In this document: piece after piece, positions 1 to 64,000 of the stretch | Layout of the letters: the number at the start of each line of letters is the position of its first letter | Numbering within the stretch: the stretch's first letter is position 1 | Assembly (NCBI RefSeq): GCF_964204645.1 | Contig: NC_134026.1 | Location: 18,572,150-18,636,149, forward strand | DNA length: 64,000 nucleotides | From: Tubulanus polymorphus | Taxonomy: Eukaryota; Animalia; Nemertea | Direction of reading: 5' to 3' | Notes under the pieces: generated by a model | Databases searched by the model: none | The model's input: the letters and a program-made list of their open reading frames with translations, nothing else | Told to the model about the DNA's origin: nothing | Position numbers and translations under genes: made by a program

Positions 1-863
1 ACCGCTGTTGCCGATACAATCTGTCTGATATCATTCAGCTCACTTCGCTCTACAAATACTCCGTGCGAATATTGAAGAATCAACGTTACAAAAGCACTGT
101 CGGGCCGTTTTTCTAAGTCGTCTTTCCGAAATCTATCGCACGTTTCTTGTCACGTCGATTATCAATTCAAGCATAAATTAACAAATTTATTACCCAAAGA
201 TTGCACATTCTGTCGCGGTTTTTAAAAACTAATTTTAACAATAGCCCATTTTCCTCATCAAATCATATTACCGATATACAGGAAATTTACTACTTTAGAT
301 TTTGAAAGCACTGTCCAGCCGTAAACATCCACGAATCGACGAGTGTCACTACATCGTCGTTCCGGGGATCAGCTGCGAGTTTCTCCTCATCATGAGAATC
401 AAATCGAGTACAAATTAATTTATTACTACCAGTGATTTGGCCACGGGCCTCAAGCAGTTAGTTTAGCAATACCTATTTTTCTTTATCAAATTAACCGTGT
501 ATTTACTAAGATAAATCATAAGTGTACCAGGGAGTCGTAGGCCTAAACGAAACACGCCGAAGAGATATAGCAGAGAAAAGCTGTCATGTCGACGAGGTAT
601 CAAAATAAAAGAATATATTACTTTATTCGGCCGCAGGCCTCAACCTCTATATCAATACCATCAATACTCTATATTTCTACAGTACATACCGATCATTGTC
701 AAATCCACAAGGTATTTACTAAATACAAGTATATAACACACTCCTATCCGTATGCTGGACTCACACTTGACATTCGGAGTAAGCGTTCGCTGTGGGGGAA
801 AGGAGATCGTTCGCTGTGTCGCTTGAAGTGTTTATCAAGTTTAACGCGACCTTAAGGCTTTAG

Positions 864-2120
864 TATGGTGGCTGATAAGATAAAAAAACACGAATATGCA
901 AATGAGGGCGACATTACGACAAAACTAAAATAACGCGAGATATCAATGATTTTGATTTTGCATTCATTTGATTTTGACTTCATTATTTTGGTTTTGTCAC
1001 ACCGACAATTCAATATTTTGGTTTTATCGCCAGCGACAATTCATTATTTTGGTTTTATCGCTTGCGACAATTCATTAGTTTGGTTTTGTCGCCCGCGATT
1101 ATTCAATGTTTTTGTTTTGTTGCCCGCGACAATTCAATATTTTGGTTTTATCGCACATGACAATTCATTACATTGGTTTTATCGCCAGCGGCAATTCATT
1201 ATTTTGGTTTTGTCGCCCGCGACAATTCTTCTTTTTGGTTTTGTTGCCTGCTACAATTCATTATTTTGGTTTTATATTTTGTTTTTGTCGCCAGCCTCAA
1301 TATTTTTGTTTTATCGCCCGCGACAATTCATTATTTTGGTTTTATCGCCCGCGACAATTCAATATTTTGGTTTTATCGCCCGCGATTATTCATTATTTTG
1401 GTTTTGTCACCCGCAACAATTCATTAGTTTGGTTTGGTCGCCCGCGACAATTCAATATTTTGGTTTTATCGCCCACGACAATTCATTACTTTGGTTTTAT
1501 CTCCAGCAACAATTCATTATTTTTGTTTTGTCGCCCGTGACAATTCTTCTTTTTGGTTTTGTCGCCCGCGACAATTCATTTCTTTGGTTTTATATTTTGT
1601 TTTTGTCGCCCGTGACAAATTTTTCTTTTGGTTTTGTCGCCGGAGACAATTCAATATTTTGGTTTTATCGCCCGCGATAATTCATTATTTTGGTTTCATC
1701 GCCCGCGACAATTCATTATTTTGGTTTTGTCGCCCGAGACAATTCATTATTTTGGTTTTATCGCCGGCGACAATTCATTATTTTGGTTTTATCGCTTGCG
1801 ACAATTCATTAGTTTGGTTTTATCGCTCGCGACAATTCATTATTTTGGTTTTGTCGTCTACGACAATTCATTATTTTGGTTTTATCGCCCGCGACGATTC
1901 AATATTTTGGTTTTATCGCCCGCGATAATTCATTATTTTGGTTTTATCGCCCGCGACAATTCATTATTTGGTTTTGTCGCCCGAGACAATTCATTATTTT
2001 GGTTTTATCGCCCGCGACAATTCATTATTTTGGTTTTATCGCTTGCGACAATTCATTAGTTTGGTTTTGTCGCCCGCGACAATTCATAATTTTGGTTTTG
2101 TCGCCCGTGGTTTTGTCGGA
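864..2120. repeat. 31-bp minisatellite (~36 units, ~985-2110) preceded by an IS3EU-like terminus TATGGTGGCTGA at 864
   Basis: Unit consensus GCGACAATTCATTATTTTGGTTTT(A/G)TCGCCC, with self-complementary GCGACAA...TTGTCGC. The same 12-mer TATGGTGGCTGA starts the IS3EU-like element at 55232. Confidence 0.9.
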
Positions 2121-3289
2121 ACATTAAGTTTTTTGGTCGAACAGTGTGTTAAGGTCGTTTTGGAAATTTACTCGGTCTGGTATATTTTGGATTACTGTGT
2201 ATGTCATTTGTCAGGACATTAAACAGAAGACGACTTAGGATACTACCTTGCGTGACTCCACTAGTTAGACCGTCTCATTCCAAGATGAGGCGTTCCGTTG
2301 ATTTCGGTTACAAGTTTCTGTTCAGAGATAACTGCTGAGCCATTTGGGCGACCTATCATTGATACTGTTTCCTAATAGCCTGTTTAGTAATGGCTGATGT
2401 TGAGCCTTATCAAATGCTTTGTCGAAATCCACCGTTGAACAGGATTCTAAGACTGTGCAGAAAACCCGTTATCGCTGCTTTGCAGCTATATTTATTTTTT
2501 TCCCTTTTCCACACATTTTTTGTTAAAAGTGTAAAGGCTTCCTTACCTTACCGCTGTCGCCGATACAATCCGTATGATATCCTTCAGCTCACTTCAATCT
2601 CCAGATACTGCATGGGAATTTTGATAAATCCACGTTATAAAGGCACTGTCGAACCGTAAACATCGGAAATTTGGCTCCGTTCAATTAGTAGCCATGTTGT
2701 GTTTTCTTTCCGAAATTTCTCTCTTCTTTATGTGGAAGAGCTATCGAATTATTCCCTCTCTTCTCCACAATCAATTTCAAAGTCAATTTTATGAATTTAT
2801 TGCTCAGCGAGTCCAATAGTTAACGAGTCCAGCGTTCGCGTGTCTGACAGGTTTACGGGCATTGTTTGTTACCTCTTTAATATTTTTGATTTCTTGTTAT
2901 TCCGGTTATTTCATTTAAGTATATTGCTGATCAGTTCATGTAACCAAAAGCGTCAATAAACAGATTTTGAATTGATGAAGTTTAAATCAAGGTCGTTGAG
3001 TCGCGGAGGGCTACTAGAATTACGGTGCAGAATTACGTTCGTCTAAGAGAAAAAAAAAACGACAGAAAAGTATCAGGTGATTATTGATAGCCTACTACGG
3101 TACACACAGTAAGTGACAAACAGTGTTAGGCCTGTGCCGGTTGGTGTGTACTGGGAATAAATATGCTGGTTGGTCAGTTGGTTCGGTTGTGAAGTGTGGA
3201 AGCTAAGAAAGCCTACCGGTATTTATTTGTCTATAGGCCTATTATATAGTAGCCAATACCATTTTTTAAGTACGAAGTTGTTATACGTA

Positions 3290-3583
3290 CGTGACTGTAC
3301 GGTGATATCCATAGGTTAACCGTTCGTCAGTTCCCTAAAAAGGCCGTACGTGAGTTCCCTAAAAACGCCGTACGTGAGTTCCTATAATCTGCAAACGCGC
3401 ATGCGTGAAAGAATAGAGTTTGGGTTAGGTGAGGCTAGGCTATTTGTAAATCAAATTTCATCCACCTTGCAGTTACGTTCTGTGGCACCGTGGGTAAATC
3501 ACTGGACTACAACTGGATTTTTTTTCGTTTGGTTTCGAATCCCAATATTGCAAGTCTGAGCGTCAACGTACTCACATACGGCT
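3290..3583 (-). mobile_element. HINE/DINE-1-like small non-autonomous element at the Helitron truncation point
   Basis: Subterminal inverted repeat GTACTCACATACGGC (3568-3582) vs GCCGTACGTGAGTTC (3343-3357, 3367-3381). Hairpin ACGGT..ACCGT at 3299-3323. Core (CCTCACCTAACCC, GGGATTCGAAACC) homologous to 34695-34820 and 52428-52550. Confidence 0.5.
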
Positions 3584-6500
3584 AACATTCAAATATATGT
3601 TTGTTACCCATGGATACCTCATCAATTACCAAGAGTGTTGTACGTCTTAGCAGGTCAGCTGTAGCAGTATTGTTGGAGATATTGCATGTCGAGTCTTCTT
3701 TGACATTTATAGGAATTTTACATCTTGAATGTAGTGTTCTGCCATTGTCTAGGAGTGTGGATGCAATACCAGAAAGAGCAGTTCCTAATGCTACGAAACC
3801 ATTGCATCTTGCTGCCGTTAGAATAACATTAAGCAAGTAGGTTTTCCCAGTTCCACCACTGGCATTTATGCAGAAAAGTTTGCCTTCATCATTCTGAAGT
3901 GATCCAATGACAGCATCATAAATGAGTTTTTGTTCATCATTTAAGGTTGGCAGCTTTTCTGTGAGTGCAGCGTGCAGTGCTGGCATATCATAAGACGTTT
4001 CTTCAGAAATCACTCTGGGCAAAGAGGTGACTGAATCCAATACTGGTAATGGAAGCGAGAAATCCAATGCAAGATCCAGGCCTTCACGTTGAACTGCATG
4101 CTGTAACTGTAGTAGAACTTCATTCTCAACTCTGGCAGTAACGTGATCAACATCCATTTGGTGCATTATGTCCCTGCTTAACTCAGTTCTCCATTTGTTC
4201 CAAAACTGCAATGGGTCTGGTGGCCTGCAGTAGATTAGAAGTGTGGCAAAAAAGTTCCTCAATTGTGACCCAAACTGTAGATTTGAGGCTTCTTCCATGG
4301 CACGATATATTTCTCCATCATCTGTTATGAGGCCGAGTTTCATGCATGCATCTTGGAATGTAGGGCATAGTTCACCGTTGATTGTTCGAAGGTCTTCATA
4401 GCTTGTGGCACCTGCCCGATGGTGTAGGAGCATTCGCAAGAAATACAGTTCAGTTTGATGGGCACTTAATGATATCGTGGGTATACGTCCTAAAACATCG
4501 GTTGTTATTTCACCATTAGCATTGACTGTTCCACGTTTTCTTCGTTGCAATTTTTTGCCCGACGTGTTCCACGTGAAGTATCTTGGGAATTCTGGATACA
4601 GTATAGTTCTAGCAGTTTCATCCTCTGCATTCATTTGGAAGAAGGCTGTCAATTTGGTGGTGGGCGGTCCATTTTCTACAACTGTAGCAGCATCACTTGC
4701 TTGGAACAGCACAGTTTGTTCTCCTGATAGATGACACGGCAATTTCTCAACTGGAGGATATTTTTGGTGAATGGGGAAGCCATATATCTTCCAGAACGCT
4801 TCACTTGCCGATATGTAGCATGCATTGAGGTAGGTGGATATTTCATCTTGGGCTGACGATCCATTGTCCAATGAAACAATAACTATGTCCTGTCCCTTTG
4901 TGATGTACTTATATAGATATTTCACGGCCTGTATAGAGTGAACGACTTCAACATTAATATGAGTATCATATCTGAGTGACAGCAGTGGGTTATATGGAAC
5001 CACAAATGAGTTGTCGACATCAAAATCAGCACCTCGGATACGAATGGTGTTTCTATAGCCCCCTTGATCTGAGGATCTTCGTCTGTAAACAGGGTAATTG
5101 TCGTCATGGACCACTGTTCGCTGAGAAAACATCTTTGGGAAATTTTTTGTGCATCTCCTGTTAACGCCAATACCATCCATGCAAGGACTCCCGGGATTTA
5201 TTGTACCACATGGTCCATGTATATTATTTGCGGTTATTATTTTATGCAGCCGTGGATTGCATGCTATATCGGGAATTTCTGCACTCACTACCTGGTCAAT
5301 GATTTCCGGCGTCCTTGGCTTATCGTCGTTATCCATAATGAGCAATATGTGGGCATGTGAAAGCCCGCGTTTCTGCCACTCTATTGTTGCAGTATGTGCT
5401 TTCACGCGGCCCAACACATGCTTCTTCAGGAGGTCATCCATCAGAGAGTCAAATTTCAGTTTGAACACTCTTACAGCAATGTCTGGTCGATCATGTGCTC
5501 GCTCACCCGGATTTAGAGATTCCACTATTTCAGGCCACTTTGGATTTGTTGTAAAAGTGATGAAATAGTCTGGTCGTCCAATGTATCGGACAATAGTCAT
5601 CGCATTTTGAAATGCCTCTGAATAGAAGCGCGGAGATCCATATATTGTTGGTGGTAGAATTATTTTTTTACCTGGGTTCATGACATCACCATTCTGTATG
5701 GCATCATGTAATCCTTGGTATTTTTCGGCTCTTATGGTCTTCTAGTGTAATTTGGCCCATTGCAGTCGGGACATTTCAATTTTAGCCCACTGATCTACTG
5801 CATACTGTTGTAACAAACGACGACTTTTCATTAGAATATTTGAATCATTTTTCCGAACATGGAGGCGGTACGAATAGAAATCTAATGCGGTGAGTGTTTT
5901 ATTATCAGTGGTTTTCAGACCTAACTGCCAACCATCCGTTCCATATGGGAAGAGAAGAACATAATGTAACGGATCATATGATCTGTGTAGATTACTGATT
6001 TTCTTTAAACCGCCTTCGCGAAATTACTATAACATCAGCATTTCCGCATACATCTCCGTGCAATAGAGCTGATACCTCAGACGAAGTTGGTAAGTTATAT
6101 AATCTACAGTGCTCAAGCGATGGTTTCAATTTCTTGTCAGCATGTAGGATGATGCGAATATCTTCATCTGTGCTAGATGTCAGTTCTATGGCACTTTTAA
6201 ATGACTGTACATATGAATTAACTTCGTGAAGGTATTGTTGCAATTTGGTCAGGATATCACGATTCAATGCACTCATATGCAGCAGACGATTTTCAACCTC
6301 ATTATCGGTGTCATAAAAAAATAACTGCGTACTTAGGCGTGGATGTCTCGTCTGGAAGTAAGGAACCAATCTGATGGTACATTTTACCTTGTATTTTAAA
6401 TGTGGGATTAAAACCTGGAGGTGAAACAGTAGTACAGCCAATTGATGCCAGGGCTAAAGCATTATTGTATGCCCTTATATTGTTCAGAAAATGTTCATCA

Positions 6501-6928
6501 TTATCAAAGAGATAACAAATATCTGCCGGTGGTGCAGGTATAGGTTCGACAAAAATTTTCCCACTTTTGCAACACATGGATGGCTTTTCGTCTGGCCATC
6601 TGTACGCACTGCAATGTGCGCAGTTAATGTCATAAAGTTTTCTACAATTGTGGCGTATGAGGTCATGAGGTAGTGTATCCTCATCAAAGTGTTCAGAAAC
6701 TCCAAGTCTTAGAAAATCAGAATCCCTGAAATGGCGAGTTGGGGGTTCTGACTGTGATCGTGCATCCAATCTCAATGCTCTAACTCGGTCACGCATCCGA
6801 CTTGTTCTTTCTTCTCTCTGTTGTGGACTTTCTTGTGCTCGCGTTGTTTTTCTAGCAGCTGCATCTTTTGATGACCGTGAAAGGGAACGACTTCTGGCCT
6901 TTTTAGGCATTTTTAAAACCTCAACCAA
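3582..6928 (-). pseudogene. Helitron Rep/helicase (RepHel), frameshifted and 3'-truncated
   Basis: N-terminal Cys-rich CAHC..MCCKSGK; HUH motif EWQKRGLSHAHILL; catalytic KYLYKYITKG; PIF1 Walker A ASGGTGKT and Walker B LLVIDEVSM. Split over ORFs 6311-6928, 5992-6441 and 3582-5681; ends just after Walker B. Confidence 0.96.
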
Positions 6929-7002
6929 TTACCGTCAAAGAAAAAAAGTTAGTCTGCAATGAAATTACAAATTATCTTTTTATTATCAAAATGTTACAAA
7001 TT

Positions 7003-7540
7003 TTATTCAGATTCTGAATTTATTATCTTCATCGCCCCCTCTTCATCAACTTGCTCTTCACTCTTCTCTCTCGTCTGAGTGTCGCACATCTGCAGTGCCA
7101 GTGATAGTTCGGCATCATCTGTGCTGGATATGTCTAAGTTTGTACTACATGTAGTTTCAATCTCTGGATCTGTGGTTTTTGGTTTTTGTAGTAGCACTTT
7201 CTTCGGCTGCGGTTCGGAATTTTGAAACAGACATTTCCGTTTTGGTGTCGATTGAGCTACCGGTTTGATTGCAGATTTTGCAATCTGGGATTTGAATCCC
7301 GCTATGGTCCTTCGGGCATCTGTTTGTAGGGCTGCTAAGTCTTTATGTCTGTACAGAATTTATCAAACGATTCCTGGATGCAAGATAATGCGCGAGGGTT
7401 CAACTTACTGGACTCCTTGCAGTTGTGATATACAATGTTGAGCTCAGCCACTGCCAAATCTTTCACAATGCTACTTTCCGACTGTTTGATCTTGTTTATA
7501 ATTGTTGTTATTCTTTCATTAATATTAACGGACATCTGCA
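7003..7540 (-). pseudogene. Frameshifted exon of unknown protein upstream of and co-oriented with the Helitron RepHel (possible cargo)
   Basis: Acceptor-like TTTGCAG at ~7537. ORFs 7335-7541 and 7003-7197 appear to be one coding stretch broken by a frameshift; UIM-like DAELSLALQMC. Confidence 0.3.
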
Positions 7541-8539
7541 AATATAAAAAATTGTGTGTCGAGTTAAATTTTCACCTATATTTTAAATTGTTTTGGGTCA
7601 GATCAGTTGTCAGTAATTATAATGAACAGGACTCATTTCTCATATCTGCAACATAGAGAAAAAATTATTTTCTGCCTCATTTGAAGGAATGTTTTTTTCA
7701 GGGCACCATAGGGCCCTAAAATTAATGTATTTTTCACCATGTCACCTGTGGGGCTCCGTAAAGTTTATCATTTAAGCCTACCTTTAATATTTTTATAAAT
7801 CTTGAGACTTGAAATTGAGAAACTGAAGAACAGCAATGCAGATATCTGAAATGGACAAAAAAATTGACTTCTAAAAATAAAATGAACCATATATATACTC
7901 TGTAGCCTACTTTTAGTTAGTTCCGTAACGTAACGTTTTAACTCGAAAACATTTTTCCTCATATAATGGTAGCGACTATTTGACTCTCTGGAGCAAAACC
8001 ATTAGGAACGAATCGGGACTAAAACTTTTAGTCAGTTACTTTCACTTTCACTTTCACTTTAACTCGACTGAGCAGGTTTATAACTGGACTCAGGTGTTTG
8101 GTTGGCTTATATTCTTTGGCTTAGTTCATTTTGTTTCATTGGGAAGCTGGAGATATTTCATGAAGTGGCTAGGGCCGGGGTAGCCTCCTGGCATTCAATA
8201 AATTTATTTGAATTGATTTTGACTTTATTTGTAGTTCAAGCCCGTTCAAGCTTTAAATTAGGCATGAGTGTGCTCTCTGTGTATTATGTCAATCAGCCTA
8301 CCTTTGTTATAAACGTTATTGACACCAACGAAGGTTGACGATGACAATAGATGAATACAAAACACACTGAAACAGGTTTTCAAAGCATGAATGGAATGAA
8401 TACACGTGAATGAGAACTGAAGAAGCAGTTGTATTTCCGCATCAGACCATGAAGCCGTGTGAGGCAGTGTGAGCAGTAGGCAGTGAAAGAATAAATATTA
8501 TTCCGAGAAAACAAAGAACAAAATTACTTACTTGCTATC

Positions 8540-9140
8540 TGGGCCTTACGATCTTTGATTTTGCTTGTGGTTTTAGAGAGGCGAGCCTCCTTTTCTTTCA
8601 GCGAAACTTCCTCCGCTCTAGTAGCAGCAAGAAATTCCCCAAATCTCTGGAACCTTCCCTCCCTTTTGAGGTTGAGGGATGATATCATAGCCTCATTTTC
8701 GTTTGCGGCACCTACGTTTATTGCCTTCCTAAAAAGGTCTGTAGGCGCTGTATATAATGACTACTGGTTTCGTCAATCGACTGTTTGGATTCATAGAATC
8801 TCATTAAGATAGAATGTCCATCAGCAACAGTGCCATAGACGACCTGCAGAACTTCATTGATCTCTTTTAAAGTTGCATCAGGGCCTAAGCTCCGGACAAT
8901 GCCCATAGCTGGCTGTGCCAGGCTTTGAAAAATAATTCTCTTTTTAATTCGATCATCTCCGTCTTCCCTTTCAAGCTCGTTTACATAAAAAGACCTTGTA
9001 TCAAAATATTCTTTCTACCTGAGAATAATTTGAGTCTACGGCTCCATGATTTTTCATTAATATGGCCCAATTGGCCATCTGCCTCCTCGGCTCTACGAGC
9101 ACTAATCTCAGCCTCAGTCTCAGCCTCAGCCTCAGCCATG
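8540..9140 (-). pseudogene. Ty3/Gypsy PNMA-type gag fragment
   Basis: GIVRSLGPDATLKEINEVLQVVYGTVADGHSILMRFYESKQSIDETSSHYIQRLQ resembles the PNMA/Gypsy capsid region; disrupted. Confidence 0.75.
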
Positions 9141-9648
9141 ACTAATTGTAAACAAAAGAATTAAAAAAATACGACCTATTAGCGGATACTGGAAGCAGTT
9201 CCTGGTCAAATTAATAAAACTAGTTCTTGGCGAACCTACTCTTATACTAGGAAAATGAAAGCTTTTAATCTCTTTCAACTTTTGTCCTAATTTTCACAAT
9301 CTAAACTAATAACAGAGTTACTCCAGGAAATTTGTGAGTGCAAATCGTAACTACCGGGATTTCTAATTACATTAACCCTAATATCTATAGCCAATCACAT
9401 GACGTGCAGTGGATGAGCAATGCAGTTTCTCTCACTTCTAACTGAAATAATTATATCTAAGTATCAACACTGAAAAAAGAATGCTTATATTCTTATCTGC
9501 TTAGTTCTGACTGAAATATATACTAACACCCATTCAACAACTGCGCCACAATCAGTGGGCGGTACTGACAGTTTGACCTGACAGTTGTCAATAATCAAAT
9601 GAATAGTTCATGGTATTCTCTAAAAATAAATCCGACAGATTTTAAAAA

Positions 9649-11009
9649 TCCCAGCGAGGGTGCCAAATGTAAAATACCCACTTGCTACACAGAATTACAA
9701 GAAAACCAAAATCGCCACGGTGGGTTTGGGAACAAATGTCAGAGAGAAATACCAGGACTGAACTTGACTAAACGCAGAACCATTCATATAAGAATATAGT
9801 ACAATTTTATATTTTTCTATAAAATGAATAAACAGTTACAAGATTATATAATTAATATTAATCAGACCACAAATATTGCCTAAATTCAATTAAGTGAGCC
9901 CACTGACTTGTTACTAATATGTATTAAATAGTTTTCCTAAAAAGATTTTATCATACGACCTGTTTGTTGGTTGTCCGTTCCGAATTTACAGCAATCAACG
10001 ATAAATTAATGTCCAATTAATGTTTCTTTACAGCCACTTCATCCAAATTCGATAATGTCAGTCAGTTTGTTTTTTCACTTAACACAATAAATTCACTTTC
10101 CAATTTTCCATCTGCACCACGATTACAAAGTAACCAAATCATCCTCAACAGCCAATATACACAAGAAATAAACCAAACCACATCGCTCACCAATCCACAA
10201 ACGTCGCCAAAATAAAAGTAGCTTAAATCCAATTCCGGAATGTCACCATAATTTCCGGTAAATCAATCCGTTTAAATACTTTCGATTCTCGAATGTGAAC
10301 AATTCGAAATCAATGCGCCATTCGATACAAATTTTATATTCTTCTCGCAGAGAAAAATTAATACTAAAGTTCCGCAAGCTGCTGTACTCCGTTTTATTTG
10401 TAGTTTACAAATAGTAAAACTTCTGTTCCTGATCGAACGAATTGCACTTCGATATTCGTATCTTCCGTGAAAATTACGCTTCCACAAAAGTTAAAGTAAC
10501 TCCTTAATTACTCATAAATCAGCAATGAGCAATTGCTAATTTTTTTCTCGATCCACTGCGAGAGCTAAAGCTTTCATAATATTAAAAACCTAGTTGGTTT
10601 TTGATAAAGAATTAACTTATAAAAGAGAGGACTAATTATTAGTTACTGCCCTCCTCTAGATCATGAGATCCCTTTTTCTTCTCCCTGACTAAAATTCAAC
10701 AACAGGAAATTCCCATCTAAATTATCCCCCATTTCCTGAAACTACTCAGGAAAAATAGTACCTTCCAAAATATAGAATTAAACCTTTGAAAACTTTTCTT
10801 AATTGAAAATAAACATTATAACACTCCAACTAACTGAACCTGATAAAGTTAGTTGAAGTTTTCTAAAGTCTGATGAATCTTAATATTTTTAAGTTTTAAA
10901 CGTTGACAGATGCAATCTGGAGGCACATAGCTTACCAAAAATGGTAAGGTTATTGCTTCTCTAAGATTACATATAACATTACTCAATTATAACCCCTGAC
11001 AATGTCACA
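9649..11009 (-). mobile_element. Putative 5' LTR (~9668-11009) and primer-binding site (9649-9665) of the Gypsy element
   Basis: Minus strand reads ...TTTTACA TT TGGCACCCTCGCTGGGA (LTR end CA, then a TGG-starting PBS) upstream of the gag. Candidate LTR start TGTGACA at 11009; this outer boundary is uncertain. Confidence 0.55.
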
Positions 11010-11462
11010 AACTGAAGCGAAATTGATGATAGCACATACTTCTGCCATGAAGGTGCTCAACACGTCATGTGTCAAGGTTTTCCCTGTATTCCCAAGGAGG
11101 ATTGAATCATAGAGTTCATAGCTATTGAATAATAGAGTTCAACTCTTAGTAGCAAATCAACTGTGCTTTGGTCGTCATCTCCCGATTCCAAGGACATCGT
11201 CAACAGCTAGGTCCATAGCGCATACATCAACAGCAACTGAGAGCTGTTATCTAGCAAATATTCTTGAGGGCATCTGTAGCTTGCTCACATAAACAAATTC
11301 GAGTGACTGATTGTATCCAGCCAGTTCCTCTCATGCGCTGAAAACTGCCTGGTAACTAGTTGTGTCCAATCGCAGTGTGCTAGGCTTTAAGAAGGCATTT
11401 AGGCCTAAGTTGAATCACCTCTAATTTTGAGACTTTATGAGGCCTATTTCTCAATTTTCCAG

Positions 11463-12973
11463 GAGATAATGAAGACTTGGCAAAAATTGGTGAGGCTAAT
11501 GAAAAACTGAGGTTTTGTGATGTGAAAAACAAATGCTATGAGTATGACTTAAAATGTGTACTGCTTACACATTTATTGAAGAAACTTATCCCAGATTGCT
11601 CAATCGCTGTGATGACTGATGAAATGGAAAGTATAGGGAAGACAATGAGGAATCCTCATGCTGAAAATGAATTTCTCTGTAGCTGTGGTTGTGGAGGGAG
11701 GATTTTCACTGACAAAACTTCAATTGGTATGTACATTAGACTAAGTGCTTAAATACAACCTTCAGGTGCACGTTTTATAGACTGGTATCATATTTGGCTG
11801 ACTCAATTCAAATTGCACCTCCCCTGAATCAGACTCTAGCCTCATAGCCTTACTTACCTAACTTTTTATTTAGATATGTTGGATCATGTGTTGGACCATT
11901 TCTTCTTTTCTTCGAACCACTACAGAGTTTGTCCTGTGGTTAGGGACTGGTGTGGTCTAATGCTGAAATACATGTGGAATTTTTGTTCGATGTTTCACGA
12001 TCAGCTTAGCCCCTTTATTTTTTAACAATTGCGAACAATTGGTGAAATCTGACAGTTATGGGCGCAGTGTAAGCTTATCATTTGGTTCAGTAAAACTTGT
12101 GGGTAAAGTAACTTGTGATGATAAAGAATGAATTATGATAGGACGTGACATCCATACCTCAAATTAAACTGATTGTGCCACATTAGCACAAGGAATTTGA
12201 GTACTTTTACCCAGAGTCAACTGTCTAAAGGGTTGGTCTAGACTGACAGCAGAATTCAATACAAAAGTATTTTCCCTTAATACAACCTAACAATATATTC
12301 TCCAAGTTTCTCAATGGGACTTGGCATTGGCCATAAGTCAGTAAAATCGGTTTCTTGTTTGCTAGGCCACCAAGAAGTATTCCATGGAAGAGTGGATGCA
12401 ATAATTGGGAAAACTGCAATTCAAATGACTCTCGAAGTACCTGATCCTGATGATGAAGGTGTTGATGAAGATACTGCATTTGAATTTAAAAAGGGTACCA
12501 TTCTTAATGTGGATACCATTGAACAAGGTGCTGCAACGGCAGTTGTTTTTTCATTTTTAAAGGCAAAAGAAAAGGGGCATTTCATTGTTGCCTACAATGA
12601 AAAGCAGCGCCTCAAATGCTATCTTACTCCAACCATTTTAATATCTGAATCAAAGTATATTATCATGTTCTATGATGCCGTAAATGATCTTTTCCTTGCT
12701 TCAAATGAGGAAATATTCTGGCACCAGACATTAAGAATAAAAGATTTTTTCTATTTGTGGCTGGCACTGAACTATGAAAAAACTATGATGACTGTATATG
12801 GAACTGATACTTGTGAAAAGGTCAATTACCTAAGGTCTGGGTTTCATGAAAAAACTTGCAATTTAGACAAGTATTATGAAGTTGAGTATGGAGTTGAATT
12901 TAAAGAGCCAATGTCAAACCTGACAGAAATTTTCATGAATCCCATCAGTGATATAATTTCTGTGTTGCATTAG
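11463..12973 (+). CDS. Two spliced exons (11463-11726, 12366-12973) of an uncharacterised protein with a Cys-rich CSCGC motif and a possible PD-(D/E)XK-like nuclease motif; upstream exon(s) not found
   Basis: CCAG acceptor at 11461-62, G|GTATGT donor at 11727, polypyrimidine-TAG acceptor at 12364-65. The phase-1 join reads DKTSIG-HQEVFHGRVDAIIG and stays open to TAG at 12973; FEFK downstream of the Asp. Confidence 0.65.
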
Positions 12974-13210
12974 GATCTTTAGCCCACCGTTCGTGGCTGA
13001 TTGATTTGATGACCCCCTATATATCCCTAAGATCTGGTATGAGTTCGATAGTATTGAAAATCAGATCAAAGATGGCCAATAGTCGGCCATTTTCGTTTGT
13101 AAAATGCACAGTTTCGGGTTTTTGTGATTCTGAGTTAGAGAACATACTTTCAGTGTATAGATAATGCTTTATCTAATTTGAGACTAGCTTGAAAAAAATG
13201 TGAGATGAAA

Positions 13211-13453
13211 TTGAACATGACTTAGCTGGAAGTTGTAGTTTGATGATAATTTCATTGAATGAGCTTAATTACAGAGGGAGTCACATAAGATGACGTCACT
13301 GGTTCCCCCAAGTCAGTATTCAGGAGAAATTAATGGTAAATTAATAAAACGGGGCCGGATACAATATTAGGAAAGGGCACAGGATCCCCTCTTAATTAAG
13401 CTCCTTCAATAAAATTATATTCCAACTACGACTTCCAGGTAAGTCTTGTTTAA
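13211..13453. repeat. Imperfect ~70-bp inverted repeat with ~100-bp spacer (MITE-like)
   Basis: 13211-13282 TTGAACATGACTTAGCTGGAAGTTGTAG... is close to the reverse complement of 13383-13453 ...CTACGACTTCCAGGTAAGTCTTGTTTAA. Confidence 0.75.
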
Positions 13454-14000
13454 CTTCCGGCAAAATTTATAGTATTTCTTAGTAGTTTAGTGGTAAAATC
13501 TGGGGTTTAAAATGATTCAATGAGTTTTTTACGGTACCGGGATAGCTTCTGTGCCCCTACATTGGAAGAGGTTGCAAAAACTTTCAATATTTAGCTACCC
13601 TCTGATTGGTGATGTCATGTGAATTTTATTTAGGAGAAGATTCGTAGAGTAGCCATGTTAACCGGGTTTAGAATAAATAATGAGACAAGTATTCATACAA
13701 CAGTAGCGAAAGCCCTTGTGTCAAGTAAATAGTGAACCAATATAGTACTACTCGTCTCGTTATGAATTTTCTTTGAATAGTTTTAAGATTGTGAAAAATA
13801 TATTTTTTGAAAATAAAGAAATTGACAACTTATTTGACAAATTATTTGACAACTAAATAATGAGGAGCACGCCTTCGCACACCTGCTCCCAGGCGGCGCT
13901 GATCGTCAATTGGTTATTTTGAACCGGAACAATGGGGCCATTCACCACCGCGCATCGCCACTTTTACTGAACGCTTTAAAGCGTTGTATTATATCTAACA

Positions 14001-16150
14001 ATGCCCACGGAGTGTTGTGTTCCACTTTGTGGAACGCTTGGGGGGCATACCTTTCCGAGAGATGAGAAGAGACGCAAGATTTGGATCACCGCTGTTCGAT
14101 GGGGAGAGGCGAACTGGCAACCATCAAAACAGCGTTATTTGTAAAAGCCATTTTACGATGAGTGATTATGTTGAGGCAACTACATCAGGTTCGTAATCTA
14201 TTTTCTCTAAGGGGAAGTGGATATTTACCGATGCGGCATCATTTCGGAAACGCTATGGCCTATTGAATTGAGGTGTATTAGTTTACTGTCGCCCGCGTGA
14301 AAATGGTCATTTATTTCATTGTTTTTCACAAAAAGATATAAATGTCATCGATAACGTTTTATAAGTCGATATTTAATATCTAGGTTGTGTTAAGAAGTTT
14401 TGATGGCAATATTTATGTCCTGAAATTTAGGGATTATAATCGGAATGTGTCTGCTTCGTCAGCTCAACATTCATCATTTGCTTAGCTACAAACAACTAGC
14501 GCCATCTATCGATTATAAATTAAAACGAATATTTTTTCGAATGAAATAGCAGTTTTTAGCTATTTCTCTGTACTCAACATCAATTAATTTTTTTAGGAAC
14601 TACCCCGCTACAGCGACGCCTGAAAAAGAATGCAGTGCCCTCACAATTTCCATGGACTCAGGAGATTTCACCTGCAGGTGCCGACCGTAATGAACGCTAT
14701 TTAAAACGGAAACAGCTCTTGTCAGAAAATTAGTCAATGGCTAAAAGACAAAGAAAGCTGGCTTTGAATGAAGTTGCAGCCTTTGAAATGATTAACGAAA
14801 TGGTCAAGCCAAATGAAGATGAAAATCAGGGTGAGTATTTAAAGGTAGTGGGAAAATGAGGAAAATTTCCCATTTCATTCTCATTCTGCTGAGCTAAAAG
14901 TTGACCGGGCCACCTGCCTATCTATCTACCCTGTACATTACTTCTTGATGCTGTAAAAACTATTTCAATAATGTTTATACATACACATTGATACGTCAAC
15001 AACATTGGTGCTTCACGTGAATTTTGTCGTTTATTAGGTATGTATATTTCAGAATTTTTGTTAAATTCTAATGATTATTTTTGAGAAGATGTGCGCGTCA
15101 TCAATATATCAGAGTTAGACTGGTTGCCGGGCAATTCAATTCAATTATCGATATAATCAAATCCATAATAATTTTATTGATCCTTGATATTACAAAATTT
15201 ATATTACGTTATTTTATTGTCGACAATATTAACAATGTTTTGTTTTTCAAGGCGTCAATAAACTTTCAAGTTAGTTTTATTGTTTTAAAATCATGACCAA
15301 GCTATTGAACCATAACATACCCGGCAGCTAGGGAAATTATAACTGCTTACAAATTTCATTGCAGTTTACGAAATGACACAGCCAATTAGGAGAAATAATT
15401 TTTTAAAGTATAATTTTTTAGCCGCTTTGGGTAGACTCTACATTAAACGTAAGCAGTTTATTTTTGTATTTTCAGATTCGTCAGATAACGGTTGTGATAG
15501 TGGTAATGTGATCGTCACTAGGCCAATTGGAATTCAGTATGAACTTTTAGGAAACTATTCCCCATTAGACCATTTTGGGCAAACCGATAAGAGCATACAT
15601 TACTACACTGGGCTGGAAACTAGACAAAGATTCTACTTCGTGTTAAATGTACTTGGACCAGCTGCACACAGTTTAAATTACTATCATGCATACTACCAGA
15701 TTTATAAATTGAAGAACAATTTTTCATGGTCCTCATGAAATTGAGACTTTACCGGTGTGATTATGAACTTTCGCGAATGTTTAAGGTTACTGAGAAAGTG
15801 GTTGCAAACGTTTGCATTACTTGGATTAATTTCATGGCAAATGAACTAGAAGACATTGATTGGTGGCCACGCAAGGAACTTATTCGTTATTTTATGCCTT
15901 CGGATTTGGGCTTGAAATTTCCATCCACACGTGTGATTTTGGATGGCACAGAGTGTCCAATAAAAAAGCCTAAGCATCCACTAGCCCAACAATCAACGTA
16001 TTCTACCTATAAGAACCGAAATACAATGAAAGTGTGGTTGGTATTAGCCCAGGTGGCATTGTTACATATGTTTCCTCAGCATATGGAGGTGCTACTAGCG
16101 ACAGACAGATCATTGAACGTAGCGATCTGCGGAAATTGTGTGATCCTGTG
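14001..16150 (+). pseudogene. ISL2EU/PIF-Harbinger transposase (THAP + HTH + DDE_Tnp_4), spliced, frameshifted, 3'-truncated
   Basis: Exon 14001-14188 MPTECCVPLC..HTFPRDEKRRKIW..ICKSHF; exon from 14597 with RRLKKNAVPSQF (THAP AVP box); exon from 15476 with LMKLRL.., RVILDGTECPIKKPK..QQSTYSTYKNRNTMK..GISPGG..SSAYGGATSDRQI. Confidence 0.9.
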
Positions 16151-16615
16151 AACATGTTGTGTGAACATGTAAAAATGTTAGAAGTAATAAAGTATAAAAA
16201 TGATCATATTCTTTAAAAAGAAATCCTGTGGATTAGCTTTTAAATGATTTTTCAACTTAGAATGTTCTGGGAAGTGAGGTTCTTTCTGTGGCCATCCCGC
16301 GAGGAGTATTTGTTCTGTTTGTTGTCATTAAAACCTGAGTAGATACATTAGGAGTGGTTAAACTGAGTCGCCCTCCTCACTAGCTGCACAGAAAATCTGA
16401 ACCAGCCGAGTCACTGCCAGGGGCAAAACTAAGGCACCCTTCACACTAAAACATGCCACCACTCGTCACAATCACTGTCTGTTCAGTGTCGTCGAGACTC
16501 GGGAAATCAAAATGTCATCTCGGGTCTTCCGTGACGAGTTAATGGTTAAAAGGAAAAACTAGTGCTGCCACCTCTTCCAGTTTAAAATAAAACACAATTT
16601 TGAAACATTAATAAA

Positions 16616-18834
16616 TTACATATATTTTGAATAACTTCTATAGTATAAGTTTTCAACCACCATGGGTCTGAAATATGAAATAAAGAACGCATCTAGTTTT
16701 CCACACATAGTTTTAATAAATTCCGGGTCTCTTTTAACGACTATCATTTGCAAGTCTTTGAATGTATATATCACAAAATAGCAGACTTCAGCCTGGGTGC
16801 ACATCAGCTGTCCTTGTACTTGATAGTAGTAATCATTGTTTTTTTTAAGTTGGAGTTCTCCATTAACAAGCGCAAGGTAAGGCACAGTAACCTCCGAGAT
16901 AAACTTATCACGCGCGGTATACGGACATTTAACTTCGACTATTGTTTTGGAGTCAATAATGCCATCTGGAGATGCAGCTAACCGAGGTCGTTCCTTGTAA
17001 ATAAAGAGGCCGCACTCTTTAGCTTCCTGAATGCCTGGATAATCTGAGCGAAATTTCTTTATGGCCACCGATTCATATTTCCGTCCATGAACAATGGGAG
17101 CAGAATTTATTTCCTGGCTACACATCAGGTCTGAAGCAAGTTTCTTTAAATTCAGGATGGGAGTAGCTTTGCAAATTCTTCCATATGAGGATGCCATTAA
17201 CCGTTTGCTTCTTTCATAAAACCAGACTTTGTTTCTCGACTGTCCTCTTGTTTTCGTCTCTATCTCCCGGATATATTCTTCCGTAACAGACCCATGGGTG
17301 AGCTATAAAACGGGCTTGATAAGATTAATTATAAAGAATATAAAATTGTAAATCTGTGTGCTCAATCTAAGACTAGTATTCTAGTCCTATTTCAGTTTTA
17401 GTTGTACATTTTCCCTTTTCAAGAATTCATCTACATCTGTTGAACTACCAAACTGATAATCATTAGTAATTCCATATGGATTTGCTGGGTTGGACAGCTG
17501 TAGAAATGGCATGTCATACTGAAACTAAATGTTTGGAGAGAATCATTCATTTGCACAATTATTGGCTCAAAACGTAAAAATAAAACTAAATCATAACTAG
17601 GCTACATGTATTTCATTTTTGGAGATAACAAACCTGACAGTTCAACGCTAGATTTGTGATGGTATCTATACGATTCGGACGTCTTCTATATTCTACAGGT
17701 CTTGGATCATACAACATCTGGGACTGTTTACGCATTTCAGCAATATTTGAATCTCTCATAGGACTCCCTTTATAGGCTTTAGCTCTGTGAAATGTTTGCA
17801 GCACCTGTAAGCTGAAATAAAATGACATAGAGGTTTCTTGGTTGAAGAAAAATAGTTCCTTTTTATAAGAAAAATCAATCACATTGCACACTGTTTTCAG
17901 AGATATTAATACTTGCCTGAGTGCTTGTGGTTTCCAAAATGATATCTTTCTCCAACAAAAAACAATTGACGGCATACAGTACTGTTACAACATGTTTACA
18001 GTGAGCGGTTGGCCCTTGCCCAGCACCACATTCACACTGGCTCTCTTCAAAGACTCCATCTTTATCAACCTTGATGAAAAGCATTTTAAAAGATAAAGTT
18101 TAAAGTAAACAAAATACCGGTACTAATTCTCTAAGGTTAATGACCTAGGAATCATCAAGTCACCTATATTTTGTGAAGCGAAAATAAAGACATCCTATCG
18201 CTCTAAGATAGGATTTATGTAAGTATAACAGTCTTTCAAAGATTTTCATTATTGAACAAGTCGGTTTTATAGAGAATTTACAAAAAAAATGTTTTTGATT
18301 TAATATAAACAACAGGGATGTACGGATAGAACATTTCTACAAACCTTGATATCCACCCTGTATTCCACAGTCTTTTTCATCTGTGCCCACACGACTGCTT
18401 TCAAGAAAACATAATCCGATGCCTTTGCCAAGCGTATATGACGTACAAACCTGTTAAGAGAAAAAGAAACATTTGCATGAGGGAAACAACAAATTGTGAC
18501 CTGAGGATTCGGTTATATGTGTGTTACCTACCTTTGCCTGTAGAGCTCTTTACATTTGTCATCAAATTTTTTATCATACAGAGCCAAAAAGTTTGCGATC
18601 AGTGACTCAGTAATAGGGGGTAGGTCAGCGAACATCTCGTAGTGAATGTCTTTTATAGTTATCAGCTGATGGCAACGTCATGTGAATTTCCATCTCGGGT
18701 TCATTGCTGGTTGTTCCTTGGTTGATCTTGTAAAATTCTAATCTGCATGAGATAATTTTCCAATTTAACATAGATGGATCAGGGGTAGATTTTAAGGGGA
18801 GGGGGTTAAAAACTGAAGTCCCACTCAAAGGCAT
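16616..18834 (-). pseudogene. ISL2EU second gene: SWIM zinc finger + YqaJ/lambda-exonuclease-like nuclease, multi-exon
   Basis: SQCECGAGQGPTAHCKHV (SWIM); LMASSYGRIC, HGRKYE, LAASPDG, VEVKCPY, YYYQVQGQL (YqaJ). Convergent with the THAP-DDE gene, as known for ISL2EU. Confidence 0.92.
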
Positions 18835-18845
18835 AAAAAATGATA

Positions 18846-18920
18846 CAGCGGAACCTCGTTAAAGCGAACTTCACGGGACCAGAAAATATGTTCGTTATAA
18901 CCGATAGTTTGTTATACATT
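18846..18920 (+). mobile_element. Tigger/pogo-like (Tc1-mariner) terminal inverted repeat truncating the YqaJ gene
   Basis: TA|CAGCGGAACCTCGTTAAAGCGAAC...GTTCGTTATAACCG, a typical TA-flanked pogo-type terminus; partner end not found. Confidence 0.6.
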
Positions 18921-19829
18921 GACATGCCTTGACTATCTTGGTTGATTGACACGAAGGACCAAGGCAGACAGGTCTTGAGTACCCGTGTCCAAATTCACAC
19001 ACAACACCATATATATTAACTGTATTTTGTGAAATGAATTTATTTAGACATAAGAATTTGTTTAGTCACTGCTCAACGACCTTGAGATAACATTTCAACT
19101 TTGCTTGTAACCAAACTCGTGACCGGTTAGTTTGAACCCCAATAAAATGAAAAAGGAACAACACCCGCACAAACTGAGAGGGTTATGCCTAGGCCTAGGC
19201 CTAACGGTGTTAGATTTCTTTTTTTCAACAGGGACCTTTTTTCAATAACGAATAAGGGCTGTTTTCAAACACAGATTGACAATTAGGCCTACGGAATTAT
19301 ACCTCAAATATCAAAAGTTTATGAGGGTTTTTTTCATTATTCATTATCCATTATTTTGAGTCACAAAATAGGCTACGCAAAACCAAAAAGCCCGAGGTCC
19401 AATGATATTGGCTCTATAAGCTGAATAAAGCTTAAATTTATGTTGATGATAGATGGCGATAGTAGTAGCTCAGCTGTCAAAATAACTTTACTGACAAGGC
19501 AGTCACATTCCGAAAATTATCCCTAAATATCAACACACAAACATTGCCATCTAAACTTCTAATGGCAATCTACATCTTAGATATTGATTTGTAAAACATT
19601 TTGTCAATGATTTATGTATGTTTTTAGCATTATGTCCATTTTCTGGATCATAAACAAATTTGAACATAAAAATGAAAAATAATGAAAATTTTCATGCGGG
19701 ACCTGACGATCCATGCGGGCAGGTGACGGTAAACTGATACCTCAATTCCATAGGCCAATCATTCGAAACTCACTCTCAAGAGTAATAAAAGTGAATTTGC
19801 TGTGTGAATATAGATTAAAGTAGTTAGAT

Positions 19830-22512
19830 TGGCAAAGCCGGGTCGGGGGTCGGCCTCGCGTGTCAGTACCCGAATGAGCACCGAAAGTGGCAAGCTTACC
19901 CCACGCGCGATCGTATGCTCTGGTCATAGCTGGACTAAGCGCGGCAGCCAGCAGCCTGTCTATAATGGGCCTATACCTGCCGGGAGTCAAGGACGAGGGA
20001 CCTCTGTTGGGACCGAGTCGGCCCACGGTGCCGCCTGGTGCAATCTGCGGTACTGAAACCGAGAGAGTAAGTCCGGTAGAATATTAAAATGGCCTGGTAT
20101 ATGCTCACTGAGGAAAACAATGTTACATTTTAAACAAATTGATACCATTTTCCGCACAAGGGTCATCATGGCTCTGTCCTGTGAAGACTGACGATTGATG
20201 ACATGAACAACCGCTTGATTGTCAAATGAAAACATATGGTCTTATTCCGCCATTGCTCACCCCAAACGGCCAGAACCGCTACAATTGGGTACAGCTCTAG
20301 GACTGCAATGGAGTAATTTTTCCAACTGGTCGGCCAGGTGCCACTGAACCAATGGGGCCCAAATATAGCCCCGTATCCCAACGCCCCCGCAGAGTCGGTA
20401 AAATGGTTCAACTTTTCGTTAGTCAATCTGTCGTCTATGAAAAACGACTTGCCGTTGAAGCCTGCGAGAAAAACACGCTAGATGTGGAGATCTTTTTTGG
20501 ACTCGGCCGTGAGCGTAATGTGAAATGACTTATGAGGCACGCCGACCGTCAGATCAATCAGTCTCCGGAGAAAGGGACGGCCTGGCACTATAATGGCACA
20601 TGCAAAGTTCAGAGTGCCAATCAATGATTGTAAGTGGCGTTAAGTTACCTTACGCTTATCTAAAAATTGATCCACTAAAGTGCGGCATTTGAGTAATTTA
20701 TCTTCAGGTAAAAGCGCCTCCTGCAAAACGGCATCGATCATGATTCCGGCGAACGTTAACTGGCGGACAGGTGGAACGTCTTATCTAGCTTAATGGGCAC
20801 GCCTATCTCGTGACATAGTCGTAGAAAGTTGTTTAGGTCACGCTTGCATTTGAGCTCGCCTTTTGCAATGAACAGAAAATCGTCAAGAATATGTACAACG
20901 AAAGAGCACCCTAACTTATGAACAGCTACCCACTTTAAACAAGACGAGAAACGATCGAAAATAGCGCACGAACTAGAGGCCCCCATCGGCAAAACAGCAT
21001 CAACATAAAACTTGCCATCCAAGGTGAAGCCCAACGAGGGTTGGTCAAACTCGCTTATGGGGATAATGCGAAACTTGGATTCGATATCTGTTTTTGCAAG
21101 GTAAACGTCCGGACCCAGAGATTTGATTATATCGATTGCATCTTGAACAGTTGAATATTTAATGGTGGATGCATCCACGGGGACAAATCGTTAACCGAAG
21201 AACCCTTTGGGTAGGACAGGTGATGGATAACCCTAAAGCCCCCGAGCTTTTGGGCACGACGCCGAGGGGCGAAACATGAATTGGAGTGCCATCTGGCATA
21301 AATGGGTCACTGAAGGGACCCCTAACTCTCTCCAAATTAAGTTATTTCGTAATCTTTTCCCAAACCACATCGGGATGATCCCTAGCCGACTTAAAATTTT
21401 TGATACTGCGGCTTGCGATTGGTCCCCCGAAAAAACTGTCGATGCGGAAACCGTGTTGAAAACCGTTGATTAGTAAATTGCGTTGCTCAGAGTCGTAATC
21501 AAAAATGTAGGGTAGAAGTTTAGTTAGGTGTGGGGAGGCTTGGCAGCCTTGGGTCTTTCGGGACGCTGGTTGCCAGTGCCGGCTGACCGGGCATAATTGA
21601 CAGCCAAAATGTGAGCCCCTGCAAAATTTACATCTGTGTGCATAGATGCAGGATTTCCGGGTACACCCAGAGAAGCTGTTGTACGCAAAAATACTTTGGC
21701 GAGCGATTGCGAGGAGCTGTTGCGAAAGGACTGGTTGGAGGGGCGTGGAGTTTTGGACTCCATCCAAAGCTCCCAATCGACGGTGTCCCAACTGCGAGTG
21801 GCCCCCTCAGATGAGAAACGTGCTGCCCGGAAATTCATGTCGTAAGATGACCAGTCCCCCCCTTGGGCGGCCAAATTTTGTACACTGCGGCCATATTTTA
21901 GTAAAGGTATGGCGTCAGCCGGACACCTACAAAGATGCACCGTACAAAATATTTCATACGCACGCACCCATTGTTCGATCGACTTCAAGGCGGCCGCCTT
22001 GGATGGGGCGATGGACGGGGCAGGCGTTTCCTGACCCATGTTGGGCACCACACTGAACGAATATGTGCTGCTAGGCTTACGCAGGAGCATTGCTAAATCG
22101 ACAAACTTCCCTGCCCATATGGTTTCCTTAATTTTTCAGGAACCAGGGCATCCAGCGGAACAGACGAGGAGTGGAATCTGTCGAAGTTGTTAGGCGGTTG
22201 CCCTAAAACCTGCACTGCAGTGCCCTCATTACATTCATCTGTCGGAATTGGCGGCTCCACCACGGTAACCGATGGTGGGTGAGCCACATCGTGCTGTTGA
22301 ATTTGGGGCAACAATGCCACTGCCCTCTCCAGAGTGTCCAAGAGGCGGTCGGCCCTTGCCTCCTTTTCCTGCATACTCGTCGACGCAGTTGAAACTCGGC
22401 TACTACTCGTGGGTGCGGCTGAAATTCGGGTACTACTAGTTGACGCAGCTGAAACTCGGCTACGTTTCGCACCGCGTTGGGTTGCCGACGACAATCTTTT
22501 GCCACGATTCAT
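19830..22512 (-). mobile_element. DIRS/Ngaro-type tyrosine-recombinase retrotransposon: gag, RT, RNase H and start of YR (degenerate)
   Basis: gag 21524-22512 (IEQWVRAYEIF..GGDWSSYDMNFR..DWELW); RT LAKTDIESKFRIIP, LPMGASSSC, HILDDFLF; RNase H FTDSAGALGYGA, IAVLELYPIV, DNQAVV, HIPGHFNILPDLLSR; YR N-terminus LLAAALSPAMTRAYDRAW, truncated ~19830. Confidence 0.93.
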
Positions 22513-23177
22513 TTTGAATGAATTCTACTACACTACAACACAACAAAAACATAAATTTTGTTGGATATAGTAATTAAAACCCACAAAGCAAGGGTACCCG
22601 CATAGACACTGGTAGGATTTTAAGCCTAAAATTAGAAACAGTAACCTATATGTCACAAGCAGACCACACTTGAGGACGCTATGAGACCAATAAATTAAAG
22701 GCACCTAACCAAATGGCGGGACAATTAAACCCAAAAACATGAGCCCTAAGGGTACCCGGGATACACGACGGAAATAAAACTAACTCGTTTTTCTGAAAAG
22801 TGAGTATTTTGCATGTCTAAACGTCGATAAAATAATTGGACAACAAGCATTTCGACTATCCGTGATGACGGGGCAATTAAACCCTGCACGTGGGCTCCTG
22901 ACACGTTGAAAATACGAACATCTGGACACCCTTCCCCATTGAACAGGAAAATTAAGTCCTTAATGAAATTAATAACAAAAACAGACCACCTGATAACCGA
23001 AAAAACACAGGGCAATTAAGGTCATATAACCTGCTGACAGAATTAGAGACCACCTGTTAGATAACAGGGAAATTAAGGCCCCGCAAATAATTTAACGGTA
23101 AGAGTCGTTTCTACACAGATTATCAGTTTTACTGGGACGAACCGGCAGTTGGCCACCGGTCGTTTCTCCACAGATTA

Positions 23178-23863
23178 TCAATTTGACTGGGACGAACCGG
23201 CAGTTGGCCACCGGTCGTCTTTTAGCTTGTGATGGGCATTCACAATGGCGCCACGTAGCGATCTATAAAACATCAATTGTCCCTGCCGGTTAAGGTGGAC
23301 CCCATCTTGGGCAAAAACGTTATGTCGCGAATTCCAAAACCCGCGATGACGCCAGGAAAAAACATTCTTGCAACCGTCGCAGACGGCGTGCAAGAACTCC
23401 TGCATCTCAAAAACTCTCTTATCCCCGGCTTCTCGACTAAAATTTCTATAACTGGTACAGCGTATAGGATTACAAATGTACACTAAAGCACCAGTTTGCT
23501 CGGCCACTGATGTCGCGTATTGAAAAACTTTCATCCCAACGAATGCCGGCGTATGTCGGGTATTGAAAAACTTTCATCCCAACGAATGCTGGCGTAAGGT
23601 ACCGATTGCATAGGTCGTTCGACCCTATCTGTAAAATCACCAATGAGGGTCGGCATTCATTTATGGAGGACAGGATGTCGCGATTGACCAAAGTATCGAT
23701 CGTTGCACCCCCAATACCGATCAACCGAGGTGTTGAATAATTAAAACGCTCCACATTCAGGCCCCAGTCCGGCTTCACAATTGAAGACGTGGAATGATTT
23801 CCCTCAATAAAGTTTCAAATGCCTGATATAGCTATGTCCAACTATCACAATGTTCCTTGACAT
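23178..23863 (-). pseudogene. SGNH/GDSL-type hydrolase upstream of the DIRS/Ngaro gag
   Basis: ATG at 23863 gives MSRNIVIVGHSYIRHL (block I), GIGGAT (II), LQIGSND (III), QDGVHLN (V). Broken by frameshifts, including a ~43-bp tandem duplication at ~23517-23597. Confidence 0.85.
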
Positions 23864-24119
23864 CCTGCCGTATTGTGTGAATAGAATTTAGACACGGATG
23901 GCCTAGCAAAATAGGATAAAAGGGGGGGTAAATAAGGACAAAAATAAAACGTAACCTTTCACGCTCGGGATGCGGAAGAGAAAGGAACTTGTACTTAACA
24001 GTGATTGGCTGAGAGAACAAAGAGATATTGGCGGCGCCACCAGCTGGAGGCGCCTGGCAAAGCGCTCGGTTCGTTTCGGTCGCAAAAATGTTGATGAGCA
24101 ATCGTTACTCGCCCATCTC

Positions 24120-25000
24120 TTGTTTGTTAAGATTTACAACGTTGTTCAAATTTTCAATTATAAGTGCAGATTCCAAAATATGTCTTTTTGTTTTATCGCT
24201 GCAAGGGTAAATTAATTCGGCATTAACAAAATCAAAATTGTGTGAGGTCTGAAATACATGATTAGCAACTCCGCTATCAGGTTTAAAGTTTTTTTACATC
24301 TAACTTGTGCTCTTCTAAACGTTGGTTAGATTCCGACCTGTTTCTGATTCCGACCTATATATACTTTGTCGCAAACTTTACAAGGTATTTTATAAATTCA
24401 ACAGTTGAGGAATTAGGATTTAGGTTTGTTATTAATCAATATGTTGCTAAGTTTATTATTGTATTTAAAGATTAGTTATTTATTTAGTGACGGAAGAGAA
24501 ACTTTAGAATACTCGAGATAAGGTACATACGGTACAATGATAAGATGTTTATCGGTAGCCGACGTAGGAGTTCTTAGGTTGTTATTCCCAAAAATGGGTA
24601 GAATGAGCTTTTTTCAAGATGAAAACACCAGGATTATCCAACAGAGATTGCATTTTAACATTATAATCATCCAGATCTAAAATCACAATCTTGCCACCTT
24701 TATCAGCCTTAGATATTTTTATAGTTTTAGCTTTTGTAGTTCTTGGAGGGCTGGCGAAATCGACAAGGTAGATATTCGAAGAAGTTCTTGTTGAGTTGAT
24801 CGCAAATGGCCTGTAGATTCATGAACATAAAATTAATAAAGTCCAAACTGTTCGGAGATGATTTACGATATTCCAATTGGGTGACAAAGTCTAATGCATG
24901 TTTATCTTGATGAGGAAGAGAAAAGCTCAAACCATAGGCGAGAAGTTGACACTGAGTAGTAGATAACGTGGTTGAGGACAAATTGACCATGTTGTCGGTG
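24120..25000 (-). mobile_element. Penelope-like retroelement, internally deleted (N-terminus + GIY-YIG endonuclease)
   Basis: VNLSSTTLS..LAYGLSF, KADKGGKIVILD; then IVPYVP and IYKIPCKVCDKVYIG (24352-24398), RLEEH, SGVANH, ILESALI. RT core absent. Confidence 0.9.
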
Positions 25001-25859
25001 TTACTAAATGTAACCGCACTTGCCTTAATCAAATAAAAACTATGCCCCGTGCGGGCATGAGTCCTGAAAAACAATATAAGACCAGTAATTCATAGATTAG
25101 ATATATAAATGCAAGATAAGTAATTTATTAATTCAATAATTCAAAGAAAAAATAACTAAAGTACTTGAAAAAAATGAAAATAAACAGGGCCCTTTTTACG
25201 AAAATTAGATTAAATAAAATAAAATTAAATTAGCTTAAATGTAAGTCACTGATCAATTAAAGTTCTTTTTTCAAAAGTTCATAAATTTTAACTTGGCGTT
25301 GCTCCAAAAAGATCGCTCTGCCGCTCCTCGAAATTGTTCGCTGCGCTGCTCCCGAAATTGTTCGCTGTGGTTCCTGTTGCTGTCCAAAATCTGTAGTTGC
25401 TGATCTGTGGTTCCGAAATTTAAGACGGTTGCTGAATGTGAATCGTATCTGTCGAATTTACGCGAATCACATCTGTCGAATTTACGCAAATGGCATCTGT
25501 CAAATTTATAATTTGCACGACAAGCAAATACCACTCTGATGATGAAAGTCCACGGGTGATACAAATTTATTCTCAAAATGCTTATCATGTGACCATCTGG
25601 CCGTTGCAGTTGCAAGTAATCATAACCGACATAAGCAGGGAAGCAACTGGAAGGATCTTGTATCCCGATAGTCGGCCTCAGTTGCTGCGAATCGGAGCAC
25701 AGTCGACATAAGCTGAGCTGCGATTGCGGTTGCTCTAGGTTGCGTCGGTAGGAGTCAGTAGGCGTCGCGTTGTTGGTCGACATAAGCCAGCCTTAAAAGA
25801 ATAATTACCCCTGTTATCACTGCTACATCTGCCATAAAGAATAATTAATAAATGGTTCT

Positions 25860-27100
25860 TACACAAATCTATTAGCTGATAACCTGTGTTATTTGTTCTT
25901 TGTCCTGATTATTTCTAAGAGTGGATATGCCTGAATTAATTAACGCATGTGAATCAACAATAAGATCTAAATTATCATCATCCCGCATTCTCTCATTATC
26001 AGGTTCCAAAAAGTCTGGCATACAAGCGGTGTGAGCATTAAAATCACCGGTAATTAACACATTAAATTTGTATTCAACCTTTAATTGTAATAACTCTAGC
26101 TCAATCTCCCTAATAGCCCTTTCTGAGTAATATGGACTGTTTTCAGGGGGAATATAAACAACACCTTTGTCGCAGTTAAATAAATCTTTTCCTAATAAAT
26201 ACCAAGATACAAATTGACAGTCAGTTGAAATAGGTTTAATTTTAGTTTTTAAACATTTTTTGTATATGATACCTATACCACCCGATCCCTTTTTTGAGAA
26301 TTTCTTCCCATTCTTAAGTGCGCTATGTGAGAAGCAGGCAAACTGCAACCTAAATTACCATCTACATCATCTAAATGGGTTTCAGTGAGACATATAAAAT
26401 TGTTATTGCTGATATATTCAATAAATTCTGGGATACAAGTTTACTTATCAAGCCACATACGTTCAACGTTAAGAATTTTAATGTTTCTATGCAAGGTGAA
26501 TCATTAACATTTGCTGTACAGTTTCCATTTACTCTATTCACACCAAAAGTGCTATAGTTTTGGGTTATATCTGGTCCGTGAGTTGTGCTATTTACACTGA
26601 AATTTTTATTTACACTATCATTATTTACACAAGAGTCAACATTTTCTCTATTTACATTGGAATTGTTATCATAAAAACATACACTATTTACAAACTCAAC
26701 AACAAAACAACGATCACGCGATATGCAAAACGGTCTATGAATTGCACACATAGTCCCTCCACAGCATCCTAGCTACTGTCCATCGGCGCACGGTTAGTGT
26801 TATCACGGATCACTAACTTGTCCCGAACGAAAAAAGCTTGTTTGTCTCTAGCTTTCGCAGCTCTCAGCTCTGGAAGTTGCTTACATCACCTTGCAGCCCA
26901 CTCCTCAGGCACCTACTCGCTTAATCCGAGAGACGATCCTGCAAGATTTTTTGCAGTAGAGTGCACAACTTCACGATCCTTGATGAACGCAAACTTCGCT
27001 ACAGTCAGACGTGGTTTCTTTTGGTCTTGCTTCATCTTCCCGAGCCGGTGCAATCTCGCAAACTTAATCGAATCCACAGTCTCTCTCTGTAATTTCAAAT
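25860..27100 (-). mobile_element. LINE 5' fragment: ORF1 C-terminus and ORF2 APE endonuclease
   Basis: ORF1 ARLHRLGK..PRLTVAKF..AKNLAGSSLGLSE; APE LKFLTLNVCGL, SGGIGIIYK, VYIPPENS, ITGDFNAHT. Confidence 0.85.
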
Positions 27101-27204
27101 CGTTTGTGTCACTGCTGACAAAAATTCACTGCTATTCACTGCCAATGAAAAGTCAAATTCACTGCCATTTGGCTACCTAGTAAAGACATGTTACCAAAAG
27201 ACTA

Positions 27205-28125
27205 TAGACCGGGAGCTGGCTCCATTTATTCAAGTGAAGAGGGGAATACCTGTTTATGCCTTCATTTGATTGGTATTATGGCACGCATACAGGATCGGAA
27301 CTTCTGCCGAGGCGCAGCCTGCTAGTTTGGCCCCTGGGGGCAATATTTTAGACCCAAATTGAAGGCTTTATTCAAGTTTTGGAAGGAATGAAAAAATCCA
27401 TGTTATTATGATTCATTGTATGCCTGCCATGGATTTTCTGCTACTGACAGAAATTTTTGCTTGCTACAAGCCCGGGACAGAAGCATTTTAGGGGGTCAGC
27501 AATACGTGTTTATTCAAGTGAAAAGAGGAATGAATGATTTTTCTTTCAAAGTGAAGTTTATACACCAGAACAATAAAAAATGCCCATGACTGAAATTTTC
27601 TGGTGATAGTTTGTCTGGACAGAAGCCCCAAAGTGCCACACCCTGGCCCACATGGATTTATACAAGTCTATTGAGGAATGGTTGAAATAAGTTTTATTCA
27701 AACAGTATATATCAGATATACATGAAATTGGGTTTAACAGACATTTTTGCTTGCTACAAGCCCGGGACAGAAACATTTTAGGGGGTCAGCAATACGTGTT
27801 TATTCAAGTGAAAAGAGGAATGAATGATTTTTCTTACAAAGTGAAGTTTATACACCAGAACAATAAAAAATGCCCATGACTGAAATTTTCTGGTGATAGT
27901 TTGTCTGGACAGAAGCCCCAAAGTGCCACACCCTGGCCCACATGGATTTATACAAGTCTATTGAGGAATGGTTGAAATAAGTTTTACTCAAACAGTATAT
28001 ATCAGATATGCATGAAATTGGGTTTAACAGACATTTTTGCTTGCTACAAGCCCGGGACAGAAACATTTTAGGGGGTCAGCAATACGTGTTTATTCAAGTG
28101 AATAGAGGAATGAATGATTTTTCTT
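27205..28125. repeat. Academ left TIR containing ~2.3 tandem 290-bp units
   Basis: TTTTTGCTTGCTACAAGCCCGGGACAG recurs at ~27454, 27744 and 28034; inverted copy at ~33625-34544. Confidence 0.93.
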
Positions 28126-28290
28126 GTTTGCTAGATATGATTTATTCAAACTATAAAAAGTGTAAGCTTTCACGGAAATTCACATATCTTCAGAATAACG
28201 TAATAAGTCTCTTAATAGAGAAATTGTCATATTATGTACAAGTTTACATGTATAGCGGGCAAGTATCAGTAAGTATAGCTTGATAACTTG

Positions 28291-31200
28291 TTAGTCACAA
28301 TCATCATCATCACTGTCACTCTCACTGTCACTCGTCCATGGAGTATCTTCCAAAAGATCTAATTCTAAGCTAGTTTCATTCTCATTTCCATCGTCATCAT
28401 CGTCAATGTCTGTGTCTGCATCATATACGTCAGAAAATTCATCTGAAATACCGGTAGCACTTTCTGTAGTAGGTTCTTCTGAAAGTTTCTCTGGAAGAGC
28501 GTTTCCTTCATACTAGTATGGTAAATAGTTACCATCGTCATTGAACCATCCGTAGTTCAACGGGTTAATTCCACTGGTTGGATTTGCTGTACTGGCTCGT
28601 CTCCACAGAATAGCAATGTAGTTTACTCGCAACAGATGCTGGTCCAGGCTTTTCTGACATGGAGGTAGAGATGCACAATTTATCTTTTTCACCTTTTCAG
28701 TCATCTTACCACCTGATGTCATTTTTATGAAGTTCTGATATCTTGCCTCATTGATGTCATTCAAGTTCTTGAATCCATAAAGTTTGCAAATGAACTTACA
28801 AACTGCAGCTTTGTCAATGTTGTCAGTGGTAAGAGATTGGAGGGCTGCAACAGCGCTTTTATCATGTTCCAGTTTTGACAAAGGAATGGCCTTTCCCTTC
28901 CGATAGAATGATGACGTAAAATCGCAACCAGTTAGAGCATGGAATGCAATCATAGATTCCGCAAGCCCAGGCTGCTTTGCATTAAGACTCCTTGCAATGC
29001 CTGATGCATCAATATAACGGCGGTTATTGGCTGAACCATAGTCCATGACGAGACGTATATCAGGTATCTTCTCTGCCACGGATATGAGAAGCACCAATAC
29101 ATCGGTATCAGATGACCTAATCAGAGTATTTCCAGTTGTTCTTGCAGCATGGAACACTATGAGTGTATCAGCTTCTTCGTGAGTTGCCTGGTACTGTTCT
29201 GGTTCTTCAGACTTCAGCATTCCCATCGAATTTACCCAAAGCTTCACACATTTTCCACCATGGGACACAAAAACTGTCTTGTTGTCTATCACTGGACAAA
29301 AGTGCTCCTTCTTGAATTCAGACAATAAAAATGCTGCAAAAGCCTCTTTAAATGGGCCACTTTTCAGGAGATCAATGCCCTTTTTCTGCTGTTGCTGTTC
29401 TGAACTGGTTATATTGAAGCTTTCGGTTTGGCCACCTCTTTTTTGTCGTTCACAGTCTTTTATTGAAGGTTGAGAGTAACGGTCGAGCAGGAGATGAACT
29501 GACAGGGCTTTAGTTCGACAAACCTTTACCATTACACTTCTCGCTATGGCACCATATGATGATGTATTGTGTGTCGGTAGTACTTCATGTAAAAGTAGCC
29601 CACCATCAATCAGAAGTGTATCAATAGGTTCATTTGGATCGTATGATGTTTCAAGATACTTTTCAAGAACTTTTGTCAAATTGGCTTTTTCTGTTTTCGT
29701 AGGCATGCCATCAGCATGTGCTAAGCATAGTGGCACAATAGTAATTGGGAATTTCAGAATCTTCTGAAGATCGATGTTTTTTTCCATCGTAAGTAAGTGA
29801 CCGAATGCATCGCGTACCCCTTCCGCGGCAGTCAGAGCTTTTTTCTCCCGAGTATTTTTTGGTTTCAGATTTTCTGCTGCAAAATTCGACACTTTTACGC
29901 GCTTAACCTTCTTTAGCATTCGCGTGTTGCTTCCTGTGCATTCATCATAGAACTGTTTCTTGAGTGCTGCACCACGATTTAGAACACCAGTCAAGTAGTC
30001 TACAGTTGCTTTGTTAGCTATTTTTCCGGTGGCCAAATTCACCAATTGTGTTGGCGAGCTGTTTTCAAATGGATTGCACGTTTTCGCTAGGTACTCTTGA
30101 AATGATTGCATGTCTTTGTTATCGCGTCGAATCCTGTGTTTTGTCCGTTGTTTCATGGGAGCTTCTCCAGCTTCAATGCCACTTTGTGTTTTAAGTTCAG
30201 AAACTGCAAGGCTTCTCTGGGTAAGTGTCACACACCACCGCCGAAATGCTGAATCGGAATTCCCGAAGTGTGTTATTCCTGTCGAAGATGAAGCAGCATC
30301 CCGATTTACTGTCTGCTCAAGAGTGATGTCGATTGGTGACCGTGAGTAGGAGTTTTTTGTCCGTCTAGTTGAAAATGCGCCCGCTTTTAAAACATCTAAT
30401 GCAGCTGGCTCAAGTTTTCTCAGGTTCTCCAGAAACCATGTCCCCCAACGAGCGTAATTGGGCCGATTGAGAGCGAAGAAGATTTCCACTAATCATGGAA
30501 AAACAGTTATGTACAGATTGACATCATTCATGCGAACAGCACGCTGGATTTCTCTATATACACGGTTAATCAAGTAAATGTAAATAGCCCAGAACGCAGC
30601 AGTGCTGCCGAGTTTTCCCTCAATGACCGACTTCAAAAACGTCTCAAAGTCGATTGTTAATACATTGAAGTCTTTGTGGTCTGCAATTTCAACCAAGAAG
30701 TCTTTATCACTGGTGGAAGCAGCCTTGAGTGTTTCTATTATATGAATATATTTGTCAGAATTTTCAGCTTCCAATAGGAATCGTTCAAACAAAGCTTTTT
30801 CGAAACATCCCGCAATAATTTGGTGAAGCCGCGTACATCTCTTATAAAACTTCCCCTTCACAAAGCCATTTAACGATCCTTCGGCTAGAATTCCTGATTC
30901 TGTCATGAGATACTCTAAGCCTGATTCAGCTATCATTGTCCCAATGGCACCAAAAAATGCTAGTTCTACATGAAAGTGGCCGAGTAAAATGATAAGTTTA
31001 TCAAACTTTGGCTGATGAAGAACTTGTATCGAATATGCCTTAAGAGCAACGGCAAGATCATAGGTTACAGGATGGTAAGGCATACCTGATTCTTCTGCAA
31101 CTAGCATTGATCGGTTCATTGTCTCATAAACGACGTCATTTCGAGTCGGTGACTGTGAAATTGGGTCAAGGTAGGCTACAGCAGTAATGGGCAAATGGTC

Positions 31201-32997
31201 TTCAACAAACATTGAGAAGAACCCGTTAAACATTGGAATATCTTTATAAACTGAAATGGCTGGCCATAAAATATCCAAAGTTTTTGCTGTCTGGAGTTTC
31301 GTCGAATCATCTTCTTTGTGTGCTTTACTGAAATCAAATTTTGCCAGTTTAAGATTGCTGTGAAATGGTGGAATTGTTTTCACTGGTCCATCATATCTTC
31401 TCCTTGGTCGGACAGATGTTGACTCACTGTTCTCAAATCGAGCAGTCGGCTGGCCAATATCATCAGGAGGGATATTCTGGTAAGCTATTCCGACTGTCAC
31501 ATGCAGGCTAGCTTTGCCATCGAGCGTTTCAATGTTTAAATCATAATTGTCCCACGCTGTACCTGAAATAAGAAGGCAGAAATCGAATTATTTCTCCCAT
31601 CTCCGATCAATGATCAGTTCCAAACGAGACAGAAATTCTTTCTAAAACACTGCTTACCTGTTGCCAGGTATGGAGCAAGCTTTATTCCTGCGGGTGTCTC
31701 TAAGTTTCTTGAGCTACACGTGTATGCCAGCTCATTCTCTATTCGTTTGCACTCATCGTAGCTGATTGAATGACCATTTCGGTTGAGAATTTTGAGAGTA
31801 GTTTTTGATCCCAGCATTGATGACAACCCTAATCCAAGGAATGTGCTCTTCCAAGGACGAACAGCACCACGTGTTGTCGAAAAAACCGCATCAGATGAAA
31901 GAGCTTTTGCTCTTCTTTCTACATTTTGGTTCATGCTACTTGAGAGACCATTAAGAAGTGTTTGGAAAAATGTCTCCGTTAGTGGTGGTATATCTGGAGC
32001 TGATGATTTTAAACTTTCAATTGACGTAGGCACAGGTAACTTTGTTTTAGCCATATTTAGCATTTCTGAACGCAAAGTCATAGCTGTGCTTCTAACGCTT
32101 TCATATAATGGAATCATATTCTGAAGTTTGGATTTTGCTATTTCGAACTCCAATTCACAGTTATAGACGAAGTTGCCTTTTCGATTGCATTCTTTTCCAA
32201 TAACAATCCTGTCCCCAAATCTATTTTTCAGCTTTTCAGTTAAGTTTTGGTAAGTGTACGAGTCGAGATCAGCCCTGAGTCCACCCTCAGAGATATACAA
32301 TTCCTTATACAGCTCCATCAGATGAGATACATATTTTGGGCACTTCATTTCAAGTACCTCAGTTTCAATAAGGTCTGATAAACTAGAAAATGCTGCCTCA
32401 TGTAGTTTTCTACCAGATGATTTTGAGACGGTGTGTTTTTTTTTAGTTTCACGCAGGAACTGGCGTTTACAAGAATTGTGATACTTCGCCTCGATTGCGA
32501 CCAGGTCATCAGTTGCAAGAGACCTTATTCGCTGGCTTTGTTCATTTTCAGGATGTCTCAATGCAGCATCAATAATCTCTTTACTTGATTGTAGAGACTC
32601 GAATGTACACATTTTTTCTATGCTTCCATCTTTACCTCTAATTCTTTTTGTTTTATGAGGGCAGAAAATACATTTATCATGGAGGATGCCTTTGGAATTG
32701 GACCTTGGTAAGTCAGATGATGACCTAGTGGCTTTAGGTGGTGTGCATAAAGGCTCGCCTTGTGATTCACTTTCCCTTTTCTTAGCACATTTGACAGCGG
32801 TAAATCTCCTATTGCACTCACTATGATAATGAAGTTCAAAGGAATCTGCGGTAGACAAGATATATTTAGAGGCATCTTTGAAAACATCTCTCGGACGATT
32901 CAGGCGAACTTCAGCCGCTTTGCGTAAATTTTCTTTTGATTTATACACTCTGAGACCACTCGATTCTTGTTCATTTTTATTGCAGATTACGCATTTC
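28291..32997 (-). pseudogene. Academ transposase with XPG/PIN-like nuclease domain; one intron (31563-31657), frameshift at ~30490, premature TAG at 28513
   Basis: AWDNYD, TYDLAVALKA, LGHFHVE, NRPNYARW, DITLEQTVNRD, LLIDGG, THEEADT, RSSDTDV, HALTGCDFTSSF, LPPC, YGW. An acidic tail continues in frame past the TAG to ~28291. Confidence 0.92.
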
Positions 32998-33624
32998 TGT
33001 AAATCGGGAATAAAGGCAACTTAACATTAAATGTTGAATAGTACGAGTTTTTGTATCAACGTTTAATTGCTGTGTCTCATGGTATCCATTGGCTCTCATT
33101 GGATGGACAAGGGATTATATAATCTATAGATAATATTTAAAAAATTTATGTTTTCTAACATGTTTTTCAAATTTTAAAAACTCTGTGTACCTTAACGCCA
33201 ACGAGCACATTAGTGGCAATAGCATCTTCGATTCTCCCAGCCTGATCTGATGCTGCTTCAGACGAAGATATTGCGGACAAGCCCTGAAATTAAAAGCTTA
33301 TATTGCATATATCTCGCTTATCTTAACTTTATAAAAAATGAGATTCAGGGGGGATATTTTCAACTGATGGGTTGACCTTACCTAATAGATAGGTTATATT
33401 TCTAATTTAACATGTTTGATTTCTATACTTACAGTTATAAAGCTTTCTTCAAGATCCATTGTTTCTGACCATGTTATGGCTATAGGCTACTATATATTAA
33501 CCATGTAGAGTCGGGGTGTAGAGTAAAGCACACTAATCACAAAAGTTTTATTGACTGTTTGGCCTTGTTTTAACATCTGGCAGAACATATTTCAATATTG
33601 TGCTGTATGAACTTCATTTTGGAA

Positions 33625-34544
33625 AAAAAAACATTCATTCCTCTTTTCACTTGGATAAACACGTATTGCTAACCCCCTAAAATGCTTCTGTCCCGGGCTT
33701 ATAAGCAAGTGAAAATGTCTGTTAAACCCAATTTTATCTACTACTTATATAAACTGTTGAAGCAAAACTGATTTCAACCATTCCTCAATAGACTTGTATA
33801 AATCCATGTGGGCCAGGGTGTGGCACTTTGGGGCTTCTGTCCAGACAAACTATCACCAGAAAATTTCAGTCATGGGCATTTTTTATTGTTCTGGTGTATA
33901 AACTTCACTTTGTAAGAAAAATCATTCATTCCTCTTTTCACTTGAATAATTACGTATTGCTGACCCCCTAAAATGTTTCTGTCCTGGGCTTGTAGCAAGC
34001 AAAAATGTCTGTTAAACCCAATTTCATGTATATCTGATATATACTGTTTGAATAAAACTTATTTCAACCATTCCTCAATAGACTTGTATAAATCCATGTG
34101 GGCCAGGGTGTGGCACTTTGGGGCTTCTGTCCAGACAAACTATCACCAGAAAATTTCAGTCATGGGCATTTTTTATTGTTCTGGTGTATAAACTTCACTT
34201 TGAAAGAAAAATCATTCATTCCTCTTTTCACTTGAATAAACACGTATTGCTGACCCCCTAAAATGCTTCTGTCCCAGGCTTGTAGCAAGCAAAAATTTCT
34301 GTCAGTATCAGAAAATCCATGGCAGGCATACAATGAATCATAATAACATGGATTTTTTCATTCCTTCCAAAACTTGAATAAAGCCTTCAATTTGGGTCTA
34401 AAATATTGCCCCCAGGGGCCAAACTAGCAGGCTGCGCCTCGGCAGAAGTTCCGATCCTGTATGCGTGCCATAATACCAATCAAATGAAGGCATAAACAGG
34501 TATTCCCCTCTTCACTTGAATAAATGGAGCCAGCTCCCGGTCTA
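33625..34544. repeat. Academ right TIR with 290-bp tandem units
   Basis: Reverse complement of 27205-28125; the innermost ~150 bp is more diverged. Confidence 0.93.
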
Positions 34545-34950
34545 CTATGGATAGAGCCAAACAATCAAACACCCGCTGAAGAACCAAAAAGCACCAACTA
34601 GGTATATTCGCATAATACTTCATTTATTAAACATGAACTGCTTTTGATTGTCTTCTCATTATAAGGCTTAAAAAGCCAATTAAAATCTAAATGGCGGATT
34701 GGGATTCGAAACCAAATAAAAAAATATATGGTAGTACTCCATAGAAAACAGCAGGGTCAATGAAAGTTAATTTATATATAGCCTCACCTAACCCTAACCC
34801 TATTCTTTCACGCATGATGTGCGTATTTAGTCACGTATGGGTAGCCACTTTACTACAATTGAACGCAAATGAAAACATTTATCATTATTTAGAAGAAATG
34901 GTCATTTCAAAAGCACACACTTCCCACAGCGATTGTTGTTGAGATCTTTT

Positions 34951-36986
34951 TTATTATAATAATGATAATAAGTAATAATAATTTATTTTCTTATAAAGCC
35001 CAAGTCTAAAACATAATCATTGCACTTGACATTAAAAAGAAAACATACATAAAATAGAGACACATATAAAGAAATTTACATATTAAGTGGAATACTTGAC
35101 TAGAAGTTATGACAAATATGTTCGATTAAAAAGAAAAGTTTTGAGACTAGTTTTAAAAGATTGAACAGTAGGACTAGTTTTAACGTGACTAGGAAGCCCA
35201 TTCCATAATGCTGGCGCCGCACACCTAAAAGCCCTCTCACCCAATTTCCGATTTGACTTAGGTATGACTAGATTATTGGTTACTGAATTGGATCTGAAAG
35301 TTGTCGTGATTGAGTGTAAACAGTTAAAAGAGATTTTAAATACTGAGGAGCAGTATCATTAAGACATTTATAGACAGTTAAAAGAATTTTGAACTCTGAT
35401 CGAACAGCAATTGGCAGCCAATGTAGATCCATTAGAATAGGTGTAATATATGTTCAAACTTTCTAGTTCTTGTTATAAGCCTTGCAGCATTATTTTGAAT
35501 TAGTTGTAGGAGATTAACTAGTGTGTTATTGAATCCAACAAGTAATGAGTTTGCGTAGTCCAAACGAGATGTGACCAGAGAATTTACAGCAGTTTTACAT
35601 GATTTATCATCAAGTAGGTTACGTATCTTACCAATAGTATATAAGTGAAAATTCGCAGCTTTACATACATTACTAACATGGTCAACGAGTGACAAAGAAT
35701 CGCCAAATAAAACACCTAAATTACGAATACATTGAGATGGATAGATCTTTGCACCATCTATAGTAAGAAAAATATCATTAGGCAGAAGACTCTTAAAATG
35801 CGGAGTTCCAAGTATGATAAATTCTGTCTTTTCACCGTAAGCTTTGAGTTTGTTTATGGTTAGCCAATTGAAAATGACACTGACTAGTTTATTTAACATA
35901 TTATGTGTACTTGAAATTTCAACAAAGCATTTAGGATTGACAAACTGATAAAGCTGTTGGTCATCAGCATATATATGATACAGAGTAGAAAGCTGACGGA
36001 TAATCTCTCCAATAGGTAATATATATAACGTAAAAAGTAGAGGCCCTAAAACGGAACCTTGTGGGATACCACATTTAAGTGGTTTACTTGAGGAGCTCGA
36101 TCCCTCGACAACTACAGTTTGAGTACGGTTATCCAAGTACGAACGAATCAAATTAAGTACACTGCCATCAAACCCAAAATCTGATCGAAGACGTTCAATA
36201 AGAATACCATGGTCTATTGTGTCAAAAGCTGCCGAGAGATCAAGCATAACCATAAAAAAAACTTAGCCATCATCCATACCAAATAAAATATCATTGGTGA
36301 CTCTGAGTGGAGCCGTTTCAGTGCTATGATGTGCACGGTAGGCAGACTGAAACGGTTCAAAAAGATTATGATTTTTAAGGTGATCAATAATTCTAGAAGA
36401 TATGACCTTCTCAATGACTTTGGACATGAAAGGAATATTATATACTGGTCGGTAGTTCTTAAAAATTTGGTTATCAAGAGATACCTTTTTTAACACTGGA
36501 TGAACAATTGCATGTTTAAATTCTTCTGGAAAAACACCAGATGTAATGCATTGGTTAACTATTCTAACAAATACACTAAGCATACCAGATGTAGATAAGA
36601 CTGATTTAAATAAGGCTTTAGGGACTGGATCCAACAAACAGGACTTAGGGGCCATTGACCCAATGATTTTACCTAGTTCGTGATCATCAGTTACATTTAA
36701 ATTACTCAATATTGGGGGATTACGTTCTTCAAGCGAAAATAGGGGATCACATTCAACTTTGTCAAGATCACAACGAATAGTTTCAATCTTCTCTGAGAAG
36801 TATGTAGAGAAATTTTCAGCTAATTCTACACTCTGACCAGTGGGCAGTTGCCGTGAATTATTATTCAAAAGGTCATTATTTATGATTTTAAAGGTTTGTT
36901 TTACATCAGTCATTTTACTACAGTAGTATGCAGATTTAGCAGTTTTTATCATATCGACGACTAAATTACGTTGGTGAATATACATA
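34951..36986 (-). mobile_element. 5'-truncated L2/CR1-group LINE (RT) with (TTA)n-like tail
   Basis: NYRPV, FQSAYRAHHSTETA, MLDLSAAFDTIDH, GIPQGSVLGPLLF, YADDQQLY, LHWLP, AFRCAAPALWNGLP. Tail at 34951-34990; inserted in a T-run of the hAT derivative. Confidence 0.93.
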
Positions 36987-37499
36987 TCCTTTTGCCAAAC
37001 ATATCATCTAACTGTTTGAGAGGTTATGCCATCTTGTGTTAAACAACGGTCAAACTGGTAATCCTTAAGCGTGTGGACTTCGTCTAGTAACTCAAGCCAT
37101 TTTTTCTCGATTTGGGGAGGGAGTGGATCCCTTATCCCTTATCCCATCCCTTATTACGACGTCAGATATCTTGGATCATGATTTTTTCGCGATACATCAC
37201 TGGTGCCCCGAATCCGAATGTATCGTATATGCTGGATAGTATTGCTGTGACATTTCATTTTAATGGCATTTCGTTAATGGCAATTTTACGCTTTGTGGAA
37301 TAGACATTCTTATTGAAATCTTGTCATCTGCTTTATTCCACAAGACAGCCAATACTTTCATCGCTTTACTCTCCCGGCTCACTTGATAGTTGCAGAGATG
37401 CTAGGGCCAAAGTACCAAAATTCCGGAATTTAGAAAGGGGGTCTGGAGGCCCCCAGACAAAATTTTGCGTTTTTGCACCGCCGGAGATGCGTTCTAGAG

Positions 37500-37920
37500 C
37501 GATCTGGTTGGTCTCGGTAACTGTTACTACATTTTCAATATGCGGAGCAGCACCATACGGAACGGATACTTTTCCTTGTGTCGATGTACTAGCGGCAGTG
37601 TCACGATGGGCATCTTCCATCTGAAAATACGACGGCAGGCATTCGTTGTGCTTCACACCCCTCGCTGCCTTCTTATGCCGCGCGCTATCCGGGTGACGAA
37701 GAATATCTTTTTTCTCGCCACTACCGTATTTGACCAGGTCTTTACAAACGACGCAGTACGCAACGCCAGCTAATTCTAACTTACGAATGTAGTTCGATAA
37801 GTTGTCCCCGTTACTGTCCTTACACTCTAGCCAGTGCCAGTTAAATTTATTTTTTATACCGCTGTCAATTGCCTTTATATCGGCATACTCCCGACTGACA
37901 ATCTTTCCGTGCGTGCTCAT
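37500..37920 (-). pseudogene. N-terminal zinc-finger fragment of a hAT-like transposase
   Basis: KNKFNWHWL..AYCVVCKDLVKYGS..DILRH....RH (BED-like Zn finger); no catalytic domain retained. Confidence 0.6.
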
Positions 37921-38334
37921 TTTGCAGACCGTCCCGCTTGACAGCTGCAGGTAAAAAGAAAGTTACAAAGCTGCGTGCCTCAGGACATAGCACGCACGTG
38001 CTAATAATTGAGATGATATTTATTAAATATAATCTTAATTATTACCACGTGCATCTTCACATTGTTGGCGGTCAGCGGAACGATGTACAACGGCGCGTAA
38101 CGATTTGACTATTAATTGGAAATGGCGTCACAACAGTGGTGCTCCGCCTACGCACGCACAGATACCACAACAAGCACACGTATATACATTGTAGCAGAAC
38201 GTCCTCGGAAACAGAGATCAAGATAAAATAACACAGAAGCGACGACGAGTACAAGCAAACGAACGCTTTTACGGTCCGTGCCATTACTGGTCGCCGCGAG
38301 GAATTCTCACCCAATTTCCGGAATTGACATCGGC

Positions 38335-41300
38335 GATCCTAAATTTCCGGAATTCCGGATATTTCCGGAAAACTAGCATCTCTGTAGTTGGTCTCCCAGC
38401 ATTTAAGTTCGAAATGTCCTGCTTCTAAGACTGCATTAATTTCTGACGTACGCATCTCTAATTCCGGAATGCTTCGAACACTATCTGCGATATCGTTTAT
38501 GTATCTACAAAGTTTGACGGTTTCCGTAGCATCAGGATATTCGTTCGTGAATTCGTCAGCCGTCATATCCAATGCTATGTTTGCTAAAGCCGGCGACGAT
38601 ACGTTTCCAACGTGAGAACAACTTTCGCATAGATGTCTGGTTCTCTAAACATTTCAAGGTTACGCCATAAGAACCTATGAGTGTGAACATCTACTCCTGG
38701 AGTAACTAGAATCTGATGGTACATTTTCCGCACATCTCCGACTAATGCATACTCATATTCATGCCATCTTATCAACACTGCTAATAAACTATTCAAATGG
38801 TCTCCGCACTTACTGAGATAATCGTTGATCACGTGGCCTTTATAGTTTTCGGCCTGATTGAATACTATTCGACACGGATGAGTCGGCTTTTCTGGTCTGA
38901 TTACTGCATGATCGCTCAGGATAGGACCATCATAATTTTTAATTTCCTCCGGTGACAGTTTTTTCGCGGAGCCAGCTTCAACTAGCTGTTGTACTTGTTC
39001 ATTGTACACATCACCGAATTTGGAATCTTTCAGTAATCGACGTTCAAGTACCTCTATCTTCGCTAATGCTTGGTAATAATTTATTTGGCAATTCCTGCCG
39101 ATCACGTTCCCATGGTAATGGAATTTGCCAACCTTTTTTGTAGCGGATTCGCGAACAATAGCTCCCTCCCTTTTCTTAGTAGCGGTTTTTAATTTTTCTC
39201 CTTTCGCACATTCTTGACAACACCAATTTACGCATACGCCCATTTCTTCCGTTTTCCAAAATCGCAATATGTCTTCCGGATCGTGTATCTGATTTAGGAA
39301 CACGTTGACTTTTTTTGGAATTTTACTATCTTTCAAGCTTGCGCAGCCGAATACAACTCATCCTAAGGTTGTTTCTCGCATTCCAAAATCGCCTTTCTGA
39401 GTGATCGATCCCACATGGAAGTCAACATCGTCTATACCGATAAATATGTCAACTACACCTGTTTCCCGACAGGCATAATCGCTGGAGATACTAAATGTCT
39501 CGCAAATTTCATCAAATCGCGGAGTAATCGAATAACTGCAAATTTTCGGATAGCCAATAGCTTCGATTTTGCTTTTGATGGTACCAGATATGCTTGAAAT
39601 TTCGATCTGATATATTTTCGATGAAGACTGTTGAACTGACTCTCCTACTGTCACTATTTCTAATCCTATGTTCTCCCCGTCTAAATTCAAATCATCCGCA
39701 AAGTCTTGACGCACTAACGTGAGCTGAGAGCGGCTTTTTATAATAAACGGTAGCAGACAATGGTTTTGACTTTTTGGAGTTACAGTTTCCATTTGAAAGG
39801 CTGAATCCAAGAACATGTCTATCGCACTTTTGAGCCCAAACCTCTACTTTTACTTAGTAGCCACTTGAGAACAATAAGCAATTAACGATATCAGCTACTT
39901 TTCCAGTAGTATACATTTCAAAACAGTCACTCTGGAATAGTATTCCTTTCAATTCGGTTGGTTTTCTATAGTGGCTGTTTCGAAGATTCGACTATTGAAA
40001 AGTGACCATTTTGAAACATCTGGTTTCGATAGTGCACACTAGCAGTAGAGGTGACTGTAAAACCACCGGCCTGTTAACAGTGACTTTGTGATAGTAACTC
40101 CTACCATAGCAGCTACTCTCAAAACACATCGTTTCTAAAAGTCAACTATTGAAAAGTGACCATTTTGAGATCGCTTGCCAGATTCCCTGTTATAAATACA
40201 CTGTAGCAACATATGCTTCAGATTTGCAGTGATACGTGACAATATAAACATACTGAGAAACTCTACTCACGCTATAGTTTGGGGTATAGTTCTATTAAAG
40301 AGTGACTCAGTTGAGATCTGAAGATATTGTAGATACTATCTTTGAGGATGTGAAATGTAATGAGCGATTCCCAACTCTCAATTGGAGTTAAATTTGTTTA
40401 CAAATTGTCAATAGTTATGTAGTTTTAAGATAAATCAAAATCGAAATCCTTCTTTTCATGGCGATGTAATTGAATAAAGAATTCAATTTGAACAAATGCA
40501 GCTATTTTCAAGCATAGGTCTGCATTTATTTTTGATTTAAATTCTTAGATTAAAAGCGCAAAAATTCAGGCTAACCTCTCATTATTGAAATGGTGGTTTA
40601 TCTTCAACGGGGGCCTGGATGTCTTTGCATCTTAAATTAAGATGTGCATTTCGGAGTGTTCGAATTTCCCTGAATTCTAATTTTGCGAAATCATTGATTT
40701 TTTTCAAACAAAATATGCTATATCCATGTGGATTTTTAACATTCTAAAGAAATCATCTAAATTGTGCCCATATTAGATCGAATTTAATAGAAGAAACTTT
40801 GTATGGTATTCAAGATTTCATTTGCTAAAGGCCTTTGGTGATCGTCCCTGGGGTCATGAATGAAGAAATCCCGTAATAGAATTTTAAATATTATAAAATT
40901 TGTTAAGGTGAAACCGCAGCGTTTTGACTGTAGACTAACAGCCATCATCAGGTGGAATGTAGACATTCCTAGTGATAAGGGCTTTTAGTAAGATGGCTGT
41001 CAGTCAACAGCTGAAACGTTGTGGTTTAACTATAATAAATTTCATGATACAAAATTCTATTGTGGAATTTCTTCATTTGTCTACAGTTAACACGCTTTAG
41101 AGTATTTTATTCGACTTCTTCGGGTCCTGTAGCCGTTTAGATCGAAAATTATTTACTAATCGGCAAAGAAGGGATATAAAACCGTGTTGGTCGCTATGAG
41201 AGGGATTCCCTGTATATCTGCACCTTAAAATGGTTCCTTTGTTAGTTCTAGCTCACATTCACTTCCAAATTCAAGTATTGGTAACGTTGGTTTACGATAA

Positions 41301-43985
41301 TTTGAGAAAAAGAGTTTAGTTGGAGAAAACTGATAATTCAGTTAATGAGTTAACTGATAATCTTATAATTCAGCGATCATTGGTTCATCGATTCAGCGAA
41401 GTTCAAACACCGTACATTTTGGCATGTTATTGTATTGGCACCTTGAAATAAAGTTTCATAGAGATATTGCGGTGCTAAGTTTATCAATATTAAGAGGTAA
41501 TTACTTTTGGTTTGTGGTCTTTTGGTGGCCAATGCAGTTTGTTCATTCGTTCATCAATCACTGTCTAGTTAGCCAGTGTAATTGACCTGCTGACCGATAG
41601 CTGCTGCTGGGTTTTTGATAACCTATATAAACAATTTACTCAACAAAGTGGGAAAGTATGTGAAACTAGAATTACAGCATATTGCATTTCTTTCACATCT
41701 TAAGCCAAAAGAAGTTTTCTCTATCAAATGAAATTGCTGACTTCAAAATTACGTGAACATCTCAACACTGCACTTTTATACGCTAATCGTTTGATCTTTT
41801 ATAATAAGTTGGTAATTTCATTTCAACCAAACTGTATAACTACGAAATAAGATTTTGATTATGGTATCATTTCTAGCAAGCGATAAAATGATTCAATATT
41901 CATTAACGAACAAGCAGAGAACAGTGTGACAAAGTGAACATCACATGGATTATTTAAAAATCGTTTGTATCGAAATAAACAATTAATTCAAGGTTAATTC
42001 TAAGTATTTTAGATACATTTTTGAACATATGATTTTATTTGTATATTCCTCTCTCATATACCCTTAAAAACAAATTAAGCCTAAGAGACAAATTTATTTT
42101 TTTGTCATGTCTTTCTTTTCTACAAAATCAAAGATTTATGAACGTACCAGAATGTTTTATAATCGCAAATGTAAAGAATTCTAGGACTGGCACTATATTT
42201 TAGTATTAATGGATTTAATCCATGATGATGTTATATGAATGAATAGTTTTCCATTTTGTTGAGCGTAATATAATTTAGGGGATTCTTAGCATCTCAAAAA
42301 CTTTGATTTTTTATTCACAGAACTGTATTCAAAGCATACAGAGTTCTGTACACAAAGCATATAGGGTTTAACAGTACCTTTGAACCTGTCACGTATCACT
42401 GCAAATCTTTAACAGATGCTGCTATTTTGAACAGGAAATAACCATGCCATCTCAAAATGGTCACTTTTCAATAGTTGACTTTTAGAAACGATGTGATTTG
42501 AGAGTAGCTGCTATGGTAGGAGTTACTATCACTAAGTCACTGTTAACAGGCGGGTGGTTTTACAGTCACCTCTACTGCTAGTGTGCACTATCGAAACCAG
42601 ATGTTTCAAAATGGTCACTTTTCAATAGTAGACTCTTCAAAACAGCCACTATAGAAAACCAACTAAATTGAAAGGAATACTATTTCAGAGTGACTGTTTT
42701 GAAATGTATACTACTGGAAAAGTAGCTGATATCGTTAATTGCTTATTGTTCTCAAGTGGCTACTAAGTAAAAGTAGACGTTTGGGCTCAAAAGTGAGATA
42801 GACATGTTCTTGGATTCAGCCTTTCATTTGTTCCACTGTTAGCGTTACGGTTAGCGACAAAATCAGCTCCATGCAGCATAGGGTGGTGTGAGTATTTGCA
42901 CGGTTCTCCCCCTGTGGTGCCGGTGCACTTGATCTTTCTGATTTTACAAGGCAGACGATGTTTTCGAAGGCAGAAGTAACAAGCGTAGTTTTTCCTAACT
43001 TCATCCAGACATTCGTTAACTGACAACGCTTTGAAGCCTGAGCACACCTTGGTTTTGTGCCCTGTAGATTTGCAAAACCAACAAAACGGTTGTGGTTTGG
43101 TCGGAACGGGTGATTGTGCAACTAATACCTCACCAACCTCGTTAGTTTCAGATGCCGTCTCCTGAACATACACCGAACCGGACCTTTTAGTAGTATTTGA
43201 ACGGATAACCGCACCCGCAAGTTTTCTGATCTGTATTTGCACCCACATCCAATCACTTAAACTATTTATGTTTGGAGCAACATTGTTTTTAATCTGGTGT
43301 TCGGCCCATTTGAGTTTATCTGACATGCAGAGTTTACATTCTAGAACGCCTAGCGTAGTCGAATTGTCCAAATCTCCATGTCGGTTCATCTCAGACATGA
43401 TATTGTCTGCTTTTATGATTTTGTGGTACAAGTCTATGAATTTCGAGTAGTCATCTTCATTAAGGGGTCTAATTTTATCCAAGTTCCCGATAATCTGATC
43501 ACTCGTTTCCCGCGTGTTCCCATACACTGCATCAAGTTTCTCCCATGCACTACTTTACGATGATAGACCTTCAATCCATTTTTTCGACCCAGAGTTTTCA
43601 AGCGCTTTGACAAGAAGATATAACATATCGCTTTCATTTTCTTCTCCTAACCTGGGTTCGACTTTTTCTCTCCATTCCTGTTTAAAGGTCAAATAGTCAT
43701 CGAAATTTCCGGAAAATTTGGGCATGGGCATTTTTTCCATCATCATTGGTTTATGCTTAACATTTGATGCACCGACATATATGGTGTTGACATCCCCTGG
43801 TTTGATTAAATTGACCTTAGTTCTTTGTTTTTTAATTTCATGGGTATGACGCTCACGGAGAACTGCAAGGTATTCAGATTCGAATCGTTTTCTGAAAGAT
43901 TCGAGTATTTTCGAGTAAAGGCCATTCTTTCTAGTCTTACGATTTGGGTGCCGAAATTAGCATTTAAGAACTCGCTTTCGTCTAT
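38335..43985 (-). mobile_element. BEL/Pao retrotransposon A (gag 42830-43985; protease/RT 38335-39790), interrupted by the 39795-42825 insertion
   Basis: MPKFSGNFDDYLTFKQEW; triple Cys-His gag knuckles CWFC..H, CYFCLRKH, C..HHPMLH; VDIFIGID; FWKTEEMG; HAVIRPEK..CRIVFN; GDVRKMYHQI; HRFLWR; degenerate YINDIADS. Confidence 0.9.
39795..42825. mobile_element. Non-autonomous DNA transposon, ~377-bp TIRs, probable 4-bp ATTT TSD (Sola1-like)
   Basis: GAAAGGCTGAATCC... (39795-40171) is the reverse complement of 42450-42825; ATTT on both flanks (39791-94, 42826-29). No transposase ORF inside. Confidence 0.88.
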
Positions 43986-43989
43986 GTCT

Positions 43990-45747
43990 TTGTTGGGTAT
44001 GATGGAGATATATTATTTTAGAACATTTGCATTGACTTGATATTGAATTGCATTTGGATTTTGAAGGCTTACCTGACCTGTCTCTAACAACACAACGTTT
44101 TCGTCTGTAGCTATGGCTTGTGTGACCTCGTCGGTCTTTGCCGTATCGGTGTTCGATTGTATTTGATCGCGTTTATCACTTGATATTATAACCTCGTTGG
44201 TTATGTGTGTTTTCCCGCCACTAGAGTATTCGGAACCCGTAGTTTCGCAAGTTGCTTCGGCTTATCGTATCGTGTATCGCGGTTGTCGAAGTTGAGGCAT
44301 TTGGACCTCTGGTTGTCGTTTCGCTTGGATTTCGGTGTACGTTCATAAGTTCGGTTCCCTCCATGAAGTGCTGTGTGGTGTTGACGGTTGCATTTCTGAC
44401 ATCTGCCTGGGTTTCTGCATTCTCTCACTGCGTGGTTATATTTCAGACTATTAAAACGAAGTTTTCGGCTTGTAGCCGCTGCTTGACGTTGCTCGGCATT
44501 CAGCGAGCACTGTAGCAGTCTGTGTTTACCGCTGCATAGTTGACATGCATATTTCACGAATTTGTTTGCATGGGAGACGAAAGCTTCAGTAGTAGATAAA
44601 CTGGTGTTACCTGAACGGTTATCAATGTTCTGCTCTCCCATGTTCTGCATGTGTTCCCGGTATGATTTGAGGAACAATTGAAGATCGAAGTCATCGGTTT
44701 GTCCTGACGTGCCCATTTTATCTCGCATTAGTTTGGGTAGTCTTCGTTCGATTATCGGTTCAACGAATGCGGCACAGTCCTCGATTTCAACGCCGAGATG
44801 TTCGAGTGATTGGATGTCACCGTTAAATTGGTTGTAGAATTTTGATAACGACCTGAAGTCATATCTCGGTGTCTGCGCATCGAGAATGTTGTTAACGTGC
44901 GCCCGGATGATTCTTTGTTTTTGACCGAAGGTCTCGCTCAAGATGGAAGTTAAAGTGTTCAAATTATCATCTGATGCATGTATCCCGATTACTGCATCGC
45001 AGGCTGGTCCACGGAGCTGGCTCATTATGTAATTGAATTTGGTGACATCGTTGTTGTCTGTCTTCAAAACGTCGGCCTCGATTGTTTCCTTGAATGCGGT
45101 CCAGTTAGTGAACTGACCGTCAAACGTCGGTAGAGATAATTTCGGTAATTTCGCTGTAGACTGGTTTGAATAAACATGGTTGAATGATGTATCCGATGCT
45201 CGGTCACTTACATCGCTTGAGTTCTCTTCTAAGATCAGCTTGAGTTCGTTTATTTCGGCACGGTATCTAACTCACGATCTGTGTTTTTATCTTGCGCGTC
45301 TTCATTCTCATGAATCATAAGTTCCCTGTTTAGCTCGCAGTATTTCTGGAATTGCGTCTCCAGAAATTCTAGGTTGTTGGCTATCTTTCTGATATCTTCT
45401 TTCGATATCGTTTCTTGCTTTGTAATGGCATCTGCTTCGTTGAATGTTCTTGTGAATTGTCGTTGGAGTTTTGATCGCTGTTTTTTTAAGTCTTCTAGAT
45501 CCGCCATCGTGATCGTCTAGTCTTCTTTCTGGTTGGTGATTTTCAGTGAGTATTAGATCCTGGTCACGGCACCATGTGAAAGTGTGTGACCGTGTGTGTG
45601 ACTTGAAGTCAGCTTGGAGTAGATCAACACAACCCGAACGCTTGAATTGCAAACTAATACTGAAGTTTATTTCATCCCATAAAGTCAGATTATCATTGCA
45701 TGGGCATGCGTAGTACCATAGCTCATGGTCAACCCACGTACGTAACA
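43990..45747 (-). mobile_element. BEL/Pao retrotransposon B: short 5' LTR (45575-45747), tRNA-His PBS (45557-45574), gag (DUF1759-like), truncated before the protease
   Basis: Minus-strand TGGTGCCGTGACCAGGAT directly after the LTR's CA end; KLPKLSLPTFDG..W..F, KFNYIMSQLRGPA, CQLCSGKH, CQKCNRQHHTALH. Confidence 0.88.
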
Positions 45748-45799
45748 CAAACTCTTACAAGGTGTTTCCGTTCTGTAATGAATGGTTTCCGGACATCTA

Positions 45800-46300
45800 G
45801 AATTGCATGGTAGGATGAGATGACTCTAAATTAAGATAATACAGATGTTAATTCTCGAGACCACCCATGCTCAAACTCGTCAGCTAAGATTAACTTCTGC
45901 CTTTCTTTTAAAATGTCTATACCGGCATCTAAATTTTTCGCGGCTTCTATGATGAATCCGTTTCCCATCCTTCATCAATTCGGTGACAGCCTGCGAGGCT
46001 GAATCTAGCCGATTCAAACATTTCTTATTCACAGTCCACTGCTCCTCGTGCGATTTCTTGTTGAAGTTCGGCGGTCGTTCTGCTTTACCTCCGCTAGAGT
46101 AGGCCAACTGTTGGAAATCTCAATTTGCCTTTTAATTTCTCTGATTTTTTCTGATACTGACGAGTCTATTCTCGCAAACAACGCTTCAATAGAAATAGCA
46201 CTAGTTGTAGACTGTGACCCTGTCGGAACAGCAGATTTCACCGGTCTTTCTGACGCCATTCTCCACGCCCCCGTTAAAAATACCAAAAACAAAATCTTCG
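45800..46300 (-). pseudogene. DIRS-type gag fragment
   Basis: FNKKSHEEQWTVNKK..KERQKLILADEFEHGW resembles DIRS gag; frameshifted. Confidence 0.65.
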
Positions 46301-46511
46301 CGTAAGACATATTTGATGTGCTCAAACTGCGCTGCAGACCTAGAATGAACAACATCCCCAAATAAGCCTATCCCCAAGACTTGTAATTACCATAAATACA
46401 CACTTTTTCTACCATTGGCTAAACCCCCCCCCCCACCAAAACTACACCCCTCATAACCGAAAAACTCACTTCCCAGTGGCGGCAAAAACCTACTACAAGA
46501 ATATAAGACAA

Positions 46512-47435
46512 CACTTTCTACACTGTGTGCCGAATGAAAGTTATAATTGTTTTAGCACACTCTAAAAACTGAGAACACGTGTGAACACAAAATTAGAACA
46601 TAAAAAGTGGGACACATTTTAGAACACTTTTCCCCCAGAACACGAGAATCAGAACGCGGATCAACCTTCCAGAAGCACGTGCATCACATCTAGAACCAAC
46701 AATCAGTAATATTGAACCCTTTGATATCCAAAAGGGTCGATCTGAAATTGATCCCGTAGAATTTACTCATTTCTTGTCTTTCGGGTCCATTGAGACCATC
46801 GAGATATGCACATCTTGCAATATTTTCATCTTTATCTCTCATTTCTGTGTCATCATTGTGGAAACAAATGTTCAACAAATCGCTTCTCGCATAATCTGCA
46901 TGGTTTTCTGGCTCCCCCTACACCCTCTTTAAATCCACCAACTTCATTTGATGCTGGTGTATCAGCAGTGTGGCACTTTCTACACTGTGTGCCGAATGAA
47001 AGTTATAATTGTTTTAGCACACTCTAAAAACTGAGAACACGTGTGAACACAAAATTAGAACATAAAAAGTGGGACACATTTTAGAACACTTTTCCCCCAG
47101 AACACGAGAATCAGAACGCGGATCAACCTTCCAGAAGCACGTGCATCACATCTAGAACCAACAATCAGTAATATTGAACCCTTTGATATCCAAAAGGGTC
47201 GATCTGAAATTGATCCCGTAGAATTTACTCATTTCTTGTCTTTCGGGTCCATTGAGACCATCGAGATATGCACATCTTGCAATATTTTCATCTTTATCTC
47301 TCATTTCTGTGTCATCATTGTGGAAACAAATGTTCAACAAATCGCTTCTCGCATAATCTGCATGGTTTTCTGGCTCCCCCTACACCCTCTTTAAATCCAC
47401 CAACTTCATTTGATGCTGGTGTATCAGCAGTGTGG
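46512..47435. repeat. Exact-looking 462-bp tandem duplication (46512-46973, 46974-47435)
   Basis: The two units read identically by eye, with CA microhomology at the junction; each contains a CACTC terminus and part of the EnSpm transposase. Confidence 0.95.
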
Positions 47436-48480
47436 CAAATTAATGCTCCCTTCGTATGATATTGCCCAGTGTCTAATCGAAATGTATGACCCTCATATAA
47501 AACATTTAAATCATGTACAAAATTAGACGGTAGTTTCTATCATATCTATTAATGTTGACCCTCCTTGCTACAGCGACCAGCATAATACATGGTAATCTTG
47601 ACCGGAATTAAGGGGGGTATATTACATAACATTACATAGAAAATGACTCCTTTATGCTTTTTAGTATGGTTACCAATAGGGTTAACAATTTCTATATCAT
47701 GACAATATGCTAGGAGAGCTAGGGCATTAGGGTTCCCGCTGAAAATAGGATGGGTTTTCATGAAATGGCCACCACACGTGTCACGCAAATATTCATCTTC
47801 ACTGAGATGCCCAGAATCGACAAACTTCTTTACTTCAGGCTGGTTAATCAAATTCCTAATTGTTTCAAGTAATGGAATATAATATGCAACTGAAGGCACC
47901 CTCTTATAACGGTATTTCCCTTTGTACTTTTAACTGATTTTTTTAACTGATAACCTAAGACAACTTCTACGGGTTCGATAATATCAAATACTTATTGTTT
48001 ACTGAAATACTTATTCTGAGTACGATTTGAGACCTTCAAACATATCACTTCTGAAACACTTGTCAACGCCAAGTCTTTCTTCTTCAGTTAGATTTAGAAG
48101 TTGGTTAAGGAGCCTTTCCTTTGTAATGTTGTTCAAATTATGTACCAAATGCTCGACGTTTTCAATAATGCTCAACGTAGTCTGACGAGTCAGGTTAGCC
48201 CCTTCCCGTAAGCTGAGTAAAAACTGTCCTATGTGCTTCTTGGACTATGGACTGGGTGGATTTCATTAATACAATTTTGTATTTCCATCAACTGATCATC
48301 TTCATTGAAGTTATCATTTTCTACAATGCCTAGATTTCTGTGATTTTTTTCATGTCTATGATGCTGACTTATGTGGCTCCGATAGGAAGAAAAATTTGAA
48401 TATGTAGCACCACAGACCTGACTCATCTTGAAATTTGGAGAATTTTTGTGTTTTGCAAGTAAATGCTTTTGAAAACTGGC
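46558..48480 (-). mobile_element. EnSpm/CACTA transposon remnant
   Basis: Terminus CACTCTAAAAA (46558, 47020) with AGAACAC subterminal repeats; CGATYSNFSSYRSHISQHH, YIPLLETI, LLAYCHDIEIVNPIG, ADTPASNEVGGF..PCRLC, YGINFRS, DVMHVLLEG. Confidence 0.85.
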
Positions 48481-49752
48481 ATCATCATAACTAGTATAAT
48501 TACAAACACTACAACGCCAGCCCTTATTTACTTTACATCCAAGTGGCTAATATTAGGCACACACTTCTTGAAGTCAGATGTGAATGTTGAGATGATATCA
48601 CCCGCCGAAATTTGGCTCCACACAAAAAAAGAAGAAAAAAATGGTTTCTGTAATTCTAAATCGAATTTTGTAGAAATAGTTTAACAGTTCTAAGAAGTAG
48701 GCCGATTTTACAGTTAGGCCTGGTGTTACAATTAGGATATTTCGGCGTACACTTATCTCAAATTGATCAAATAGAACCTACAACGTATTTCCAGGAAAAT
48801 CAGAAAATGCAATGTAAATAATACGGTTTGAGGGGAGATTCATTTTAGTGGCACTGATGTCGTATCTCTCACATGCATATCTCTGTCGGTTGCTTTTTTC
48901 ATAAGGAGTTGAGAGTTAGTGATCTAGTAATAGATGGGGAAATCTGGCGCCGTACGGTAAAGATGAGCTTTGCACACAACTGCCACATCGAATAAGTCCC
49001 CTGTCATCGATGAAGATTTTCAGTTGTTTGACCAGGTGACCGCGTTTGAGTTTCTGATCCGTCAATTGATTTAATTCAGATTTAAAGTATGTTTCCTGTA
49101 ATTCAATGACCCATTTGTTTTCTGCTGTTTTCATTTCATCGGCGGTGAGTTCCCCGCCAATCCTATTGGCCGGGTGCCTCAGATTATGTAAATATCTGAG
49201 GAAATTAGCGGTTACACGCACGAGTTCGGTCAATTATCCATATTTTTCTGGATCAATGATCTTTAAGATACCCGCTTTCTCTTAACTGTTCATGTTGTAT
49301 CGATATGGTAGTCTCGTTGACAGTTTCATCGGTTTTAATTTCGTTATCGGCTTGAAATCGCGAGACTGGCCAATCGCCAACTTCCAACCAGTCGGGCCCG
49401 TACCACCATAGTGTTGAATTAACCAGTTATCGAGTGCAGGGTTCATTGTGTCACTGCTGACAAAAAGTCACTGCTATTCACTGCCAATGAAAAGTCAAAT
49501 TCACTGCCATTTGGATACCTAGTAAAGACATGTTACCAAAAGACTACGGATAGAGCCAAAACAATCAAACACCCGCTGAAGAACCAAAAAGCACCAACTA
49601 GGTATATTCGCATAATACTTCATTTATTAAACTTGAACTGCTTTTGATTGTCTTCTCATTATAAGGCTTAAAAAGCCAATTAAAATCTAAATGACATAAA
49701 GCCATAAAAAGCCATAACAACCACTTTTCTACAGTAAAAATAATACATGTTC

Positions 49753-49935
49753 AATATACAAGAGAAATCCAACAATAAATGAGCCAAAGATGAAAAGTTC
49801 TTGAATACACGAGTATATGTCGAGGCGTCAAGCGTACTGATGATGGCTAAAGTCTTAATGTTGCTCAATATGTACTAGTCTAATCAAGAACTTTTCATCT
49901 TTTGCTCATTTATTGTGGGATTTCTCTTGTATATT
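49753..49935. repeat. ~52-bp inverted repeat with ~80-bp spacer (MITE-like) inside the hAT 3' region
   Basis: AATATACAAGAGAAATCC...GTTCTTGA vs TCAAGAAC...GATTTCTCTTGTATATT; CATGTT on both flanks. Confidence 0.85.
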
Positions 49936-50028
49936 CATGTTACGCGGATATTGTGTATCATCTTGATTCGTACATGTTCAATAATACAATAAGCACATGA
50001 AACAAAATTAAAAATTTCGGTAAAAATT

Positions 50029-52919
50029 CTACACGCTATCAATGACCTTTGACTGTGTCTGTATTTCTGTTTCAACAGTTTCCAGTTCAGGTTTTTTACT
50101 CTTCACGCTTTTTCTCATTTTGACTGATTTCACTACTAGACTATGGGTTTCAGTTTGCATCTTGGTACCCAATGCCTGCTCTCCAAACAAATCTGCTTGA
50201 TCTTGCAATGAACTAATGTCTATCTCCAACGCCCTTTTCTTACTTTTCAATTCATCTAATTTCATCACTTCAAGTTTACGTTTTTGAGCTCTAGCGGAAT
50301 CTTCGTTTTGCTTTCTATTCTTATCAATATAAGCTTTGTAACGACTATGTGCAGAGCCGCAATACGATATGAGCTCAGTATTGATTTCAACATTTCTTAC
50401 ACCACCAACACTTTTCACACAATCACAAATGAATCGCAAAGCACGATATGACAGTTCAGATAAGTTATCTTCCTCAATTTGGTGGTTAACAGAAAAGCCT
50501 TGTTCAACGGCAGCTTGGCCATGAGATAACATAAGTAAGTTCTTCACTACCGGCCACAAATTACTGAAGTCATCAGTACCCATGTAATCATAATACAGAC
50601 AATCAAGCCTGTCCTTTTTCCAATCAAAATCCACAAAAACAGATTTATGTTGTGCCACTTTCATATCTACAAAATCTTCAAATTCATTTCTCAAATCATC
50701 GCAATCTTTATCGGGAACAATTTTACAGTGATTTAGTGATGAAAGTATTCTTTTGAATTTCGATTTACAAATGTCCGGATGGGAAGCTAGGTATACGGGG
50801 TCTAGACACTTCATATTTTGCACTACAGTATATCTAACAGGTGACTTAGCTTTAATTTTGACCACTACAGCAACTAGAAAAGATCTCACTCGCATTCTAA
50901 AGTCCATTGCCATTCTTTCTGAAATTTGCTTCAAAGCAAGTAATTCTTTCAGTTTTTTCTCTGCAATGTGCCCTACATCTATATCAGTATGAATACGGTA
51001 ATTGTTAGAGCTCTCAACATCAATTGCCAAAAGCTTTGACAGATTATCAGCGTCTTTCATTAGATCACCTTTAATAAATCTTTTCATTAAACTTCTTAAT
51101 ATAATGAAGAACTGAGATGCCATAAAAGGCATAAGAGGTCGATCACTTTGAAAATCAACTAGAAAAGGTCTGAGTATCTTAGCTATTGATAAGAATGCAT
51201 AAAAACGTGGAATCACAACATCATCTGATGCAGCATTCTTCACTTCAACGTACGCCTTACATGTTGGCTTTTCACTATTCTTCAATTTCGTTTCCACATA
51301 CAAAACGTATTTCTGAATAGATGTCCAAATTTCAACTGCTCTTTCCACTGCAGGAATATTATCCAGCCACCTGTGAAAAAGCAAACAATAATTGAAATAA
51401 TAAAAACTGTCAATCAAGTATTTCTGTATAATGGATTATTATGAACAGATTTACCTATGAGCGCAGAACTTCATCGGAAATATGGAACTACCGGTTACGG
51501 TTTCATAATCTTCTCTTCGAGCAGGGGAATCTTTAAACAGACTATACAGACTTCGCAATAGTGTTTCAATGTCCCATCCAGATTTAGTTGAGCCAGCCTT
51601 GAACGAATTATGCACAATATGGAGCCCACAGCTTCCAATATTGAGCAAGGTAGACTCTTTGTTGAATTCTGTTTTCACATATTCACTGAATTTGTCATAG
51701 AATGACCTGTTGACATTCGGACCGTCTAAGATATTTGAAAAAGATCGCCATAATTCAATTTGAATTGAGTAAAATGCCGCAGCATGTCAGATGCTCTAGC
51801 ATGACCGATGAAAGTTGAATCATGGTACCTTGTCACTACCTTGTTGTTGTCCCAGTATCGCAAATGTACATCCAATTGTTTTTTTTGGTTGTGATCATTC
51901 AGTGACTCGTCAAACAGCATGACGTATGGGGTACCATTAAGTTTCGACGAGAACTTTTCACGAAAGTACGGATTAATTCCAAACGAAGCAAGGTATTTAC
52001 ATTTATGTTCACTAAATGTAATTCGGTCTGCGATAACAGAGTCTGCAAACATTAGCTTAAACAAATCACGCACGTCCTCACAAGATTTGAAAGAAAAATG
52101 ACTAGTTACAGTCTTCAGAGTCCAAAGAATTTCAGTTTTTTTGACAGAGTCTTTAGAAACAAAATCATCAATAATGCTGCTGCTACTCCCGGTACTGGTT
52201 GTAGGCCTGTTATCAACAACAGACTGTACTCTAAAAAATAAAATAGAAAAATTATAACCAGTGATAAATAAATGGTCCTAAATAAATCAATTTTTGTTCA
52301 TTGAAATTGTATTATAATTATCAATCAGCCTACCCGTACATGAGTGACAGTGATCTCCACAGGTTAGCCATGTAGTGAGTAGGTTACCACATGCACAATA
52401 CTTATTATAAAATTCTGACTTATTGCCGGATTGGGATTCGAAACCAAATAAAAAAATATATGGCAGTAGTCCACAGAAAACAGCAGGGTCGATGAAAGTT
52501 AATTTATATATAGCCTCACCTAACCCTAACCCTATTCTTTCATGCATGATGTGCGTATGTAGTAGCCACGTATGGGTAGCCACTTTACTACAATTGAACG
52601 CAAATGAAAACATTAATCATTATTTAGAAGAGACGGTCATTTCAAAAGCACACACTTTCTTCCCACAGCGATTGTTGTTGAGATCTTTTTTGCCAAACAT
52701 ATCATCTAATCTAACTGTTTGAGAGACTATCGATCCACCAGATAGGTGTAGGTTACTTTTCATGTGAGACTTCAAAGCTCCCAAACCACCGGCTCCAAGT
52801 TCGTTCGATTTCATGCAAATTCTACATCTAAACTTATGAATAGAATTCGGAACATGTTCAATCCAGCTACGGTACTCCGGATGATGAAGCCACGAATCTT
52901 GAAATGTACATTTTCCCAT
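50029..52919 (-). pseudogene. hAT-like transposase (multi-exon, small lesions)
   Basis: MGKCTFQDSW..CRIC..SHMKSNLH (BED-like); MLFDESLN; DGPNVN; IGSCGLHIVHNSF; SPARREDY; FCAHR|WLDN; LSHGQAAVEQGFS. Confidence 0.88.
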
Positions 52920-54429
52920 CTTTCCACGGTGTAACGGGCCAGAGATTTTCAAAAAATCCGAACGCAAACCACCGCCATTTGCAATTTTGTGTAACAGGTG
53001 CCTGGACCAGGTAGCCATGGCAACCATAAAAATGAAAACTCAATAAAATTGAATTGACTCGCGACTCGTCGATGGTCACAACACCAATGAATAAAATGAA
53101 ATTGAATTGCCGTCGGCATGACATCGTCGGTATGTTTTTTTGTTCGAAACTCAACGAAATTTCTCATGACATTTTAAAATTGCCACTCTCAGACAAAATT
53201 GAACACATTTCAGAATTCACTGCCCCCTTTCCCATTTCCACTGCCTTTCTAAAAAATTCACTGCTATTAACAGCCGTGAATAGATTTTTTTCAATTCACT
53301 GCTATTTACTGCTTTCACTGCCCGCGACGAACCCTGCGAGTGGGTATACCACGTGTAAGTAGATCCGCTGGATTATTTTGGGTCGGTACGAAATTCAATT
53401 CCACTTTAAGATTATCTAATTTCAAAGAATTTATCTAGTGCACCCTGTTTTAAACGAAACATGGAAGTCGATTTTCACTCCTAGTCAAACTTATAGGACT
53501 ATCTCGCTGTCGGCCCAGATAATCGCTTAGCTGAAATGGTAGCATGCATTGAGCGCATTTAATGAATATCTGATCAAACAGGCCCCGACGGCGGTGGCCA
53601 TTAACTCGAGGCGTGGTAACGAGAGCTAATTAACGGGTACAACTTCTCTGTTTTTCGCTATGTTAAGTGCGTTGTTTTGACATAGATAAACGGTTGCTCC
53701 GTAGCCACGTATACTCGCTTCCACAAAACAACGTAATTCAGTATCGGTATCCTCCGGCGGCGCAGAAAAATTCTTCCGGTTAATCGCTATTTTTCTCGCA
53801 TTTTGTAGATCTCGGAACAAAGTTTTCCAATTATTGCACATTTCGTCCGGTAATAATTCATTCGATTGCTGTCGATTCGTCTTTCACCGACGTAACAACG
53901 TTGTCTATGTATATTCTTGATTTCATATCATAAGCGTACTACTATACTTTTGTATTTCGACAATCCGTTCGAATGCCTAATCACCCACTTCTACTATAGA
54001 TGATTGTAGATTTTCATCAGGTGTCAACGAGAGAATAGTTTGATCGAGTTCTTGTATGAGGTTTAGCTTTGTGACTGCTGATGATATGATTGCTACTAGA
54101 TTCTGAACTTCGGCTAGGCCTACTTCTGATGACCTGGATTGTAGGCCCTGGTAGACCTCCTCTGCACGATTGAGATATTTAGATAACTGCCCTCGGTGGG
54201 CCAACCGAGATGCTGTAGGACGCTTCGTTTGGTCCATTGTATTATGACGCTCAGTTTCGTCATTCGCGTGTTCTGATGTCGTCGACATGATCCTGGTCAC
54301 GGCACCAAATGTGATGGAGTGACTATAACCACAGAGAGCTGACCAGATCCGAAGGTGCAAAGTCGACAAGCTTGTTGTATTTCGTGAATCTAAACAGCAT
54401 CTAACTTTATTACTACCGTACTAGTGGAA

Positions 54430-55045
54430 AGCCCGTGGAAACCACAGGTGATTTTTAAACGTAGAACTTCCAACTTATTAGTTCATTACACATGAATTGG
54501 GTAGGAATTGAGTGGCCTATTATGTGGTGTGATCACCTGTGCCCATGGAGACCATATGGGATCTCGGGACCGACTAGACCTGTGCCCGAGGATACTGGGG
54601 CCCTTAATCACATACTGAAAATTTCTTCTTCCCATGGAGGCCCAAGGTAATAGAGCTATAGGTAGAAACAAATATGTAAAGTGCCGATATGATCATTTTA
54701 TAATGTATGAATTGTATGCAGTACTGAATATTTGAACCTGCCTGAAACAGAACTATAGATAGCAAACAAATGTACCGGTATGATCATTTCATAATGTAAA
54801 GCCTGTGGAAACCACGAGTGATTTTTAAACATACTACTTCTGACTTTTTTGTGAATTGAGTAGGAGTACTGTGATAACCCATGCCCGTTGAGACCATATG
54901 GGATCTCGGGACCGACTTGACCTGTAGCCAAGGATACTCGGTCCCTTAATCACATAATGAATATTTCTTCCCATGGAGGCCCTAACAGAACTATAGATAA
55001 GATATCAAAGAAATACATAAATTACCGATATGATCATTTCATTAT
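54430..55045. repeat. Diverged tandem duplication (units ~370 bp apart) inside the BEL-C LTR
   Basis: GTGGAAACCAC..GAGACCATATGGGATCTCGGGACCGAC..CCCATGGAGGCCC..CCGATATGATCATTT occurs twice. Confidence 0.85.
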
Positions 55046-55231
55046 ACGCGGTACTGAAGATCTGAACCCATGGGTACATCACGTAACAGATACACCACTC
55101 TGCTGACTTCAGTAAGTGAGTTTATTGCTTTGAACCAGCAGCAGCACCTCGTAGGTTACACTAAGTGGGTTAATTGCTTTTTTATTTACTATCATCTGTT
55201 ACATTTGAAAAACTGTTTCATGACCCGGCAG

Positions 55232-56456
55232 TATGGTGGCTGATTCGGGCCACGCCAAGATTTTTCGAACACGAAAAATCTCAAAACAAACTTTATAGCG
55301 AGAAAACAAATATTAACGCGAGAAAACAAATATTTAGCGCGAGAAAACAATTCATTTTGTTTTCTTGTACTAAATATTTGTTTTCTCGCGCTAATATTTG
55401 TTTTGGCGGGGCGAGAAAACAAACTTTTGTTTTGGCGGGGTCGCCAAAACAAATATTAACGCGAGAAAACAAATATTTAGCACGAGAAATCAAATATTTA
55501 GAGCGAGAAAACAAATTATTTTGTTTTTTCACCCGAAATATTTGTTTTCTCGTGTTAATATTTGTTTTCTCGCTATCGAATTTGTTTTCTCGCTTTAAGT
55601 TTTGTTTTGGCGGGGTCGAGAAAGTAGGGCGTGTATGTCGTTACAATACAAGGTCAGTTCTGTTTAACATCTGACTGCCAAATGATACGTGTGATATACA
55701 TTGTGTGTTGCGCGTATACCGAATTTTGCGTTCTGAATTAGAGAAAAGGAAAGCTATATTAGGAGAGCTCATATCTTGGTAGATCGTGTTGTGTTTTCTA
55801 CAAGAACAGGATGACCGCTCAGGTATGGAATTTGTTAAATATTCATATTTCGAAATTATCAAACTATTTGTTCTTAGTACCGTACTCTAATCCGCTTAAT
55901 CGGTTATATTTCTTTATAGAGGGCGATATCATCACACAATTGTTTAACGACGGGTTTACTAATAAGGAAATCTGCCACTCACTCACGACTTATTTTGCTT
56001 TGGCAATGAGGTAAGAGGTTATTTGGCCGCTAAGTAAATATCATACGTTGAGGGATCGATAAGGCTAAATTATGTATTTTCGCTAAATTTTCTGGGAATC
56101 GTTCTCAAATCCTTGCTGTCTTTGCTGTGAGCGTACATTAAAACGGCGAATTTACAAACTAGGATTAAAAAGGAGATGTAACTATAAATTAAATGAAGTT
56201 GCCAGTGTTGTAGAGGTAGTAACGGTTATCTATACGTAGACATTTAATTTCTAGTGTTTCATTAATATCAAAATGTTTATCATCGTAATATCGAGAAGTA
56301 TACAATGTTTCAGTTATCATTCTGACAAGTTAATTGCTGCCAGTATGTGATATAGGTTTCTTTAATTACGGGAAGAGTACGTGGTAGCGGTAGCTGTTTG
56401 GGCTACAGAGCCATGACAAGTACATTGAGGAATCGCTATGGAATCCGTGTTCCTAG
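55232..56456 (+). mobile_element. IS3EU-like element: left end with palindromic CGCGAGAAAACAAAT repeats and 5' exons of the transposase
   Basis: Starts TATGGTGGC; repeat block 55270-55615; exons from ATG 55811 encode IITQLFNDGFTNKEI.., RTLKRR..LGL, GSGSCLGYRAM..LRNRYGIRVP. Integrase core missing. Confidence 0.7.
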
Positions 56457-56799
56457 GTACGATGATGGTCCGTAATTGTTAGGAGGGGGATACATAGAAT
56501 CCTGCGTTAATTATACCTCATTTCTCTAAAACATTAAGGCCTTCTGACCATTCGGCGGAAAACCTTATTGTTATTGCCTTGATTATTATCACTGAAATGG
56601 AGTCGGATTGATTATGTTTTTATTATCCGAGATCAGTTTATCAGATGACCTGCGTGCTTTTCGGGACTGGCCAAAGTCCGAAATTCAATTTGAAAAGAAA
56701 GCGAGGCCCATGACATACCAATTCTTGAAGAATGCAATTATCGGAATTTGACGACTGGAATTTGAACAGTATATTTTTTCACGGTCCCTTTCTACAGTG

Positions 56800-58010
56800 T
56801 GTACTTACGAAGAGGCTAGGGTATTTATCAAACCACATGGTGCTGGTGACTGGAGCCCTTGAACACTTTCTGTCGCTGGGGATTCACCCTGAGCGTCTTG
56901 TTGTTGACTTAACTCACACAATTGCTGTAAAGTGGGAAAGTCGTCCTCGTCACTGCTGGTGGTACACGTGTGAAGGTATATTCTCACAGGATTTGACTTA
57001 TGAAAATCTATGTACGACTGAATACAGAACTCTTCACCTGATGGTAGGTGTTCTTTGAGTTTGTTTCCAGTAAACGTTGCAAGATATGTCGCTAAATCAT
57101 TGAGCTTTTACTTCATCCCGGATGCTTTGCCTTGAGGAAAGAACAACGTGGATATAACTTTGGTTAGTTCTAATAATTTCATTTTTTTGTCTACATCTAT
57201 GCCGTGGGAACCACCACCAAAACTCAGAGATACAGAATTGAATGATATTCCATCTTTTGAGTGTTTCCACCCGACCATGATACGTCTCGTTTGTTTTGCC
57301 GCATTCATGTTATGTTCATATTTCACTGTAGGCCTATCAACTTTCTTCGGTTTTTTTTCCATAAGCCATACGGAGTCTACTGACTACGTCTGACGTATTT
57401 TCGCCACCTAAAAAAGGTAAAGTTACACGTATACCGGGCATCAGGTTTTCATAAGAATAAGCTAGACAGTGAGCTCATGTAAATCACTTATCAACATCGG
57501 CATTGCTTTCGATGAATTCAAACAGAGGATTCGTTTAATTCAAACAGGATTTAACGAATGCGGATTGGATCCCTGGAGGACTAGTGTAGACTTACATTCA
57601 CTGTCTAAAGTCTATATCCATATTAAGTGAACATGGTGAATTAATTCAGTTACCGGTATTACAACTGAGAGTATTTATGTTGCTTAAAGTTTAATGATGT
57701 CTGTCTCCCGACTCACCCGTTTGACTTCTAACCATGTGACATCTTTGTCGTAACCGATTTCGGTCACCTATGGCACGAATACCCATAGCAATATAGTCAT
57801 CATCTGCTAAAGTCAAAACGTTGTCTATGTCTATCTATAAGGACAAAATGTTACCGAACATTTTAAGACTACGAAGGGCAAAATCATCATAATTTAATTC
57901 AATTCTCCTTGTTAATCGGAGTGTATTATTACCTTATTATCGCGAAAGACTGGGATGAACTGATCCAAGGCAAGTTCCGACAGAATGCGATTAATATTTT
58001 TCTCATCCAT
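56800..58010 (-). pseudogene. Spliced SAM-domain gene convergent with the IS3EU transposase (probable second gene of the element)
   Basis: ATG 58010; exons encode MDEKNINRILSELALDQFIPVFRDNK|IDIDNVLTLADDDYIAMGIRAIGDRNRLRQ (SAM-like), then RRIMVGWKH..GGGSH..LFFPQG. Confidence 0.6.
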
Positions 58011-58874
58011 GGCTGAATACACCTATAGCCTTCATTTGTGTGATCGTTTCGAAATTTTCAAAAAGAAAATACCTAGGGTGAATGATACATTCTTTTTATG
58101 ATTAATAATGATAATATATGGAAATCAAAGTAGAACTAGTCCACTTGGCCAGTGGTTATACAGCTTATCGTATATGCGTAACAATGGGACAATCTAGAAA
58201 ATCCATTGATTATGGATTTCTACGATCAACTGCAACCGGAGAACTTTTCTCAATTTAGATTTCAAATTTTCGATCACCTTTATACGTGGAAATGTTCTTG
58301 GATCCATTTAATATAACTGAGTCTCTTCAAATTGTTGATTATTTCCTAGTTTGGTAAATGGCCCACCACATAAATTCCAAAATACATTTTCAATGGAAAC
58401 CACACCCAAGCGATAAAACACGCCGAGATGTACCACCCGGCACATTTTTAGGGCGATACATGCAGTAACGACGAAGCAGTCGGTACAACAATTCGGTATT
58501 ATTATATATGATTATTATAAAAGATAGGGTTAAGGCATAGTATACATGGCGCGAAACAGCAACCAATCATATAAGAGAAACTTCAAAGAATCATATATGA
58601 GAACCAACACATGTTGTTCTCGACAATGAGTCAAGTTAGTTTGGCTGTGTAAGGTGTAAGTCTGAAGTCTGTACATAAGAGAAAAGACAAAAAATACAAA
58701 TTCAAGTACATAATGAACTTATAGAAGTATAGACCTATAGAAGTAAAAAAATTACTTTTGAAAGTGATTTATTTATTTAACAGTTTTTTTACAGCATACC
58801 TTCCTAGTATTTAAACATCAACATGGAAAACACAACTCTCGAGGACGACATGTGTTGGTTCTCTTATATGATTC

Positions 58875-59465
58875 CAGGGCTGCCAATGTCTCCGATTTCG
58901 GCGGAGTTTGCTACGGTAAAACCAGTAGAACTCCTGTGCTACGGGAGTGGTGAAAAACTACGCTCGAGCGTCGGTCTCATTCCGGTACTCCGCCGAAGAG
59001 TCAATCGAATACGCCCATAATCAATTTCACTCCGGTGTTCCGTTAGAATGCCAATCGAATACGCTCAAATTTATTTCACTCCAGCGTTCCGTTAGAATGC
59101 CAATCGAATACGCTCAAATCAATTTTGTCATTGTTAAATCCTATCCACAGAACGGTAGTCTTTGGTTTGTGCGCATGCGCAGTTATCAATAAGCGATCAT
59201 GAAATGTGATAGTCGGAGGTTGGATTTAGTATTCACCTGTTAACATGGCGGCATCGTTGTCTGATTTGGATTTTTCGGCAAACGAATCGAATTCCGATGA
59301 TGATGAAAGCGAATCGGAAGAAGGTGAAGTAACTGCGAGGAAGAGAAAATCCAAACAAGGGACTAGTAAGGAACAACAGAATAAAAAAACCCGTGTCGCC
59401 AATCAAAAATTCAAAGCAGAATATACGTCCAAGTATCCGTGCATTGTTCCATCTCAAATATCAAA
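58875..59465 (+). mobile_element. 5' end of another hAT-like element with truncated transposase start (59245-59465)
   Basis: CAGGGCTGCCAA terminus, CTCCG-type subterminal repeats; ORF with acidic/basic tract then QKFKAEYTSKYPCI, ending in (AT)n. Confidence 0.55.
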
Positions 59466-60030
59466 TATATATATATAAATGTATCTCGAGTGAAATTTTG
59501 CTTACGCTTGAGATCCGCGCTCTCCATTTTTCGACAATGTATTACTAGGAATGATGCATTATGGGTAGCTAATTCTGAATTAACTTCGGAGATAATTCGA
59601 ATTAGTTAATTTTTCGCTAATTCGCGTTTGTGAATCAGATTTAATCATCGAATTAACTAATTCGAATTAAGCATTTTTGATTTGAATTATCACCTAAGAT
59701 AAGCCTGTATTAAGACTCTTGGTGCTAATTAATTATTGTCTTATTACCAAGCATTAATAACAGCACAAACAACCAAATGCCCTGTAGAATTTACGGCCAC
59801 ATCAGTCAGCTAACTCCTAAAAAAGGAATTCAGTCTCTCTGAGAACTCCACAATTACATGCAAAAACAAATGCTCTAAAATGTGAAGATGACGCATGTAA
59901 ACGTATGTTTCTGGCTATAAATGCATTGTCAATTTTTACAATTACTAACTGCATAGAGATATAGAAAAATTGACAAGTATATAATGTATACATACTGTAA
60001 TCTATAACTATAAGAAATCTATAGTTATAG

Positions 60031-60070
<40 letters not shown>

Positions 60071-60186
60071 CCATCACCATCACCATCACCATCACCACCA
60101 CCACCACCACCACCACCACCACCACCACCACCACCACCACCACCACCACCACCACCACCACCATCACCATCATCATCATCATCATC
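60031..60186. repeat. Compound microsatellite (ATC)n-(ACC)n-(ATC)n
   Basis: Directly visible trinucleotide runs with mixed transition zones. Confidence 0.97.
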
Positions 60187-61009
60187 AATTGACGGATCCA
60201 TTGGAGGCTTTACAGCCTATTAATATCCGCTTCGATGTCTCGCTTTAAGTTGCCATACGGCAGTAACCCAGCTTTGGCTTGGAAAAACAGCTTTGATTAA
60301 TCTTGATTAAATTCGCTTTCAAGACACAATTTACCCTTGTTGTACTAGGGCAGGCCTAGTAGTAATATACCTGATTACATTCTCAGAAAGTTTAAACATA
60401 TAAAAACTATTAATTACTCCTTTTAATAATTTTTAGAGAATTTCATGATTCATACTGTTACTGAAATCATATCTGTTGGAAATAAAGAAGTGCGCCCATT
60501 ACAGTGTGGTACTCCAGCGAAATCCGGCAACCTCCATTATAAATCAATATGAAGCAATGATCTAAAGAGGTGACAGAACACAAAGTCCCACCGACACGAC
60601 TCTAGAGTACACCATTCCTGGTGGGTGTTACTGTTAGTAAAAGAAAATAGTTTAAAAAAATAATAATAATAGTAAAGTAACTGAAATTTTCTTTATGTTA
60701 GTAATTTGTTAATTATGTTAATTATTTTTACATGATTTGTTAGTTAAAATTGATGTATTTTCTTTCCTTAGAAAAACTTTTTTTTAATCAGGAAAGATTA
60801 TTAGTATAACAAACATTAAATTGATTTCATTAGTAAAAAGTTCATCAGAAATAATCATACACATGATTAGTAATAACATGACTTCCCGACTTTTTAAAGA
60901 TTCTGTACCTACTACTTAGGGTCGCATCTCTTACACAAGTGTACGTGCTATAAGTAAAAGAGATATAAATATTATAAAATTCACATTTGCGATAACACGC
61001 GCTTAAAAG

Positions 61010-63890
61010 TTAAGTTCATAGTCTTTGTTTTTCCAGAATTTATCAAGTCTAGCTTTGAAGGCTTCCATGGAAGGTGCATTGACTATATTCTCAGTCAGGG
61101 CATTCCAGTTGTTTACCACCCTTTGATTAAAAAAGTTTTTTTTAAAACTCTGAACTGGACCTAAATTATGTAAGTTTCAGACAGGCCTCGTAACTGTCTA
61201 CCGGTACATTTTGGCAATGAGGTATTCGTATCACATGTTATATAATCATGCATGTAACTGTACACCGTAATCATATCTCCTCGGTCTCTCCTATAGTTTA
61301 AGGAGTGTAGATTCAGGGACTTAAGTCTTTCTTCATAGCTTAAGTGACGTATCGATCGGACCATTTTGTCGCCCTTCTCTGAACCTTTTCTAATTCGTAT
61401 AACTCTTTTTTCAGGGCTGGTCTCCATACAGATCGCATATTCCAGGATAGGACGGACTAAAGATTTATACAATAATGTTAGTGTTGCTGCACCCAAAAAG
61501 GAGAATGATCTTTTTAAACATCCCAATATCCTATTAGCTTTGTTAACTGCCATAGCTCGGTGATCCTGGAAGTTTAAATGCTTGTCGGTCAGGAGCCCGA
61601 GATCGTTTTCGGTCTGGACACTTTTTATCTCCACCCTATTGCCACATTACAGCATCGAGTAAGTCGTCTCCAGAGACTGTGCATTTTTCTTGTTTACATG
61701 CATGACTGTGCACATGTCAGGGTTGAATTCCATAAGCCATGTATCCGCCCATTTGGAAAGGGCATCTAGATCATTTTGGAGTATAACTGTGTCACGCATG
61801 GTGTTTATTTCTTTATAGATCATGGAGTCATCAGCATACAATAGTACTTTGCTCATCACTTGTTCGGGAAGGTCGTTTATGTAAATAGTAAAAAGTAGTG
61901 GCCCTAACACGCTCCCTTGGGGAACACCACTGGTTACGGCTAGCTCAGAAGATTATGATTCGTTGATTTTAACAGCTTGGAGCCGATCCTGGAGGAAATT
62001 TCAAATCCAGTTTAACACATTCCCTTGAATCCCACATCGTTTTAACTTAAACATTAATCTTTTATGTGGCACCCTGTCAAAAGCCTTCTTAAAGTCAAGA
62101 TATACCGAGTCGATTTGTTTGCCTTTGTCCAGAGATTCTGTCCAGTCATTCAGTGTTTCTAACAGCTGCGAAACTGTGGACCTCCCTTTAATGAATCCAT
62201 GTTGAGAGAAGTAGTGACGATATAGTGCCTCACTCAAGCAGATGTTCCATGATATGGTCCCTGATTATCGATTCCATCATTTTACAGACGCAGCTAGTAA
62301 GACTAATAGGCCTATAATTTTCGGCCATGTTCCTTTTCCCTTTTTTGAATAATGGCTTTATATGGGCAAGTTTCCAAGCTGATGGCAATACTCCTTCTTA
62401 AAGCGATTTTCTGAAAAGGAGTGTCAAAGGTTTTACTAGTTTTGGGGCTGCCTCTTTCAAGATTCTCGGGTGTATATAATCAGGTCCTGGCGATTTATTT
62501 GTGCGCAAACCTTTAAGTTTCCTTAATACCATCTCCTCGGTGATACCAATATCTGGAACCTGAGTATCCGAGGTATTAGCACACCCGCTGTTATCAAATG
62601 GGTCCTCTCTCGAGAAATCACTTCCAAGGAATTTATTAAATAACTCGGCTTTTTGATGATCCCTTTTAGTCTCGTCCGTCAAGTACGAGATGTTTGGAAT
62701 ATCTTTTTTCTCTGACCCTTTTGAATTACAGTATTTCCAAAAAGCCTTTGGATTTTCTTTTGATTCAACCGCGTCTTTTTTCAAAATTCTGTTTAGCTTT
62801 TCTCGTTGCACTTTTGGCCTCGTTGCAAGCACTTTTATATAGTTCATAGTCATCAGGGTTATGAGTTTTAAGTTATCTGCTCCACATTTTGTGTTTTTTC
62901 TTGACTTTTAACTTTGTTCCGATGTCCATCCAAAGAGGAGATTTTGATTTCCATTTACTAGTACAATAATGGTACGCAGATACCTTCGGCCTGTGTGATT
63001 TTTGAATGTAAACTCTCCCAGCATGATTGTACAGAAACTTCGTCCTCTTCCCAGTGGTCATTGGATAATGAAGTACCTAGGCATTCCCGTAATGTGTTGT
63101 AGTCGCCTCTGTTATAGTTTCTATGCTGCCGTCGAGTAGTTGAATTTACTCTGATAAGCGTTTTCACTGTGAACAAAAGACACAAATGATCACTATTCCC
63201 TAATGATGCCAAATATCCAATGTCATCAATTACCTCTGGGGTATTGGAAAAAATAAAGTCTAAAACGTTCTGCCGCTGGCCCATTCTAACTCTGGTCGAT
63301 TGCGTCACGTATTGGAAGAAATGTGCATCGTGAACGCTATCGAGAAACTTTGTTGAGGGATGTTCGTCGGAGGTTGTACTGGTCATGTTGTTCCAATTTA
63401 TTTCAGGATAGTTGAAATCCCCACAGAAAATGATCTCCTTCCCTGTTATTTTCGCAAGGGATTCTATCGTTGTTGGTAACAGGTCATTGTTAATCATTGG
63501 GCTGTTTGGGCTACGATAAATGCATCCCAGTAGTATTGGTTTTGATTTCTTTGTGCCTCCAATTTCTATCCAGACCATTTCTGTAAATTGACCTTGCATA
63601 TTAACAACATTATCTTCAGGTGAGCGTGGATTTAATTCCTTCTTTACATAAATAGCTATCCCTCGACCTCCTTCCTTGTTTTCTATGTTTGTATAAATCT
63701 CGAAATCTTCACTTCCATTGAAATTTAAATGTTGCTTAATTGACCGGAAACTTGAGAACTTTGGTTTTACTTCGGTCAATGCCATAATATCCGGCTTTAC
63801 TGATTCGACTAGATAGCTTAGCTCAGCCTTCTTATTCATAAGAGAGTCAACATTCGACTAAATACATTTCAGCTCACACTGGCACTTTGA
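61010..63890 (-). mobile_element. CR1-clade LINE ORF2 (APE + RT), degenerate
   Basis: PDIMALTE, GCIYRSPNS, GDFNYPEINW, SDH; KSPGPDYIHPRILKE, NYRPISLTS, QHGF, YLDFKKAFDRVPH, SGVPQGSVLGPLLF, YADDS, RRDRGDMI, RVVNNWNAL. Confidence 0.95.
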
Positions 63891-64000
63891 ATGGTAACTA
63901 TTTTCATTGTTTGTATTTTGATTCCGTGTAGGTTCGTCAAAGACATTTTTCACGTCAAATTTTTGAGAATTTGCAATTTTTTCATTACTGTTACTGAGAC

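What the first reader, a model, noticed from the sequence alone, without database searches (positions are those of the whole stretch)
3582..63890. Strong co-orientation of diverse TEs: candidate uni-strand (flamenco-like) piRNA cluster
Seen: all 10 retroelement remnants (Gypsy, Ngaro/DIRS, Penelope, 3 LINEs, 3 BEL/Pao, DIRS gag) and 6 single-gene DNA elements (Helitron, Academ, hAT, its derivative, hAT fragment, EnSpm) are on the minus strand. The exceptions are one short hAT end (58875) and the two bidirectional two-gene elements (ISL2EU, IS3EU). Ten of ten has two-sided probability ~0.002 if insertions are independent and unbiased. Established: uni-strand piRNA clusters such as Drosophila flamenco hold nested, truncated TE fragments antisense to one long transcript. 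Inference: a plus-strand transcript here would be antisense to a dozen TE superfamilies, including DNA transposons, i.e. a TE-trap locus in a non-model invertebrate. The alternative is the intron of a plus-strand gene that purges sense insertions.
Basis: partly seen in the sequence, partly recalled or inferred. Interest (0 to 1): 0.85.

Follow-up and report, generated by a model that had tools for sequence, protein, structure and literature searches.

The report
One-way transposon pile behind host gene
In what is probably a ribbon-worm genome, nearly all jumping-gene remnants point against a spliced host gene, lying in its likely intron and in 50 kb behind its last exon, a layout that would suit read-through RNA feeding transposon-silencing small RNAs, but that step is untested and the one RNA-like sample shows a spliced transcript on the opposite strand there.

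Summary
The strand bias is real: 10 of 10 retroelements and 16 of 19 elements with a polarity lie on minus (P 0.002 and 0.004; 0.035 after collapsing nested or related copies).

Its last two exons (11463-11726, 12366 to about 13832) encode residues 141-430 of a named Tubulanus polymorphus protein. Residues 1-140 are not in the window, so 1-11.4 kb (Helitron, Gypsy) is an inferred intron. The other 14 minus elements lie behind the gene's inferred poly(A) site. That is the layout of mammalian piRNA clusters downstream of genes, not of flamenco, whose bias is Gypsy-only.

No small-RNA or stranded data were available. The single RNA-like run has canonical splice joints of a locus-specific minus-strand chimeric transcript (59 to 50 kb), sense to the transposons, which argues against one antisense precursor in that sample.

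Best reading: gene-driven plus-strand transcription, with predicted read-through, shaped the array (0.4). Chance plus nesting is close behind (0.3). The scan noted similar one-way piles in three other genomes. Interest 0.35.

The parts
1..11462 (+). Inferred intron (>11.4 kb) of the plus-strand host gene; its upstream exon(s) lie left of the window
   Evidence: Residues 1-140 of the 430-aa protein P0001 have no match in six frames (tblastn to E 10, no 6-mer). The X2 contig starting at the acceptor carries 24 letters from elsewhere. Canonical acceptor at 11461-11462.
3582..7500 (-). Helitron RepHel, 3'-truncated, frameshifted
   Evidence: Helitron_like_N E 2e-43, PIF1 E 4e-36; X1 depth 98 vs 28-40 on unique DNA.
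8500..9150 (-). Gypsy-like gag remnant
   Evidence: PNMA E 2e-8.
11463..11726 (+). Host-gene exon (residues 141-229 of P0001)
   Evidence: 100% tblastn; X2 contig with 0 differences and GT..AG joint to 12366; junction context.
12366..13832 (+). Host-gene last exon: coding to the stop at 12971-12973, then 3' UTR; AATAAA at 13812-13817; 3' end inferred near 13832
   Evidence: 99.5% to P0001 residues 228-430; X2 contigs 12366-13223 and 13443-13832 with 0 differences; sequence. Contigs cannot show an RNA end.
14000..16213 (+). ISL2EU-like element, THAP + DDE transposase gene
   Evidence: THAP E 8e-4; HTH_Tnp_4 and DDE_Tnp_4 above cut-off.
16616..18700 (-). ISL2EU-like element, second gene (YqaJ exonuclease, weak SWIM)
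   Evidence: YqaJ E 4e-13.
19742..24100 (-). DIRS/Ngaro-like retroelement with SGNH-like ORF
   Evidence: RVT_1 E 2e-10, weak Lipase_GDSL; clade name from recalled motifs.
24100..25089 (-). Penelope-like remnant
   Evidence: GIY-YIG-like motifs in the frames printed; no Pfam hit; name recalled.
25872..27103 (-). LINE endonuclease + ORF1 remnant
   Evidence: Weak Exo_endo_phos E 9e-4; ORF1-like frame (recalled motif).
27104..37022 (-). Internally deleted copy of the window's hAT; host of two nested insertions
   Evidence: Pieces 94-98% identical to 49446-49693 and 52424-52725.
27205..34544 (-). Academ-like DNA transposon nested in the hAT derivative
   Evidence: 841-nt terminal inverted repeats, 98%; ORFs of 659, 364 and 468 aa; empty site at about 49546; name recalled.
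34953..36990 (-). L2-like LINE nested in the hAT derivative
   Evidence: RVT_1 E 5e-18; insertion point by comparison with the hAT.
37369..37962 (-). 5' fragment of another hAT-like transposase
   Evidence: 198-aa ORF; recalled motif only.
38300..43790 (-). BEL/Pao remnant 1, split by a non-coding element with ~470-nt inverted ends (about 39795-42825)
   Evidence: Weak DUF1759; inverted repeat 91%; 4-bp duplication at its ends.
43790..45800 (-). BEL/Pao remnant 2, internally deleted
   Evidence: DUF1759 E 8e-21; shares its primer-site-like motif with remnant 3.
45880..46400 (-). DIRS-like gag remnant
   Evidence: 112-aa ORF; recalled motif only.
47549..48546 (-). EnSpm/CACTA-like transposase remnant
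   Evidence: ORFs, C2H2 fingers below cut-off; name recalled.
48916..54420 (-). BEL/Pao remnant 3, split by the hAT
   Evidence: Peptidase_A17 E 6e-9; 6-bp duplication flanking the hAT.
49437..53336 (-). Near-intact hAT-like element with one frameshift near 51.73 kb
   Evidence: Terminal repeats; P0032 (same 31.9-Mb contig as P0001) matches the window without mismatch over residues 1-84 and 151-674; P0033 on another contig has 1 to 14 mismatches per segment; X1 depth 88-130.
55900..58011 (.). IS3EU-like two-gene element: transposase remnant on plus (55900-56760), SAM-bearing second gene on minus (56805-58011)
   Evidence: Frames; weak SAM_1 E 0.0025; no Pfam hit for the transposase; name recalled.
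50029..59053 (-). Spliced chimeric transcript: 59053-58800, 57407-56809, then the hAT acceptor at 52230 and the hAT intron 51454-51371
   Evidence: X2-only joints 57405>58798, 52230>56809 and 51368>51453, all GT-AG on minus with pyrimidine tracts; one 884-nt contig carries the first two exons; middle exon single-copy in X1.
58875..59467 (+). High-copy hAT-like 5' end; candidate promoter source of the minus transcript (inferred)
   Evidence: Sequence; X1 depth about 400.
60900..63890 (-). CR1-like LINE
   Evidence: RVT_1 E 1.5e-14, Exo_endo_phos_2 E 3e-13.

Best explanation
The window holds the last two exons of a spliced plus-strand host gene, with transposon remnants antisense to it in its inferred upstream intron and in a 50-kb nested pile behind its inferred poly(A) site; the bias likely arose because plus-strand transcription from this gene, predicted to read through the pile in some cells such as the germline, removes sense insertions and would turn antisense ones into piRNA sources. 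Shown: the strand bias, the gene, its splice joint, the nesting, and a minus-strand chimeric splice form. Inferred: the intron status of 1-11.4 kb and the 3' end near 13832. Untested: read-through, piRNA production and selection.
For: Downstream of the gene 9 of 9 retroelements and 14 of 15 single-gene elements are antisense to it (two-sided P 0.004 and 0.001; 14 of 17 counting the two-gene elements by transposase, P 0.013). The gene is intact, spliced and single-copy, and TE coding sequence starts about 170 nt after its inferred end. This matches the gene model of mammalian piC-DoGs: dense antisense TE fragments right behind a host gene that makes only its short transcript in other cell types (PMC11615739, passages). 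Slug piRNA clusters are mostly uni-stranded, with a representative one antisense to packed TE fragments (same paper); a second slug shows a typical unidirectional cluster (PMC12506671, passages). Intronic antisense bias of LINEs and LTR elements is established in mammals (PMC3088655, passages). X1 contigs bridge the EnSpm/BEL and hAT/BEL junctions although X1 differs from the window at some single-copy sites, so those junctions seem shared between individuals.
Against: In 47440-59990, X2 has 5 of the 9 listed joints: 3 are canonical on minus, none on plus. Two define a locus-specific transcript sense to the hAT and BEL, which a plus-strand piRNA precursor active in the same cells should silence (inference). 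Poly(A) signals are not depleted on plus downstream of the gene (57 plus vs 54 minus, expected 42 vs 52, P 0.18) and donor motifs are not significantly enriched (40 vs 30, P 0.09); these tests are weak, since the known intron shows no signal either. DNA transposons alone show no significant bias (6 of 9). Collapsing dependent insertions gives P 0.035, and the window was picked for its bias among many; three similar windows were flagged in other genomes. In mouse, TE content and orientation behind genes did not generally predict read-through.
Confidence: 0.4

Rival explanations
1. Ordinary TE graveyard: the intronic part reflects normal antisense purging, and the downstream bias is chance inflated by nested and locally copied insertions and by picking the most one-sided windows of a large scan.
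For: Nesting and local copying are shown. Collapsed tally 12 of 15, P 0.035; at P 0.002-0.004, 4-9 such windows are expected per 2000 TE-rich windows. Three plus-strand transposase genes exist. A sense chimeric transcript is made. No poly(A)-signal depletion on plus.
Against: 9 of 9 downstream retroelements, from several unrelated groups, agree in strand and are antisense to the adjacent gene. A shared insertion-orientation mechanism across such different elements is unlikely (general knowledge).
Confidence: 0.3
2. The 14-64 kb part lies in a long intron of another plus-strand gene or lncRNA (or an alternative longer isoform of this gene) that purges sense insertions without making piRNAs.
For: Established intronic bias; the first 11.4 kb already behaves so. 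A joint skipping the whole array would be invisible in the stretches laid.
Against: The gene's ORF is complete at 12973 and matches the C-terminus of P0001. No plus-strand host domain was found in 145 plus ORFs of at least 60 aa. It needs an intron over 50 kb with a minus-strand spliced unit inside.
Confidence: 0.12
3. Flamenco-like uni-strand piRNA cluster with its own promoter and one long non-coding plus-strand precursor.
For: Strong one-strand layout with nested, truncated TEs; uni-strand clusters are common in slugs.
Against: A coding gene with an inferred poly(A) site interrupts the span. Not Gypsy-dominated, unlike flam-like loci. Minus-strand spliced transcript inside.
Confidence: 0.1
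4. The array is a minus-strand, TE-driven transcription unit: promoters and splice sites of co-oriented elements chain into chimeric RNAs, and sense co-orientation was favoured by insertion bias (transcription or replication direction) or retained for such RNAs.
For: The only locus-specific joints inside the array are minus-strand and link three different elements.
Against: The unit shown spans only about 9 kb. The spliced window sequence gives short upstream frames and a frameshifted transposase. The Helitron and Gypsy upstream of the host gene share the bias.
Confidence: 0.08

Closest known systems
[quoted passage not shown] 2024, PMC11615739; passages read)
   Same: Dense, mostly antisense TE fragments starting right behind the last exon of an intact, spliced host gene; tens of kb long; mixed TE classes.
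   Different: Read-through and piRNAs are not shown here. The passages describe piC-DoGs for mammals; this is probably a nemertean. A sense chimeric transcript runs through part of the array.
flamenco and flam-like unistrand clusters of Drosophila (van Lopik et al. 2023, PMC10643416; passages read)
   Same: TE fragments mostly on one genomic strand, nested and truncated.
   Different: There the bias is driven exclusively by Gypsy elements, flam-syntenic loci of the species quoted are 227-1085 kb, and a discrete promoter makes a non-coding precursor in ovarian soma. Here one Gypsy-like gag among 16 minus elements, and a coding gene inside the span.
Antisense orientation bias of intronic LINEs and LTR elements (PMC3088655; passages read)
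   Same: Fits 1-11.4 kb: Helitron, Gypsy gag and a LINE scrap antisense in the inferred intron.
   Different: Accounts for only 2 of the 16 listed minus elements; the rest lie behind the last exon.
Uni-strand piRNA clusters of slugs Arion vulgaris and Deroceras laeve (PMC11615739; PMC12506671; passages)
   Same: Lophotrochozoan loci with one-strand piRNA output; the Arion example is antisense to packed TE fragments.
   Different: Defined by small-RNA data, which are lacking here; the passages seen do not link them to an upstream gene.

Membership tests
flam-like unistrand piRNA cluster | TE insertions strongly on one genomic strand | tested here: met
   16 of 19, 10 of 10 retroelements.
flam-like unistrand piRNA cluster | Enrichment of Gypsy-family LTR elements, with the strand bias driven by them | tested here: not met
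   One Gypsy-like gag among 16 minus elements; LINE, BEL, DIRS and DNA elements carry the bias (feature).
flam-like unistrand piRNA cluster | One long non-coding precursor from a discrete promoter, antisense to the TEs | tested here: inconclusive
   Only contigs of one RNA-like run, over 32,551 of 64,000 bases; they show a plus coding gene and a minus chimeric transcript.
flam-like unistrand piRNA cluster | Abundant one-strand 1U piRNAs in ovarian soma | not testable with these tools
   No small-RNA run was listed.
flam-like unistrand piRNA cluster | Size of hundreds of kb | not testable with these tools
   No genome held; the array runs to the window's right edge.
piC-DoG (piRNA cluster downstream of a gene) | Position directly downstream of the last exon of an expressed gene with intact coding sequence and splicing | tested here: met
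   the 3' end itself is inferred.
piC-DoG (piRNA cluster downstream of a gene) | Dense TE fragments antisense to the gene | tested here: met
   14 of 15 single-gene elements downstream; 14 of 17 with the two-gene elements.
piC-DoG (piRNA cluster downstream of a gene) | Read-through transcript beyond the poly(A) site | tested here: inconclusive
   Contigs of one run of unknown tissue cannot show or exclude it.
piC-DoG (piRNA cluster downstream of a gene) | piRNAs from the gene's exons and the downstream region | not testable with these tools
   No small-RNA data.
intronic antisense TE bias | TEs lie between exons of one transcription unit (1-11.4 kb) | tested here: met
   Inferred: N-terminal 140 residues absent from the window, acceptor at 11462, 24 foreign letters on the X2 contig.
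intronic antisense TE bias | TEs lie between exons of one transcription unit (14-64 kb) | tested here: inconclusive
   No downstream plus exon seen in the window; flanks not available.

The most novel reading that the evidence does not exclude
This is a piRNA cluster downstream of a gene (piC-DoG) in a nemertean: read-through from a host gene with a predicted restriction-endonuclease-like fold traps retroelements and DNA transposons of many superfamilies in antisense, while a TE-driven sense chimeric RNA from the same DNA supplies a cis target or ping-pong partner. It would extend a cluster-building route described for mammals to spiralians.
Probability: 0.25. Interest if true: 0.62.

Novelty: new member of a known kind. 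Interest (0 to 1): 0.35.

Why it matters
How transposon-silencing piRNA clusters arise is open outside flies and mammals. A 50-kb one-way TE pile directly behind an expressed gene gives a precise, cheap test of the read-through model in a spiralian phylum for which my searches found no paper naming this genus with piRNA clusters (one search listed nemertean piwi-gene work, abstract start and passages seen). If small RNAs are absent, the locus is a useful warning that TE strand bias alone does not identify a cluster. The sense chimeric transcript also shows how stacked, co-oriented TEs can splice into one RNA.

Tried and rejected
No genome is held, so no flanking or genome-wide strand control was possible. 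No RNA holder is on record and no small-RNA run was listed; I treat X2 as RNA only because of its canonical joints, and X5 had 2 laid records. X2 has little or no cover after 13832 (residual depth about 0.5 in that bin), over most of the Helitron and Gypsy, over 16.2-18.2 and 19.5-22.2 kb, and over 47440-48696. Gaps in contig cover prove nothing, so this is not used as evidence. X3 and X4 show no canonical splice joints in the rows listed and carry a 12-nt linker-like loose end (X3 also its reverse complement), so I read them as proximity-ligation DNA (recalled), not as precursor RNA. CT..AC joints also occur in the DNA-like run X1 (57461>57933; 20052>20146), so one such joint alone is not proof of splicing. 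X2's hAT-body letters at 51767, 51778, 51824, 52136 and 52177 match the other-contig copy P0033, so the body cannot be phased with the chimeric joint. My guess of an old LINE at 57.7-58.1 kb was dropped: it is a SAM-like start of the IS3EU-like second gene. Two weak extra minus LINE scraps (2200-2271, tblastn E 0.002; a tail at about 60030-60330, by eye) were left out of the main tally. Poly(A)-signal and donor-motif asymmetry were not significant. No Rfam or tRNA hit. Word-index searches found nothing for the host exon or the IS3EU-like exon; the Atlas gave only a 0.78 lead; no Pfam family for 24 host-gene relatives; Foldseek had no hit at E 0.001. Paper searches with no hit; one search listed six papers, five of them on plants or general topics, none read. 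No earlier notes on this genome or this gene.

Full report
Observation. The window is almost wholly transposon-derived, and the polarity is real. Of 72 stop-to-stop ORFs of at least 100 aa, 50 are on minus. Pfam on all 274 ORFs of at least 60 aa gave above-cut-off hits at 8 minus loci and 1 plus locus, the ISL2EU-like DDE transposase. 200 shorter ORFs in the gaps added no TE domain on either strand. On plus are a hAT end and the transposase genes of the two two-gene elements. Names without a Pfam hit rest on recalled motifs.

Statistics and dependence. Two-sided binomials are 0.002 (10 of 10), 0.0044 (16 of 19) and 0.51 for DNA transposons alone (6 of 9). The insertions are not independent. 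Self-comparison shows a deleted copy of the window's own hAT at 27104-37022 carrying the Academ-like element and the L2 LINE; a hAT with a 6-bp duplication splitting BEL remnant 3; and a non-coding inverted-repeat element splitting BEL remnant 1. Collapsing related and nested copies gives 12 of 15, P 0.035. The window was also picked for its bias, and the scan has three similar notes on other genomes (unchecked AI notes).

A missed host gene. Five runs were listed, none on record as RNA. Laid on 2200-22199, X1 behaves as DNA (flat depth 28-40 on unique sequence, an unspliced contig over 11309-13669). X2 alone has a GT..AG joint from 11726 to 12366 and contigs with no differences over 11462-11726, 12366-13223 and 13443-13832 (15 of 31 joints shown). 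The two exons make one open frame of 289 codons. They equal residues 141-430 of a 430-aa protein, named as uncharacterized LOC141898988 of Tubulanus polymorphus, a nemertean, so the window is probably from that species. Residues 1-140 have no match in the window, and the X2 contig has 24 foreign letters before the acceptor. So 1-11462 is inferred to be an intron, holding the Helitron and the Gypsy-like gag in antisense. The 3' end near 13832 is inferred from the stop codon, an AATAAA 15 nt upstream and the contig's stop; contigs cannot show an RNA end.

What lies behind the gene. TE coding sequence starts about 170 nt after that point and runs to the window's edge. There 9 of 9 retroelements and 14 of 15 single-gene elements are antisense to the gene (P 0.004, 0.001; 14 of 17, P 0.013, counting two-gene elements by transposase). 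This is the layout of mammalian piC-DoGs, where read-through past a host gene's poly(A) site captures dense antisense TE fragments and the gene makes only its short transcript in other cells (PMC11615739, passages). That paper also found no general link between TE content behind genes and read-through. Slug clusters are mostly uni-stranded (passages). Flam-like loci differ: their bias is driven exclusively by Gypsy elements (PMC10643416, passages).

Evidence against one antisense precursor. Laid on 47440-59990 at 98% likeness, X2 has 5 of the 9 listed joints. Three are canonical on the minus strand with good pyrimidine tracts (58800 to 57407, 56809 to 52230, 51455 to 51370); none is canonical on plus. 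One 884-nt contig links an exon in the plus-oriented hAT end to an exon of the IS3EU-like second gene and on to the hAT acceptor. The middle exon is single-copy in X1 and shares three variants with X1's contig there, so the RNA is locus-specific. It is sense to the hAT and skips BEL remnant 3. The last joint matches the 28-residue gap in the named hAT proteins P0032 and P0033, which supports reading X2 as RNA. Caveats: one run, one sample, unknown tissue; CT..AC joints also occur twice in X1; the hAT body cannot be phased; contig depth is no measure of expression. Poly(A) signals are not depleted on plus (57 vs 54), a weak test.

Mechanism. Shown: bias, nesting, host gene, its joint, the minus chimeric joints. 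Inferred: intron, 3' end. Untested: read-through, piRNAs, selection. Unrelated TE classes are unlikely to share an insertion-orientation mechanism (general knowledge), so selection by a plus-strand transcript is the simplest common cause, and the adjacent gene is the only plus-strand unit seen. I put gene-driven read-through feeding piRNAs at 0.4, chance with nesting at 0.3, an unseen long intron at 0.12, a flamenco-type unit with its own promoter at 0.1, and a sense-strand cause at 0.08. These are judgements, informed by the rough likelihood ratios.

The host protein. It has 28 distant relatives at E up to 0.001, named ones from another nemertean and a mussel, and no Pfam family. A model (mean pLDDT 72.6) had no Foldseek hit at E 0.001. 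A second look gave Z 9.7 (rmsd 4.3, 214 aligned) to mitoribosomal large-subunit chains and Z 7.0 (rmsd 4.0, 150 aligned) to the restriction enzyme BpuSI, with NucC, Cas4 and HsdR below. This is a lead for a restriction-endonuclease-like fold, not a function.

Verdict. Observation confirmed; interpretation partly supported and re-framed from flamenco-like to intron plus downstream-of-gene array, with one result against it. At best a new member of a known kind. Supplements of the papers were not read. Interest 0.35.

Noticed in passing
window 11463-13832 (+): Host gene of an unnamed family (28 distant relatives; named ones from a nemertean and a mussel) with a predicted restriction-endonuclease-like fold; no Pfam family.
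   Followed up: partly
window 59053-50029 (-): Chimeric spliced RNA joining three different DNA transposon remnants; it replaces the hAT's own first exon (the putative zinc-finger part, recalled), so any product would be an N-terminally altered transposase.
   Followed up: partly
window 49437-53336: The named protein P0032 (LOC141900835) maps to this hAT and bypasses the frameshift region, probably a gene-model artefact; X2 shows other joints here.
   Followed up: partly
window 39795-42825: Non-coding 3-kb element with ~470-nt terminal inverted repeats and a 4-bp duplication, Sola-like by recall, inserted in a BEL ORF; no polarity could be assigned.
   Followed up: no
window 46512-47437: Two 462-nt tandem copies, 100% identical; a very recent duplication or an assembly artefact.
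   Followed up: no
window 979-2107: 31-nt tandem array (about 36 copies) between 108-nt direct repeats (1-108, 2550-2657); the neighbouring 2200-2866 bin is extremely high-copy in X1.
   Followed up: no
window 3400-3553 vs 34698-34816 and 52423-52548: A small non-coding repeat occurs inverted next to the Helitron relative to its copies in the hAT intron, so non-coding repeats are not all co-oriented.
   Followed up: no
window 23181-23814 (-): SGNH/GDSL-like ORF pieces attached to the DIRS/Ngaro-like element (weak Pfam hits).
   Followed up: no
window 57461-57933 and 20052-20146: Intron-like CT..AC deletions present in the DNA-like run X1, perhaps retroposed or deleted copies elsewhere.
   Followed up: no
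   Followed up: no
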